Part shown: one piece after another, positions 1-32,000 of the stretch
Layout of the letters: each line of letters begins with the position of its first letter
How positions within the stretch are numbered: the first letter of the stretch is position 1
Origin: Clostridia bacterium
GTDB taxonomy: Bacteria > Bacillota > Clostridia > TANB77 > RGIG9151
Direction: 5' to 3'
DNA: 32,000 nucleotides
Assembly (NCBI GenBank): GCA_017934955.1
Contig: JAGBIO010000005.1
Coordinates: forward strand, 39,642 to 71,641
Program-made: the position numbers and the translations under genes
The notes under the pieces: generated by a model
Databases searched by the model: none
What the model saw: the letters and a program-made list of their open reading frames with translations, nothing else
Told to the model about the DNA's origin: nothing

Positions 1-360
1 AGAAATGAAGTAAGTTCGTTGTTGAAGGCGTCGTTTAAACCGGAATTTTTGAATCGGTTGGATGAAATTGTATTCTATAAACCGTTGATGAAGCAGGAAA
101 TCGGAAAGATTGTGGATTTGATGTTGAAGGATTTACAGAGACGGTTGGATTCGAAGCAGTTGAATCTTGTTGTGACGGATAAGGCGAAGGAATTTGTGAT
201 TGATAGCGGTTATGATCCGATCTACGGGGCAAGACCGTTGAAGAGATTTTTACAGCAGCAGGTGGAGACTTTGATTGCGAAGAAGATTATTGAGGGCAAT
301 TTGGATGTCGGAAGCGAGATTAAAGTGGATTATGATGGAGAGAAGCTGTTTATTGCTTAG
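1..360 (+). CDS. clpB: ClpB-type AAA+ disaggregase, C-terminal fragment (5' end lies outside the window)
   Basis: Frame 1 is open from base 1. FKPEFLNRLDEIVFYKPL and GYDPIYGARPLKRFLQQ are the sensor-2/C-terminal motifs of ClpB/Hsp104. Stop at 358-360. Confidence 0.8.
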   Translation, partial: RNEVSSLLKASFKPEFLNRLDEIVFYKPLMKQEIGKIVDLMLKDLQRRLDSKQLNLVVTDKAKEFVIDSGYDPIYGARPLKRFLQQQVETLIAKKIIEGNLDVGSEIKVDYDGEKLFIA

Positions 361-450
361 GACAGCATGAATGCTGTCCGTACAGAAAGATGAGATGATT
401 TGTGGACAGCATGAATGATGGTTTTTGTAGGGACAGCATTCATGCTGTCC
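360..450. repeat. REP-like hairpin cluster: full copy 360-379 (GGACAGCATGAATGCTGTCC), half copy 404-417, full copy 431-450 (loop TC, opposite polarity)
   Basis: Perfect 9+9 bp palindromes read directly. The first copy starts on the last base of the clpB stop codon. Confidence 0.9.
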
Positions 451-532
451 GTTGTATATTCTTAAATATTCAGATAATTTTCACATTTCTACAAATTAAC
501 ATCACATATTTTTGGTAAAATAATTATCGTAG

Positions 533-597
533 GGACACAATTCATTGTGTCCGAGAGTATAGACTGAATTAGGACACAATAAATTGTGTCCCTACAG
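533..597. repeat. Inverted doublet of the CACAAT stem subfamily (GGACACAATTCATTGTGTCC 533-552; GGACACAATAAATTGTGTCC 572-591, followed by CTACAG)
   Basis: Two perfect 20-bp palindromes flanked by CGTAGG...CCCTACAG, ending immediately upstream of the htrA RBS at 603-610. Confidence 0.9.
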
Positions 598-617
598 TAA
601 TTGAGGAGGATGATTTT

Positions 618-1814
618 ATGGAAAATAATGAATTTCATGAAAATGAATCTATTGTAAATGAGGAAAGTACAGTGATAGAACAAGAAGTGCCGCCGGCTCG
701 GGAGAAACGGAGAAAGTCGGGAAATGGTAGTGTTGTGGTTGTGATGTTGCTGTTGTTTGCAGTGATGCTTGGTTTTTCGGTGGGGAAATTGAGTGAGAAA
801 AAGGCGGATAGCAATTCTGAGAATCAGGGAGAGATTTATAACAATATTATTAAAACGATGTCGCTTGCCGGAAATGAAAATGCGGAATTGACGATTAAGG
901 ACATTGCAAAGCTTACGGAAAATTCGGTGGTGGAGATTTCGACGGAGACAGTGGTTCGGGGGACTTTTTTAGGACAGTTTATTTCAGAAGGTGGCGGTAG
1001 TGGCGTTGTTTTGAGCAGTGACGGATATATCGTGACGAATTACCATGTGATTGATGATGCCAGAAAAATTACTGTGAAATTGAGAAACGGTGAGGAATAT
1101 GAGGCTACTTTAATTGGAAAAAACAGCGAGAAGGATATTGCGGTTTTGAAGATTGAAAAAGACGGTTTGCAACCGGTTGTATTAGGCGATTCTTCGAAGT
1201 TGGAAGTAGGAGATACGGCGGTGGTTATCGGAAACCCGTTGGGATCTCTTGGTGGTACCGTGACGAATGGCATTATTAGTGCATTAGACAGGGAAATTGA
1301 TTTGGGAGATACCAAAATGAATTTGTTGCAGACAAATGCGGCAGTGAATCCGGGAAATTCCGGCGGAGGTTTGTTTAACGGAAAGGGAGAGTTGGTTGGA
1401 ATCGTGGTAGCGAAATCGGCGGGTTCGGATATTGAGGGAATCGGCTTTGCAATTCCGATTAACGATATTAAGGATACGATTTTGGAATTAAAGGACTACG
1501 GGTATGTGAGAGGAAAAGTGCAGCTTGGTGTGGTGCTGATTGATGTGACAAGTGAGAAGTTGGCGGATCTTTATCGTGTTGAGGAGACAGGTGTTTATGT
1601 GCAGAGTGTGATGAACGGATCGGATGGAGATGTTGCCGGGGTGAAAGCGGGAGACCGAATTGTAAGCTTTGCGGGAACTGAGATTAAGGAAGCAGAGGAG
1701 TTAAAAGGTGTGCTTGCGAAAATGAATCCGGGAGATACGGCGGAAATGGTGGTTTCGAGGAATGGAAGGAAACAAACCTTGAGAGTGAAGTTGAGTGAGT
1801 ATAAGGGCGAGTGA
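618..1814 (+). CDS. htrA: HtrA/DegP-like S1C serine protease with N-terminal membrane anchor and C-terminal PDZ domain
   Basis: RBS GAGGAGGA at 603-610. Catalytic triad context TNYHVI, DIAVLKI, GNSGGGL. TM segment VVVVMLLLFAVMLGF. PDZ-like C-terminus. Confidence 0.85.
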   Translation: MENNEFHENESIVNEESTVIEQEVPPAREKRRKSGNGSVVVVMLLLFAVMLGFSVGKLSEKKADSNSENQGEIYNNIIKTMSLAGNENAELTIKDIAKLTENSVVEISTETVVRGTFLGQFISEGGGSGVVLSSDGYIVTNYHVIDDARKITVKLRNGEEYEATLIGKNSEKDIAVLKIEKDGLQPVVLGDSSKLEVGDTAVVIGNPLGSLGGTVTNGIISALDREIDLGDTKMNLLQTNAAVNPGNSGGGLFNGKGELVGIVVAKSAGSDIEGIGFAIPINDIKDTILELKDYGYVRGKVQLGVVLIDVTSEKLADLYRVEETGVYVQSVMNGSDGDVAGVKAGDRIVSFAGTEIKEAEELKGVLAKMNPGDTAEMVVSRNGRKQTLRVKLSEYKGE

Positions 1815-1895
1815 AGTTGTGAATCGTAACTTCTTGACGTAGATTGTTTGTCGTATTACAATAGTTACAATCTATACGATAAATGAGGTGTTCAA

Positions 1896-2540
1896 ATGAT
1901 AAAAATATATCCTTCGATTTTGTCTGCAGATTTTTCGAAATTGGGAGAGGAAATTCGTGAAATTGATAATGCGGGTGCGGATGGTGTCCATATTGATGTG
2001 ATGGATGGCGTTTTTGTGCCGAATATTACATTTGGAATGCCGGTGGTGAAGGCGATTCGAAAGTGTAGCCGGCTTTTTTATGATGTGCATTTGATGATTG
2101 AGAAGCCGGAGCGGTATATTCAGGCTTTTGCGGATGCGGGAGCGGATGGAATTACGTTTCATATTGAGAGTACCGATTCGCCGGAGTGTGTGATTGATTT
2201 GATTCACGAGACGGGGAAGAAGGTTGGAATTTCGATAAAACCGAATACCCCGATTCCTTCGATGGATTTATTGAAGGAGGTTGACTTGGTTTTAGTGATG
2301 TCGGTGGAGCCGGGATTTGGCGGTCAGAAGTATCTGGAGGCAATGAATCGGAAGATTGAAGATTTGGCGCGGGTTCGTTATGAGCATGATTTGAAGTTTG
2401 AGATTGAGGTAGATGGTGGAATTAATTTGGAAAATGCGTCTGTTGTGACGAAATGTGGTGCGGATATTTTAGTGGCGGGAAAGACGGTTTTTGAAGCAGA
2501 GGATAAGAAGGAGTGTATGAGTAGATTAAGAGAGGGATAA
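1896..2540 (+). CDS. rpe: Ribulose-phosphate 3-epimerase
   Basis: IYPSILSADF, HIDVMDG.FVPN and VEPGFGGQK motifs. 214 aa, the typical length. Confidence 0.9.
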   Translation: MIKIYPSILSADFSKLGEEIREIDNAGADGVHIDVMDGVFVPNITFGMPVVKAIRKCSRLFYDVHLMIEKPERYIQAFADAGADGITFHIESTDSPECVIDLIHETGKKVGISIKPNTPIPSMDLLKEVDLVLVMSVEPGFGGQKYLEAMNRKIEDLARVRYEHDLKFEIEVDGGINLENASVVTKCGADILVAGKTVFEAEDKKECMSRLREG

Positions 2541-2546
2541 AAGAGT

Positions 2547-2749
2547 GGACAGCATGAATGCTGTCCGTACAGAAAAAGCAGAAATGATAAAATTGCACAA
2601 TGTGTAGGGACAGCATTTATGCTGTCCACAGAAAAAGCAGAAATGATAAAATTGCACAATGCGTAGGGACAGCATGAATGCTGTCCGTACAGAAAAAAGC
2701 AGAAATGATAAAAATTGTGCAATGCGTAGGGACAGCATTTATGCTGTCC
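2547..2749. repeat. Tandem array of 4 REP-like hairpins (cores 2547-2566, 2608-2627, 2667-2686, 2730-2749), period 59-63 bp, central dinucleotide alternating GA/TT/GA/TT
   Basis: Read directly. The inter-hairpin segments are near-identical (ACAGAAAAAGCAGAAATGATAAAATTGCACAATG[T/C]GTAGG), so the whole unit is repeated. Confidence 0.9.
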
Positions 2750-2847
2750 ATTAAATAGGCGTAGCGTTAAATTTATAGCAAATTTTTGAATTTTGCATAT
2801 TATAAAGCGGAGAATTTGTCAATACTATCATGGAGGTGATGTCATAA

Positions 2848-5274
2848 ATGTACAAATTTACCGAAAAAGCGGAAAAAGTGATAAAGCTATCGAAAGATGC
2901 GGCGGTTGCTTTGGGGCATAATTATGTGGGTACGGAGCATATTTTGTTGGCTTTGATGGAAGAGGGTAATGGTGTTGCTTGTAAGGTTTTGACTTTACAG
3001 GGACTTACAAAGGAGAATATAGCGGATAAAATTGAAGAGTTGATTGGACATGGCGTGGAAGAGGATGTGAAGATGCTTGGATTTACACCTCGTTCGAAGC
3101 GTGTGTTGGAAATTGCGTTTCATGAGGCACGTGGAAACGGGCAGGAGTTTATCGGAACGGAACATATTTTGTTGGCGATTATGAGGGAAAAAGACAGTAT
3201 TGCGGTGCGTGTTTTGGCGGATATGGGCGTTAATATGCAGTCGCTTTACGATGAAATATACAGAAGAGTATCGATTGAGTCGAAAAAGGCGGATTTGGAG
3301 CCGATTAAGAGAAATACGCGGAGCAATTTGACACCGACGTTGAATCAGTTTGGTCGGGACTTGACAGAACTTGCTGAGTTGGGAAAGATTGATCCGGTGA
3401 TTGGCAGAAGCGATGAAATTGAGCGTGTCATTCAGGTATTAAGTCGAAGAACGAAGAACAATCCTTGTTTGATTGGAGAGCCGGGTGTTGGAAAGACAGC
3501 GATTGCGGAAGGTTTAGCGCAAAAGATTGTGCAGGGAGATATTCCGGAGATTTTGAAGGATAAAAGAATTGTGACGTTGGATTTGTCTTCGGTGGTTGCG
3601 GGTGCGAAGTACCGAGGTGAGTTTGAAGAGCGAATCAAAAAGGCGTTAAATGAAGTCATAAAAGCCGGAAATGTTATTTTGTTTATTGATGAGTTGCATA
3701 CGATTGTGGGCGCAGGCGCTGCGGAAGGTGCGATTGATGCAGCGAATATTTTAAAACCGCTTTTGGCACGAGGCGAAATTCAGTTGGTTGGTGCGACGAC
3801 GTTGGATGAATATAAAAAGTATATTGAAAAGGATTCTGCGTTGGAGCGAAGATTTCAGCCGATTCAGGTGGATGAGCCGACTGAGGAGGATGCGATTCAG
3901 ATTTTAAGAGGGCTTCGGGATCGTTATGAGGCGCATCATAAGGTGAAGATTACCGATGAGGCAATTTTGTCGGCGGTGAAGTTGTCGAAGCGATATATTA
4001 GTGATCGTTGCTTGCCGGATAAGGCGATTGATTTGATGGATGAGGCGGCGTCGAAATTGCGTTTGTTGAGTTTTACCGAGCCGGCGAATATTAAAGAGAT
4101 TGAGGAAAAAATAAAGCGTTTCTCGGAGGAAAAAGAAGAAGCGATTAAGGTGCAGGATTTTGAGAGGGCGGCGGAAGTTCGAGATAAGGAACTGAAGCTG
4201 AAGACGCGTCTCGAGAATGCAAAGAAGGATTGGCAGAAGAAGAGTAAATTGACTGAGTCGGTTGTGGGAGAAGAACAGATTGCAGAGATTGTTTCGAAGT
4301 GGACGGGAATTCCTGTGACAAGGCTTGCGGAAGAGGAGACCGAGCGTTTAAAGAACATGGAGGAAACCTTGAAGAAACGAGTTGTCGGGCAGGATGAAGC
4401 GGTTATTTCGGTGTCTAAGGCGATTAAGAGAAGTCGTGTGGGGATTCAGGATCCTAAGCGTCCGATTGGTTCCTTTTTGTTCTTAGGACCGACGGGGGTT
4501 GGAAAAACCGAGTTGAGTAAGGCTTTGGCGGAAGTTTTGTTTGGCGATGAGAATGCGATGATTCGAATCGATATGTCGGAGTATATGGAGAAACATACCG
4601 TTTCTCGTTTGGTTGGTTCACCTCCGGGATATGTTGGTTACGAAGAGGGCGGTCAGCTTACCGATAAGATTCGTAGAAAGCCGTATTCGGTGTTGCTGTT
4701 TGACGAGATTGAAAAGGCGCATGAGGATGTGTTTAACATTCTTTTGCAGATTTTAGAGGATGGAAGATTGACCGATTCGCAGGGGAGAACGGTAAATTTC
4801 AATAATACGATTATTATTATGACGTCAAATGTGGGCGCTCGAACGATTTCGGATGGAAAGAAGTTGGGATTTGAGAAGGGCGAGAAGAAGGAAGAGAGTT
4901 ATCGGGATATTAAGAAAAACGTGATGGATGAGTTAAAGAGGACTTTCCGTCCGGAGTTTTTAAATCGTATTGATGATATTATTGTGTTCCATCAGTTGAA
5001 TGAAGATAATATTCGCAAAATTGTGGATATTATGGTGACGGAATTGGTAAAGCGTTTAGAAACGAAGGAAATCTTTATTGAAGTGGGAGATGACGTTCGA
5101 AACTTTATTGCGAAGAAGGGTTTTGATATTACCTACGGTGCAAGACCGCTACGAAGGGCGATTCAGAATGAGATTGAGGATATTGTGGCAGAGGGAATTT
5201 TGAATCGGGATATCAAGACCGGAAGGAAGGTTCGGTTGAAGGTTGTTGAGGATAAAGTGAAAGTAGAGAATTAA
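2848..5274 (+). CDS. clpC: ClpC-type AAA+ ATPase (Clp_N repeats, two AAA modules, UVR-like middle motif)
   Basis: N-terminal double Clp_N (GHNYVGTEHILLAL, EFIGTEHILLAI). Walker A GEPGVGKT and GPTGVGKT. UVR-like QDFERAAEVRDKE. 808 aa. Confidence 0.9.
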   Translation: MYKFTEKAEKVIKLSKDAAVALGHNYVGTEHILLALMEEGNGVACKVLTLQGLTKENIADKIEELIGHGVEEDVKMLGFTPRSKRVLEIAFHEARGNGQEFIGTEHILLAIMREKDSIAVRVLADMGVNMQSLYDEIYRRVSIESKKADLEPIKRNTRSNLTPTLNQFGRDLTELAELGKIDPVIGRSDEIERVIQVLSRRTKNNPCLIGEPGVGKTAIAEGLAQKIVQGDIPEILKDKRIVTLDLSSVVAGAKYRGEFEERIKKALNEVIKAGNVILFIDELHTIVGAGAAEGAIDAANILKPLLARGEIQLVGATTLDEYKKYIEKDSALERRFQPIQVDEPTEEDAIQILRGLRDRYEAHHKVKITDEAILSAVKLSKRYISDRCLPDKAIDLMDEAASKLRLLSFTEPANIKEIEEKIKRFSEEKEEAIKVQDFERAAEVRDKELKLKTRLENAKKDWQKKSKLTESVVGEEQIAEIVSKWTGIPVTRLAEEETERLKNMEETLKKRVVGQDEAVISVSKAIKRSRVGIQDPKRPIGSFLFLGPTGVGKTELSKALAEVLFGDENAMIRIDMSEYMEKHTVSRLVGSPPGYVGYEEGGQLTDKIRRKPYSVLLFDEIEKAHEDVFNILLQILEDGRLTDSQGRTVNFNNTIIIMTSNVGARTISDGKKLGFEKGEKKEESYRDIKKNVMDELKRTFRPEFLNRIDDIIVFHQLNEDNIRKIVDIMVTELVKRLETKEIFIEVGDDVRNFIAKKGFDITYGARPLRRAIQNEIEDIVAEGILNRDIKTGRKVRLKVVEDKVKVEN

Positions 5275-5315
5275 ATAAGGATTTTTAGAAGTGGTTCCGA
5301 AACGTTCCCAGTGCA

Positions 5316-5357
5316 AAATAAACGTTGGATATAGTATCCGGCGTTTATTTTTTTTGT
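5316..5357 (+). terminator. Intrinsic terminator of clpC
   Basis: AAATAAACGTTGGATA-TAG-TATCCGGCGTTTATTT forms a 16-bp stem (two G.U pairs) followed by a T8 run. Confidence 0.8.
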
Positions 5358-5392
5358 TGTATAGGAAAAATCAAAGATTTTGCCTATACAAC
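5356..5392. repeat. Unclassified hairpin (GTTGTATAGG-N17-CCTATACAAC). Its 3' flank ATTTTGCCTA..CAA recurs at 5463-5485.
   Basis: Perfect 10-bp inverted repeat plus a partial direct repeat, both read directly. Confidence 0.5.
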
Positions 5393-5490
5393 AAAAAACG
5401 CTCCGCGAGGAAGCACACTCGCACGAAAGGAAAGTTGCTCCGCAACTCGTGCTCAGCGCAGGTATTTTGCCTACGCAAAACATTTTTTGT

Positions 5491-5519
5491 TTGACAATTT
5501 TTGTAAAATGATATAAGAT
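5491..5519 (+). promoter_or_regulatory. Candidate sigma-A promoter with no obvious cognate CDS (TTGACA, then TATAAG/TAAGAT after 15-17 nt)
   Basis: Perfect -35 hexamer at 5491-5496. The -10 is AT-rich and imperfect. Confidence 0.3.
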
Positions 5520-5671
5520 AGAGTAAGTTGAAGCAATGGAATAATGAGAGAGTTAAATAGGTGGAAATAGATATTTTAGAGAACTATTACAACGAATTAG
5601 AGATATCCGGAAGTTGAAAATTCAGAATTGGAAAAAGTAGTTTATGACAATATCGTTTAAAATCAATTTTC

Positions 5672-5698
5672 AAAAGCAATTTAATAGATTTGCTTTTT
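5672..5698 (+). terminator. Small intrinsic terminator-like hairpin (AAAAGCAA-N10-TTGCTTTTT)
   Basis: 8-bp stem followed by a T-run, about 180 nt downstream of the orphan promoter. No ORF of 60 aa or more lies between them. Confidence 0.4.
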
Positions 5699-5789
5699 AC
5701 ATTTTTATCAATATAAATGATAATTTTTTATAAAAATAGTGGTAATACCGACTTAAGTTAATAAAATATATAAAGAAAGGAGAATAGTA

Positions 5790-6491
5790 ATGCAAGAAAA
5801 TGACTTAATTATATATAAAAATAGTGATGGCAATATTATAGTAGATGCAATATACAAAGATGAAACATTGTGGTTAACACAAAAAGGTATGTCAAAAGTT
5901 TTTGATTGTTCTATAGATAATATTTCCTTACATTTAAAAAATATTTTTAAAGATAATGAACTAAATGAAAATTCAGTTGTCGAGGATTCCTCGGTAACTG
6001 CTTCTGATGGAAAAAACTATAAGACGAAAATATATAATTTGGATGCTATAATTGCAGTTGGATACAGAGTTAATTCTAAAAAAGCAACTGAATTTAGAAT
6101 TTGGGCAACAAAAGTGTTAAAAGAATATATGACTAAAGGATTTGCTTTAAATGATGAACGTTTCATTAAAGGTAATAAATATGATGCAAAATATTTTGAT
6201 GAATTGCTTGAAAGAATTAAAACTATTCGTGTTAGTGAAAGAATGGCATATCAAAAAATTACAGATTTATTTATCGCAACATCAACCGACTATAGTCCTA
6301 AATCAGAAGAAGCATATACATTCTTTAAAATAGTACAAAATAAATTGCATTATGCTATTTCCGGACATACTGCAGCTGAACTTATATATAATAGAGTGAA
6401 TTCAGAAAAAGAACATATGGGGCTTACAAATTGGAAAAATTCTCCCGATGATTTAATATATAAATATGATGTAGTAGTTGCTAAAAATTAA
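5790..6491 (+). CDS. RhuM-family protein, C-terminally truncated (about two thirds of the usual length)
   Basis: RBS AAAGGAG. NLDAIIAVGYRVNSKKATEFRIWATKVLKEY and HYAISGHTAAELIY match my recollection of the RhuM family. The ORF stops right after VVVAKN, where family members continue with AKNYL and about 100 more residues. Very AT-rich DNA. Confidence 0.65.
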   Translation: MQENDLIIYKNSDGNIIVDAIYKDETLWLTQKGMSKVFDCSIDNISLHLKNIFKDNELNENSVVEDSSVTASDGKNYKTKIYNLDAIIAVGYRVNSKKATEFRIWATKVLKEYMTKGFALNDERFIKGNKYDAKYFDELLERIKTIRVSERMAYQKITDLFIATSTDYSPKSEEAYTFFKIVQNKLHYAISGHTAAELIYNRVNSEKEHMGLTNWKNSPDDLIYKYDVVVAKN

Positions 6492-6498
6492 TGATAGG

Positions 6499-6939
6499 AG
6501 ATGTATTATTAGGAATAGTATCATTATGTACATAATTTCCTATTTACCACAAGCAATTAAATTAATTAAAACAAAAGAATCAAAAGATTTAAGCAAAACT
6601 GCTTAGATAATATGGGGTGTAAGCAGTTTTTCATATTCATTGTATGCATTTCTGTGTTCTGATGAATTTATGTTAAAATTTGAAACTACATTAGAATTTT
6701 CTGTTACTAATCAGACTTAAAATTATAAAAATGTTACGAACACTGTAGGGACAGCATTTATGCTGTCCACAGAAAAGGCGGAAAGCAGGACAGCATGAAT
6801 GCTGTCCCTACAATGGTTGTAGCATCATTATAAAAAGCTATAGTCTGACCTGTAACAATTTTCTTTTTGTTTACTAATACTATTATTGACGGTAAAATAT
6901 AGAAATAATAAAATAGAAGGTGATAAAAATGACAAATAA
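6499..6939 (+). pseudogene. SemiSWEET/PQ-loop transporter remnant: 5'-truncated, in-frame TAG at 6604-6606, interrupted by the MITE at 6703-6856
   Basis: Frame 1 reads ..IIMYIISYLPQAIKLIKTKESKDLSKTA*IIWGVSSFSYSLYAFL..FETTLEFS, which carries the PQ motif. After removing the MITE plus one TSD copy (162 bp, 54 codons) the frame continues FCLLILLLTVKYRNNK.., a plausible last TM helix with a basic tail. Confidence 0.6.
6703..6856. mobile_element. MITE copy A (154 bp): TIRs GTTACTAATCAGACT / AGTCTGACCTGTAAC, internal inverted doublet of CAGCAT-type hairpins (6749-6768, 6788-6807), 8-bp TSD AATTTTCT (6695-6702 and 6857-6864)
   Basis: TIRs, the perfect direct duplication and similarity to the second copy at 22354-22523 were all read directly. 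Confidence 0.8.
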
Positions 6940-7804
6940 CGATGAAAAGTTAACTAAAGTAGTAATAAACTGGTTCCCTGGACATATGGTGAAGGCGAAG
7001 AAGGAAATTAAGGATAACTTAAAATTGGTGGATACGGTTATTGAGATTATTGATGCGAGGATTCCGAAAAGCAGCAGAAATCCGGATTTTGATGAGTTGG
7101 TGGCGAACAAGCCTCGGATTATTGCGTTAAATAAGTTTGATTTGGCGGATGAAGCGGTAAATCGAGAGTGGATTTCTTTTTTTAAGAAAAACGGACAGGC
7201 TGCGGTGTTGATTAATTCGATAACCGGTGCCGGAATTAAAGAATTATTGGCTTGTGCTTATCGTTCGGTTTCCGAGAAGATGGAACGGAATGCGGAGCGT
7301 GGTCGTGTGGGAAGAAGTGTGCGCGCAGCAGTGATTGGAATTCCGAATGCCGGAAAATCTTCTTTTATCAATAAAGTGGCGAAGAGAACTGTGGCAAATG
7401 TGGGAAACAAGCCGGGTGTGACGAGAACAAAACAATGGATTCGAACGGATGCGGGCGTGGAGTTGATGGATACGCCGGGGATTCTTTGGCCGAAGTTTGA
7501 AAAAGAAGAAATCGGGTTGCATTTAGCGTTTACCGGTGCGATTCGTTCGGAAATTTTGGATAACGCGGAGATTGCGTTGAAGTTGATTGGAGACCTTCGA
7601 AAGTATTATGCGCAGGAGTTGTTTGGACGATATAAGATAGAGACGGCAGAGAGTGACACGGATTTGGAGATTATGGAGAAAATCGGGAAGCGGCGTGGTT
7701 GTATTGTTTCGGGCGGCGAAGTGGATTATGAAAAAACGGCGAACATTATTTTAGATGAATTTCGAAAGGGGACAATTGGAAGGATTAGTTTGGAGAGACC
7801 TTAG
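6929..7804 (+). CDS. rbgA: Ribosome biogenesis GTPase A (YlqF/RbgA, circularly permuted GTPase)
   Basis: INWFPGHM start motif. LNKFDL (G4) precedes GIPNAGKSS (G1) and DTPG (G3). The start was moved to ATG 6929, behind GAAGGTGA. Confidence 0.85.
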   Translation: MTNNDEKLTKVVINWFPGHMVKAKKEIKDNLKLVDTVIEIIDARIPKSSRNPDFDELVANKPRIIALNKFDLADEAVNREWISFFKKNGQAAVLINSITGAGIKELLACAYRSVSEKMERNAERGRVGRSVRAAVIGIPNAGKSSFINKVAKRTVANVGNKPGVTRTKQWIRTDAGVELMDTPGILWPKFEKEEIGLHLAFTGAIRSEILDNAEIALKLIGDLRKYYAQELFGRYKIETAESDTDLEIMEKIGKRRGCIVSGGEVDYEKTANIILDEFRKGTIGRISLERP

Positions 7805-7809
7805 AAAGA

Positions 7810-7882
7810 GGACACAATAAATTGTGTCCGTACGGAATGAGAAGAAAGGTAAAAAGATGTATGGACAGCATAAATGCTGTCC
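7810..7882. repeat. Direct tandem pair of hairpins of two different stem subfamilies (GGACACAATAAATTGTGTCC 7810-7829; GGACAGCATAAATGCTGTCC 7863-7882), each followed by GTACGGA[A/G]TGAGAAG[A/G]AAG
   Basis: Read directly. 53-bp period, conserved flank and compensatory stem difference. Confidence 0.9.
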
Positions 7883-7921
7883 GTACGGAGTGAGAAGGAA
7901 GCTAAAATAAGGAGCAAAAAG

Positions 7922-8599
7922 ATGAATTTTATTGAGTTGGAAGAGAAGAAGATGACGGAGGCAAGGGTTCGAAAGATTGAGGCAGAAAAAGAAAGATTAT
8001 TGAAAATGCAGCGATTTGAGAGACCTTTGTATGAAAAAGGGATACACTATATTGCGGGAATTGATGAAGTTGGTCGTGGTCCGCTTGCCGGTCCGGTAGT
8101 GACTTGTGCGGTGATTTTGGATCCGGAGACTTTGATTGAGGGAGTAAATGATTCGAAAAAGGTTTCGGAGAAGAAGCGGGAAAAATTGTTTGATGTGATT
8201 TTAGAAAATTGTGTGGCTTACGGAATCGGGATGGCGAGTGAGAAAGTGATTGATGAAATCAATATTTTAAATGCGACGAAACGGGCGATGTTGGAGTCGA
8301 TTGAGAATTTATCGGTTTATCCGGAACATATTTTGATTGATGCGGTAAGATTAGAGACCGAGATTCCGATTACGCCACTTATTAACGGAGATGCTCTTAG
8401 TATTTCGATTGCGGCGGCATCGATTGTGGCGAAGGTGACGAGAGATCGTTTGATGAGGGAGTACGATAGTATTTATCCGGAGTATGGTTTTGCACAAAAT
8501 AAGGGATACGGAACGGCGGCACATATTGAGGCGATTAAGAAATATGGTCCATGCCCGATTCACAGGAGGAGCTTCTTAAAAACAATTTTGGAAAAATAG
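7922..8599 (+). CDS. rnhB: Ribonuclease HII
   Basis: GIDEVGRGPLAGPVV and DSKK motifs. The tracked ORF start at 7874 lies inside a repeat hairpin. ATG 7922 behind AAGGAG (7909-7914) is preferred. Confidence 0.85.
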   Translation: MNFIELEEKKMTEARVRKIEAEKERLLKMQRFERPLYEKGIHYIAGIDEVGRGPLAGPVVTCAVILDPETLIEGVNDSKKVSEKKREKLFDVILENCVAYGIGMASEKVIDEINILNATKRAMLESIENLSVYPEHILIDAVRLETEIPITPLINGDALSISIAAASIVAKVTRDRLMREYDSIYPEYGFAQNKGYGTAAHIEAIKKYGPCPIHRRSFLKTILEK

Positions 8600-8740
8600 T
8601 TTTTAAGAAAGAATAAAGAAAAAAGAAGAAAGAAGAAAAAATGAAGTTTTTCGTTTTAACGAAAAACAACCAAGTTTATTATTTATTCAATATTCTTTAT
8701 TATTTATTCTTTAACGGTTTTCATTGGGGTGAGATTGTTT

Positions 8741-9043
8741 ATGGATATTCATGAGGTTAATAGGACGAATTATGTTTCGCAGGTGAATCCGGATGCGAAA
8801 CGAGATCGATTTCACAAGGGGAAAAAGTTTCGTTCGAGGATTAAAAATATTACGCGGGACGGAGAAGTGGAATTGGAGTTAGAGGACGGAATTATTTTGA
8901 ATGCACGTTTGGAGGAGCGAATTGCGGCGGGAATCGGAGATGTGGTGCTGTTTGAGATTACCGAGAGAACGGAGGAGCGAATTCAATTGAAGTATATTCC
9001 GGAGGAGGATGACGGAGAGAAGAGGTTTGATGTAAGAGTTTAG
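8741..9043 (+). CDS. Hypothetical small protein (100 aa), basic N-terminus and acidic C-terminus
   Basis: ORF with GGGGTGA RBS 8 nt upstream of ATG 8741. No family recognised with confidence. Confidence 0.5.
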   Translation: MDIHEVNRTNYVSQVNPDAKRDRFHKGKKFRSRIKNITRDGEVELELEDGIILNARLEERIAAGIGDVVLFEITERTEERIQLKYIPEEDDGEKRFDVRV

Positions 9044-9063
9044 AAAATGAGAAAGGATTTTGC

Positions 9064-9441
9064 ATGGAAAAGTATAATAAGATATTGGGGAATTTCGGCG
9101 AGGATGCAGCAGAAAAATTTTTGAAGCGGCAGGGTTATAAAATCCTTGAGCGAAATTACCGATGCCGATTTGGAGAAGTTGATTTGGTTGCGTTAGAGGA
9201 CGGTTGTTTGGTTTTCGTGGAAGTGAAAACACGCGTTTCGGAAAAGTACGGAAATCCTTCGAATGCAGTGAATGGGATGAAGCTACAGCATATGAAGAAG
9301 ACGGCTCTTTCTTATATCAATTATCGAAGGATGGGAGATTATCCGGCGAGATTTGATATTGCGGAAGTGTTTGCGGATAGCGGAGAAAAGGGATTTGAGA
9401 TTAAGAAGATTCATTTAATTAAGAATATTTTTTTGTATTGA
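9064..9441 (+). CDS. yraN: YraN-family (UPF0102) endonuclease-like protein
   Basis: GEDAAEKFLKRQGYKILERNYRCRFGEVDLVA..VFVEVKTR is the typical YraN signature, and the gene follows rnhB as it does in many Firmicutes. Confidence 0.8.
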   Translation: MEKYNKILGNFGEDAAEKFLKRQGYKILERNYRCRFGEVDLVALEDGCLVFVEVKTRVSEKYGNPSNAVNGMKLQHMKKTALSYINYRRMGDYPARFDIAEVFADSGEKGFEIKKIHLIKNIFLY

Positions 9442-9482
9442 TAGAAATGATTGAATTTAATGAAGACTCAAAGTGAGTGTAG

Positions 9483-9670
9483 GGACAGCATGAATGCTGT
9501 CCGTACAGTAAATTAAGAATTAAAGTGGGAATATGGACATCAAATTAAGAACTAAAGTGAGTGTAGGGACAGCATGAATGCTGTCCGTACAGTAAATTAA
9601 GAATTAAAGTGGGAATATGGATATCAAATTAAGAACTAAAGTGAGTGTAGGGACAGCATTTATGCTGTCC
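9483..9670. repeat. Tandem array of 3 hairpins (cores 9483-9502, 9567-9586, 9651-9670), exact 84-bp period
   Basis: The unit GTGTAGGGACAGCATGAATGCTGTCCGTACAGTAAATTAAGAATTAAAGTGGGAATATGGA[C/T]ATCAAATTAAGAACTAAAGTGA occurs 2.4 times. The last core has loop TT. Confidence 0.9.
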
Positions 9671-9713
9671 GCGAAAAGGCACAAAGTAAATTTTGTATTA
9701 AGGGGCGAGGAAT

Positions 9714-11027
9714 ATGCGTATATTTGATATTATTGCGAAAAAAAGAGATGGCGGGGAATTGACGAAGGAGGAAATTGAATTTTTTATTCAGGGATATACC
9801 GCAGGGGCGATTGAGGATTATCAGGCGTCGGCTTTGGTGATGGCGATTTATATTAACGGAATGTCGAAACGGGAAACGGCGGATTTGACTTTGGCGATGG
9901 CGCATTCGGGTGATATGGCGGATTTGTCGGGTATTAATGGGGTAAAAGTGGATAAACACAGTACCGGTGGTGTCGGAGATAAGACGACGATGGTTGTGGC
10001 GCCTCTTGTAGCAAGTTTTGGAGTTCCGGTGGCGAAGATGTCGGGACGTGGACTTGGTCATACCGGCGGGACAATCGATAAGTTAGAATCGATTCGCGGA
10101 TTTCAGACGGCTATGCCGATTGAGAAGTTTATTGAAAATGTGAATACGATTCATATTGCGGTAGTAGGACAAACCGGGGATTTGGCACCGGCGGATAAGA
10201 AGTTGTATGCACTTCGTGACGTAACAGCTACCATTAGCTCGATTCCTTTAATTGCAAGCAGTATTATGAGTAAGAAAATCGCCGGAGGGGCGGATGCGAT
10301 TGTATTAGACGTGAAGTTTGGCGATGGTGCTTTTATGAAGACTTTAGAGGATGCGAAAACGTTGGCTAAGGCAATGGTAGATATCGGCGAAATGGTAGGC
10401 AGAAAGACGGTTGCTGTGATTTCGAACATGAATGAACCTCTTGGATTGGCGATTGGAAATGCGTTAGAGGTGGAGGAAGCGGTGGCGACGTTAAAGGGAA
10501 ACGGACCGAGAGATTTTGAAACGGTTTGTGTGGAATTAGCGGCACAGATGCTTTGCTTGGCGGGAAAAGGAAGTACAGATACGTTAAAGGAAGAGTTACA
10601 TACAAGGCTACAAAACGGTGTTGCGTTTGAAAAGTTTAAGGAGTTTGTGGCTGCGCAAGGCGGAGATGTTTCGGTGATTGAAAATTTGGATTTGTTACCG
10701 TCTGCCGAGTCGGTTGAGCCGATTTATGCGAAGAAATCCGGCTATATTAACAAGATTGAGGCGGAAAAATTAGGAATTGCTTCTATGTTGCTTGGAGGCG
10801 GCAGGGCGAAGAAAACCGATTTGATTGATTATGGTGTGGGAATTATTCTCAATAAAAAAGTTGCGGATTTTGTAAATGTTGGAGACAAAATTGCCGATTT
10901 ATATGTAAATGACAGAAGTAAATTGGCGGACGCTGTAAGTTTGATCGATGAGGCTTTTTCTTATCAAGAGGAGCGTTTAGAGGAAGAAACGTTAATTGCG
11001 GGAATTATTAGGGGAGACGAAAATTAG
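9714..11027 (+). CDS. pdp: Pyrimidine-nucleoside (thymidine) phosphorylase
   Basis: DKHSTGGVGDK and SGRGLGHTGGTIDKLE motifs. 437 aa. Confidence 0.9.
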   Translation: MRIFDIIAKKRDGGELTKEEIEFFIQGYTAGAIEDYQASALVMAIYINGMSKRETADLTLAMAHSGDMADLSGINGVKVDKHSTGGVGDKTTMVVAPLVASFGVPVAKMSGRGLGHTGGTIDKLESIRGFQTAMPIEKFIENVNTIHIAVVGQTGDLAPADKKLYALRDVTATISSIPLIASSIMSKKIAGGADAIVLDVKFGDGAFMKTLEDAKTLAKAMVDIGEMVGRKTVAVISNMNEPLGLAIGNALEVEEAVATLKGNGPRDFETVCVELAAQMLCLAGKGSTDTLKEELHTRLQNGVAFEKFKEFVAAQGGDVSVIENLDLLPSAESVEPIYAKKSGYINKIEAEKLGIASMLLGGGRAKKTDLIDYGVGIILNKKVADFVNVGDKIADLYVNDRSKLADAVSLIDEAFSYQEERLEEETLIAGIIRGDEN

Positions 11028-11041
11028 AGCGGAGGTAATTT

Positions 11042-11506
11042 ATGAAATGTCCTTTTTGTTATGTGCCGGAGAGTAAGGTTATTGATTCGCGACCTTCGGA
11101 TAACGGCGCAAGTATTCGAAGAAGACGGGAATGTGTGAGTTGTGGCAGGAAGTTTACAACGTATGAGCGAGTGGAAGAGATTCCGATTATGGTAATTAAG
11201 AAAGATGGAAGTCGTCAGGCTTTTGATCGAATGAAGATTACAAACGGAATTATGCGGGCTTGCGAGAAGCGTCCTGTGACGATGGACCAGATTGAGGAGA
11301 AGGTAAATCAGGTTGAGGCGAAAGTGTATAATAAATTGAGTAAGGAAATTTCTACAACGGAAATTGGAGAATTTGTGATGGATGCGCTAAAGGAGCTTGA
11401 CGATGTGGCGTATGTTCGTTTTGCATCGGTTTACCGGCAGTTTAAAGATTTGAATTCTTTTTTGGAGGAACTGCATGGACTTTTAGAGAAAAATGAGAAA
11501 AAGTGA
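11042..11506 (+). CDS. nrdR: Transcriptional repressor NrdR (zinc ribbon plus ATP-cone)
   Basis: MKCPFC..VIDSR...[17 protein letters not shown] followed by an ATP-cone domain. Confidence 0.9.
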
Positions 11507-11509
11507 TTA

Positions 11510-11529
11510 GGACAGTATGAACGCTGTCT
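11510..11529. repeat. Degenerate hairpin copy (GGACAGTATGAACGCTGTCT followed by GTACACAG)
   Basis: Three mismatches to the family consensus, immediately after the nrdR stop codon. Confidence 0.6.
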
Positions 11530-11592
11530 GTACACAGAAGGTATATAGGAAAGAAAAGAACAAAAGAAGAAAAAGGAGAGGAGTCTTGTTTC

Positions 11593-13221
11593 ATGCAAAT
11601 ATCTTTTTTAGGTGCGGCAAGGACGGTAACGGGATCTTGTTTCTTGGTTACAACAAATAAGTATAAGTTTTTAGTGGATTGCGGAATGTTTCAAGGGCAG
11701 AATAAAGAGGTAATGTTAAATGTAGATGATTTTACTTTTGCTCCGAATACGATAGATTTTATGTTTTTGACGCATGCGCATATCGATCATTCGGGAAGGA
11801 TTCCGAAGCTGTTTAACGATGGCTTTACCGGTAAGATTTATACGACGAAAGCGACGGCGGATTTGTGCGGAATTATGCTACCGGATAGCGGACATATTCA
11901 GGAGATGGAAATCGAGTGGATTAACCGGAAGCGTGTGAGAGCGGGAAAACATGAGATTCCGCCACTTTATACGGCGGAGATTGCGCTAAATTGCTTGAAG
12001 TTGTTTGAGCCGATGCCGTATGATGAAGTGATTCAAATTAACGATGAAATTAAGGTGAGATTCCGAGATGCCGGTCATATGTTAGGGTCTGCCGTGATTG
12101 AACTTTGGGTGAATGAAAACGGAAAAGAGACAAAGGTAGTTTTTACAGGAGACTTAGGAAACAGCGGTACGCCGATTTTGCGTGATCCGGAGTGGGTTGG
12201 TTCGGCAGATATTTTAGTAATGGAATCGACTTACGGGGATCGAAATCATAAAGATCGGGAAGATCGGTTTGAAAATTTTGTAGATATTGTGAATGAGACT
12301 TTGGATAAAGGCGGAAGAGTGGTAATTCCTTCTTTCGCGGTGGGAAGAACGCAGGAAATTGTATATGGGTTAAATCAAAATCAGAATAAATTTAAGGAAA
12401 AGTATGAAAGAATTTTGAGAACTCCGGTTTATGTAGATAGTCCGTTAGCGATTTCGGCGACGGAGATTTATAAGGAAAATCCGCAGTGTTATGATGAAGA
12501 GGCGAGAAGATACATTTTGGAGAATAAAAATCCGGTAGATTTTCCGACTTTGAAATTGACACGTACGGTGGAGGAGTCAAAGGCGATTAATGAAACGGAT
12601 GAGCCTGCCATTATCATTTCGGCGAGCGGAATGTGTGAGGCAGGAAGAATTCGACATCATTTAAAACATCATTTGTGGGAAGAAAACAGTACGATTTTGT
12701 TTGTCGGACATCAGGCGCAGGGTACGTTGGGCAGAAGATTGGTGGACGGCGAAAAGCAGGTTCGGATTTTTGGAGAAGATATTACCGTAAAGGCGAGAAT
12801 TGAGTTTATTGAGGGATTCTCCGGGCATGCCGATCAAAAGACACTATTAAATTGGCTTGGAAATTTTGAGAAGAAGCCACAGACAATTTTTGTGGTTCAC
12901 GGTGATCCGGATGTGCAGGATGTTTTTGCGAGCGTTATCAGTGATACATACGGAATTCGTACGATTGTTCCGAATCGAGGAGATATCTTTGATATCGGGG
13001 AAGACAGAGTGGCTCAAGTCGGAGAAGAATCCAATGAAAGAAAATATAGATTTATGTGTCTTGAAATTTTGGAGAAACTTAATCTTTTGAAAGATGAAGT
13101 AGATGAGATGTGCTTGATGATTAAAGAGGATTTGAGAGCCGGAATGAGTAGTGAAGAGTTTGAGGATATGAAGGCGCGGTTAAGAAAGGTTGAAAAGTCG
13201 ATTATTGCGACATTAGAGTAG
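11593..13221 (+). CDS. Metallo-beta-lactamase / beta-CASP family RNA-processing nuclease with C-terminal coiled-coil extension
   Basis: HAHIDHSG (HxHxDH). Beta-CASP-like ESTYGDR and GFSGHAD motifs. 542 aa. Confidence 0.75.
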   Translation: MQISFLGAARTVTGSCFLVTTNKYKFLVDCGMFQGQNKEVMLNVDDFTFAPNTIDFMFLTHAHIDHSGRIPKLFNDGFTGKIYTTKATADLCGIMLPDSGHIQEMEIEWINRKRVRAGKHEIPPLYTAEIALNCLKLFEPMPYDEVIQINDEIKVRFRDAGHMLGSAVIELWVNENGKETKVVFTGDLGNSGTPILRDPEWVGSADILVMESTYGDRNHKDREDRFENFVDIVNETLDKGGRVVIPSFAVGRTQEIVYGLNQNQNKFKEKYERILRTPVYVDSPLAISATEIYKENPQCYDEEARRYILENKNPVDFPTLKLTRTVEESKAINETDEPAIIISASGMCEAGRIRHHLKHHLWEENSTILFVGHQAQGTLGRRLVDGEKQVRIFGEDITVKARIEFIEGFSGHADQKTLLNWLGNFEKKPQTIFVVHGDPDVQDVFASVISDTYGIRTIVPNRGDIFDIGEDRVAQVGEESNERKYRFMCLEILEKLNLLKDEVDEMCLMIKEDLRAGMSSEEFEDMKARLRKVEKSIIATLE

Positions 13222-13356
13222 GAAAGGAGTGGACCCATATGAACCCATTATTTATTTTTTCAAGAACAACAGAAGAGAATAAGTATAACAATAGAATGGT
13301 AAAATTTGTAATGGGGGGGGACACTATTAGATAAAAAGAAGAAAGAAGAAAGAAAA

Positions 13357-13400
13357 GGAAGTAGTTTAAAGTCATAAGGGCTTTAGACTGCTTCCTTTTT
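13357..13400 (+). terminator. Strong intrinsic terminator, 26 nt upstream of the next start codon
   Basis: 15-bp continuous stem (GGAAGTAGTTTAAAG / CTTTAGACTGCTTCC, two G.U pairs), 9-nt loop, then TTTTTGTGTTTT. Confidence 0.75.
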
Positions 13401-13425
13401 GTGTTTTAAAGAAAGGGTGGATGAG

Positions 13426-15369
13426 ATGAAGAGAGGTTTGAAATTTAGTTTATTTCTGTTAATGATGGGGGTGATGTTGGGAATAGGCAGTGTTGCGGAG
13501 GCGGCAGTTCCGGCTTATAGTTATACAGGAACGTCGAGTACGTCAACGGATAGCAATTATTGGTATATTTACTTAAAATCTTCCGGAACGCTGAAATTTA
13601 CCAGTGAATCACCGAAAATTGATGCTTTCCTAGTAGGAGGAGGCGGTGGTGGTGCTCAATCCTGGTATGATAGTAACTATGGTCAAGGAGGCGGTGGCGG
13701 TGGCTATACCAAAACGGTAGACAATATTTCCTTAACAAGTGGAACCGGATATGCAATTACCATAGGCGCTGGAGGTGCTGGACTTTGCGATAGTGAAAGG
13801 TACGCTGGAACCGGAGGCACAACATCTGCATTTAACTATAGTGCAGCCGGAGGTGGAGGCGCAAAGAAGAGTGGTAGTGGTAACTCTTTGGGAGGAACGG
13901 GCGGTTCAAATGGTGGGACCCCCGGAAATGCAGGAAGTAATGGTGCATATGCATTTGGTGATAGTAGTTTAAGTCGTTATGGAGCTGGCGGCGGAGGCGG
14001 TGGTAATGCCGGAGCTGCCGGAGCTGCCGGAGGTGCTAACGGTGGAGGAACCGGAGGAAATGGATATTCAAATCCTGCTGGCCAAAATGGAACAGCGAAT
14101 ACCGGCGGAGGCGGAGGCGGTGCAGGCGGTAACGGCGGTTGGTCTTGTGAAGAGGCCGGCGGAACCGGAGGTAGCGGTATCGTTATCATTCGAGGGTGTT
14201 TAGCTCATAAAGGAGGAACGCATGCGAATGGAGGAAAGTGTACCACTTGTGGAGTTGTATACCAAACACACAGTCAATCAAGCACGGTATCAAGTTACAC
14301 CAAAACGAGCACGCAACATACACCGAATTACGCATGTAGCTACAGCGGATGTACGACGACATATGCGGGAACGGCGGCGAACCATAGCGGAGCGACGCAT
14401 AATAACGGAGGAAAGTGTACCGTGTGTGAGTATGTATACCAAACACACAGTCAATCAAGCACGGTATCAGGTTATACGACAACAAGCACGCAACATACAC
14501 CAAATTATGCATGTAGCTACAGCGGATGTACGACGACATATGCGGGAACGGCGGCGAACCATAGCGGAGCGACGCATAATAACGGAGGAAAGTGTACCGT
14601 GTGTGAGTATGTATATGAAACGCACAGTCAGTCGACGGCAATTGTAAGTTATACGCAAACAAGCACACAACATACGCCAATTTATGCGTGTACGTTAAAC
14701 GGATGCTCGGGAACATATGCCGGAACAACAGAACTCCACAGCGGAGGCGGAGAAAATGACGGAATGTGCGGGATTTGCGGAATGCAGTATCAAACGCATA
14801 GTCCTTCTACGAATATCGTAACTTATAAGCAAACAGAAACACAACATACACCAATTTATGAATGTAATGTAACGAATTGTACACAACTTTATTTAGGAAC
14901 AGCAGAAAATCATAGCGGAGCGACGCATAATAATGGGGGAAAATGTACCGTTTGCGGATATGTTTACGAAACCCATGGTCAATCTGAAACGGTTGTCTCC
15001 TATACGCAACAAGAAACAGGACATATTCCTGTGTATGGTTGTACCTATAGTGGATGTGCATCAACTTATACCGGAACATTACAACTCCATGACGGAACGA
15101 TAGAATTACATGTAGCAAACAGTTCTTGTGAATCGTGCGGTTGGGGAAGTGAAAATACGGGTGGAACGTATGTATTAACAATAAATTATAATGATACTGT
15201 CGTAACAAAAGACGTGGAATCGGGTAGAATTGTAACGTTAGGAATAGGAAGTCGTGTTGATGCGACATATACTGTAACTACCGGAAATGCTGTACTAAAA
15301 ATGTATGGAACTCGTCGGCAATTTGTGATGCCGGCAGAAAATGTTACGATTACAATCCAAGATATATAG
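13426..15369 (+). CDS. Secreted glycine-rich protein with 5.5 tandem 59-aa Cys/His modules and a C-terminal beta-rich domain
   Basis: RBS AAAGGGTGG. Signal peptide MKRGLKFSLFLLMMGVMLGIGSVAEA. GGGGGG runs ending in GSGIVIIRG. Repeats of H.G.TH.NGGKCT.C.YVY.THSQS...Y..T.TQHTP.Y.C...C...Y.GT. C-terminal F.MPAENVTITI resembles InlB-B-repeat-like domains. Confidence 0.8.
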   Translation: MKRGLKFSLFLLMMGVMLGIGSVAEAAVPAYSYTGTSSTSTDSNYWYIYLKSSGTLKFTSESPKIDAFLVGGGGGGAQSWYDSNYGQGGGGGGYTKTVDNISLTSGTGYAITIGAGGAGLCDSERYAGTGGTTSAFNYSAAGGGGAKKSGSGNSLGGTGGSNGGTPGNAGSNGAYAFGDSSLSRYGAGGGGGGNAGAAGAAGGANGGGTGGNGYSNPAGQNGTANTGGGGGGAGGNGGWSCEEAGGTGGSGIVIIRGCLAHKGGTHANGGKCTTCGVVYQTHSQSSTVSSYTKTSTQHTPNYACSYSGCTTTYAGTAANHSGATHNNGGKCTVCEYVYQTHSQSSTVSGYTTTSTQHTPNYACSYSGCTTTYAGTAANHSGATHNNGGKCTVCEYVYETHSQSTAIVSYTQTSTQHTPIYACTLNGCSGTYAGTTELHSGGGENDGMCGICGMQYQTHSPSTNIVTYKQTETQHTPIYECNVTNCTQLYLGTAENHSGATHNNGGKCTVCGYVYETHGQSETVVSYTQQETGHIPVYGCTYSGCASTYTGTLQLHDGTIELHVANSSCESCGWGSENTGGTYVLTINYNDTVVTKDVESGRIVTLGIGSRVDATYTVTTGNAVLKMYGTRRQFVMPAENVTITIQDI

Positions 15370-15399
15370 CAAAAAGTTTTTGTGTGATAGAAAATTCAA

Positions 15400-15437
15400 A
15401 GAGGGTGTGAATCGAAAAGGATTCACACCCTCTTTTC
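15400..15437. terminator. Bidirectional intrinsic terminator between convergent genes
   Basis: AGAGGGTGTGAATC-GAAAAG-GATTCACACCCTCT, a 14-bp stem flanked by an A-run and a T-run. Confidence 0.85.
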
Positions 15438-15459
15438 TATAAGGGGAGTTGAAATGACA

Positions 15460-16311
15460 TTATAAGCTTTGTAAAAGCTGTAAGATGGATTCGTTTTGTT
15501 TGTTGGCTTGGGCTAACATTGTCATGGCAACTTGAGATAGCATTGCATATTTTGTATAATTCATCATTTCTTCTGCCATATCGACGTCGCGAATACGAGA
15601 TTCGGCAGCGGTTAGATTTTCTTCGGTAGTTTCTAAGTTATTCATGGTATAGTCTAAACGGTTTTGTACGGCGCCTAAGGTGGTTCGTTGTAAAGTAACT
15701 TTGGAAAGGGCGGAGTCGATTCCTTTTAATGTTTCATTCATTGCACTTGGGGAAGAAATATCGATGGAGAATCTTGCTCCTTCTGTATCGGAGAGTCCTT
15801 TGGAGGACATATCGTTGATTTCAACGGAGATTCGATCGCAGTCATTGGTGCTTGCCCCTACTTGAAATACGGCAGGGGAATCTTTTCCGCAGGAGCCGTC
15901 TAAGATGTTTTTGGTGTTAAAGGTTGTGGTGGCAGCGATTCGGTCAATTTCGTCACGAAGAGAGGAAAGTTCTACTTCGATGGCGCTTCGGTCGGATTCA
16001 GAAAGAACGCCGGTATTTTGCGCTTTAATTACTAATTCGCGCATTCTTTGTAAAATATCCGTACTTTGTTCTAAGGCGCCTTCGCCGGTTTGAAGAAAGG
16101 AAACGGCATCTTGCACGTTGGATTGCGCTTGACGAAGCCCACGAATTTGAGCGCGCATTCTTTCACTGATGGCAAGCCCTACCGGGTCGTCGGCAGCACT
16201 ATTAATTCGTAGTCCGGAAGCGAGTCGTTTCATAGACTTTTCCATATAAGATTGATTTTTTCTTAAGGCGTTTAGTGCATTTAACGCCATGACATTGGAA
16301 TTGATTCTCAT
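15460..16311 (-). CDS. fliC: Flagellin (283 aa)
   Basis: MRINSNVMALNA start, LASGLRINSAADD, C-terminal AESRIRDVDMAEEM..LAQANKQ..LQLLQSL. The start was set at ATG 16311, behind GGAGGAGG. Confidence 0.9.
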   Translation of the reverse strand: MRINSNVMALNALNALRKNQSYMEKSMKRLASGLRINSAADDPVGLAISERMRAQIRGLRQAQSNVQDAVSFLQTGEGALEQSTDILQRMRELVIKAQNTGVLSESDRSAIEVELSSLRDEIDRIAATTTFNTKNILDGSCGKDSPAVFQVGASTNDCDRISVEINDMSSKGLSDTEGARFSIDISSPSAMNETLKGIDSALSKVTLQRTTLGAVQNRLDYTMNNLETTEENLTAAESRIRDVDMAEEMMNYTKYAMLSQVAMTMLAQANKQNESILQLLQSL

Positions 16312-16366
16312 GCTATTACCTCCTCCGTGAGATAAATCTGCATCCATACAGGTTACTATATTTTAT

Positions 16367-16394
16367 ATATCGTCATTTTGTTACGTTAACTTTA
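16367..16394 (-). promoter_or_regulatory. Sigma-28 (SigD/FliA)-type promoter of the flagellin gene
   Basis: The minus strand reads TAAA-N16-GACGATAT, against the consensus TAAA-N15-GCCGATAT. Confidence 0.65.
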
Positions 16395-16448
16395 GCGAAA
16401 TAAGGAAAAATGATAGGGGAGGAAATAATATTATTATTTAACAAAAAT

Positions 16449-16468
16449 GGACAGCATGAATGCTGTCC
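16449..16468. repeat. Single hairpin copy (GGACAGCATGAATGCTGTCC). On the minus strand it is followed by ATTTTTGTT.
   Basis: Read directly. It lies 30 nt downstream of the mini-flagellin stop codon on the minus strand, so it is shaped like an intrinsic terminator. Confidence 0.85.
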
Positions 16469-16497
16469 GTACGGTTCTATGAAACGATATTTTTATA

Positions 16498-16815
16498 TTA
16501 AAAATCCAATAAATTTGCAACATCGGTTGCGTTAGAATTTGCCTGGGAGAGAAGTGCGGTTCCGGATTTATGCAACATTGCTTGTTTCGTGATATTTAAA
16601 TATTCTCTTGCCATATCGACATCAGTGATTTTTGATTCGGCTGCTTCTGTGTTACTAAGTGCCAAATCTTCGGTATTGATTTCCGGATCGATAAGAGCTT
16701 CTTCGGAGGTTAAATTAACTCCGGAAGCAATTTTTTTCGCAGAAGTTTCAATGTTTTTCTGACTTGTTTTAATTGAATTTAATGCACTTTGATATAAGTT
16801 TGATGTAATTTTCAT
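16498..16815 (-). CDS. Mini-flagellin: 105-aa protein with only flagellin N-terminal and C-terminal D0-like segments
   Basis: MKITSNLYQSALNS..KKIASGVNLTSEEA aligns with the flagellin N-terminus. AESKITDVDMAREYLNITKQAMLHKSGTALLSQANSN..LLDF aligns with the flagellin C-terminus. GGAGG RBS and its own sigma-28 promoter. Confidence 0.75.
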   Translation of the reverse strand: MKITSNLYQSALNSIKTSQKNIETSAKKIASGVNLTSEEALIDPEINTEDLALSNTEAAESKITDVDMAREYLNITKQAMLHKSGTALLSQANSNATDVANLLDF

Positions 16816-16864
16816 AATAGCCTCCGATTTCTTACAGTTTTAATATTAACATATTCCAATATTA

Positions 16865-16892
16865 ATATCGGCAGAAGTAACAAATAAATTTA
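16865..16892 (-). promoter_or_regulatory. Sigma-28-type promoter of the mini-flagellin gene
   Basis: The minus strand reads TAAA-N16-GCCGATAT, a perfect -10 octamer. Confidence 0.7.
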
Positions 16893-16938
16893 GTGTTTTT
16901 TTGTATTTTTTCGAAAATTTTTTTCATCGGGGGACGTT

Positions 16939-16998
16939 GGACAGCATGAATGCTGTCCACAGAATAGGCAGAAAAGCAGGACAGCATAAATGCTGTCC
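16939..16998. repeat. Direct doublet of hairpins (16939-16958 loop GA; 16979-16998 loop AA) with spacer ACAGAATAGGCAGAAAAGCA
   Basis: Read directly. Confidence 0.9.
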
Positions 16999-17083
16999 GT
17001 ACATCATTATAAGCAAATATGTCTGCCTTGTAATTTCTCGATGCAAAATTTTTGAAAAAATACTGTGCAAATCTCAAAAAATT

Positions 17084-17092
17084 TGATACAAT
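17084..17092 (+). promoter_or_regulatory. Candidate extended -10 promoter for pyk (TGATACAAT)
   Basis: TGnTACAAT lies 33 nt upstream of ATG 17125. The -35 is weak. Confidence 0.3.
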
Positions 17093-17124
17093 ATAGCGAA
17101 ATAGATGATGATGGAGGGAATTTT

Positions 17125-18561
17125 ATGAGAAAGACGAAGATTATTTGCACGTTGGGGCCGGCGGTGGATAGCGATGAGATGATCCGGAAGATGATGATAA
17201 ATGGGATGGATTGTGCGAGAATGAATTTTTCACATGGGACGCATGAGGAACATTTAGCTCGTATTGAGCGTGTGAAGAGGGTTCGTAAGGAGTTGAATCG
17301 TAATATTCCGATTTTATTGGATACGAAGGGACCGGAAATTCGAGTAAAGGATTTTGAAAAATCTTCGGTAGAGTTGACGGCAGGACAGACGTTTGTTTTT
17401 TATGCGAAGGAACGTCTTGGGGATGAGAGTGGCGTTTCGGTGACGTATCCGCATTTGGCGGAGTCTGTTTCGAAAGGGACGACAATTTTAATTGATGACG
17501 GAAAAGTGGCGGTTGAGGTAACCGAGCTTGACGGAGAAAATGTGGTTTGTAAGGTGATTAACGGCGGAAAAATCAGCAATCACAAGAGTATTAATATTCC
17601 GAATGTGAGAGTGGATATGCCGTACCTTAGTGAGACGGATAAAAGTGATATTTTGTTTGGTATTGAAAATGATATTGATTTTATTGCGGCTTCTTTTGTT
17701 AGAACGGCGAGTGATATTTTAGAGCTTCGTAAGCTGTTGAAGGATAATGGCGGAGAGGCGATTAAGATTATTGCGAAGATTGAAAACGGGGAAGGCGTGG
17801 ATCATCTTGATGAAATTATTGAAGTGAGCGACGGCGTTATGGTGGCGAGAGGAGACATGGGAGTGGAGCTTCCGTTTACGATGTTGCCGAAAATTCAAAA
17901 GGATATGATTAAAAAGTGTTACAGAGCCGGAAAGCATGTGGTTACTGCGACGCAAATGTTGGAATCTATGACACATTCTCCGCGACCGACCAGAGCGGAA
18001 GTTTCGGATGTGGCGAATGCGATTTATGATGGCACGACAGCGATTATGTTATCGGGGGAATCGGCTGCGGGAGATTATCCTGTGGAGAGTGTGAGGACGA
18101 TGGCAGAGATTGCGGAGAGTACGGAGCAGTCGATTCGGTATCCTGTGAGATATGAGAGAAATAAATTGGATTTGGGGCATGATATTTTAAATGCAATCAG
18201 TAATTCGGCTTGTGGCGCTTCTTATCGATTAAATGCGAAGGCGATTGTGGCGTTGAGTCGTACCGGAAGAACGGCGAAGCAGCTTTCGAATTATCGTCCG
18301 TCTTGTCCGATTTTGGCGGCGGTATTGGATGAGAAGGCGTGCAGACAGTTGAGTCTTGCTTGGAATGTGAAGCCGATTTTATCGCAGGAGAAGCATTCTA
18401 CGGATGATTTATTGCAACAGGGAATTTGCGTTGCGGTGAGAGAGGGGATTGCGGCTGTCGGAGATACGATCGTGTTGACTTGTAGCGCGGCGATTGGTGA
18501 TCCGAATACCGATTTGATGAAGGTACATGTGATTTCGGAGGAAGATTTGATAGAGGAGTAA
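17125..18561 (+). CDS. pyk: Pyruvate kinase
   Basis: MRKTKIICTLGPA start, MNFSHG, ARGDMGVE and MLSGESA motifs. The start was set at ATG 17125, behind GGAGGG. Confidence 0.9.
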   Translation: MRKTKIICTLGPAVDSDEMIRKMMINGMDCARMNFSHGTHEEHLARIERVKRVRKELNRNIPILLDTKGPEIRVKDFEKSSVELTAGQTFVFYAKERLGDESGVSVTYPHLAESVSKGTTILIDDGKVAVEVTELDGENVVCKVINGGKISNHKSINIPNVRVDMPYLSETDKSDILFGIENDIDFIAASFVRTASDILELRKLLKDNGGEAIKIIAKIENGEGVDHLDEIIEVSDGVMVARGDMGVELPFTMLPKIQKDMIKKCYRAGKHVVTATQMLESMTHSPRPTRAEVSDVANAIYDGTTAIMLSGESAAGDYPVESVRTMAEIAESTEQSIRYPVRYERNKLDLGHDILNAISNSACGASYRLNAKAIVALSRTGRTAKQLSNYRPSCPILAAVLDEKACRQLSLAWNVKPILSQEKHSTDDLLQQGICVAVREGIAAVGDTIVLTCSAAIGDPNTDLMKVHVISEEDLIEE

Positions 18562-18578
18562 TATAACATTTATTTGGG

Positions 18579-18610
18579 AAAAATAGCAATAATACTTGCT
18601 ATTTTTTCCT
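18579..18610 (+). terminator. Intrinsic terminator of pyk
   Basis: AAAAATAGCAA-TAATAC-TTGCTATTTTT followed by TCC. Confidence 0.7.
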
Positions 18611-18659
18611 TTTTGCTGTATTATATATGAGGTAAAAAAGTGTATAGGAGGATTTTATT

Positions 18660-19217
18660 ATGGTAATGGCAGGAGATTTTAGAAATGGAACTACTTTTGA
18701 ATTAGACGGACAGGTTTATAAAGTTGTGGAATTCCAACACGTTAAGCCGGGAAAGGGTGCGGCTTTTGTTCGTACGAAGTTGAAGAATGTTATGAACGGT
18801 TCGGTTTTGGAAAGAACTTTTAACCCTTCGGAAAAATACGAAAATGCACAAGTAGAAAGAAGAGAAATGCAGTATCTTTACGAGGACAGCGGGTTATACT
18901 ATTTTATGGATACCGAGTCTTATGAACAAGAACCTTTAAATAAAGAACAACTTGGGGATGCATTACAATTTGTAAAAGAGAATATGAATGTAAAAGTATT
19001 ATCTTATAAAGGAAATGTTTTCGGTGTTGAACCGCCTACATTTGTAGAGCTTGAAATTACGGAAACGGAACCGGGCTTTAAGGGAGATACTGCGACAGGT
19101 GCTACTAAGCCGGCGATTGTGGAAACGGGTGCTAAGGTTTTGGTTCCTTTGTTTGTAAACCAAGGTGATGTGATTCGTATTGATACAAGAACGGGAGAAT
19201 ACATGGAAAGAGTATAA
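18660..19217 (+). CDS. efp: Elongation factor P
   Basis: [24 protein letters not shown] and ETGA.V.VP.F motifs. 185 aa. Confidence 0.95.
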
Positions 19218-19237
19218 AATTTACAGGAGGTGCTTGC

Positions 19238-19642
19238 ATGAATAAAAGAACAGAGAATATAAAGCGTTTGATTCAGGAGGAAGGCAACCAGTTAAATGTG
19301 ATTTCGGAATTGGTTGATTTATTGGAAGAGATGGAGGATGAAATCGATTCTCTTCAAAAGAAATGCGGAGCTCTTGAGAATGAAGTTGATGCGATTAATG
19401 AGGATCTTAGCTTGATTTCGGATGGAATGCATATTGAAGAATTTGATTCGATTGTCGAGGCTGTCTGTCCGTATTGTCAAGAGAATATCGAGATTGATTT
19501 GGATAATTTAGAGAGTGAAGATGAATTTAAGTGCCCGCACTGCGGTAAAGAAATTACGTTAGAGTGGGATGAATGTGAATGTTGCGATCATGATCACGAT
19601 TGCGATTGTGATGATTGCGACGACGATGAGGATGAGGAATAA
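19238..19642 (+). CDS. Acidic coiled-coil / zinc-ribbon protein with Cys-His-Asp-rich tail (resembles the CD1247 N-terminal domain family, recalled from memory)
   Basis: CPYC..N17..CPHCG zinc ribbon, then CECCDHDHDCDCDDCDDDEDEE. AGGAGG RBS. Immediately downstream of efp. Confidence 0.6.
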   Translation: MNKRTENIKRLIQEEGNQLNVISELVDLLEEMEDEIDSLQKKCGALENEVDAINEDLSLISDGMHIEEFDSIVEAVCPYCQENIEIDLDNLESEDEFKCPHCGKEITLEWDECECCDHDHDCDCDDCDDDEDEE

Positions 19643-19651
19643 AATTAATGA

Positions 19652-19696
19652 AAGATAAAGAATTAATGGAGATTTCCTTATTCTTTATCTTTTTTA
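19652..19696 (+). terminator. Intrinsic terminator
   Basis: AAGATAAAGAAT-N16-ATTCTTTATCTT followed by TTTTT. Confidence 0.8.
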
Positions 19697-19718
19697 TTTT
19701 GTTATATATTTGAAAGAC

Positions 19719-19802
19719 GGGACGTCGAGGACGCCGTCCCCTACGAAATAAAAGAGGGGATTATATTTGAAAAGCGGGACGTCGAGGACGCCGTCCCCTA
19801 CG
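19719..19802. repeat. Two tandem copies (57-bp period) of a GC-rich hairpin variant, GGGACGTCGAGGACGCCGTCCCCTACG
   Basis: Copies at 19719-19745 and 19776-19802, each preceded by ATATTTGAAA[G/A][A/G]C. The outer GGGAC...GTCCCCTAC matches the flanks of the main family. Confidence 0.8.
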
Positions 19803-19873
19803 GTTTGCGATATTGCGGATTTTAGCAATTTATTTTGTTGGGGAATATACTGTAAGAAAGGAGTGAAAGTAAA

Positions 19874-21049
19874 ATGGAAAGAAATGTGTATTTAGATCAT
19901 GCGGCTACTACTTATGTGAAAAAAGAGGTTTTGGAGGAAATGATGCCTTATTTTACGCAGAGTTTCGGAAATCCTTCTTCGATATATAAGTTGGGGCAGG
20001 AAAATAGAAAGGCAGTGGATTTGGCGAAGGAACGAATTGCGAAGGCGATTGGTGCGACGCCGAGTGAAATTTACTTTACGGCAGGCGGTTGTGAGGCGGA
20101 TAACTGGGTTATCAAAGGGATTGCATCTGCAAATCAAAAGAAGGGAAATCATATTATTACGACTTCGATTGAGCATCCGGCGATTATGAATTCTTGTAAA
20201 TATTTAGAGAAGCACGGCTTTGAGGTGACGTATCTTGGGGTGGACGAGGATGGAAAAGTGCGTTTGGATGAATTGAAAAGTGCGATAAAGGATACTACGA
20301 TTTTGATTTCTGTGATGTTTGCGAATAACGAAATCGGGACAATTCAACCGATTGCGGAGATCGCGAAGTTGGCGAAGGAAAAAGGTATCTATTTCCATAC
20401 TGATGCGGTTCAAGCGGTTGGTAACTTGCGAATTGATGTGGCAAAGATAGGTGTGGATATGTTGTCGATGGCGGGACATAAGTTTTATGGTCCGAAGGGT
20501 ATTGGTGCTTTATATATTAAGAAGGGTACCAGAATCGATAATTTAATTCATGGTGGTGGCCAAGAGCAAGGGAAACGTGCCGGTACTGAGAATGTTCCTG
20601 CGATTGTGGGAATGGGTAAGGCGATTGAGTTGGCTTATAAGGATTTCGATCAGCATAATGAAAGAATTATTGCATTAAGGGAGAAGTTAATTAACGGTGT
20701 TATGGAGAGAATCCCGTATGTGAAGTTGAACGGACATCGTACCGATCGGTTGCCGGGAAATGTGAATTTTTCCTTCCGCTTTATCGAGGGCGAGTCTTTA
20801 TTATTGATGCTGAATATGAAAGGAATTTCAGGTTCCAGCGGTTCGGCTTGCAGCTCGGGTTCGTTAGATCCGTCGCATGTACTTTTGGCAATCGGATTGG
20901 ATCATGCTACGGCGCATGGTTCGCTGAGATTGACAATTGGAGATGAAAATACCGAGGAAGATATTGATTATGTATTGGAAGTACTTCCGACGATTGTGGC
21001 GCGTTTAAGAGAAATGTCGCCGTTAAAGCCTATGAAGGAGGATAAATAG
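19874..21049 (+). CDS. nifS: Cysteine desulfurase (NifS/IscS class)
   Basis: PLP lysine context SMAGHKFYGPKG. Active-site loop SSGSACSSG. 391 aa. Confidence 0.9.
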   Translation: MERNVYLDHAATTYVKKEVLEEMMPYFTQSFGNPSSIYKLGQENRKAVDLAKERIAKAIGATPSEIYFTAGGCEADNWVIKGIASANQKKGNHIITTSIEHPAIMNSCKYLEKHGFEVTYLGVDEDGKVRLDELKSAIKDTTILISVMFANNEIGTIQPIAEIAKLAKEKGIYFHTDAVQAVGNLRIDVAKIGVDMLSMAGHKFYGPKGIGALYIKKGTRIDNLIHGGGQEQGKRAGTENVPAIVGMGKAIELAYKDFDQHNERIIALREKLINGVMERIPYVKLNGHRTDRLPGNVNFSFRFIEGESLLLMLNMKGISGSSGSACSSGSLDPSHVLLAIGLDHATAHGSLRLTIGDENTEEDIDYVLEVLPTIVARLREMSPLKPMKEDK

Positions 21050-21051
21050 TT

Positions 21052-21483
21052 ATGATGTATTCTGAAAAAGTATTAGATCATTTCTCCAACCCAAGAAACG
21101 TTGGAGAAATATCGGATGCCAATGGTATTGGAGAGGTTGGAAATCCGAAGTGTGGAGATATTATGAAGATTTATTTGAAAATTGAAAATGATATTATCCA
21201 AGATGTAAAGTTTCAAACATTTGGTTGCGGTGCAGCTGTTGCGACAAGCAGTATGGCGACGGAATTGATTAAGGGTAAGACGATTCAAGAGGCAATGCAG
21301 CTTACCAATAAAGCGGTTGTAGAAGCGTTGGACGGGCTTCCTCCGGTGAAATTGCATTGTTCCGTGTTGGCGGAAGAGGCTGTGAAGGAAGCGATTAATA
21401 ATTATTTGAAGGAAAACGGACGAGCTTCGGAAGCAGTAGAAATTTGTGGCGGATGTTGTCATAGTTGCGATAAGCATGAGTAG
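21052..21483 (+). CDS. nifU: Fe-S cluster scaffold (NifU/IscU N-terminal type) with Cys-rich C-terminal tail
   Basis: GNPKCGD, FGCGAA and LHCS cluster ligands. Tail CGGCCHSCDKHE. Confidence 0.85.
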   Translation: MMYSEKVLDHFSNPRNVGEISDANGIGEVGNPKCGDIMKIYLKIENDIIQDVKFQTFGCGAAVATSSMATELIKGKTIQEAMQLTNKAVVEALDGLPPVKLHCSVLAEEAVKEAINNYLKENGRASEAVEICGGCCHSCDKHE

Positions 21484-21696
21484 CGAGAAGGCGGGGAGGA
21501 ATCCTCGTCTTTTCTATTGTAAATCAAAGGACTTTGCTTGCAGAGCAACAAGGTTTCGGAAAATCCGATTGTAGTCTATGATTGCGTTGATGGGTTAGGT
21601 CCTTATTTGTAGATTTACGTTTTTGTTATAATCTTGAGTTGAAATTTGCTTTTGGGAAGAATATATTGTATAATAAAAATGTAGGGAGGAAATAGA

Positions 21697-21963
21697 ATGC
21701 CGGAGTTGTGTAGATTTTACAATATAATTATAAAAATGTTATTTTCGGATAATATTAAACATAATAAACCACATATCCATGTATTTTATAATGAATATGA
21801 GGCGTCAATTGGTTTGGATGGTGAGTTACTGGCAGGAAGCATTCCCGTAGCTCAATTAAAACTTGTTCAAGCGTGGATTGTTTTGCATGAAGAGGAATTA
21901 TATTCTGCATGGAATAATGCTGTTAGAAATATACCGTTTAATAAAATAGAGCCATTAAGATAA
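21697..21963 (+). CDS. DUF4160-like small protein
   Basis: The pattern F..I.I.M...D...H..PH.HV.Y.EYEA.I......L.G.....Q..LV..W...H..EL...W matches my recollection of DUF4160. GGGAGG RBS. AT-rich islet. Confidence 0.6.
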   Translation: MPELCRFYNIIIKMLFSDNIKHNKPHIHVFYNEYEASIGLDGELLAGSIPVAQLKLVQAWIVLHEEELYSAWNNAVRNIPFNKIEPLR

Positions 21964-21975
21964 GGAGGGAATTCG

Positions 21976-22275
21976 ATGTATATCGTTGATGGAATTGCTT
22001 ATGCCGGAGAGCAAACACCGGAAATTAAAGTAAAGTCAGTAAGAGCGTTATCAGATTATAAGCTTTGGGTTAGATTTAGCGATAATTCCCAAAAAATATT
22101 TGATTTTAAGAATCTTTTGGAATTTCCTTGTTATCAGCCATTAAAAGATAATGATTTATTTAATAGTGTATATGTAGATTTTGGAATTGTTGTTTGGAAT
22201 AATGGAGAAATAGATGTTTCTCCTGAAAAGCTCTATGCAGAAGGTGTTCCGGTAGAGGATGAACTTACTGCTTAG
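21976..22275 (+). CDS. DUF2442-like small protein
   Basis: V.SV.ALSDYKLWVRFSDN..K.FDFK.LL....YQPL.D..LF..V.VD.G.VVWNNGE.D.SPE.LY matches my recollection of DUF2442. AGGAGGG RBS 12 nt after the upstream stop codon. Confidence 0.6.
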   Translation: MYIVDGIAYAGEQTPEIKVKSVRALSDYKLWVRFSDNSQKIFDFKNLLEFPCYQPLKDNDLFNSVYVDFGIVVWNNGEIDVSPEKLYAEGVPVEDELTA

Positions 22276-22353
22276 CTATTTTGTGATAGGGTAAGAGGAA
22301 TGATGTTCTGAGAAGAATGATTTTAGAACATCATTTTTTCTGTTTAAATTTTG

Positions 22354-22523
22354 GTTACCAATCAGACTTAATAATTTTCTATATGGCCGAAATGTTCTGT
22401 ATTCCTTTGTAGGGACACAATTCATTGTGTCCTAATTCTACTGTCTGCCTATTCTGCGGACACAATAAATTGTGTCCCTACAGTATTTCTGGCTTCACTA
22501 TAAGTTTGAGTCTGAATTGTAAC
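22354..22523. mobile_element. MITE copy B (170 bp): TIRs GTTACCAATCAGACT / AGTCTGAATTGTAAC, internal inverted doublet of CACAAT-type hairpins (22413-22432, 22458-22477), 8-bp TSD AAATTTTG (22346-22353 and 22524-22531)
   Basis: TIRs, TSD and arm similarity to copy A were read directly. Confidence 0.8.
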
Positions 22524-22552
22524 AAATTTTGAAATTTTGTTGGAAAAATGTA

Positions 22553-22581
22553 TTGACTTTTTATGCGGATGGTGGTATTTT
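22553..22581 (+). promoter_or_regulatory. Sigma-A promoter of the hrcA operon (TTGACT-N17-TATTTT)
   Basis: Hexamers at 22553-22558 and 22576-22581, placed just upstream of CIRCE as in other hrcA operons. Confidence 0.55.
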
Positions 22582-22592
22582 ATATCTTGAAA

Positions 22593-22619
22593 TTAGCAGT
22601 CGGGTTTTGAGAGTGCTAA
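22593..22619 (+). promoter_or_regulatory. CIRCE operator (HrcA binding site)
   Basis: TTAGCAGTC-GGGTTTTGA-GAGTGCTAA against the consensus TTAGCACTC-N9-GAGTGCTAA, with one mismatch. Confidence 0.9.
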
Positions 22620-22638
22620 TTTGAGAGGAAGATAAAAA

Positions 22639-23325
22639 ATGATTCTTGATAATAGGAAAGAACGAATTTTGCAAGCAATTGTGGATTACTATGTAAATCG
22701 TGCAGAGCCTATTGCCTCGAAAATCATCGCAGATGTTTATGGATTGGATTTAAGTTCCGCGACGATTCGGAATGAGATGGCCGAAATGGAGGGAATGGGA
22801 TTAATTGAAAAGCCTCATACTTCTGCAGGAAGAATTCCGTCAGATTTGGGATATCGGTATTATGTGGATTCTTTGATGGAGGAACATGTGTCGGAGGAGG
22901 AGCAGGAGAATGTGAAGCGACTTTTGGAGGAGAGTCAGAAAGATATCCTTCAGAAGATTTCGATGGCGTTGTCCGGTGCGACACATTATACGACGATTGC
23001 ATTTGACGATGATGGAATTGTGTTATATGGTAGAAACAATGTGTTTGATTTTCCGGAATTTAACGATGTGGATAGTTTGCGGAAGTTTATGTATTTGTTG
23101 GAGGAGGAAGAGATGATAAAGGATTTCTTCCAAAAGATTCATAATTCCGATATTACGGTGACCATCGGAAAGGAAAATCAATTTGAACAAATGAGAGATT
23201 ACAGTTTAGTGACGTTTTCTTATCATGATTTAGGAGATATAGCGATAATCGGACCGAAACGAATGGATTACAGTAAGGTTATCGGGTATATAAAATATTT
23301 ACTGGAACAGGAAAGAGGAGGTTAA
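22639..23325 (+). CDS. hrcA: Heat-inducible repressor HrcA, unusually short (228 aa)
   Basis: N-terminal wHTH (R.ILQAIV..Y....EPI.S..I......LSSATIRNEMAE.E..GLIEKPHTSAGRIP). C-terminal IAIIGPKRMDYSKVI. The middle region is shorter than the roughly 340 aa I recall as typical. Confidence 0.85.
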   Translation: MILDNRKERILQAIVDYYVNRAEPIASKIIADVYGLDLSSATIRNEMAEMEGMGLIEKPHTSAGRIPSDLGYRYYVDSLMEEHVSEEEQENVKRLLEESQKDILQKISMALSGATHYTTIAFDDDGIVLYGRNNVFDFPEFNDVDSLRKFMYLLEEEEMIKDFFQKIHNSDITVTIGKENQFEQMRDYSLVTFSYHDLGDIAIIGPKRMDYSKVIGYIKYLLEQERGG

Positions 23326-23328
23326 CAA

Positions 23329-23820
23329 ATGGGAGATACAGAGGAAAATGTTGCTTTGGAGAATGAAATTGCAACAGAAGAGAAAGCTACAAATGCTGCA
23401 GCGGATGAGTATTTCGCTCAATTACAGCGTGTGATGGCTGATTTCGATAATTATCGTAAGAGGGTGACGAAGGAAAAAGAAGGGCTTTATACGATTATTT
23501 CTGCAGAACTGATTACAGAGTTTTTACCGGTTTTGGACACTTTGGAAAAGAGTGTGGCGATGGAGATAAAGGATGACTCGGCGAAGGCATGGCACGATGG
23601 TGTTGTGATGGTTTGCAATCAGTTTGAGGAAGTTTTAAAGAAGCTTGGGGCAGAAGAAATTAAGGCGGTCGGTGAGAAGTTTGATCCGAATTTGCATGAT
23701 GCGGTTATGCATGTGGAAGATGATACATTAGAGGAAAATACCATTACAAAGGTATTAAAGAAGGGTTATAAGTTAAAGGACAGAATCATACGGCATAGTA
23801 TGGTTGTTGTGGCGAATTAA
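23329..23820 (+). CDS. grpE: Nucleotide exchange factor GrpE
   Basis: R..ADFDNYRKR motif, FDPNLH.AV, and its position between hrcA and dnaK. Confidence 0.9.
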   Translation: MGDTEENVALENEIATEEKATNAAADEYFAQLQRVMADFDNYRKRVTKEKEGLYTIISAELITEFLPVLDTLEKSVAMEIKDDSAKAWHDGVVMVCNQFEEVLKKLGAEEIKAVGEKFDPNLHDAVMHVEDDTLEENTITKVLKKGYKLKDRIIRHSMVVVAN

Positions 23821-23840
23821 AGTTGAGGCATGTTTGAGGT

Positions 23841-23992
23841 GGACACAATAAATTGTGTCCGTACAGAGGGATGTGCAAATAGGAAGTAGAGAGGCATGTT
23901 GGAGGATGGACACAATAATTTGTGTCCGTACAGAGGGATGTGCGATTAGGAAAGAGAGGCATGTTTGAGGGTGGACACAATAAATTGTGTCC
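23841..23992. repeat. Tandem array of 3 CACAAT-type hairpins (23841-23860, 23908-23927, 23973-23992), period 65-67 bp, between grpE and dnaK
   Basis: The unit GGACACAATAAATTGTGTCCGTACAGAGGGATGTGC[A/G]A[A/T]TAGGAA..AGAGGCATGTT.GAGG is repeated. The middle copy has a shifted centre (TAAT). Confidence 0.9.
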
Positions 23993-24033
23993 GTACAAAG
24001 GAATGTGCAAATAGGTAAGAGAGACATATTTGA

Positions 24034-25914
<1,881 letters not shown>

Positions 25915-25922
25915 AGAATTTT

Positions 25923-25942
25923 GGCGAGGCAAGGTCCTCGCC
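25923..25942 (+). terminator. Weak hairpin after dnaK (GGCGAGG-CAAGGT-CCTCGCC), a possible partial terminator
   Basis: 7-bp GC stem. The downstream T-run is poor (TATTCTT). Confidence 0.4.
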
Positions 25943-25984
25943 TATTCTTGACTAAGAGAAAAAAGAATATCTGAAAAAATGTAG

Positions 25985-26004
25985 GGACAGCATTCATGCT
26001 GTCC
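25985..26004. repeat. Single hairpin copy (TGTAGGGACAGCATTCATGCTGTCCGCAGAAAAGGCGG) between dnaK and dnaJ
   Basis: Read directly. It carries the left half of the doublet spacer but no second hairpin. Confidence 0.85.
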
Positions 26005-26070
26005 GCAGAAAAGGCGGAATTTGACAAAAAACGCTTAAGTAGGATATTTTCAGCATAGGAGCGAAAGTGT

Positions 26071-27243
26071 ATGGCAAAAGATTTATATGAAGTGTTGGGC
26101 TTGACGAAGAGTGCGACAGAGGATGAGATTAAAAAAGCATATCGAAAATTGGCGAAGAAGTATCATCCGGATGTAAATCCGGGAGATAAAGAGGCGGAAG
26201 CGAAATTTAAAGAAATCAGCGAAGCGTATGAAATTTTGAGCGATCCGCAGAAGAAGTCTAACTATGACCAATTCGGTACGGCAGATCCGACGGGCGGTGG
26301 AGCAGGTTATTCCGGATTTAGCGGGTTTAATGGTTTTACCGGTGGCTTTAATGGTTCGGGATTTGAGTTTACCGGTGGGTTTGGCGGTATTAATGATATT
26401 TTTGAAGCCTTTTTTGATGGAGGTGTTGGTGGCGGAAGCAGAGCGTCTTCCGGTCCGCGACGCGGTTCAAGAATTACAGCGAATGTGGATATTTCTTTTG
26501 AAGAAGCGGCGAATGGTGTGACAAAGGAAATTGAGATAGAGCGTTCGGAGAAGTGTGAGACTTGTAAGGGTACCGGTGCGAAACCGGGTACGAGTACAAA
26601 GACTTGTTCTACCTGTAACGGTACCGGTCAGGTGCAGTCTTACCAAAATACGATTTTGGGGAGAATTGCGACTTCTCGTACTTGCCAAACTTGTCACGGG
26701 GAAGGAACGATTATCGAGACGCCTTGCCCGAATTGTAAAGGTAAGAAGTATGTTCGAAAGAGAGTGAAAATCAGCGTGAAGATTCCTGCCGGAATTGATG
26801 ATGGTCAGACAATTTCCTTAAGAGGGCAGGGGCAACCGGGGGAAAAAGGTGCTCCGGCAGGCGATTTGCATGTCTTGGTTCGTGTACGTCCGCATAAGAT
26901 TTTTGTGCGTGAAGGAAACGATTTATATTGTAGTATTCCGATTACTTTTGTACAGGCGGCGGTTGGTGCGGTGATTGAAGTGCCGACGCTGTCTGGAAAG
27001 GTGAAGTTTGATTTGCCGGAAGGGACACAAACCGGTACAAAATTCCGCTTAAAAGGAAAAGGAGTGAAGGATGTTAACGGTTATGGCGTGGGTGATTTGT
27101 ATATTACCGTTAACGTGGAAGTTCCGAAGAAGTTAAATGCGGAGCAGAAGAAGGCACTGGATAATTTTGCGAAAGTTTGCGGTGAGGATGCTTATGAGAC
27201 GCGTAAGAACTTTTTTGATACGATGAAAGAAATTTTTCATTAA
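26071..27243 (+). CDS. dnaJ: Molecular chaperone DnaJ (type I, J domain, G/F region, four CxxCxGxG motifs)
   Basis: YHPD motif, Gly/Phe region, [32 protein letters not shown]. Confidence 0.95.
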
Positions 27244-27257
27244 TAAAGAGAAAGGCA

Positions 27258-27277
27258 GGACAGCATGAATGCTGTCC
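27258..27277. repeat. Single hairpin copy (GGACAGCATGAATGCTGTCCGTACA) after the dnaJ stop codon
   Basis: Read directly. Confidence 0.85.
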
Positions 27278-27350
27278 GTACAATAAACGGATTTTTTATT
27301 GTGAAGTGTGCACTATGAGACAATTTGGTGAGTTTTTTAGACTGTTTTTT

Positions 27351-27382
27351 AAGAAGAAAATTAAAGTTTTCTTCTTTTTTTT
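27351..27382 (+). terminator. Intrinsic terminator of the dnaK operon
   Basis: AAGAAGAAAA-TTAAAG-TTTTCTTCTT followed by TTTTTT. Confidence 0.75.
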
Positions 27383-27423
27383 CGATAAATTTCTTAGAAA
27401 GCCCATAAAAATTTGAAAAAGTA

Positions 27424-27451
27424 TAAAGTTTATGTGAACTTATGCCGATAT
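27424..27451 (+). promoter_or_regulatory. Sigma-28-type promoter of the flaG-fliD-fliS operon
   Basis: TAAA-N16-GCCGATAT, with a perfect -10 octamer at 27444-27451. Confidence 0.7.
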
Positions 27452-27494
27452 AACAAATGTAGGAGAAGATTTTTCACACATGGAGGTGTGTATT

Positions 27495-27869
27495 ATGAAA
27501 GTAGAAATGGGTAATGAACAAAGAGTTTATGCGAATCCGGAGGTGAGCAAGGTACAACCGGAGAAAGCGACTCGAGCAGAAGTGAAGGAGGCTTTGGAGA
27601 CCGCTTCTAAGAGAGAGGGACTTACAGACAACGAGGCAAAAAAGGTAAAAGATGTTGTTGAGAAGATGAACAAGGAACTTGAAATGACGGATACCGCAAT
27701 CAAGTTTAAGGTTCATGAGAGTAAAGAAGGAACTCTTAATAAAGTCTCTATTAAAGTTGTGGAAAGAGAGAGCGAGAAGGTTATTATTGAAATTCCTTCC
27801 GAAGAAGCGATTGAATTTTCCGAGAAAATGGATGAAATTACGGGCATGCTATTTGATCACAGTAGATAA
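27495..27869 (+). CDS. flaG: Flagellar protein FlaG
   Basis: The C-terminal pattern L.F.VHE....V.I.VV.RES.KVI.EIP.EE.I.F is FlaG-like. The gene precedes fliD as in the B. subtilis yvyC-fliD-fliS-fliT operon. Start at ATG 27495, behind GGAGG. Confidence 0.75.
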   Translation: MKVEMGNEQRVYANPEVSKVQPEKATRAEVKEALETASKREGLTDNEAKKVKDVVEKMNKELEMTDTAIKFKVHESKEGTLNKVSIKVVERESEKVIIEIPSEEAIEFSEKMDEITGMLFDHSR

Positions 27870-27939
27870 TTGTGAGAGAATAGCAGCTTGTGATGTACTT
27901 TTGTGAGAGTAAAAATCTCTTTGGTTAGGAGGTAAGAAT

Positions 27940-30081
27940 ATGGCTGTAAACAGGATTACCGGCTTAGCGACCGGCATGGATACTGATGCGCTTATCGAAC
28001 AGTTAATGAGTGCCAGTCGTGCACCGTTGACGAAATTAGAACAGAAAAACACAAAGATAGAATGGCAGAGACAAGCGATGTTGGATATCAATTCGAAACT
28101 TCTTTCTTTCCGGACGGCTGCACTTGATATGAAATTACAGGGAACCTATAAGTCTTATACAGCAACCTCTTCGAATTCTAATTTGGTGTCTGCGTCAGCG
28201 ACGACAGAGGCGGAGGAAGGCGTATATACTTTTAAAGTTTCTCAACTTGCGACAAAGACTACTTTGGAAGGTAGAGCGATTACGGAGCAAATCAAGTCTT
28301 CGGAAGGATTTGCGATTGGTGCTCTTGATGTGGCGGGAAAGGAATTTTATATTAATTTTAATGGAGAAAAGAAAAAAATCAGCTTTGGAGAGAGCGAAAG
28401 TTATAACGCGCCTGCGGATTTAGCGTCTGCGTTACAATCAAAAGTGGATGATACGTTTGGTGCAAATCAAATTAAAGTGACGCAGGTAACTTTGTCCGGT
28501 AAAACAACTCTTCGTTTTGAAAGTGATTCTGCGTTGAATTTGCCTGTTACTGTAGCAAGTTCGGAGACAGCGGAGAAAGATTTCCTTTCTGCGGTAAACA
28601 TTAAAGATGGAAGTACGACAAGTTTTAGCTTGTCTTCGCGTATTGGAGATTTAATGAGTTCCGGTTTTGATGCGGAAGGCAATTTTACGATTTCAGTAAG
28701 AGATAGAGAGTTTACTTTTAATAAAGATCAGACATTAAGTGATGTATTTAATACCATTAATAAAGCTGAGGATTTGGATGTTACGGCGAGATATGACAGC
28801 GTAAACCGAAAGGTTGTATTTGAGAGATCCAGTACCGGTGATGGAAAGGATTTAAAAATCGGTGGAAGTCGTCAGTTCTGGTCGGCACTTAAAATGTCTA
28901 CAACACAGGCTGCTGTTTCCGGTCAAAATGCTAAATTTGATATTACAACGCCGGATGGTCAGACGGTTAAAGATGTTGAAATGGCAAGTAACAGCTTTAC
29001 TTATAAAGGGGTTACAGCTACTTTATTGAATGCAAATCCTGATGAAATGGTTTCGGTTACGGTTTCGAAAAATGTGGATGCAGTTTATGAAAAGATTGAG
29101 AATTTTGTAAACAGTTACAATGATTTGTTGGTATCGCTAAATAAAGCATATAATGAAGAGACAACAGGTTATGATCCTCTTACCGATGAGGAAAGAGAAA
29201 GCTTGTCGGATACCCAGCAGGAACAGTGGGAAGAAAAAGCAAAGCAGGGAATTTTAAGAAGAGATTCTACGATTAAGAGCACGATTACGAGTTTGCGTTC
29301 GGCAGTTACTTCTTACGTGTCAGGTTCGGGCATTTCTTCATTATTTCAAATCGGAATCAGTACAACTCAGTATGATTCGGTAAATAGTGAGAATAACGGT
29401 AAGTTGGTGATTGATAAGGATAAATTAAAAGAGGCGATTACCAATGATATTGATGGTGTTACTTCGTTATTTACTAATACAGCAAAGCAGATTCAGGGAA
29501 ATAAGTTGTCGGATACGAATTTGAATTTGGATGGAAAATCCTTTACCGTGACATACGGCGGTTCTACAAAGACGATTACTCTTGAGGGGTCGTATGATTT
29601 GAGTAACGCAAGTTCGGCTTCGGATTTTGAAGATTATATGAAAGAGAAATTTGCGTCGGCGTTTGGGGAAGGCTGTATTTCGGTCTCTTATTCCGGCGGT
29701 AAATTGTTATTTAACTCGTTAAAGAATGTGAATATGAGTTTTCAGGCGGGTAGCGACGGTAATGATGCGTTGAGCTTGTTTAACGTTGCGGATGGTGCAA
29801 AATATGATAACAACGAGAGAGGTTTTGCGGTTAAGATTTATGATATTTGTACTACTTCGATGAATTCCATTATTGATAAAGCCGGTTCTACCTCTACGAT
29901 TCTTGATGAGAGTGATCTTGGTAAAAAGATGAAGCAGATTAAACAATCGATTGCGACGCAGCAGGAGAGATTGGAACGGTTGGAAGAAAGATATTACAGT
30001 CAGTTTGCTGCGATGGAAGAGGCTATTAACAACATGAACTCGCAGAGTTCTTATTTGCAAAGTATGTTAAATGGTGGTTAA
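27940..30081 (+). CDS. fliD: Flagellar filament cap protein FliD (long form, 713 aa)
   Basis: N-terminal ITGLATGMDTDALIEQLM..R.P and C-terminal E.RY..QF.AME..I..MNSQ..YL are FliD signatures. Confidence 0.85.
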   Translation: MAVNRITGLATGMDTDALIEQLMSASRAPLTKLEQKNTKIEWQRQAMLDINSKLLSFRTAALDMKLQGTYKSYTATSSNSNLVSASATTEAEEGVYTFKVSQLATKTTLEGRAITEQIKSSEGFAIGALDVAGKEFYINFNGEKKKISFGESESYNAPADLASALQSKVDDTFGANQIKVTQVTLSGKTTLRFESDSALNLPVTVASSETAEKDFLSAVNIKDGSTTSFSLSSRIGDLMSSGFDAEGNFTISVRDREFTFNKDQTLSDVFNTINKAEDLDVTARYDSVNRKVVFERSSTGDGKDLKIGGSRQFWSALKMSTTQAAVSGQNAKFDITTPDGQTVKDVEMASNSFTYKGVTATLLNANPDEMVSVTVSKNVDAVYEKIENFVNSYNDLLVSLNKAYNEETTGYDPLTDEERESLSDTQQEQWEEKAKQGILRRDSTIKSTITSLRSAVTSYVSGSGISSLFQIGISTTQYDSVNSENNGKLVIDKDKLKEAITNDIDGVTSLFTNTAKQIQGNKLSDTNLNLDGKSFTVTYGGSTKTITLEGSYDLSNASSASDFEDYMKEKFASAFGEGCISVSYSGGKLLFNSLKNVNMSFQAGSDGNDALSLFNVADGAKYDNNERGFAVKIYDICTTSMNSIIDKAGSTSTILDESDLGKKMKQIKQSIATQQERLERLEERYYSQFAAMEEAINNMNSQSSYLQSMLNGG

Positions 30082-30109
30082 TCAAAAATGTTAAATCGGA
30101 GGCGGATTT

Positions 30110-30517
30110 ATGGCACTGAATAAGGCGGTTTATCAATATCAGCAAAATTCGATTATGACGGCGACCCCGGAGGAGCTTACCCTTATGCTGTATAATGGTT
30201 GCATCAAGGGGATTAAAATGACGAAGATTGCGATAGAAGATAATGACTATGAGAAGGGAAATTATTATATATGTAAGGCCCAGGCGATTATTCGTGAATT
30301 GCGTGCGACCTTAGATATGAAATATGAAATTTCAAAGAATTTGTATGATTTATATACGTATTTTTTGGATAGATTAATAGAGGCGAATGTGAAGAAAGAT
30401 ACGCAAATTTTGGATGAAGTGGTTGGTTTTGTGACGGAATTGAGAGATACTTGGGCAGAGGCTATGAAGGATGCGAGAATAAAACAATCGGGTAAGATTC
30501 CGGCAAAGGAAGTTTAG
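30110..30517 (+). CDS. fliS: Flagellin-specific export chaperone FliS
   Basis: Y....I.TA.PEELTLMLY.G.IK, A..II.EL...LD and I..L...W match the FliS pattern. Confidence 0.85.
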   Translation: MALNKAVYQYQQNSIMTATPEELTLMLYNGCIKGIKMTKIAIEDNDYEKGNYYICKAQAIIRELRATLDMKYEISKNLYDLYTYFLDRLIEANVKKDTQILDEVVGFVTELRDTWAEAMKDARIKQSGKIPAKEV

Positions 30518-30536
30518 AGAATGAGGTGCAGGATAA

Positions 30537-31010
30537 ATGGATCTGAATTCTATAATGAATGATTTGATTGGAATCAGTAAGGAAAAGTGCAGATATTTAG
30601 AGGAAATTTATGTTTTAACAGAGGGACAAACGGCTGCGATTAAAAATGAAAGTATGGACGACTTGAATGATTTAATTGCGGGAAAACAATTGAAGATTGA
30701 TCATATTAAGGAATTGGATATTCAATTTGAGGGAATTACAGATCAGATTAAAAAAGAGTTTCAGATTAAAAGTTTGAGTGAATTAAAGTGTGAGAATGCG
30801 GAAATTTTGCAGGATGAAATTCGTAATATTTATGCGGTGTTGCGGAAGATTAATGAGGTTGAGAAGGAAAACAGTGCGGCATTGAATGAGAGGAAGGATG
30901 AGTTGCACGATAAAATCTCACATACGAATAAAGGGAAAATTGCGATGATGCAGTATAGTGGCGGTAGCAACTATATGGATGCCGTGTTTTTTGATAAGAA
31001 GATTAAGTAG
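30537..31010 (+). CDS. FliT/FlgN-like flagellar export chaperone (helical, 157 aa)
   Basis: The call rests on position after fliS, predicted all-helical composition and the absence of any other recognisable motif. Assignment is by synteny. Confidence 0.5.
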   Translation: MDLNSIMNDLIGISKEKCRYLEEIYVLTEGQTAAIKNESMDDLNDLIAGKQLKIDHIKELDIQFEGITDQIKKEFQIKSLSELKCENAEILQDEIRNIYAVLRKINEVEKENSAALNERKDELHDKISHTNKGKIAMMQYSGGSNYMDAVFFDKKIK

Positions 31011-31011
31011 A

Positions 31012-31059
31012 ATACAAGCCGTTGAGAGATCGTTTAGACTCAATGGCTTGTATTTTTTT
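31012..31059 (+). terminator. Intrinsic terminator of the flaG-fliD-fliS-fliT operon
   Basis: ATACAAGCCGTTGAG-N12-CTCAATGGCTTGTAT (one G.T pair) followed by TTTTTTT. Confidence 0.8.
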
Positions 31060-31321
31060 GTTGTTTTTGTGGCGTATACTTTAATGCGGCGATTAAGTCT
31101 TTCCCGATAACTAAATGTTCGGTTAGTAGTTTTTGAATGAGATTTGCGACGATTTTTCCGTAATAGGTTTCAAAGATATCGACGATATTTTTGGGATTTT
31201 TTAATTGATTTTGAAATGTTACTGTTTTCAAAAAAGGAAAGAGAAACGAGAAAGAGAGAAAACTGGTGTATGGGAGTTACAGGTAAGTCTCAAATCTATA
31301 GAGAAGGCACAAACACTGTAG

Positions 31322-31378
31322 GGACAGCATTCATGCTGTCCGCAGAAAAGGCAGAAAAGCAGGACGGCATAGCAGCGG
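31322..31378. repeat. Hairpin copy (31322-31341, loop TC) plus doublet spacer GCAGAAAAGGCAGAAAAGCA and a decayed second hairpin (GGACGGCATAGCAGCGG)
   Basis: Read directly. The second arm has lost its palindromy. Confidence 0.8.
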
Positions 31379-31529
31379 AAACTTTCTAATCACTGCGTTC
31401 TTGGAAATTTTTTGTACAGGACGTATAAGTTTTTTTACAGTCCCTATTTTTTTATTCACTCAAGACAGGCACGAAAAGAGCTTTGCAGGCATATAGTATG
31501 TTACGAGTTCTTTTTGGGAGAGTGATAAT

Positions 31530-31877
31530 ATGGTTTTTACTCTTATGATTCGGTACATAATGGATCATTTTTTATTTCTGATCGGGTATATGGGAAGTAT
31601 CGGTGGGACGTTTCCGAAGCCGCTTTCGGCGAAAGAGGAGGAGATGTATTTTAAGCTCTACAAAGAGGGGGACGAGGATGCGAAGAATGTACTGATTGAG
31701 CGGAATTTGCGATTGGTGGTGCATGTAGCGAAGAAGTATGCGGCGCAGTGGAGTGATAGTGACGACTTGATTTCGATTGGGGCAATCGGGTTGATGAAGG
31801 CGGTTTCTACTTATGATTATGAAAAAGGACATCGGTTTGCGACGTATGCGGCTAAGTGTGTTCAAAATGCTATCCTC
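31530..31877 (+). CDS. sigK: Sporulation sigma factor SigK-like, 5' segment only (pro-sequence plus regions 1.2-2.4). The ORF then runs out of homology and stops at 31998-32000.
   Basis: FLIGYMGSIGGTFPKPLSAKEEE.Y, LIERNLRLVVHVAKKY, DDLISIGAIGLMKAV and ATYAAKCVQNAIL are collinear with pro-sigma-K as I recall it. After codon 116 the sequence (SQMRLWFRINPLRAEKHQNG..) has no sigma region 3/4 character. Confidence 0.7.
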
Positions 31878-32000
31878 TCGCAGATGCGTTTATGGTTCCG
31901 AATCAATCCCCTCAGAGCAGAAAAGCACCAAAATGGCGTATTCTGGCACAGGTTTCCGAGAATATTTACATACTCTGCTCCACTTCGGAGGGCTATGTGA

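Follow-up and report, generated by a model that had tools for sequence, protein, structure and literature searches.

The 32-kb window analysed here (the whole stretch of DNA under study, from an uncultured ruminant-gut Clostridia genome, taken together with 9.4 kb of upstream sequence, 41.4 kb in total) carries a dense family of short extragenic hairpins that are probably GTAG-footed REP elements spread by an HUH/Y1 RAYT encoded elsewhere in the genome. The identification as REPs, already suggested by the REP/BIME-like label of the earlier note, is well supported by the GTAG-type foot, the short perfect palindrome, the extragenic position, the clustering, the inverted doublets and the occurrence of the same core and foot in other genomes. 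The repeat is not a new element type; it adds a new, very dense case to an already known class of selfish or domesticated DNA, and is unusual in its density, in the predominance of a GTAC foot and in its strict strand bias.

The window contains 28 intact GGAC-N12-GTCC hairpins and three degenerate copies (11510-11533, 31362-31378 and the half copy at 404-418), matching the earlier count of about 30 (Table 1), and 10 more upstream bring the number to 38 in 41.4 kb (~0.9 per kb, about one copy per kilobase). Each copy is built from a 9-bp stem, a 2-nt centre and a one-sided 4-nt foot, GTAG or GTAC. The stem is GGACAGCAT in 17 of the 28 intact window hairpins and GGACACAAT in nine (including 23908, which has a single unpaired position); the remaining two, 19719 and 19776, have a GC-rich stem with one mismatch each and a 4-nt loop, form a 57-nt tandem duplicate and carry a GTAG foot one base farther from the core. 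Two of the three subfamilies proposed earlier are strict, and the third is a more distant GC-rich relative to which the description of every copy as a perfect palindrome does not apply. With the foot set 5', GTAC is found in 21 and GTAG in 14 of the 38 copies, and the centre is then TC or TT in all 36 canonical copies. The proposed dependence of polarity on the central dinucleotide is borne out by 35 of these 36. The flank GTCC(C/G)TAC had to be revised, since minus-oriented copies mostly have GTAC (21/38, window and upstream) and CTAC occurs only in the three inverted doublets. Shuffled sequence gave no match to the strict form of the footed pattern, against three observed.

Table 1. Positions of the hairpin copies in the window
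Position (nt)	Strand	Feature	Remarks
360..383	-	REP copy, stem GGACAGCAT, GTAC foot on minus strand	clpB stop codon overlapped by 1 nt
404..418		Half copy (GGACAGCATGAATGA)	
427..450	+	REP copy, stem GGACAGCAT, centre TC, GTAG foot	
529..595		Inverted doublet, REPIN-like	GTAG-GGACACAAT 529-552 (+), GGACACAAT-CTAC 572-595 (-)
2547..2749		Four-copy array, period ~60 nt	Cores 2547, 2608, 2667, 2730; polarity alternating -, +, -, +
2663-2690		Double-foot copy (GTAG and GTAC) of the 2547..2749 array	
6745..6811		Inverted doublet GTAG-GGACAGCAT / GGACAGCAT-CTAC	19-nt spacer; single 25-bp hairpin fold
7810..7886	-	Two direct copies, rbgA-rnhB interval	7810 stem GGACACAAT, 7863 stem GGACAGCAT; GTAC feet
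9459..9675		Array, 84-nt period	Double foot 9479-9506, 9563-9590; GTAG only 9647-9670
11510..11533	-	Degenerate copy GGACAGTATGAACGCTGTCT + GTAC	3 nt past nrdR stop codon; covariance model E 0.0046
16449..16472	-	Single copy, GTAC foot	Between the two minus-strand flagellin genes
16939..17002	-	Pair	16939 without foot, 16979 GTAC foot
19719..19801	-	Two tandem GC-rich copies GGGACGTCG-AGGA-CGCCGTCCC + CTAC	57-nt period; covariance model E 0.07-0.12
22409..22481		Inverted doublet GTAG-GGACACAAT / GGACACAAT-CTAC	25-nt spacer
23821..24017	-	Three GGACACAAT copies, GTAC foot, grpE-dnaK spacer	Cores 23841, 23908, 23973; period 65-67 nt
25981..26004	+	Single copy, GTAG foot, dnaK-dnaJ interval	
27258..27281	-	Single copy, GTAC foot	14 nt past dnaJ stop codon
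31318..31378		GTAG-footed copy 31318-31341 + decayed partner 31362-31378	20-nt spacer

Singlets and direct arrays predominate, doublets making up only three or four of the approximately 14 window loci. The rule that doublets have TY first and RA second stands save for 16939 (GA, no foot), and the spacer of about 20 nt said to be conserved is so in 6749/6788, 16939/16979 and 31322/31362, is reverse-complemented in 22413/22458 and differs in 533/572. The BIME-like arrangement applies to the alternating array at 2547-2749, but many clusters consist of hairpin and flank repeated in direct tandem order (with periods of ~60, 84 and 65-67 nt for the window arrays and of 48 nt in the upstream sequence), which slippage or recombination could yield without a transposase. 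No flanking direct repeats (target-site duplications) were found at the inverted doublets, as expected for Y1-type transposition.

The exact core occurs in at least 86 stretches of Chloroflexota, Clostridia, Bacteroidota and Poribacteria assemblies; of 93 core copies in other genomes, 83 are footed on one side only (GTAG/CTAC in 79 of these) and only three have GTAC. In four other genomes (L081, L084/L109, L096 and L101) hairpins with this core, or with close variants of it, lie beside and within RAYT genes of subclass 2.4. The L081 gene, a 172-aa ORF flanked by arrays of GGACAGCAT and GGACGCCAT hairpins, has TnpA-REP (4ER8) as its only PDB match, in an alignment that covers the HUH and Tyr motifs, and NF047646 (REP-associated tyrosine transposase) as its only NCBIfam match; among its homologues are proteins annotated as RayT or with PF01797. 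The L084/L109 gene (P0028) has GGACAGCAT-CTAC just upstream and three further compensatory stems within the gene and around it, the RAYT genes of L096 and L097 contain related REPs, and that of L096 is also flanked on both sides. L101 is a same-habitat relative (EF-P 86% identical) whose 171-aa RAYT (NF047646, E 2.9e-16) has one REP inside the gene, one upstream and GC-rich footed REPs downstream, with further copies in the efp-nifS-nifU spacers. The RAYT matches score 31-69 bits, under the curated NCBIfam cut-off of 80, and the IS200 model NF033573 comes second, with weak matches (E 1e-3 against 1e-16 to 1e-19 for the RAYT model); the motifs NH[IF]H / WQ / YIxNN(P), the in-frame REP insertions and the double-foot REPs agree with subclass 2.4 as published (PMC6006769). 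The physical association of hairpin and RAYT, which the earlier note had anticipated, thus holds in other genomes including the same-habitat relative, and no RAYT gene was seen within the 41 kb of host sequence examined.

In the proposed mechanism, a RAYT (TnpA-REP) of subclass 2.4 (group 4) would recognize the hairpin and foot in single-stranded DNA, cut adjacent to the foot and rejoin the strand, so that copies would enter intergenic DNA without target-site duplications and be kept uniform; the arrays would be built afterwards by local tandem duplication. The host genome would then have its own RAYT, accepting GTAG and GTAC feet alike, although this specificity is an assumption because most host copies have GTAC, which is rare elsewhere, and previously reported REP feet read GT[AG]G.

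It is unlikely, by comparison, that these are fossil REPs whose RAYT has since been lost, the copies being inert or kept solely for host functions. REP families without a cognate RAYT exist, no RAYT was seen in the 41 kb examined, and a sister species (L098-L100; DNA 76-88% identical, same gene order) provides an example of decay. In that species no GGAC hairpin lies across the region holding 22 intact window copies; its only intact pair, with the GATTAGCAT stem, lies at the flaC-pyk site orthologous to 16939..17002 (L098 7622/7662), decayed remnants are found at yraN-pdp and grpE-dnaK, and the spacers are much shorter. The excess of copies is therefore lineage-specific, indicating that the family was expanded or maintained in the host lineage. 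Against the fossil reading, 37 of the 38 host stems are perfect or near-perfect although coding DNA has diverged by 12-24% and copies at orthologous sites have decayed in the sister species, a uniformity that needs recent spread, ongoing homogenization or strong selection. The presence/absence differences expected between related genomes are thus seen against the sister species but not within the species, as the same-species contigs retrieved (all 99.3-100% identical to the window) have no REP gain or loss and so no insertion polymorphism. Short-read assemblies made independently from the same strain have their breaks exactly at hairpins, as expected for a repeat present genome-wide.

Less probable still is that the hairpins are mainly RNA elements (3'-end stabilizers, decay barriers, weak terminators or sites of stop-adjacent ribosome stalling) under site-by-site selection, with mobility incidental. 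Pairing is conserved by compensatory change: in an alignment of 42 sequences, seven of them from other genomes, pairing holds in 99.7% of cells, with double changes at eight of nine pairs, whereas none of 500 shuffles reached this value and slid controls were 27-46% paired, so that the stem variants are strictly compensatory, as first claimed, in this larger sample. As RNA the hairpins are predicted to be stable (-11 to -14 kcal/mol; -19.4 for the double-foot form and -47.6 for the inverted doublet 6745..6811). Copies begin 0-41 nt past stop codons and occupy operon spacers such as grpE-dnaK-dnaJ, and in E. coli REPs stabilize malE-malF and stop-proximal REPs affect translation. However, Rfam has no family matching the hairpins, T-runs are absent (as the earlier note stated for the copies near stop codons), canonical terminators are separate (5315, 13354, 15398/15435 and 18576) and the same operons in the sister species lack the hairpins. 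An RNA role would also leave unaccounted for a conserved foot that is unpaired, the presence of hairpins in a divergent promoter region (16939/16979), tandem arrays with as many as five copies, and the RAYT association in other genomes. As to placement, all copies lie outside the 31 genes of the window, of which 15.8% is intergenic, and the covariance model with filters off (E<=1) detected none within any coding sequence, bearing out the claim that all are intergenic. Two touch gene ends: the first G of copy 360 is shared with the clpB stop codon, and copy 7863 spans the first ATG of the rnhB ORF, the real start of which is probably 7922 from alignment to the sister species. An RNA function, the other suggestion of the earlier note, is compatible with RAYT-spread REPs as a secondary role, and the operon copies (rpe-clpB, grpE-dnaK-dnaJ) may, like E. 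coli REPs, form barriers at RNA 3' ends or, beside a stop codon, dampen translation. Movement of miniature elements by a classical IS200/IS605 TnpA (palindrome-associated transposable elements) or of MITEs by a DDE transposase is very improbable, since, for all that the doublets are MITE-like (67-73 nt), that hairpins are substrates of IS200-type TnpA too and that the RAYT candidates weakly match NF033573, the doublets lack target-site duplications, most copies are 24-nt single hairpins below MITE size, the GTAG foot is a REP signature (PMC3733652) and every hairpin-adjacent transposase fits the RAYT model best.

Compared with known systems, the RAYT-spread REPs proposed here resemble E. coli REP/BIMEs and their TnpA-REP (RayT/YafM, PDB 4ER8) in being extragenic hairpins with a GTAG foot, in alternating orientation within a cluster (2547-2749) and in lying just past stop codons; the E. 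coli HUH/Y1 enzyme recognizes single-stranded DNA, and the same is proposed for the Clostridia hairpins. E. coli REPs are longer, imperfect, bulged and of other sequence, whereas the Clostridia stems are perfect 9-bp palindromes with many direct tandem arrays. REP density in E. coli is also far lower, with a few hundred copies in 4.6 Mb. The E. coli RAYT belongs to subclass 2.2 (PMC6006769, PMC8266576). The inverted doublets with outward feet that form one long hairpin (529-595, 6745-6811 and 22409-22481) are like the REPINs of Pseudomonas fluorescens, in which the inverted REP doublet is treated as the replicating unit, but the window has mostly singlets and direct arrays. The GTAG-tagged palindromes of Di Nocera et al. 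(2013; PMC3733652) are likewise short stem-loops with GTAG at one end, lying mostly between co-directional genes and often as oppositely oriented pairs; that survey covers Proteobacteria, Cyanobacteria, Chloroflexi and the PVC group without mention of Firmicutes, and the core GGACAGCAT is absent from its text. Subclass 2.4 of the RAYTs (Quentin et al., 2018; PMC6006769) corresponds to group 4 of Bertels et al. (2017). Its REPs are described mainly from Cyanobacteria and Bacteroidetes, and the present family departs from them in its Clostridia host, in the GTAC foot of 21 of 38 copies, in its density of ~0.9 copies per kb, in having GTAC rather than the expected reverse complement CTAC as the second foot of double-foot copies and in that no cognate RAYT was seen in 41 kb. 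Common to both are the 5' GT[AG]G foot abutting a G-C-rich stem base, the 'double foot' forms, REPs that flank the RAYT gene and in-frame REP insertions that separate its HUH motif from its Tyr motif (L081 homologues, L096, L097, L101 and L109), the RAYT motifs NH[IFV]H, WQ and YIxNNP, and a distribution scattered across phyla.

The repeats are best read as REP elements, whose signature is a short palindrome outside genes with a GTAG foot. A direct pattern search for GGAC-N12-GTCC found 28 intact hairpins in the window, 17 of them with the main stem GGACAGCAT, nine with the second stem GGACACAAT and two GC-rich, and a further three copies are degenerate; the hairpin family proposed in the earlier note, from the sequence alone, was thus borne out with small corrections. 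The 9.4 kb upstream on the same contig (L091) adds 10 copies, giving 38 in 41.4 kb in total (local density ∼0.9 copies per kb), and the copies in the window are scattered over 14 loci. The 28 intact and three degenerate copies are all located outside the 31 genes, although intergenic DNA makes up only 15.8% of the window. Searching with a covariance model of the family, filters off and E ≤ 1, recovered the same copies and gave zero matches inside the coding sequence of the window, in agreement with the earlier claim that every copy is intergenic, and Rfam at gathering thresholds matched no family anywhere in the window. The proteins of the window (MBP3284055–MBP3284070, from a metagenome-assembled contig of about 127 kb; ruminant gut data set XIEF21) form a Clostridia-type set: htrA, rpe, two clpB/clpC-like genes, rbgA, rnhB, yraN, pdp, nrdR, a beta-CASP RNase, flagellin, pyk, efp, nifS–nifU, hrcA–grpE–dnaK–dnaJ and flaG–fliD–fliS.

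Among the 38 copies of the window and upstream DNA the 9-bp stems are perfect or near-perfect in 37, and copies are predicted to fold as RNA at −11 to −19 kcal/mol (z-scores −4 to −6). A REP foot was defined as a conserved GT[AG]G tetranucleotide lying 0–2 nt 5′ of the stem on a single side, and GTAC is no described foot. With the same 38 copies turned foot-5′, the tetranucleotide against the stem is GTAC in 21, GTAG in 14 and absent in one, while in the two GC-rich copies a GTAG foot lies one base farther from the stem. Three copies carry a double foot (GTAG 5′ and GTAC 3′), which lengthens the helix with one G–G mismatch (−19.4 kcal/mol as RNA). When the foot is placed 5′ the central dinucleotide is TC or TT in 36/36 canonical copies, and this linkage shows that the polarity read earlier from the central dinucleotide is real; the covariance model bears it out, one strand outscoring the other by 10–20 bits. 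All 21 of the GTAC feet are on the minus strand. Of the 31 genes, 28 are on the plus strand, probably the leading one, whose GC skew is +0.35 overall and lies between +0.28 and +0.44 in each 4-kb block. The one-way orientation of the GTAC-footed copies is compatible with either a replication or a transcription bias.

The two main stems of the window differ at two neighbouring positions (one G-C to C-G, the other C-G to A-T), with both changes mirrored on the other arm. An alignment of 35 distinct copies of this genome and seven from other genomes had standard pairs in 99.7% of stem cells and changes on both sides at eight of the nine stem pairs, and none of 500 shuffles reached the observed pairing values; in a control in which the partner was slid by 1–3 columns, 27–46% of cells were paired. 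The compensatory character of the stem variation, claimed earlier for three versions, holds in this 42-sequence sample. The GC-rich version, with one mismatch and a loop of 4 nt (covariance-model E 0.07–0.12), is a more distant relative.

The organization of the copies (see the table) is mixed: one array of alternating orientation and three inverted doublets, the arrangement expected of BIMEs or REPINs, stand beside arrays in which hairpin and flank are repeated directly in tandem. An inverted doublet folds to a single 25-bp hairpin of −47.6 kcal/mol as RNA, and both stem types are found within one array. Independent short-read assemblies of the same strain end exactly at REP hairpins, which would be expected of a repeat spread genome-wide and lends indirect support to a high copy number (more than about 100 per genome). 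There is a practical warning here, as REP copies break metagenome assemblies and create spurious in-frame N-terminal extensions and ORFs. The 947-aa clpB call has an N-terminal extension through the upstream array, with the real start after the array and behind an AAGGAGG site, and an 81-aa ORF that also crosses a REP is probably no gene.

Positions of repeat features and neighbouring loci (window coordinates unless stated; negative values lie upstream)
Feature	Position	Observation
Inverted doublets	529, 6745, 22409	Feet outside
Alternating-orientation array	2547–2749	
Direct tandem arrays	7810, 9459, 23821	Periods in window arrays about 60, 84 and 65–67 nt
Upstream direct tandem array	−2471 (L091 6900–7150; 2.5–2.2 kb upstream)	Five copies, 48-nt period, in frame
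Ends of same-strain assemblies (L092, L087, L088, L095)	569–2569, 9504, 9630, 27255–31326	Exactly at REP hairpins
81-aa ORF	31144–31389	Crosses a REP
Region collinear with sister contigs	6944–24779	
flaC–pyk REP site	16939/16979	Orthologous to the sister's intact pair
RhuM-family gene	5790–6491	Within a 1.6-kb AT-rich gap, clpC to rbgA, that may be a small inserted island
beta-CASP metallo-beta-lactamase RNase	11593–13221	542 aa, adjoins nrdR, kept in sister; 456 bits to type VII CRISPR Cas14 model (cut-off 800), 337 bits to archaeal aCPSF1
Glycine-rich protein (PF21722)	13399–15369	656 aa; four 177-nt tandem repeats at 14206–15087; wholly missing from syntenic sister species
Flagellin C-terminal domain ORF	16498–16815	105 aa, beside full flagellin gene; same length in sister
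DhiT-like toxin + DUF2442 pair	21697–22275	Between nifU and hrcA; sister has TPM-phosphatase + LemA genes there, as if an accessory cassette had been swapped
CIRCE operator	22593–22619	Upstream of hrcA; TTAGCAGTC-N9-GAGTGCTAA, one mismatch to consensus; unrelated to REP palindromes
HrcA	22639–23325	228 aa vs 338-position model, matched in two stretches; sister's HrcA also 228 aa

The exact 18-base core occurs in at least 86 stretches in a scan of one genome per species, and hosts among the matches listed include Chloroflexota/Anaerolineae assemblies (many copies each), several Clostridia, a Muribaculum, a Bacteroidetes and Poribacteria. Among those listed matches a foot is present on exactly one side in 83 of 93 core copies, and in 79 of these 83 it is GTAG/CTAC; as the foot was left out of the search pattern, its one-sided presence is not due to chance. 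Scanning of metagenome contigs with the core plus GTAC gave a single unrelated match, and the four isolated matches in viral contigs were not informative. GTAG-tagged repeats have been described in Proteobacteria, Cyanobacteria, Chloroflexi and the PVC group by Di Nocera et al. (2013; PMC3733652), whose text leaves Firmicutes unmentioned.

The earlier note had proposed mobilization by a Y1 enzyme of the REP-associated tyrosine transposase (RAYT) type. No RAYT gene was found in the 41 kb formed by the window and its 9.4-kb upstream flank, and two homologue searches with RAYTs from elsewhere as queries gave 877 and 4693 proteins, none assignable to this assembly. The link stands instead on other genomes, in which RAYTs are flanked or interrupted by the same or sister cores (L081, L084/L109, L096 and L101). 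The proteins neighbouring the hairpins in those genomes have NF047646 as best family (E 2.5e-7 to 3.7e-19, with scores below the 80-bit cut-off) and carry the motifs NHFH/NHIH, WQ and YIRNN/YIHNNP/YIEGNP. In a Muribaculum contig (L081) a 172-aa ORF lies amid arrays of GTAG-GGACAGCAT and GGACGCCAT-CTAC hairpins; its sole PDB match is 4ER8 (E. coli TnpA-REP), to which it aligns over both the HUH and the catalytic Tyr region, and its sole NCBIfam match is NF047646 (REP-associated tyrosine transposase). Among its homologues are PF01797 proteins and some annotated as 'REP element-mobilizing transposase RayT'; Pfam at E ≤ 0.001 did not recognize the ORF itself. In a Clostridia assembly (L084, with fuller context and the near-identical protein P0028 in L109) GGACAGCAT-CTAC lies directly upstream of the RAYT gene, and the stems GGGACGCAT, GGGCGGCAT and GGGGCACAT are found around and within it; the CAT-NN-ATG apex is kept in all four stem types and most have a recognizable GTAG/CTAC foot. 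With four compensatory stem types beside it, one enzyme appears to coexist with several stem types, in keeping with the subfamilies found side by side in the window. Protein P0148 (in L096) is a RAYT with GTAG-GGAACGCAT hairpins on both sides of its gene and inside it, and the gene for another, P0263 (in L097), contains a GTAGAGACAGGTT hairpin. In a relative (L101/L102; EF-P 86% identical) that comes from the same ruminant data set, a 171-aa RAYT (NF047646, E 2.9e-16; best match among homologues only about 100 bits) has GTAG-GGACAATTC within its gene, GGGCAATTC-CTAC directly upstream and an inverted pair of GC-rich GTAG-footed hairpins downstream, and further copies lie in the efp–nifS–nifU spacers. 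In four Bacteroidales RAYT homologues (P0114, P0126, P0135 and P0142) the stretch from the HUH to the Tyr motif contains long in-frame insertions of translated REP hairpins, with peptides such as VGTQHDAS and RDAINCVRE. Comparative evidence of this kind supports the view that the REP/BIME-like family is tied to a hairpin-recognizing Y1 transposase.

Three contigs of a sister species (L098–L100) are collinear with much of the window (EF-P 97% and DNA 76–88% identical; G+C 35% in the sister, 40.4% in the window). This genome has 22 intact hairpins in the shared region whereas the sister has one intact pair, and the yraN–pdp and grpE–dnaK spacers are 272 and 234 nt here as against 62 and 102 nt there. 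The sister's pair, at the flaC–pyk site, consists of GATTAGCAT.TC.ATGCTAATC-GTAC and an imperfect partner, so that the stem there is GATTAGCAT rather than GGACAGCAT or GGACACAAT, and decayed remnants are present at yraN–pdp, upstream of hrcA and at grpE–dnaK. With an intact pair and remnants at orthologous sites, some sites must have been occupied before the split. The hairpins might be inert fossils, but copies stayed perfect and multiplied in this lineage while decaying in the sister, and the stems at the shared flaC–pyk site differ by compensated changes, which argues against fossils without being proof. The turnover pattern agrees with a transposase that actively maintains or re-seeds the copies, again short of proof. 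Retrieved contigs of the same species, 99.3–100% identical to the window, had no REP gain or loss and were not informative on polymorphism.

The copies are placed 0–41 nt after stop codons and within operons, and with such positions and stable predicted RNA hairpins RNA-level roles are plausible. Intrinsic termination was rejected as such a role: on the plus (sense) strand the copy at 431 alone is terminator-like and canonical T-run terminators lie elsewhere, consistent with the earlier remark that the copies lack T-runs. A CRISPR array was rejected as the inter-hairpin sequence is itself repeated at 88–95% identity and copies are scattered. A MITE was rejected as the doublets lack flanking direct repeats and the majority of copies are single hairpins of 24 nt, and so were operators of a dimeric regulator.

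A dense uniform population here and decayed copies in the sister form a natural contrast, relevant to the question of whether REP populations need a RAYT in order to persist, and the GTAC foot is a possible specificity variant relative to GTAG. A joint reading, which we offer tentatively and regard as possible rather than likely, is that this lineage has one of the densest REP populations known (thousands per genome if the 41 kb are representative), that a RAYT keeps it uniform, with a foot specificity shifted or broadened from GTAG to the self-complementary GTAC, found in one orientation throughout, and that the core common to at least four phyla would reflect a REP–RAYT pair moving between phyla as a unit with its hairpin near-constant. 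Work on REP–RAYT systems has been almost entirely on Proteobacteria, and none was reported from Firmicutes or Clostridia in the literature searched. Several features go beyond the routine: the host belongs to the Clostridia, the local density is very high, the foot is often GTAC and then always in one orientation, a near-identical core recurs across phyla, and the sister species differs sharply. Three traits described above, namely NH[IF]H, WQ and YIxNN(P) motifs in the RAYTs of other genomes, REPs inserted in frame between HUH and Tyr, and double-foot REPs, are those by which RAYT subclass 2.4 (group 4 of Bertels et al.) has been characterized (PMC6006769).

Follow-up and report, generated by a model that had tools for sequence, protein, structure and literature searches.

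The window, a 32,000-nucleotide stretch of an uncultured ruminant-gut Clostridia genome, carries two related palindromic elements, copy A upstream of rbgA and copy B upstream of hrcA. Each consists of an outer shell of terminal inverted repeats (TIRs) and arms around a core of two hairpins, which are named below as the REPs to which we assign them.

6695–6702: left 8-bp direct repeat of copy A, AATTTTCT, a putative target-site duplication, identical to 6857–6864
6703–6856, + strand: copy A, 154 bp, in the order L-end TIR, arm, REP doublet core, R-arm, R-end TIR
6703–6717, + strand: left TIR of copy A, GTTACTAATCAGACT
6745–6768, + strand: REP 1 of copy A, GTAG tag and hairpin GGACAGCAT-TT-ATGCTGTCC
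6769–6787: core spacer of copy A, ACAGAAAAGGCGGAAAGCA; orientation relative to the R-end reversed in copies B, C and F
6788–6811, − strand: REP 2 of copy A, inverted, GGACAGCATGAATGCTGTCC then CTAC; GTAG faces outward, giving a head-to-head dimer
6842–6856, − strand: right TIR (R-end) of copy A, AGTCTGACCTGTAAC; also an inward promoter-like GTTACA-N18-TATAAT
6857–6864: right 8-bp direct repeat of copy A, AATTTTCT
22346–22353: left 8-bp direct repeat of copy B, AAATTTTG
22354–22523, + strand: copy B, 170 bp; shell as in copy A, ACAAT hairpin subfamily, core spacer inverted relative to copy A
22524–22531: right 8-bp direct repeat of copy B, AAATTTTG, with one more AAATTTTG directly behind it (22532–22539), the third in all

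The initial annotation had described copy A as having TIRs that match at 12 of 15 positions and a perfect 8-bp flanking duplication, and had reported a second element at 22354–22523 with the same TIRs, a different 8-bp repeat and a different hairpin subfamily. On re-reading, its coordinates and strings for both copies proved exact throughout. The copy A termini (GTTACTAATCAGACT versus GTTACAGGTCAGACT, the reverse complement of AGTCTGACCTGTAAC) agree at 12 of 15 positions between perfect 8-bp repeats, those of copy B agree at 13 of 15, the repeat of copy B is AAATTTTG, and the hairpins are GGACAGCAT..ATGCTGTCC in copy A and GGACACAAT..ATTGTGTCC in copy B. The two copies are 78% identical over aligned columns. 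The TIR pattern GTTACNNNTCAGACT occurs four times exactly and six times with at most two mismatches, compared with a mean of 1.56 in shuffled sequence and none of 100 shuffles reaching six. Both copies are shorter than about 300 bp and non-coding, with no ORF of 80 aa or more overlapping either, and each folds as DNA into a single end-to-end hairpin (−38.4 kcal/mol, z = −10.3 for copy A; −29.4 kcal/mol, z = −7.8 for copy B). No Rfam family was found anywhere in the window at gathering thresholds, and no called gene or ORF carries a Pfam transposase domain, in agreement with the annotation's statement that the window holds no transposase.

Six copies with a common terminus and two perfect 8-bp duplications

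We examined 62.6 kb of this one genome, a ruminant-gut Clostridia MAG, comprising the window, L011 (1–9383), 0.6 kb of L013 and L140 (20.6 kb), the last of these placed in the genome by the M23 peptidase neighbouring copy E, which shares 127.5-kb contigs with window genes. The family numbers six copies in this sequence: A and B are complete, E is two-ended, and C, D and F are partial, the two-ended copies measuring 135–170 bp.

16939–17034, + strand: copy D, partial; REP doublet, R-arm and a degenerate R-end ...TGTCTGCCTTGTAAT, no L-end
31276–~31375, − strand: copy C, partial; R-type end GTTACAGGTAAGTCT at 31276–31290, one intact REP, far side degenerate
L140 3683–~3830: copy F, partial
L140 10643–10777: copy E, 135 bp; both termini, a shortened L-arm, second hairpin degenerate

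When the six copies were aligned by their better-conserved end, they had in common the hairpin, CTAC, the arm and then TATAGTCTGAnnTGTAAC, with similarity ending exactly at ...TGTAAC. The sequences that follow the R-end differ in all six copies (AATTTTCT, AAATTTTG, TCCCATAC, TTCTCGAT, TCTTTTTT and CCCTCTTC); because similarity stops exactly at the terminus and the flanks are all different, the terminus is real and the flanks lie outside the repeat. These flanks also narrow the annotation's proposal of insertion into AT-rich targets, which does not hold generally, as the R-end flanks other than those of copies A and B read TTCTCGAT, CCCTCTTC, TCCCATAC and TCTTTTTT. AATTTTCT and AAATTTTG have AATTTT in common. 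Mean column identity across the six-copy alignment is 58%, which is the mark of diverged copies with no sign of a recent burst.

Between the two hairpins, copies A, D and E carry the 19–25-nt spacer in one orientation with respect to the R-end and copies B, C and F in the other, and the arm/REP junction (…TGTCCCTACA…) is identical across all copies. Recombination between the two inverted hairpins, flipping the core, would account for this most simply. No REP-less shell turned up anywhere in the 62.6 kb.

Copies A and B, two of the three two-ended copies, are each flanked by a perfect 8-bp repeat, and the two repeats differ in sequence. An 8-mer flank match is expected by chance at about 4 × 10^−5 from intergenic composition and at 5 × 10^−4 empirically (intergenic pairs 120–199 nt apart in this window), so that two perfect matches among three two-ended copies have p < ~10^−6 even on the inflated empirical background. 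The flanks of copy E, AAAAAAGA and CTTTTTCT, match at none of eight positions, and this copy has no duplication, which could reflect exchange of flanks by recombination between copies or a deletion alongside. Copy E is degenerate and lies between convergent genes. That the repeats of copies A and B are intact despite 78% identity between the two elements suggests that several diverged source copies were active, as opposed to one recent burst.

The annotation had called copy A a bona fide MITE. Much of this description stands: the element is small, non-coding and dispersed, it has TIRs, ends that are sharp in six copies and, in copies A and B, different perfect 8-bp duplications. Against it speaks copy E, two-ended and lacking a duplication, which is the kind of copy that the annotation had named as evidence against itself. 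The 62.6 kb, a collection of one genome per species, viral contigs and plasmids yielded no autonomous IS that has these TIRs. A scan of the one-genome-per-species collection for TIR plus hairpin returned only one chance match in Shimia and L004, which is copy E of this same genome on a contig broken at the repeat; scans of viral contigs returned two chance matches in coding sequence and nothing else, and BLAST of copy A against plasmids returned nothing relevant.

The hairpins as REPs, and their spread outside the shell

The hairpin unit consists of GTAG followed at 0 nt by GGACAGCAT-TT/TC-ATGCTGTCC, or by GGACACAAT..ATTGTGTCC in the second subfamily. The 9-bp stem is paired throughout, has GGAC at its base and is closed by a loop of 2 nt. 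REPs have been defined by a GTAG or GTGG tag 0–2 nt 5′ of a hairpin, a paired stem of 7–20 bp, a loop of 2–5 nt and at least three G/C among the first four stem bases (PMC6006769), and the unit conforms to every one of these rules. It also fits the GTAG superfamily of PMC3733652, including its head-to-head dimers, singletons and clusters. We counted 46 hairpins in 62.6 kb (about 0.7 per kb), of which 11 are inside shells and 35 (76%) outside; the latter comprise singletons abutting or overlapping stop codons (for example at 360, 2547, 7810 and 11510), a free doublet and tandem arrays.

529–595: free REP doublet
2546–2757, 9459–9694, 23821–24017, L011 6912–7124 and L140 5398–5576: tandem REP arrays

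We considered two other identities for these hairpins and rejected both. CRISPR-like arrays were discarded because spacers within an array are 88–95% identical to each other. As for intrinsic terminators, no site was called at copy A or B, and singleton REPs read directly show the hairpin and then GTACAGAAA, with no T run.

The hairpin class extends far beyond this genome. A metagenome scan for GTAGGGACAnnATTnATnnTGTCC returned at least 120 loci from human gut, soils and sediments at 25–69% G+C, placing the class in more than 100 unrelated metagenome contigs, and none of the matches listed carries the GTTAC..TCAGACT TIR. Both free stem positions are Watson-Crick paired in 137 of the 149 distinct matches listed, with ten dinucleotide types represented, compared with about nine paired matches expected by chance. 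On one human-gut contig (L025), 35 bp separate a 114-bp doublet of the class from a 181-aa Y1_Tnp protein (PF01797, E = 5 × 10^−10), whose best NCBIfam match is 'REP-associated tyrosine transposase' (NF047646) at 67 bits, below the curated cut-off of 80, with IS200 at 37 bits; by these matches the protein is a RAYT-like tyrosine transposase. The annotation had taken the MITE to link the abundant hairpins to a mechanism that generates 8-bp duplications. That link is not supported, given that 35 of 46 hairpins are outside shells, that the REP rules apply to the hairpins, that the class is widespread without the TIR and that it has a RAYT-like neighbour in one contig. The hairpins are a separate and far more abundant repeat class, REPs, so the 154-bp element does not explain their spread.

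A REP core raises the question of whether the whole 154-bp palindrome could be a long-armed REPIN moved by the genome's RAYT, its TIRs being the outer palindrome and its 8-bp repeats a product of A/T-tract target preference or local tandem repeats. The core is indeed a canonical GTAG-outward REP doublet, the entire element folds into one hairpin, and a RAYT-like gene adjoins the REP class elsewhere; copy E without a duplication, the tandemly repeated target of copy B and the AATTTT of both duplicated sequences point the same way. Set against this, two perfect and different 8-bp repeats abut the termini exactly (p < ~10^−6) and elements of the IS200/IS605 type, moved by Y1 enzymes, are not known to leave a duplication. 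The same genome holds free REP doublets and singletons without a shell, and the termini lie 27–45 nt from the hairpin foot, farther than any Y1 cleavage site known to us. We consider this reading rather unlikely. As a plain REPIN, the 154-bp element as a whole was rejected for its 15-nt TIRs 27–40 nt outside the REPs and the perfect 8-bp duplications of copies A and B; the core doublet alone still qualifies.

Relatives, insertion sites and promoter spacing

All contigs of this species, which come from ruminant-gut metagenomes, are 99.9–100% identical to the window with no indel difference, and therefore provide no pair of filled and empty sites. No empty site for copy A or B was found among these contigs or in relatives at 86–93% amino-acid identity. 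A sister species (86% RbgA and 93% HrcA identity, 35% G+C) lacks the element upstream of both rbgA and hrcA. Its hrcA promoter, CIRCE operator and ribosome-binding site align to within about 20 bp of the right repeat of copy B, but homology further upstream is lost because the neighbouring genes differ, so that no clean empty site can be aligned; removing copy B and one repeat in silico gave no convincing alignment to relatives. In a relative with 97% RbgA identity, the same hairpin follows rbgA on a 953-bp contig that ends short of the copy A site.

The sister species also differs in its hairpins. In about 25 kb of its sequence we found no GGACA..TGTCC hairpin and one hairpin doublet, with stems GTTAGCAT..ATGCTGAC and GATTAGCAT..ATGCTAATC, located at the copy D site with conserved flanks. 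The copy D site would either have been occupied before the species split and then remodelled, or have been struck twice. At about 0.7 hairpins per kb here versus one doublet in about 25 kb of the sister species, the REP expansion is large and lineage-specific in a Firmicute.

Unexpectedly, several of the R-ends stand in a regular relation to promoters, for which the following features are relevant.

6886–6914, + strand: promoter-like site upstream of rbgA, TTGACG-17-TAAAAT; −35 hexamer 29 nt past the R-end of copy A (6856)
22553–22581, + strand: hrcA promoter, TTGACT-17-TATTTT with TG extension; −35 hexamer 29 nt past the R-end of copy B (22523)
22593–22619: CIRCE operator, kept with the hrcA promoter in the sister species without the element
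L140, −35 at 3653, − strand: promoter faced by the R-end of copy F, TTTACA-17-TAAAAT with TG; R-end at L140 3683

A promoter scan placed 29 nt between the R-end and an outward −35 hexamer (offset 30) in copies A, B and F, with the R-end facing the promoter, and a re-implemented scan gave the same three matches at offset 30. By eye, and below the scan threshold, copy D has the same spacing to TGTGCA-17-TGaTACAAT (an extended −10) upstream of pyruvate kinase. Copies C and E have no such promoter, their R-ends facing gene 3′ ends in convergent arrangement. For three of six ends to coincide at one offset within 100 nt, the probability is about 7 × 10^−4, a rough and post hoc figure that assumes promoter-like sites in AT-rich spacer DNA at about 0.007 per base and strand. 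Since the sister species has the hrcA promoter but not the element, the promoter is host DNA and not cargo. When the human-gut shell family described below was tested for promoter spacing, it showed no relation. Read inward, the R-end itself has the form GTTACA-N17/18-TATAAT; the ends of IS that carry the transposase promoter often read likewise inward.

These spacings bear on a reading in which the element is a cis-acting module fixed upstream of sigma-A promoters, for example a palindrome that binds a protein or a unit providing a divergent promoter or small RNA, that spread by duplication or gene conversion and not by mobile insertion. The 29-nt distance of R-end to −35 in copies A, B and F (scan) and D (by eye), always facing the promoter, speaks for such a module, as do the promoter-like inward R-end and the occupied copy D site in the sister species. 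It is opposed by the sister species, which keeps the hrcA promoter without the element, by copies C and E, which lie between convergent gene ends with no promoter, by the lack of any Rfam match, and by the perfect duplications of copies A and B, which require an insertion event. We regard this reading as very unlikely. There is a small chance that the family measures its integration site from sigma-A promoters, with RNA polymerase or the geometry of promoter DNA as possible guides, so that a bacterial transposon with a REPIN core would choose its targets by promoter tethering; the original 8-bp target would then have lain at about −65 to −58, on the upstream edge of the UP-element region. Should the 29-nt spacing hold genome-wide, promoter-directed insertion would become testable in bacteria.

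A two-layer repeat and its parallels

We favor, with a probability of roughly 0.55, the reading that the segment is a two-layer non-autonomous repeat, in which a TIR shell would have been inserted by a putative trans-acting DDE-type transposase with 8-bp staggered cuts and the core is REPIN-like. The inserted part would be the shell, made up of 15-nt TIRs (GTTACnnnTCAGACT) and arms of 22–45 nt, with cutting by the putative transposase supplied in trans and subsequent repair leaving AATTTTCT on both sides. The core is a head-to-head GTAG REP doublet of a class that would be much older than the shell and is wider and far commoner, and the REPs would form a separate layer, probably handled by a RAYT (HUH/Y1). 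Because the REP class appears older and wider than the shell and is RAYT-associated elsewhere, the shell would carry a REPIN or have been colonised by one and would not be the vehicle of the hairpins. The anatomy of shell and core, the sharp termini of six copies, the two perfect 8-bp duplications and the REP nature and independent distribution of the hairpins are observed here, whereas we infer that the element transposed, which kind of enzyme moved it and in what sequence shell and core were joined. Several observations count against the two-layer reading, namely copy E without a duplication, the copy D site occupied in the sister species, the divergence of the copies, the lack of an autonomous IS or of a filled and empty site pair in the sequences searched, and the constant 29-nt promoter distance, the last of which is not predicted by a simple randomly inserting MITE.

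A similar arrangement occurs in human-gut contigs, where the same REP class is present as 110–114-bp doublets, about half of which lie inside a different, unrelated shell with TIRs (AC)GTGAGTTCGGYATAA...TTATRCCGAACTCAC(GT), often with approximate direct repeats of 7–11 bp alongside. Shells without REPs (L089 and L051) and doublets without shells are also present in these contigs. REP dimers thus recur within longer TIR elements, an arrangement that has been little studied. A further case comes from Anabaena variabilis, in which GTAG REP dimers occur as insertions in long palindromes, termed 'target palindromes', and no copy of the palindrome lacking a REP was seen (Di Nocera et al. 2013, PMC3733652).

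Such cases lend some weight to a different history, in which the shell is an older palindrome or an immobile old MITE that serves as a preferred landing site, with REP doublets inserted centrally later and possibly several times independently. REP dimers inside 'target palindromes' (Di Nocera et al., PMC3733652) provide a precedent, the human-gut family has both REP-less shells (L089, L051) and shell-less doublets, and in the present family the hairpin subfamily varies between copies and three of six have the spacer turned the other way with respect to the R-end. Later insertion is harder to reconcile with the absence of any REP-less shell in 62.6 kb of this genome and with the same arm/REP junction in all copies, for which one ancestral composite with a flipping core is the better fit. 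We think this history unlikely.

Two further element types were compared with the family and rejected. Elements derived from IS200/IS605 have subterminal direct hairpins, no TIRs and no duplication, and insert 3′ of a fixed tetra- or pentanucleotide; here the hairpins are inverted, TIRs and 8-bp duplications are present and the left flanks vary between copies. Integron attC sites follow the consensus RYYYAAC ... GTTRRRY, inverse core then core, whereas GTTAC...GTAAC runs in the reverse order and CTGTAAC departs from RYYYAAC.

The shell resembles bacterial MITEs (Correia/NEMIS, RUP, ERIC, Nezha and Chunjie) in size, absence of coding, TIRs, direct repeats, stable fold and intergenic location, and in the occurrence of truncated copies without TIRs or direct repeats alongside full copies; Chunjie, for comparison, is 178–235 bp long with 21-bp TIRs and 9-bp direct repeats. 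It differs from them in that no parent IS or empty site was found in the sets searched, in having one two-ended copy without a duplication, and in an interior that is a REP doublet and not IS-derived.

Like the GTAG-15 dimers of A. variabilis, the element has a GTAG REP dimer at the center of a longer conserved inverted repeat, and REP-free palindromes were found neither there nor in the 62.6 kb of this genome. The sequences are unrelated, and the A. variabilis palindromes are described in passing, with termini and duplications unreported (PMC3733652), whereas the family described here has defined ends and 8-bp repeats.

The core class shares with the REP/REPIN-RAYT systems of E. coli (BIMEs) and Pseudomonas (REPINs) a GTAG directly 5′ of a paired, G/C-based 9-bp stem with a short loop, an extragenic and abundant distribution (about 0.7 per kb) as singletons, GTAG-outward dimers and clusters, compensatory stem variation, and the proximity of a RAYT-like Y1 transposase elsewhere (L025). 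Unlike those systems, copies A and B add arms, 15-nt TIRs and perfect 8-bp duplications, and the host is an uncultured member of the Clostridia. No mention of target-site duplications was found in the REP/REPIN literature searched.

REPs and REPINs, which HUH/Y1 enzymes move with no duplication, and MITEs, which are moved by DDE enzymes and bear TIRs and duplications, are treated as separate classes of small bacterial repeats. In this genome of an uncultured gut Clostridia member, a canonical GTAG REP doublet lies within a shell whose TIRs are defined and whose 8-bp duplications are perfect, and the same REP class occurs in an unrelated human-gut shell. The MITE features are ordinary, as are the REP features; their combination in Clostridia, with its human-gut parallel, is less so, and the possible placement measured from a promoter is likewise unusual. 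If the composite truly transposes, then either REPINs can ride on another mobilisation system or they land preferentially in palindromic MITEs.

REP hairpins outside the shells

Tandem arrays of the REP hairpin were found in the window and on two other contigs of the same genome, L011 and L140:

Window 2546-2757, REP array, period 59-63 nt
Window 9459-9694, REP array, period 84 nt
Window 23821-24017, REP array, period 65-67 nt
L011 6912-7124, REP array, period 48-49 nt
L140 5398-5576, REP array, period 53 nt

The segments between hairpins are 88-95% identical inside one array, so the arrays are local duplications of a hairpin and its flank, and we rejected CRISPR-like arrays on the same identity. 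Singleton REPs begin 0-6 nt downstream of a stop codon (window 358-379, 7802-7829 and 11504-11529; L011 3027-3048), and some overlap it, in which case the TAG of ...TAGGACAGC appears to be used as the stop codon. One doublet lies free of any shell (window 529-595), with a spacer, GAGAGTATAGACTGAATTA, that matches the R-end, the conserved terminus of the shelled element (TATAGTCTGAATTG), at 12/14 positions. A second repeat type, a G+C-rich palindrome ending CCCTAC (GGGACGTCGAGGACGCCGTCCCCTAC), occurs as two copies 57 nt apart at window 19705-19802, and one related to it, at L140 3842-3868, splits the arm of element copy F.

Related doublets in a sister species and in human-gut contigs

At the intergenic site of partial copy D (window 16939-17034), the sister species, whose HrcA is 93% identical, also carries a hairpin doublet (L007 7620-7700) between conserved flanks. 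Its stems, GTTAGCAT..ATGCTGAC and GATTAGCAT..ATGCTAATC, differ from those of copy D and have nothing but the apex AGCAT..ATGCT in common with them. The two doublets are either an orthologous element that underwent concerted change or the product of the same site being hit twice.

The same REP class (GGACATAAT..ATTATGTCC) is also present as 110-114-bp doublets in human-gut contigs of about 55% G+C, among metagenome loci L016-L135. Examples are:

L107 10542-10729, REP doublet locus
L091 8624-8810, REP doublet locus
L025 1845-2535, REP doublet locus

About half of these doublets are enclosed by another type of shell, whose TIR is GTGAGTTCGGYATAA and whose approximate direct repeats are 7-11 bp long. 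A RAYT-like gene adjoins one of the doublets. Some hairpins have a loop expanded by 19 nt (L023, L031, L074).

Neighbouring genes and host

Between a beta-CASP RNase gene and a flagellin gene, the window encodes a 656-aa glycine-rich protein (Pfam Gly_rich_2; 13399-15369) with 177-nt tandem repeats, a gene that the sister species lacks at that position. A CIRCE operator, TTAGCAGTC-N9-GAGTGCTAA (22593-22619), precedes hrcA (22639-23325), whose product is unusually short at 228 aa, as in relatives (224-235 aa). The species' GTDB representative is titled 'Spirochaetales bacterium RGIG8597', and NCBI names the same proteins 'Clostridia bacterium' (L004 / L140); SpoIID and a germination protease (Peptidase_A25) encoded at that locus fit a spore-forming Firmicute. 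The RGIG8597 assembly breaks inside the repeat.

The R-end and host promoters

In all four copies listed here the R-end faces a promoter:

Copy A, window, R-end 6856, -35 at 6886
Copy B, window, R-end 22523, -35 at 22553
Copy D, window, R-end 17034, -35 at 17064
Copy F, L140, R-end 3683, -35 at 3653

In copies A, B and F the R-end is followed, exactly 29 nt downstream, by the -35 hexamer of a tool-called host promoter that reads outward, and we found identical spacing by eye in copy D, where the promoter has an extended -10 (rough post hoc probability of the spacing, ~7e-4). The R-end itself contains an inward-facing, promoter-like GTTACA-N17/18-TATAAT (window 6827-6856, 17006-17034 and 22497-22525), a motif predicted to direct transcription that would cross the REP doublet, and one that resembles the transposase promoters of IS ends.

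Follow-up and report, generated by a model that had tools for sequence, protein, structure and literature searches.

Cys-rich repeats exposed outside the cell are usually disulfide-bonded in many organisms. In Firmicutes, the pneumococcal histidine-triad (Pht) proteins have extracellular repeated zinc-binding motifs and feed a zinc importer, while known zinc ribbons are, to our knowledge, cytoplasmic single domains. Fibrillar adhesins and periscope proteins of Gram-positive bacteria (Rib, SHIRT, G5-E, Cna-B) are built around tandem arrays of small domains. Glycine-rich domains are found in phage particles, in gp24 of Pam3 (PDB 7ypx/7yfw) and in the tail tip of Bxb1 (9d93), and that of Pam3 gp24 has been assigned to receptor recognition (PMC9608196).

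For most surface proteins of uncultured gut Clostridia there is no annotation. The window, i.e., the whole stretch of 32,000 nucleotides that was analysed, holds a gene whose product brings several of these elements together. The architecture that the initial annotation gave it, a signal peptide, a Gly-rich head, a series of Cys/His modules and a small β domain, is confirmed. We propose, with a probability of about 0.55, that the product is a Sec-exported extracellular binding protein composed of head, stalk and tail, in which the stalk is a metal-stapled array of modules of variable length.

The gene and its surroundings

The open reading frame (13399/13426..15369, + strand) encodes 647 aa and a stop codon when read from the ATG at 13426. 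Inspection of the sequence places a purine-rich ribosome-binding site (AAAGGGTGG, 13412..13420, +) 5–6 nt 5′ of this ATG. In the same way, aa 1–26 (13426..13503, +) appear to be a Sec-type signal peptide, MKRGLKFSLFLLMMGVMLGIGSVAEA|AVP, with an AxA cleavage site (AEA|AV); a signal peptide had been noted at the outset.

The intergenic region at 13222–13430 (209 nt) has a folding z-score of −5.6. It includes a terminator-like hairpin of about 20–22 bp followed by a U-run (13353..13399, +), 27 nt 5′ of the start codon, which probably ends the RNase J/small-ORF transcript. No promoter-like site was found between this hairpin and the gene start. Since a strong terminator is followed by no recognisable promoter, expression of the gene must be counted as a doubtful point against the reading that we favour. 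A search for an upstream riboswitch or leader RNA gave no Rfam match at gathering thresholds and noise alone at E up to 1. On the 3′ side, a 16-bp hairpin (15398..15435) separates the gene from the flagellin gene (15460–16347, −), with which it is indeed convergent. The hairpin is called terminator-like on the − strand only; given the T-rich sequence on either side of it, it may terminate on both strands.

The neighbours are housekeeping genes (RNase J, NrdR, flagellin, pyruvate kinase and EF-P). This context gives no functional clue, and it too counts against our reading. Neither 185,579 species genomes nor 2.9 million viral contigs, searched with the full protein, yielded a relative; it follows that the species has no genome among these representatives, and nothing evidently marks the gene as carried by phages. 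The 80 loci examined around RNase J orthologues (50–85% identity) lack a homologue of it, and at one further locus (L005) unrelated genes lie downstream. Around two module-bearing relatives, no conserved neighbours such as a sortase or metal transporters were found. Since the nearest relatives are gut and rumen Clostridia MAGs, we infer that the host is a gut anaerobe.

The glycine-rich head and the C-terminal domain

The head (aa 27–258; 13504..14199, +) is of a kind already known. It is a member of the Pfam family Gly_rich_2 (PF21722), passing the threshold of 24.3 bits with a score of 51.1 (E 2.4e-13), and its envelope, aa 54–256, aligns with profile positions 4–224 of 226. Residues 54–257 are 36% Gly, with GSGIVIIRG at the end, and phrog_2295 of PHROGs matches aa 22–173. 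In the AlphaFold model, pLDDT is mostly >90 and β-strands alternate with poly-Gly loops. Foldseek places the Pam3 fibre (7ypx_A) and the Bxb1 tail tip (9d93_Qb) first (E 5.8e-5, probability 1.0), superposed with 23–24% identity over about 240 columns, and the glycine-rich domain of ALK/LTK next (E 0.06–0.35). The resemblance to phage tail fibres that had been suggested for this domain is thus borne out. The Pam3 domain is a trimer and that of ALK a monomer; the Pam3 and Bxb1 proteins are virion parts, whereas the window protein is a cellular protein with a signal peptide for export. In Clostridia, many other Gly_rich_2 proteins are likewise combined with InlB-B-repeat-type domains. Among the Gly_rich_2 proteins compared, only a handful (P0001–P0003 and P0163) are fused to a Cys/His module array.

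The C-terminal β domain (15142..15366, +) comprises about 75 aa without Cys or His and is distantly like the InlB B-repeat/Flg_new_2 group, of β-grasp fold. Alignment with a Flg_new_2 profile by hhalign gives a probability of 79.7% (E 1.5e-5, 49 columns) and includes the ..F.MP..NV.. motif. The model of this domain, with a pLDDT of 61–78, finds 2y5p (probability 0.66–0.69, TM 0.49, E 1.2) and 9qr4_A (probability 0.80) in Foldseek. No Pfam HMM, including those of the InlB B-repeat/Flg_new_2 group (PF18998, PF09479), matched it at E up to 1, and jackhmmer started from a true Flg_new_2 repeat did not recruit it. The InlB-B-like character ascribed to the C-terminus therefore stands weakly, by hhalign and by likeness to 2y5p, and no Pfam match accompanies it. 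Proteins annotated as InlB B-repeat-containing do contain the same domain, which lies at the N-terminus of three of them (P0010, P0013 and P0016).

The protein ends in ...VTITIQDI, with no LPXTG-like motif in the last 60 aa, and the Pfam search likewise found no wall anchor, as had been stated before. Most module-bearing relatives differ in having a sorting-type end (IPKAG/IPNTG/LPQTG, a transmembrane segment and KKYKDI, with a trace of PF00746). Given the absence of an anchor, the protein may be released instead of displayed, and “stalk” would then perhaps be the wrong picture.

The Cys/His module and its family

Between these two domains lie five full modules and part of a sixth, the number first reported, all on the + strand. 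Modules 1 (14200..14376, aa 259–317), 2 (14377..14553, aa 318–376), 3 (14554..14730, aa 377–435), 4 (14731..14904, aa 436–493) and 5 (14905..15081, aa 494–552) measure 59, 59, 59, 58 and 59 aa. The sixth (15082..15141, aa 553–572) has H..H..CxxC alone (H555, H562, C568 and C571) and a low pLDDT in the full-length model. CxxC occurs at residues 272, 331, 390, 448, 507 and 568 and Cx4C at 304, 363, 422, 480 and 539. Tandem Repeats Finder gives a period of 177 nt at 14230–14746 (score 717). Module 1 follows a conserved Cys258, which lies in a C-x2-H context; module 2, a hybrid, joins the N-half of module 3 to the C-half of module 1; and module 5 opens with a rubredoxin-like knuckle, KCTVCGYVYE. 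The four Cys per module (CxxC and Cx4C) of the initial annotation hold, while its four to five conserved His are reduced to four (H3, H8, H24 and H40), of which module 4 lacks H8.

In composition the array is unusual: 22 Cys and 21 His in 314 residues (Cys + His = 13.7%), with AVILMFW amounting to only 17%. The motifs HxxHxH and CxxCH are absent from the whole protein. Adjacent modules are 81–84% identical in DNA. With a profile HMM of the five modules, each module is recovered in homologues with E values of 1e-26 to 1e-35, which puts the repeat far beyond what chance would give. A metagenome contig of the same species (L001) is 99.0–99.8% identical to the window over 13.7 kb, minus exactly one 177-nt module: it has four full modules against five in the window, module 2 being the absent one, and assembly collapse in this contig is possible.

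What is new here is the module, as a domain family; the protein architecture around it is of a known kind. It had been put forward as belonging to no described family, and searches of Pfam, NCBIfam, PHROGs and PDB sequences gave no family match and Foldseek no significant one; the literature on PF21722/Gly_rich_2 and on surface proteins of Firmicutes with extracellular repeats of zinc-ribbon or Cys-rich type yielded nothing on it. Clustered at 50% identity, the carriers amount to about 94 of 1.84 billion representative proteins, and the few with a named source are “hypothetical protein” entries of Clostridia MAGs. The module always occurs in tandem arrays, with a signal or transmembrane segment at the protein terminus on one side and a further domain or an anchor on the other. 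LPXTG-like anchors, Dockerin_1, BspA-type leucine-rich repeats (LRRs), Gly_rich_2 and Flg_new_2 share proteins with it, and most carriers resemble sortase-anchored, dockerin or LRR surface proteins. Thus the module is not confined to the window gene and defines a small family, mostly of anchored surface proteins.

Conservation was computed over 187 near-full distinct modules. C14, C17 and C46 are present in 100% of them and C51 in 98%; among the His, H24 reaches 99.5%, H40 99%, H8 98% and H3 94%. The only common substitution of H3 is Cys, and since it exchanges with Cys, the position is typical of a metal ligand. Eight near-invariant Cys/His positions are sufficient for two metal sites per module. 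As a separate observation, the change of H3 to Cys was considered as a mark of the first module of an array (an inter-module site with the preceding H40) and set aside, the figures being 7/110 for internal and 11/152 for first modules.

Probable metal sites, proposed function and comparison with known systems

The AlphaFold model of a construct of 2.3 modules is confident (pLDDT 94.7) and all-β, with no helix. β-bridges flank the CxxC knuckle, a long hairpin (positions 26–35 and 39–46) ends at C46, and DSSP assigns β-structure to either side of both CxxC and Cx4C. Below threshold, the only traces of known families are rubredoxin and zinc-ribbon knuckles: rubredoxin PF00301 (12.1 bits against a cutoff of 23), Zn_ribbon_RPB9 (11.9 against 25.2) and NF045768 (22.1 against 90), none of which reaches its family threshold. 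These traces agree with the zinc-ribbon-like spacing suggested from the start. In Foldseek, NrdR zinc ribbons rank low (probability 0.14–0.38, E about 1), and the absence of a significant zinc-ribbon match (best E 0.18) counts against our reading. The best matches among PDB sequences, which are not significant (E 0.1–0.3), are C2H2 fingers with Cx4C from WT1, ZIC3 and YY1; these read H-TGEKP-Y-x-C-x4-C-x3-F where the module has H-T-P-x-Y-x-C-x4-C-x3-Y. A classical C2H2 finger, of consensus C-x2-4-C-x12-H-x3-5-H and ββα fold, was nevertheless rejected: the module has C-x4-C-x10-H-x4-H, x10 and x4 in place of the classical x12 and x3, its model has no helix, and the PDB sequence matches are at E 0.1 or worse.

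The module is almost devoid of a hydrophobic core and is probably stabilised by metal, most likely zinc. The arrangement we favour would be a Cys4 site formed by the knuckles C14-x2-C17 and C46-x4-C51, as in rubredoxin and zinc ribbons. Against it, the terminal pair C568/C571 would miss its partner knuckle if every site were Cys4. In addition, the relatives have other types of Cys/His repeat whose units follow one another as H..C..C..[H/C], a pattern that points to HCCH rather than Cys4 sites.

The reading that we favour joins these elements into one picture. The gene product would be a binding protein without enzymatic activity, made by an uncultured Clostridia bacterium of the gut. Its head (aa 27–258), with the fold of phage fibre tips and of the ligand-binding domains of ALK/LTK, would be the likely binding element, and the 5.5 copies of the 59-aa all-β module (aa 259–572) would form the stalk. 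The four conserved His would provide a second site or a staple between modules. Unequal crossing-over would alter the number of modules and so set the length of the stalk. The small β-grasp-like, InlB B-repeat-related tail (aa 573–647) may, since there is no covalent anchor, give non-covalent attachment or contact with other proteins.

A bolder version, which we offer tentatively and regard as doubtful, makes the module a two-metal extracellular domain with a rubredoxin/zinc-ribbon-like Cys4 site and a His-based site bridging modules. The arrays would then be metal-dependent rods, and on the surface of strict anaerobes their stiffness or integrity would track the availability of zinc or iron or the redox conditions. 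If true, arrays of two-metal modules would be a new class of extracellular metalloprotein stalk without a structural relative in the PDB.

What else might so many Cys and His be for? One answer is that they capture or buffer metal: the roughly 43 Cys and His would take up zinc or another metal at the cell surface and give it up again, by analogy with the Pht proteins. The 22 Cys and 21 His within 314 exported residues and the eight conserved candidate ligands per module fit this. Unlike Pht, however, the protein lacks the HxxHxH triad; its invariant ligand positions are part of a compact fold predicted with confidence, as is usual for structural sites and not for exchangeable ones; no metal transporter lies beside the window gene or beside two relatives; and the majority of the family resembles multidomain proteins of adhesin type. 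We therefore consider buffering unlikely.

Alternatively, the Cys could be disulfide-bonded in a knotted, metal-free extracellular domain, with other roles for the His. That AlphaFold folds the module confidently with no metal modelled is consistent with this. The host is, however, an inferred gut anaerobe, the Cys lie in CxxC and Cx4C turns flanked by β-bridges in the manner of rubredoxin and zinc-ribbon knuckles, and the four His are conserved like the Cys, with H3 exchanging with Cys only. Such a knot seems to us distinctly improbable.

Less probable still is a redox-active array, in which rubredoxin-like Cys4 iron sites would carry electrons or act as redox sensors on the cell surface. The first knuckle, KCTVCGYVYE, is close to the first knuckle of rubredoxin, but the traces of PF00301 and NF045768 are far below threshold (12 bits where 23 are required, and 22 where 90 are). 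A single Cys4 site per elongated module of 59 aa would probably leave the centres too distant for electron tunnelling, and no partner redox genes are nearby.

Hardly credible is a remnant of a prophage tail-fibre or receptor-binding gene in place of a cellular surface protein: phage fibres are the best structural matches of the head and phrog_2295 covers aa 22–173, but a Sec-type signal peptide, as read here by inspection, is not expected on phage fibres, no phage gene is adjacent, the 2.9 million viral contigs hold no relative, and the module relatives have LPXTG anchors, dockerins and LRRs.

With the function of the whole protein still putative, the immediate value of these results is for annotation and structural biology more than for settling a biological question. 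Since neither a family model nor a structural relative was found, the module, rare and confidently foldable, lends itself readily to the definition of a new domain family. Should the predicted metal binding hold, the module would offer an unusual use of tandem zinc-ribbon-like units as an extracellular stalk of variable length, and a small scaffold free of a hydrophobic core, of possible interest for protein engineering.

With zinc ribbons and rubredoxin (the N-terminal ribbon of NrdR, RPB9/TFIIS), the module shares Cys pairs (here CxxC and Cx4C) that in its model lie at turns by β-structure, and the first knuckle of rubredoxin is likewise CTVCGYVY. It differs from them in its 21-residue β-hairpin spacer, its four extra invariant His and its tandem extracellular repetition. 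With Gram-positive fibrillar adhesins and periscope proteins, the family shares tandem arrays of one small domain, set between an N-terminal signal sequence or functional domain and, in most relatives, an LPXTG-type anchor, which the window protein itself lacks. A copy number that differs between strains, as in periscope proteins, is also seen here between the window and contig L001, although classical periscope repeats have a higher inter-repeat DNA identity than 81–84%. The stalks of Rib, SHIRT, G5-E and Cna-B have an unrelated fold and are held by a hydrophobic core or isopeptide bonds, where the array described here would apparently be held by metal.

A secreted protein with a glycine-rich head

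The gene occupies an open reading frame at 13399/13426-15369 on the plus strand, and its ATG at 13426, from which a protein of 647 aa is read, is preceded by a purine-rich ribosome-binding site. As judged from its translated sequence, the N-terminus, MKRGLKFSLFLLMMGVMLGIGSVAEA/AVP, is a Sec signal peptide, with n-, h- and c-regions and an AxA site predicting cleavage before AVP. Further on, residues 54 to 257 are 36% glycine, and the stretch ends in GSGIVIIRG. The Pfam family PF21722 (Gly_rich_2) covers residues 54 to 256 with a score of 51.1 bits (cutoff 24.3), using profile positions 4 to 224 of 226, and residues 22 to 173 match phrog_2295, a phage protein family of unknown function. The full-length AlphaFold model was built on an alignment of 36 rows, and its head has pLDDT values mostly above 90. 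Foldseek matches the head in the PDB to the fibre of cyanophage Pam3 (7ypx_A) and the tail tip of mycobacteriophage Bxb1 (9d93_Qb), each with E 5.8e-5, probability 1.0 and 23-24% identity over about 240 columns; the glycine-rich domains of ALK and LTK are the next matches (E 0.06-0.35). In Pam3, the glycine-rich and TNF-like domains of gp24 make up the distal tip, to which host-receptor recognition has been assigned, and the likeness of gp24 to S16 gp38 and ALK was remarked by its authors (PMC9608196). The head is a member of a known family, and the initial annotation, which had proposed a glycine-rich domain of the phage tail-fibre type, was right, given the Gly_rich_2 score above cutoff and the Pam3 and Bxb1 matches.

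The C-terminal domain, residues 573 to 647, contains neither Cys nor His. By phmmer it is also found at the C-terminus of four related proteins (P0001-P0003 and P0183) and, in P0016, directly behind the signal peptide; in P0010 and P0013 the alignment covers the corresponding N-terminal stretch. P0010 and P0016 are labelled by their sources "InlB B-repeat-containing protein", and all three of these proteins have Pfam Flg_new/Flg_new_2 elsewhere in their sequences. An InlB B-repeat had been guessed for this domain. A distant likeness is plausible: in hhalign, a six-sequence alignment matches an 89-repeat Flg_new_2 profile with 79.7% probability (E 1.5e-5, 49 columns, including the F.MP..NV motif), and the C-terminal part of the full-length model matches the InlB B-repeat 2y5p (probability 0.66-0.69, TM 0.49), 9qr4_A (probability 0.80) and beta-grasp ferredoxins, all at E of about 1. 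Membership of the family, however, did not stand, since Pfam gives no match on the domain and a jackhmmer search from a true Flg_new_2 repeat did not reach it.

The Cys4/His4 module and its array

Between head and tail lie five modules of 59, 59, 59, 58 and 59 aa on the plus strand, each with one C-x2-C and one C-x4-C pair. Their cysteines are at residues 272/275/304/309, 331/334/363/368, 390/393/422/427, 448/451/480/485 and 507/510/539/544, and a sixth, partial unit retains only H555, H562, C568 and C571. The period is 177 nt (Tandem Repeats Finder score 717), and an HMM of the five modules recovers every module in homologues with E-values of 1e-26 to 1e-35; with the reading frame and the module spacing, these results confirm both the existence and the position of the repeats noticed at the outset. 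A near-identical metagenome contig (L001) shares 99.0-99.8% identity with the window across 13.7 kb, yet is shorter by 177 nt, exactly one module, although an assembly collapse is possible. In module 2 of the window, the N-half of module 3 is joined to the C-half of module 1, a hybrid that is characteristic of unequal crossing-over.

All family members contributed to the conservation count, which covers 187 distinct near-full modules. C14, C17, C46 and G12 are invariant (100%), followed by H24 (99.5%), H40 (99%), H8 and C51 (both 98%), Y21 (97%), H3 (94%) and N10 (91%). Cys is the sole recurrent alternative at H3, in 16 of about 280 distinct module matches; as a marker of array starts, these H3-to-Cys variants tested negative.

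The array has only 17% AVILMFW, with 13.7% Cys plus His and 29% Ser plus Thr, and, because the fold is so small and polar, cross-links are almost certainly needed. We favour metal ligation over disulfides, because His and Cys exchange at H3, the histidines are conserved as the cysteines are, the Cys pairs are placed as in knuckles, and the host is inferred to be anaerobic; disulfide knots are accordingly less likely. Eight candidate ligands would allow two tetrahedral sites per module. In a two-module AlphaFold model, made from an alignment of 33 two-module windows, mean pLDDT is 94.7 with no residue below 70, and the predicted fold is all-beta: the CxxC is flanked by single beta-bridges at module positions 13 and 20, a long hairpin (26-35/39-46) terminates at C46, and short strands follow at 54-56 and 60-61. 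Since both Cys pairs lie at hairpin turns in this model, a zinc-ribbon- or rubredoxin-like Cys4 site (C14, C17, C46, C51) with a separate His cluster would be the somewhat better candidate. The alternatives are HCCH units (H8, C14, C17, H24; H40, C46, C51, H3') or HHCC units. In their favour, the array starts and ends with H..H..CxxC, which would leave an orphan knuckle under the Cys4 partition, and other repeat types in relatives tile as four-ligand units, H-x3-5-C-x1-4-C-x7-11-[H/C]. Against them, and for the Cys4 partition, H40 and C46 are six residues apart on one continuous strand, an estimated 20 Å or so, which is too far for both to bind one metal.

Library searches bore out the early view that the module was not recognisable as a described family. 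In Pfam, searched up to E 1, there are only sub-threshold traces, all on one knuckle (Rubredoxin 12.1, Zn_ribbon_RPB9 11.9 and zf-C2H2_3 11.1 bits), the sole NCBIfam match is rubredoxin (22 bits; cutoff 90), and P0004 and similar module-rich relatives have zero Pfam matches. A 45-module profile finds nothing better than E 0.1 among all PDB sequences; its best matches are Cx4C-type C2H2 fingers (WT1, ZIC3, YY1), over "HTP.Y.C....C..Y". For the two-module model, the Foldseek matches in the PDB are not significant (best E 0.18, TM 0.2 or less), and NrdR-type zinc ribbons are among the weak matches in both the PDB and the viral structure library. The best viral match (E 4e-3; 20% identity, 141 columns) comes from a gut virome contig and is named "S-layer homology domain (Fragment)" (BFVD A0A8S5QLF9), which suggests that the predicted fold also occurs in an SLH-anchored protein. 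By all libraries searched, the module is an undescribed domain family, with a confident predicted fold that has no structural relatives and a Cys4/His4 signature.

Against 1.84 billion representative proteins, the module profile matches 94 at E up to 1e-3, 65 at 1e-10 and 30 at 1e-30; the few with a source name are called "hypothetical protein" and come from Clostridia MAGs. In most of the 94, an N-terminal signal or transmembrane segment is combined with a C-terminal sortase-type signal, in which IPKAG, IPNTG or LPQTG precedes a hydrophobic stretch and KKYKDI; others end in Dockerin_1, carry BspA-type LRRs, or combine Gly_rich_2 with Flg_new_2 (P0163). The exact architecture of the gene under study is common to P0001-P0003 only. 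Module proteins also contain other Cys/His repeat types without a Pfam match; in the sortase-anchored P0004-P0009 and P0012 (for example, P0004 residues 780-1000), these include DGTHSxxCxxCxYxxxExH and ExHHWxxCxxC...H. These repeat types and the 59-aa module may together belong to a larger superfamily of extracellular Cys/His mini-domains that is as yet unexplored.

Host and genomic setting

The product of the gene just upstream, RNase J, shares 82-85% identity with its counterparts in MAGs of uncultured "Eubacteriales" and Clostridia of chicken, rumen and human (Hadza) gut origin, so that the host would be an uncultured gut Clostridia species absent from the species-genome collection. None of 80 related loci holds a relative of the gene. 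At the locus of a relative (L005), the genes 3' of RNase J are unrelated to those of the window: comparing its 9630-13400 with window 13222-17000, synteny ends directly after RNase J (82% identity), and its translations read as RpiB-like, multi-pass membrane and UDP-GlcNAc 2-epimerase-like proteins at the place of the glycine-rich/module gene and the flagellin genes. The neighbouring genes have housekeeping functions: HtrA, ClpC, RNase HII, NrdR and RNase J are encoded upstream, and flagellin, pyruvate kinase, EF-P, NifS/NifU, HrcA, DnaK, DnaJ and FliD beyond.

Only 27 nt before the ATG, at 13353-13399, there is a terminator-like hairpin (about 20-22 bp) followed by a U-run. Between hairpin and ATG no promoter-like site was found, and putative transcription would thus be by read-through or from an unrecognised promoter. 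Directly after the RNase J stop and 5' of the hairpin, a 31-aa ORF (13239-13334), also called in L001, has a strong AGGAG ribosome-binding site. This ORF and the hairpin (13239-13399) could be a plain RNase J terminator or a leader/attenuator arrangement; Rfam has no family match on the upstream region. Between the module gene and the convergent flagellin gene (15460-16347, minus strand) lies a 16-bp hairpin (15398-15435) that is terminator-like on the minus strand. The complete flagellin gene is adjoined by a 105-aa ORF (16498-16815, minus strand) matching only the flagellin C-terminal helical region (Flagellin_C); this ORF is a fragment or pseudogene of flagellin, or else encodes a very short flagellin-like protein.

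Elsewhere in the window, an 84-nt tandem repeat at 9470-9671 (2.4 copies, 97% matches, score 383; internal palindrome GGGACAGCATGAATGCTGTCC) lies between a UPF0102 gene and a thymidine/pyrimidine-nucleoside phosphorylase gene. An islet at 5001-7000, with a RhuM-family gene at 5790-6491, has a GC content of 0.29-0.32 against about 0.42 elsewhere and a reduced GC skew, and is possibly a small mobile insertion. The plus strand, on which nearly all genes lie, has a very strong GC skew of about +0.3 to +0.47 per kb, which falls over 14-17 kb, the Thr/His-rich repeat region and convergent flagellin genes.

Proposed role

The protein is most economically read as an exported binding protein. Its head would be a glycine-rich domain of the phage-receptor-binding type, its stalk 5.5 metal-stapled mini-domains whose number could be changed by recombination, and its tail a small beta-grasp-like domain that could give non-covalent attachment. 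A generic spacer or stalk role fits the relatives, in which the module stands between a signal or transmembrane segment and a sortase anchor, dockerin or LRR domain. A remnant of a prophage fibre, which the head might recall, is less likely; no phage genes adjoin the gene, and 2.9 million viral contigs hold no relatives of it. Metal scavenging and a redox-active iron array are also less likely than the binding protein. The biological role is inferred, but the module well merits description as a new family and a study of its structure and metal binding. As a whole, the protein falls among the Gly_rich_2 proteins of Clostridia, at the surface or secreted, which are a known kind; its new part is the repeat module.

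Follow-up and report, generated by a model that had tools for sequence, protein, structure and literature searches.

A conserved 105-residue flagellin paralogue of Clostridia, apparently devoid of most of D1, as a candidate non-polymerising export substrate

To our knowledge, every characterised flagellin keeps the core of D0 and D1, and the smallest functional flagellins that we know of have 250 residues or more. The outer tube of the filament is built from D1, D1-D1 contacts hold the lattice, and the disordered N-terminus of flagellin carries the signal for type III export. The flagellins of gut and rumen Clostridia are abundant and immunologically relevant. In Bacillus subtilis, flagellin (Hag) takes part in the Hag-FliW-CsrA switch and in a heterotrimer of FliS, flagellin and FliW (PMC6070490, PMC6529632). 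FliS contacts flagellin by the C-terminal part of D0 (contact area 1), D1 takes part in contact area 2 and in the protection by FlhA-C, and FliW protects the regions 11-34, 50-72 and 240-260 of Hag (PMC6070490). For CsrA control of hag, a leader with two sites is the known arrangement (PMC6070490). Binding of FliW needs a particular Asn residue, which is N255 in B. subtilis, N237 in T. pallidum and N287 in B. burgdorferi (PMC12327847).

Some flagellin paralogues are known or supposed to have tasks other than building the filament. FljJ of Caulobacter crescentus cannot build a filament alone, and its secretion relieves the translational repression of other flagellins (PMC7591256, citing Ardissone et al. 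2020). FlaC of Campylobacter jejuni is secreted and binds FliS but not FliW (PMC5466977), a precedent showing that a flagellin paralogue can bind FliS without binding FliW. Vibrio excretes the flagellin-homologous proteins FlaE/F, whose place of action is the biofilm matrix (PMC6692518). YvzB of B. subtilis was mentioned as a 'smaller homolog of Hag' (PMC4793158). In the literature on mini-, short, truncated or D1-less flagellins, we found no earlier description of a protein like the one reported here and no flagellin this small, as had been supposed at the outset. Besides YvzB, only FlaC, FljJ, the Vibrio proteins, artificial chimeras named 'mini-flagellin' and a speculation about EspA came up.

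We analysed a 32,000-nucleotide stretch of DNA (hereafter the window) from a Clostridia metagenome-assembled genome, in which a short gene lies next to a full-length flagellin gene (Table 1). NCBI labels its product 'hypothetical protein J6M02_00985'. The original prediction, which was made from the letters of the DNA, described this gene as that of a mini-flagellin, and its frame proved intact and its sequence as quoted there. The adjacent flagellin, for which NCBI gives the same start, matches the Pfam models Flagellin_N (E 2.6e-44) and Flagellin_C (E 3.1e-28). A flaG-fliD-fliS-flgN/fliT cluster (27424..31010) is located 11 kb from the mini-flagellin gene, and its fliS was recovered at the place expected. 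Neither fliW nor csrA was found in the 32-kb window or in about 1.5 kb past its 3' end, where contigs stop, so it is only from the leader of the flagellin gene that we infer their presence in the genome.

Table 1. Positions of the mini-flagellin gene, its signals and the flagellar genes around it in the 32-kb window.
Feature	Position	Strand	Remarks
Full-length flagellin gene	15460..16311	-	283 aa from MRINSN; directly downstream of the mini-flagellin gene; MBP3284058.1
Sigma-28-type promoter and leader of the flagellin gene	16325..16394	-	TAAA 16394..16391, 16 nt, GACGATAT 16374..16367
Hairpin GGACAGCATTCATGCTGTCC, then T-run	16449..16468	-	Between the mini-flagellin gene and the flagellin promoter; terminator scan
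Mini-flagellin gene	16498..16815	-	ORF with ATG start, 105 aa; Flagellin_C match; NCBI MBP3284059.1
Shine-Dalgarno GGAGG of the mini-flagellin gene	16821..16825	-	Five bases 5' of the ATG
Leader motif TTGGAATATG of the mini-flagellin gene	16850..16859	-	ATGGAATGTG or ATAGGATATG in relatives
Sigma-28 (SigD/FliA)-type promoter of the mini-flagellin gene	16865..16892	-	TAAA 16892..16889, 16 nt, GCCGATAT 16872..16865
Pyruvate kinase gene	17065..18561	+	Other side of the mini-flagellin gene
Second sigma-28-type promoter	27424-27450	+	Precedes flaG-fliD-fliS
flaG	27480-27869	+	
fliD	27940-30081	+	
fliS	30110-30517	+	Pfam E 6e-42; predicted chaperone partner of the mini-flagellin
flgN/fliT-like gene	30537-31010	+	After fliS

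A flagellin-like sequence had been claimed for both ends of the protein, and at the C-terminus the likeness is evident. Flagellin_C matches residues 54-103 (E 1.3e-10, 41.9 bits against a cutoff of 23), covering only positions 37-86 of the 86 in the profile, and it matches all 29 mini-flagellins (29/29, Pfam). BLASTP against the adjacent flagellin gave 24 identities in 49 positions (E 2e-11), hhalign equated residues 39-104 with flagellin 217-282 (E 7e-17), and the family profile matched solved flagellins at E 5.6e-12 or weaker. At the N-terminus the likeness is real but weak. Residues 1-44 share 18 of 45 aligned positions with flagellin 1-43 (BLASTP, E 3e-6), and hhalign placed residues 1-37/38 on flagellin 1-38, in register from Met1 to Met1, with E 0.0022 for the close family alone and 3e-4 when both mini-flagellin families described below were pooled, the hhalign probability being 13-40%. 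Judged from these alignments, the N-terminal similarity is weak and specific. Pfam Flagellin_N gave no match to the mini-flagellin of the window, whether the whole protein (E<=1) or residues 1-50 (E<=10) were searched, and it reached E of about 0.005 in only two of the 29 mini-flagellins; the two-ended match of flagellin models that had been foreseen is thus reduced to the C-terminal domain in Pfam. The flagellin models of NCBIfam left the protein under every cutoff, the best score being 37.7 bits against a cutoff of 332.

No counterpart of flagellin 39-216, about 178 residues, was present in the mini-flagellin by BLASTP or hhalign, and what is absent is ND1, the variable region and most of CD1. 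The original prediction had described a D0-only protein with the whole of D1 gone and the two ends joined by an acidic linker. The loss of 39-216 agrees with this, but a tail of the CD1 helix remains: in the hhalign alignment the supposed linker (residues 37-54 or so) falls on the end of the CD1 helix of flagellin, so that the protein is made of ND0, a CD1 tail and CD0 and is not strictly D0 only. The layout read from the alignments is an ND0-like segment (~1-38), a diverged tail of the CD1 helix including N55 (~39-56) and CD0 (~57-105). By this layout, the mini-flagellin is an internally deleted flagellin paralogue that keeps the terminal D0 helices and the last turns of CD1; it belongs to the flagellin family by descent but fails the defining features, Flagellin_N and D1. 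We hold it to be very probable that it is a real and functional paralogue of the ND0+CD0 type.

AF2 models made with 15 and with 29 homologues placed helices at residues 3-24/29, 48-59, 66-94 and 96-103. Only the C-terminal helices were confident, the N-terminal helix being of low confidence, and the models lacked a packed fold (pTM 0.37-0.39). Free monomeric flagellin has disordered termini, and the predicted picture fits this. A Foldseek search of the model against the PDB gave nothing below E = 2.7, which is uninformative for an extended model of such low confidence. Identity with FliE was also considered and rejected: with the N-terminal 50 residues of family members as input, the Pfam FliE model reached 14.3-15 bits (cutoff 22.4; E 0.03-0.05) in two members only, and it did not match the mini-flagellin of the window.

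The mini-flagellin gene had been credited with a perfect sigma-28 promoter of its own, and its upstream sequence fits TAAA-N15/16-GCCGATAT perfectly. The pattern TAAA-N14-17-CCGATA occurs twice in 32 kb against 0.35 copies expected, the other copy being that of flaG-fliD-fliS, and CTAAA-N16-(G/T/A)(C/A)CGATA is kept in relatives though the flanking DNA diverges. The promoter of the flagellin gene and the ribosome-binding site of the mini-flagellin gene were also found as first described, and CGGAGGC around the latter is kept in 9/9 related loci. A GGA-containing leader motif of the mini-flagellin gene, likewise conserved in relatives, begins 5 nt past the -10 element; its GGA comes 7 nt past that element. 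The motif could be either the region of the transcription start or a CsrA-type GGA site. The predicted fold of this leader is no better than that of shuffled sequence (z -0.22), and no canonical hairpin with GGA in the loop was found in it. The leader of the flagellin gene has a CUGUAUGGAUGCAG motif and a GGAGGAGG Shine-Dalgarno sequence in a CsrA-type arrangement, and the CUGUAUGGAUGCAG motif is kept in three related loci (L001, L004 and L007).

With regard to the end of the mini-flagellin gene, the hairpin and the T-run that had been called a terminator are indeed there, but the window contains a REP-like palindrome in 18 copies, and this hairpin belongs to them. A hairpin with a T-run also stands at the matching position in relatives, where it is either this element or another hairpin, with different sequences in L001 and L002. 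The hairpin of the window, a member of the REP-like repeat, is probably a terminator. Rfam gave no matches on the whole window, and therefore no known riboswitch or small RNA accounts for the leader or the palindromes. Since the gene has its own sigma-28-type promoter, and the hairpin and T-run precede the flagellin promoter, it probably forms its own transcription unit, and the signals point to two separate late-class units for mini-flagellin and flagellin.

Short homologues beside flagellin genes, whose lack would by the original prediction have refuted it, were found in relatives and also in a second, distant family. A word-indexed search gave ten further clusters of exactly 105 residues with 79-84% identity, so that all 11 clusters of family 1 have 105 residues and 79-100% identity. 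Wherever the sequence suffices (L001-L008), the order is pyruvate kinase in one direction and then mini-flagellin and flagellin in the other, the flagellin having 283-305 residues. The pairwise dN/dS of the mini-flagellin is 0.04-0.18 at dS 0.5-1.9, which is near saturation, and that of the adjacent flagellin is 0.05-0.09; by segment, the mini-flagellin has 0.083 in the N-terminal, 0.13 in the middle and 0.073 in the C-terminal part. Purifying selection on the mini-flagellin is as strong as that on the adjacent flagellin. Because it is only 40-49% identical to the adjacent flagellin, the mini-flagellin is not a recent deletion product or chimera. The sequence from the window also recurs in independent assemblies of NCBI, ENA, JGI and Logan. 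A scan of genome contigs with the mini-flagellin yielded only a Melioribacteraceae flagellin, and a scan of metagenome contigs with the alignment of 29 mini-flagellins yielded 12 loci, all of them ordinary flagellins (283-676 aa) or fragments at contig ends.

An exhaustive HMMER search returned one representative of the tight family 1 and, in addition, distant proteins with the mini-flagellin architecture from end to end, namely P0024 (106 aa), P0049 (96 aa) and P0070. A profile of these proteins gathered about 20 clusters of 95-107 residues, which we call family 2. These mini-flagellins sit between two full-length flagellin genes wherever context exists (L010, L011 and L013-L018), the flagellin likeness of their N-termini (MNINTGVMALNV...LKINE) is plainer than in family 1, and dN/dS for one pair is 0.22. 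Their leader has a strictly conserved CUCAAGGAUGAG hairpin followed by UUCAAGGAGG. The flagellin genes alongside have a corresponding pair of TCAAGGA motifs, in the arrangement known from CsrA control of hag. Canonical dual GGA sites are seen in the flagellin leader and in the leaders of family 2, but not clearly in the leader of the mini-flagellin in the window. Intermediate 'midi' forms of 154-155 residues were also found, in which ND0 and part of ND1 are joined directly to ENLTAAES...CD0. A 116-residue ORF with Flagellin_C only (L021) was rejected as a mini-flagellin, being of the CD1+CD0 fragment type. A neighbour-joining tree from 49 columns put the two mini-flagellin families together and apart from flagellins; it has no support values and long-branch attraction is likely, so the grouping is not decisive between a single origin and convergence.

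Ten residues are invariant across the 29 mini-flagellins (N55, A58, T76, K77, L81, L89, Q91, A92, L102 and L103). N55 aligns with the Asn of ENLTAAES, which is N255 of Hag (GENLTAAES at 253-261 in the PDB sequence 6GOW_D), so the determinant of FliW binding that had been said to be retained is there. The mini-flagellin has counterparts of Hag 11-34 and 240-260, while 50-72 falls in the deleted ND1. The claim for the FliS-binding segment also held: residues 52-103 correspond to residues 3-54 of 1ORY_B, a flagellin fragment in complex with FliS (E 1.2e-7), and also to the C-terminus of Hag in 6GOW/5MAW, the FliS-binding CD0 segment is kept in 29/29 mini-flagellins, and contact area 1 is fully present. 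On the other hand, the mini-flagellin lacks what D1 contributes to the FliS interface (contact area 2), and also the D1 regions that FlhA-C protects. With these regions and Hag 50-72 missing, binding could be weaker or absent.

A further difference concerns the arginines of ESRIRD, which are lost in every mini-flagellin and midi form and kept whole or in part in 23/23 full-length flagellins. Their loss, with N55 only five residues upstream remaining invariant, argues for a D1-independent reason for keeping N55. This pattern argues that a constraint linked to D1 and polymerisation was released in the mini-flagellins, and that an Asn with a known cytoplasmic partner was retained. The most conserved residues as a whole, those of CD0 and N55, are those with intracellular partners.

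Without D1, the mini-flagellin would have no normal position in the filament lattice. The parts that are kept are those used before assembly (the N-terminal export signal, the CD0 wrapped by FliS and the Asn for FliW), and we therefore propose that it is a FliS-dependent export substrate. The mini-flagellin would be made together with flagellin and bound by FliS and probably by FliW; it would then be handed to FlhA and leave through the flagellum without staying in the filament. As long as it is in the cytoplasm, FliS and FliW would be taken up by it, and its export would free them. In this way it may report or buffer the export capacity at low cost and so adjust the translation and secretion of flagellin. 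Our main reading of the role is accordingly a regulatory or chaperone-occupying, non-polymerising export substrate that modulates flagellin homeostasis, to which we give a probability of roughly 35-40%. A more specific form of it is doubtful: mini-flagellins as dedicated secretion-coupled regulators, with an export signal and FliS/FliW-binding ends. Building up in the cytoplasm, they would tie up FliW and leave CsrA free to repress the translation of flagellin, and they would also occupy FliS; their export by a competent flagellum would release both.

The same conserved ends could be read in another way, since the hydrophobic CD0/ND0 segments of the inner-tube coiled coil are among the parts retained and conserved. 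The mini-flagellin may be a minor axial component, that is, a D0-only subunit at a special position, such as one turn at the filament tip under the FliD cap, the boundary of hook junction and filament, or that of a chain terminator limiting length. FliE, an axial protein of about 100 residues that is essentially D0-like, would be a precedent, and the FliE model did come near to two family members below threshold, though not to the mini-flagellin of the window. The late-class promoter and the adjacency to flagellin are also what such a component would have, and FljJ is both regulatory and hook-proximal in the filament (PMC7591256). We nevertheless think an axial position unlikely. A protein without D1 offers no contribution to the outer tube and no D1-D1 lattice contacts, the lost ESRIRD arginines are kept by all polymerising flagellins examined, and AF2 gives no confident pairing of the N- and C-terminal helices. 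Moreover, flagellin homologues with weak subunit affinity, the Vibrio proteins, are simply excreted (PMC6692518).

Somewhat less likely again is that the exported protein works outside the cell as a secreted effector in matrix, adhesion or host interaction, without any regulatory role in the cytoplasm. The retained export and chaperone determinants would serve this purpose too, secreted and non-assembled flagellin homologues have precedent (PMC5466977, PMC6692518), and the names of metagenome records ('XIEF21-1'), by themselves, suggest ruminant gut samples. However, the known secreted homologues keep D1 or larger surface domains, which carry the extracellular activity, whereas 105 residues of termini that are disordered in free flagellin leave little surface for a specific function, and conservation is highest at the residues with intracellular partners rather than elsewhere. 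Finally, a decaying remnant of a tandem flagellin duplication (a pseudogene with an internal deletion) or an assembly artefact is strongly disfavoured and most improbable, since, although tandem flagellin genes recombine readily and other truncated forms (the 154-residue midi and the 116-residue CD1+CD0 ORF) occur nearby in metagenomes, the protein has one length in 11 clusters with low dN/dS, its promoter and ribosome-binding site are kept in relatives, it is far from identical to the adjacent flagellin, it was recovered independently in four collections, and a second family has the matching architecture.

A conserved flagellin without most of D1 shows that selection can act on the terminal segments alone. 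The mini-flagellin offers a natural minimal substrate for studying the recognition of flagellin by FliS, FliW and FlhA, and it suggests that the flagella of gut or rumen Clostridia have a layer of control, or an accessory function, that has gone unrecognised. The curated libraries hold no model for this class and public records name its members 'hypothetical protein'. Mini-flagellins are filed in this way or taken for fragments of flagellin, so annotation would gain from a definition of the family, and the invariant Asn together with the lost ESRIRD arginines is a simple signature that separates them from fragments. If the mini-flagellins are dedicated secretion-coupled regulators, they would moreover define in nature the smallest part of flagellin that is enough for recognition by chaperones and for type III export.

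Among the known systems, the nearest by descent is ordinary flagellin, FliC/Hag (PF00669 and PF00700), with which the mini-flagellin shares the homologous termini, a late promoter of the sigma-28 type, the FliS-binding CD0 and the FliW-critical Asn, and from which it differs in its 105 residues, the lack of D1 and of a Flagellin_N match, and the lost ESRIRD arginines. FliE (PF02049) is like it in being an axial flagellar protein of about 100 residues made of terminal helices, but the mini-flagellin has a flagellin C-terminus and a late-type promoter and lies outside any flgB-flgC-fliE context. YvzB is, like it, a short and uncharacterised flagellin paralogue of a Firmicute, yet apparently an N-terminally truncated form rather than one of ND0 and CD0. 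FlaC and Vibrio FlaE/F are non-structural homologues exported through the flagellum, as we propose for the mini-flagellin; they differ in retaining D0 and D1 (FlaC lacks D2-D3 only), in acting extracellularly and in being 2.5 to 4 times larger. With respect to the working principle proposed here, the model is the Hag-FliW-CsrA switch with the FliS/flagellin/FliW heterotrimer of B. subtilis. The determinants shared with Hag are CD0, N255 (N55 here) and residues 11-34, while Hag is the structural subunit itself, and the mini-flagellin is without Hag 50-72 and the D1 contacts. FljJ resembles the mini-flagellin, as proposed, in being a specialised flagellin paralogue; it is of full length with no internal deletion, hook-proximal, and works with FlbT/FlaF and not with FliW, CsrA or FliS. 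FlbT and FlaF are alphaproteobacterial proteins. By analogy, the role that we infer for the mini-flagellin may resemble those of Hag in the Hag-FliW-CsrA switch, FljJ with FlbT, and FlgM with sigma-28. If they are dedicated secretion-coupled regulators, the mini-flagellins would be a third, independently evolved checkpoint of the 'secrete the inhibitor' type beside FlgM/sigma-28 and FljJ/FlbT.

The full-length flagellin encoded beside the mini-flagellin gene carries a Cys pair in its short variable region (…DGSCGKDSP…NDCDRIS…). Because the pair is conserved among relatives (four of the five compared), it suggests a possible disulfide in the flagellin of an anaerobe; in the flagellin of the related locus L007, Tyr replaces the second Cys. 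On the other side of this gene lies a 656-aa protein gene, whose product consists of a glycine-rich domain followed by five Cys/His-rich repeats of ~60 aa (…HSQSSTVS-YT-TSTQHTPNYACSYSGCTTTYAGTAANHSGATHNNGGKCTVCEYVYQT…). This gene is missing from the corresponding position in the relatives L001, L004 and L007, where a beta-CASP ribonuclease gene directly adjoins the flagellin gene, so that its presence here has the appearance of a lineage-specific insertion beside the flagellin locus. The 134-aa protein encoded after EF-P is very acidic and Cys-rich (…CPYCQENIEID…CPHCGKEITLEWDECECCDHDHDCDCDDCDDDEDEE) and matches only DUF7836, weakly; L001 has a conserved gene of comparable size in the same place.

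A perfect REP-like palindrome, GGACAGCAT-NN-ATGCTGTCC with a loop of GA/TC or TT/AA, occurs in 18 copies in the 32-kb window versus 0 expected, frequently in clusters with copies 40-85 nt apart. All copies but one are intergenic, the exception (7863-7882) overlapping the start of an ORF at 7874. Among the relatives, L004 and L007 also have this element, and L002/L003 have a variant, GGACACAATTTATTGTGTCC, with compensatory changes in the stem. An Rfam search gave no match for the palindrome.

Coordinates of the features (in the window unless a locus is named)
Feature	Position	Strand	Remarks
Full-length flagellin	15460-16311	-	short variable region with Cys pair, residues ~141-160
656-aa protein gene	13399-15369	+	glycine-rich domain (PF21722), then repeats
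134-aa protein gene	19238-19642	+	directly after EF-P
REP-like palindrome, single copies	360-379, 431-450, 7863-7882, 16449-16468, 25985-26004, 27258-27277, 31322-31341
REP-like palindrome, grouped copies	2547-2749 (4), 6749-6807 (2), 9483-9670 (3), 16939-16998 (2)
Truncated flagellin paralogues	L021 269-733 and 1761-2111		also proteins P0176, P0179, P0180
Spirochaete-type flagellin, apparently N-terminally truncated	L026 9446-10168		contig Ga0247611_10000007, 386 kb
Family-2 mini gene leaders	L010 330-376, L011 440-481		also L013, L014, L018

Besides the minis, metagenomes hold further types of truncated flagellin paralogues, namely 'midi' forms of 154-155 aa, in which ND0 and part of ND1 are fused straight to ENLTAAES…CD0, and a 116-aa ORF of CD1 and CD0 only. 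In the metagenome locus L021, a midi form, the 116-aa ORF and a 278-aa flagellin share one cluster. The spirochaete-type flagellin of L026 also appears to be truncated, judging from its open frame, which begins within the ND1 region (231 aa from the first ATG); the nearly identical loci L027-L029 have the complete frame of 282 aa.

Upstream of the distant family-2 mini genes, located between two full-length flagellin genes, no sigma-28-type promoter was recognisable in L010, L011, L013, L014 or L018. The leader CUCAAGGAUGAGAA-N5-8-UUCAAGGAGGAAUU is strictly conserved in these five loci and is a CsrA-type arrangement, resembling the dual TCAAGGA motifs of the neighbouring flagellin genes.

Follow-up and report, generated by a model that had tools for sequence, protein, structure and literature searches.

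A sigK gene very probably interrupted at its Asn113 codon by a sigK-specific, skin-like mobile element in a Clostridia bacterium

The window, which is the whole stretch of 32,000 nucleotides analysed here, ends in an open reading frame (ORF) that begins like the sigma factor gene sigK and stops after 156 codons, which raises the question of what lies in the place of the remaining gene. A split sigK is the textbook example of a developmentally programmed DNA rearrangement, and a study of C. difficile from 2016 described the skin element as “an exception in clostridia” (PMC5025042). The ORF (31530-32000, forward strand) closes with a TGA at the last base of the window. Its residues 5-120 align to positions 4-118 of the 227 positions of TIGR02846 (E 8.6e-44) and NF004471 matches its N-terminal half (E 1.7e-43), whereby the scores for both models reach about half of the full-length cutoff; Pfam reports Sigma70_r2 and nothing else. 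These results agree with an earlier note on this DNA, which had described SigK homology up to region 2.4, absence of regions 3 and 4, and a stop at 156 amino acids. The sigK 5' segment itself occupies 31530-31867 (forward strand), comprising codons 1-112 and the first two bases of the Asn113 codon, and encodes regions 1.2-2.4. It starts with an extension of approximately 27 residues ahead of FPKPLS that resembles a pro-sequence, and its product shows 92.5% identity over 120 amino acids to P0003, an intact SigK of 236 amino acids. The rest of the window is ordinary chromosome with genes for an HtrA-like protease, a Clp ATPase, an RNase J-like protein, flagellin, and pyruvate kinase, as well as hrcA-grpE-dnaK-dnaJ and flaG-fliD-fliS. 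Amid these housekeeping genes, a RhuM-family gene (5790-6491) and a DUF4160/DUF2442 gene pair (approximately 21697-22275) were observed, which may be small mobile or toxin-antitoxin-like insertions.

In order to find out whether sigK simply continues beyond the window, we used an ENA metagenome scaffold (L001, 72,475 bp) that is identical to the window and runs 581 bp past its end. Six-frame translation revealed sigma regions 3-4 in no frame of the window or of the 581 additional bases, and a tblastn search of the C-terminal half of P0003 against both yielded a best hit at E 0.19, which is a generic resemblance between helix-turn-helix (HTH) proteins. A frameshifted continuation of sigK, which the earlier note had named as an alternative, was rejected on these grounds. 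As in a skin element, foreign DNA thus lies within the sigK coding sequence while the 5' segment is intact.

A protein database search with the 156-amino-acid product led to the identification of 1778 relatives. Among the best 120 N-terminal half matches, 116 carry the same tail, NAILSQMRLWF...PLRRAM, and are truncated at 132-156 amino acids. The SigK parts that bear this tail have a median identity of approximately 59% to that of the window over region 2, and they comprise 82 long alleles with a pro-sequence and 34 short ones without. The occurrence of a common tail on divergent SigK parts shows that it is not decayed sigK but a conserved foreign sequence joined at one point. DNA comparison of the loci places this point at 31866-31867, the AA of the Asn113 codon AAT, and not near 31878 (about codon 116), where the break had been put before; residues 114-116 (AIL, compared to EIL in SigK) look SigK-like because the attachment site of the element mimics its target. 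As the window stems from a metagenome assembly (source sample ENA ERZ28655052 / SAMN15830104) and its contig ends 581 bp later, the split might be an artefact in a continuous sigK, caused by chimeric assembly, a frameshift, or erroneous sequencing. We give this next to no credence, since regions 3-4 are missing from every downstream frame and more than 100 other sigK alleles, as well as isolate genomes, show the junction at the same base. Moreover, the junction constitutes a recombinase half-site, the inverted repeat of which is found at the far end of the element.

The element sequence begins at 31868 with TGCTATCCTCTCGCAGATGCG..., and a comparison of 23 distinct left ends showed hardly any variation at positions 1-24 past the junction. 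The first 133 bp of the element (31868-32000, forward strand) are coding in the +1 frame relative to sigK, where they represent the N-terminal part of an HTH_3 regulator ORF (10327-10959 of L001). Reading away from sigK, this ORF is already open at the first base of the element and continues past the window; an ATG at 31892-31894 within it is invariant. The tail of the chimeric ORF, AILSQMRLWF...RRAM (31869-32000, forward strand), is this HTH gene read out of frame and does not belong to SigK; the TGA at its end shares bases with a GTG (ATGTGA), and the sigK-frame tail is interrupted by stop codons in L096 and L113. Over positions 25-135 of the 23 left ends, the entropy per codon position amounts to 4.96/5.81/17.69 in the +1 frame, with 11/11/28 variable sites. 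Thus, the conservation of the tail is accounted for by coding in the +1 frame together with the attachment half-site. A structured RNA or group II intron was considered as well and rejected, as Rfam yielded nothing at E<=1 in this region and the predicted fold was unremarkable (z-score -0.08). The module at the left end also occurs outside sigK: in two IMG/VR contigs (L013 and L014, at approximately 9980-10650) it is found with 97% identity over 607 bp directly after a phage terminase large-subunit gene, with its own TTGCAA-18-TATAAT promoter and a stand-alone HTH ORF of 221 amino acids.

On the opposite strand, the earlier note had pointed to an open frame over 31893-32000 with a stop near 31890, and had suggested that an element gene could end there, right at the junction. 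Frame translation confirmed that the frame is open (31890-32000, reverse strand), which could be taken in favor of a prophage-type skin element with a minus-strand gene, for the recombinase or another protein, that terminates at the junction. However, the ORF has 39 amino acids on L001 and is not a gene, whereas the coding constraint lies on the plus strand. A recombinase gene on the minus strand at the junction was therefore rejected.

Where, then, are the recombinase and the second half of sigK? A search with the C-terminal half of P0003 yielded many ORFs that consist of a SigK C-half preceded by a short foreign extension, e.g., ...GVRIAN/EILMYLRS (the slash marking the junction). Directly upstream of the C-half and on the same strand, there is a gene for a large serine recombinase (LSR) of 553-609 amino acids with the architecture Resolvase, Recombinase, and Zn_ribbon_recom, the last codons of which overlap the junction. 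This arrangement was found in every relative in which the right end could be read (L012, L015-L018, L020, L079, L084, L090, L094, and L106). The IMG/VR relatives of the LSR (58-72% identity) all end in the same right-end motif and are all fused to a sigK C-half but one, L019, which abuts RIANEFRM.... In this locus (approximately 5080-5130) the LSR is 59% identical and the right end GAGAATAGCGAATGA is followed by RIANEFRMQFRKE..., which is unlike a typical sigK C-half; this LSR may have a different target gene. Relatives of the LSR in known phages and plasmids do not exceed 46% identity.

Complete copies with both junctions are present in L079, L084, L090, L094, and L106 and measure 4148-7144 bp from core to core. 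Their gene order is attL, HTH_3 gene (plus strand), a gene for a 74-amino-acid protein (minus), AAA_14/DUF4143 ATPase gene, optional cargo, tnpV (minus), LSR gene (plus), and attR, and in all five the 3' half of sigK lies at the far end of the element. The TnpV proteins of the relatives match PF14198 (E 2e-40 to 5e-41), and their genes are divergent from that of the LSR. The ATPase of the 4-7 kb copies corresponds to the PADLOC candidate defence family PDC-S01 (E 4.5e-115). When the two sigK halves of the five complete copies were joined in silico at the AA, SigK proteins of 211-229 amino acids resulted, with NF004471 scores of 289.8-308.9 compared to a cutoff of 252. The skin-like split proposed in the earlier note was thus borne out in the relatives, where an LSR gene and the 3' half are found 4.1-7.1 kb away; the prophage-like nature that it had assigned to the element was not.

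Both junctions of the relatives share a 2-bp AA core. The right-end consensus of the relatives is GAG[GA]ATAGC[AG]AA[TC]GA, and right ends of the L012 type read ...GAGGATAGCA-AA-TGA.... In the window, TGCTATCCTC in the element-derived half of attL (31868-31890, forward strand) is the exact inverted repeat of the far-end sequence GAGGATAGCA, from which we infer that attP is the palindrome GAGGATAGCA-AA-TGCTATCCTC, with the AA crossover dinucleotide (31866-31867) at its center. In L084 and L094, the hosts of which have AAC as Asn codon, the base that follows AA segregates with the right half-site, which fixes the exchange at the AA. For the genome of the window, attB would accordingly read GTGTTCAAAATGAGATTTTG and attP GAGGATAGCAAATGCTATCCTC; the predicted attR is ...GGGGTGAGGATAGCAAA joined to TGAGATTTTGATGTA..., and the 3' sigK segment would be expected behind an LSR gene and ...GAGGATAGCAAA.

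The LSR type that matches the left end of the window is that of L012 and L090. A second element at the same sigK codon was observed in L009-L011, the closest relatives of the window, where the N-terminal SigK halves (P0002 and P0091) are 90% identical to its own. It has the tail NAMVTS..., the right end GTGAATATTGCA-AA-TGAG, and an LSR of 553 amino acids with 42% identity to the L090-type LSR, so that two recombinase lineages target one AA dinucleotide. Pairing of the left end in the window with the recombinase of L009-L011 was rejected since the right end GTGAATATTGCAAATG is not an inverted repeat of TGCTATCCTC. In the protein database, a C-half approximately 90% identical to that of P0003 or closer was represented by P0121 alone, which is 98% identical to P0003 and carries the other element type. 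Furthermore, L015 harbors a second, unrelated LSR gene (4103-5683, reverse strand) with a primase/helicase/YqaJ module directly downstream of the sigK 3' half; the sigK neighborhood may be a hotspot for mobile elements.

In order to deduce what type of element interrupts sigK in the window, we analyzed the relatives with larger copies. From the left end onward, the element in L003 carries a gene for an NB-ARC/TPR STAND NTPase of 768 amino acids, which had no match in PADLOC, cargo enzymes, a MazE-like gene, and a glycosyltransferase gene, and further on a ParM-like ALP_N gene, RepA_N, and an IstB/DnaC-like ATPase gene. L114 overlaps this backbone with 92.9% identity over 4.7 kb and then carries genes for DUF3847, a MobA/MobL relaxase, an HTH protein, an anti-sigma/ECF sigma pair, TnpV, and the LSR. 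Together, the gene contents of L003 and L114 suggest an element of about 17 kb, and we infer that the copy in the genome of the window is a variant of this size, although its gene content is a guess given that the family is mosaic. Such a variant would consist of the HTH regulator, the 74-amino-acid protein, the STAND NTPase, cargo, the ParM-like protein, RepA_N, and the DnaC-like protein, followed by the MobA/L relaxase, the ECF sigma/anti-sigma pair, TnpV, and the LSR. MobA_MobL was found in the large variant L114 but not in the 4-7 kb copies.

Phage structural or packaging genes were found neither in the approximately 17 kb backbone of L003 and L114 nor in the complete 4-7 kb copies, and the terminase gene in L013 lies outside the element end. 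The presence of TnpV, relaxase, RepA_N, and a ParM-like protein in the absence of phage structural genes speaks for a mobilizable element of the Tn4451/Tn6104 type rather than for the prophage that had been suggested earlier. Judged by the gene content of its relatives, the integrative element is probably mobilizable. A phage connection might still be read from the distant kin of the LSR in Clostridium and Terrisporobacter phages (36-39% identity) and from the left-end module next to a terminase gene in two IMG/VR contigs. Nevertheless, a prophage-type element is very improbable, as the approximately 17 kb backbone is devoid of capsid, tail, and portal genes and the LSR gene is situated at the far end of the element and not on the minus strand at the junction.

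The host range of the family was assessed by a genome scan with one genome per species and a probe built from both junction peptides. In the probe alignment (A3), rows 3 and 5 end in a few padded residues, which are not data and did not serve as patterns. The left end was present in 34 loci, 33 times directly behind ...C[IV]xN of sigK and once in an attP-type join. Hosts include the isolates Holdemania sp. Marseille-P2844 (Erysipelotrichia) and Mediterraneibacter agrestimuris DSM 111629, members of Schaedlerella, Eisenbergiella, and Butyricicoccus, and many metagenome-assembled genomes (MAGs) of Lachnospiraceae and Oscillospiraceae from the gut of goat, sheep, deer, rabbit, mouse, and human. 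The 714 bp of the element on L001 are 100% identical to L003-L008 and 99.86% identical to L081 (Holdemania sp. Marseille-P2844). The SigK of the host of L003-L008 is 58% identical to that of the window over region 2, and its upstream neighbors are cotJABC; the cotJC call upstream of sigK in these loci (approximately 9700-9867) has just 55 amino acids with a weak Mn_catalase match and may be truncated or miscalled. Near-total identity in such different hosts indicates a very recent horizontal spread. These identical copies speak for a mobile element that is actively spreading and against a domesticated developmental switch. In the complete 4-7 kb copies, the HTH ORFs are truncated or frameshifted whereas the genes for LSR and TnpV have remained intact, so that selection may have acted to preserve excision. 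This pattern would also fit small copies that have been domesticated as pure excision switches.

Overall, these data make it very probable that 31530-31867 is the 5' part of sigK and that from the AA of Asn113 onward the window enters attL of a mobile element specific for this sigK codon, which has an LSR at its far end and is skin-like in function. In the proposed mechanism, members of the family would insert at the Asn113 codon by means of the LSR encoded at their opposite end, directly upstream of the 3' half of sigK, whereby the palindromic attP would mimic the sigK target. Recombination at the AA core would release the element and restore sigK; before excision, a truncated protein without regions 3-4 would be all that the cell can make. 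The matching attR, LSR, and 3' half in the genome of the window are predicted from the relatives. It might also be that the insertion is a dead end, with sigK serving as a safe harbor after sporulation, the 3' half, or the recombinase was lost, and the 5' part being a pseudogene. No 3' half or LSR gene is present in the 581 bp beyond the window, the promoter of the LSR gene is sigma-A-like and not sporulation-specific, the identical copies in distant hosts indicate a recent invasion, and one host genus, Holdemania, is described as non-sporulating. On the other hand, the 5' ORF is intact and 92.5% identical to its intact relative, both halves are intact and rejoin in frame in five of five fully sequenced relatives, and the decayed mini-elements have retained LSR and TnpV, suggesting selection for excision. 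We therefore regard a dead end as unlikely and favor an excisable, skin-like element.

So how might excision be controlled? By pattern match, the LSR gene is closely preceded by a conserved sigma-A-like promoter (TTTACT-17-TGtTATAAT, extended -10), and a divergent promoter-like site faces tnpV. With a sigma-A-like LSR promoter, mother-cell specificity would need another factor or read-through from the sigK promoter. A recombination directionality factor (RDF), CD1234-like or other, was not identified in the element family, and TnpV and the 74-amino-acid protein are candidates for this function. No sigma-70-like promoter was detected in the stretch from the junction to the HTH gene, so that in the integrated state the HTH gene may be read from the sigK promoter.

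The LSR search yielded, besides proteins of approximately 609 amino acids, five clusters of 803-815 amino acids that combine the LSR domains with HTH_3. Junctions of the attP form, in which the right end is joined to the left end, are present in L113-L116 and L105, and in all five attP-spanning gene calls the LSR ORF crosses attP in frame into an HTH protein of approximately 200 amino acids. The linkers at attP are of two types with 37-42% identity, both in frame, and type B has no internal Met codons. The integrated LSR has approximately 609 amino acids and obtains its TGA stop from the Asn-Glu codons AAT GAR of the host. Where the host Asn codon is AAC, this TGA is missing and the LSR reads into the sigK 3' region in another frame, as in L084 and L094, for which readthrough calls of 634-967 amino acids were obtained (P0241, 967; P0257, 890). 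The ends of the attP-form contigs do not overlap; these contigs thus do not prove circles and could be tandem arrays or paths of the assembler. Joins of the attP type were also observed inside long chromosomal contigs, namely at 11811 of L114 (a 401-kb contig) and in L105 (a MAG of Ca. Scybalosoma faecavium), which could reflect a tandem accretion of two elements or a path of the assembler through circular forms.

As the attachment site lies inside coding sequence, the recombinase would change its form with the integration state. It is conceivable from these gene structures, if rather doubtful, that this constitutes an isoform switch, in which attP would encode an LSR-HTH fusion of 803-815 amino acids, the integrated element an LSR of approximately 609 amino acids, and the HTH ORF would remain headless behind the sigK promoter. 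In line with such a switch are the frame kept by all five attP-spanning calls across two divergent linker types, the lack of internal Met codons in type B, the third-position variation of the linker in the fusion frame, and the missing sigma-70-like promoter ahead of the HTH gene. Against it speak the invariant ATG at codon 9 of the type A linker, the stand-alone 221-amino-acid HTH version with its own promoter beside the phage terminase gene in L013, and the mini-elements that keep the LSR without an HTH ORF. If true, the switch could set directionality or immunity without, or besides, a classical RDF, and could tie HTH expression to sigK transcription in the mother cell.

The results have practical implications, since gene callers and surveys of sporulation genes in MAGs will score carriers as having a truncated or missing sigK and assemblies break at the element. 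The timing of excision could be followed in two cultured carriers, M. agrestimuris DSM 111629, which has a complete copy of 4.9 kb, and Holdemania sp. Marseille-P2844, the left end of which is 99.86% identical to that of the window. One recombinase family at one sigK codon is found in many gut Lachnospiraceae and Oscillospiraceae and in one Erysipelotrichaceae isolate, and this strict specificity together with the host breadth exceeds the routine skin case. The transposon-like rather than phage-like make-up, with the possible isoform switch across attP, exceeds it as well.

[quoted passage not shown] A survey catalogued skin elements in 15 species, with sizes of 2.6-48 kb and a recombinase gene adjoining spoIIIC (bioRxiv 10.1101/2022.02.25.481979). 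In C. difficile, the recombinase gene CD1231, which adjoins the 3' part of sigK, has a sigma-A promoter. Its product is made constitutively, and specificity for the mother cell is conferred by an RDF that depends on sigma-E (PMC5025042). This element, skinCd (LSR CD1231, RDF CD1234), resembles the present family in that it interrupts sigK and has a recombinase promoter of the sigma-A type (PMC5025042), but it is a prophage-like element of 14.6 kb with 19 genes in a host SigK without pro-sequence, whereas the present family carries HTH, TnpV, relaxase, and RepA_N genes and targets both SigK with and without a pro-sequence. In the skin of B. subtilis (SpoIVCA, Skr), sigK is likewise split into spoIVCB and spoIIIC near region 2.4/ENEILM and rejoined by an LSR (PMC6957869), and the host SigK has a pro-sequence, as does that of the window. 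However, it is a defective prophage of 48 kb with a sigma-E-dependent spoIVCA and an overlapping RDF gene, skr, whereas members of the present family have 4-20 kb, are not phage-like, and possess a sigma-A-like LSR promoter.

The small, non-prophage members of the family resemble gin in gerE of Bacillus cereus and the small skins of at least 2.6 kb, which contain little beyond a serine recombinase gene (PMC5595907; bioRxiv 10.1101/2022.02.25.481979). These belong to another family with another target and recombinase lineage, and the present family extends beyond them by large, apparently transfer-competent versions. It also occurs in Erysipelotrichia, a class that is not among the carriers of a split sigK in the catalogue (bioRxiv 10.1101/2022.02.25.481979). 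The nearest documented analogues in gene content are integrative mobilizable elements of the Tn4451/Tn6104 type (PMC3158075). Elements of the Tn4451/Tn4453/Tn6104 type share with the relatives described here an LSR with a 2-bp crossover, an adjacent TnpV, and a MobA/MobL relaxase, and the sigma factor gene of Tn6105 has a counterpart in the large variants (PMC3158075). According to the title of the Tn4451 paper cited there, TnpX alone suffices for transposition (cited in PMC3158075). The present LSR matches the N-terminal domain of TnpX weakly (E 1e-7). TnpX elements differ in having several insertion sites, a GA core, and catP or other cargo, whereas the present family uses an AA core and essentially a single sigK codon (33 of 34 loci).
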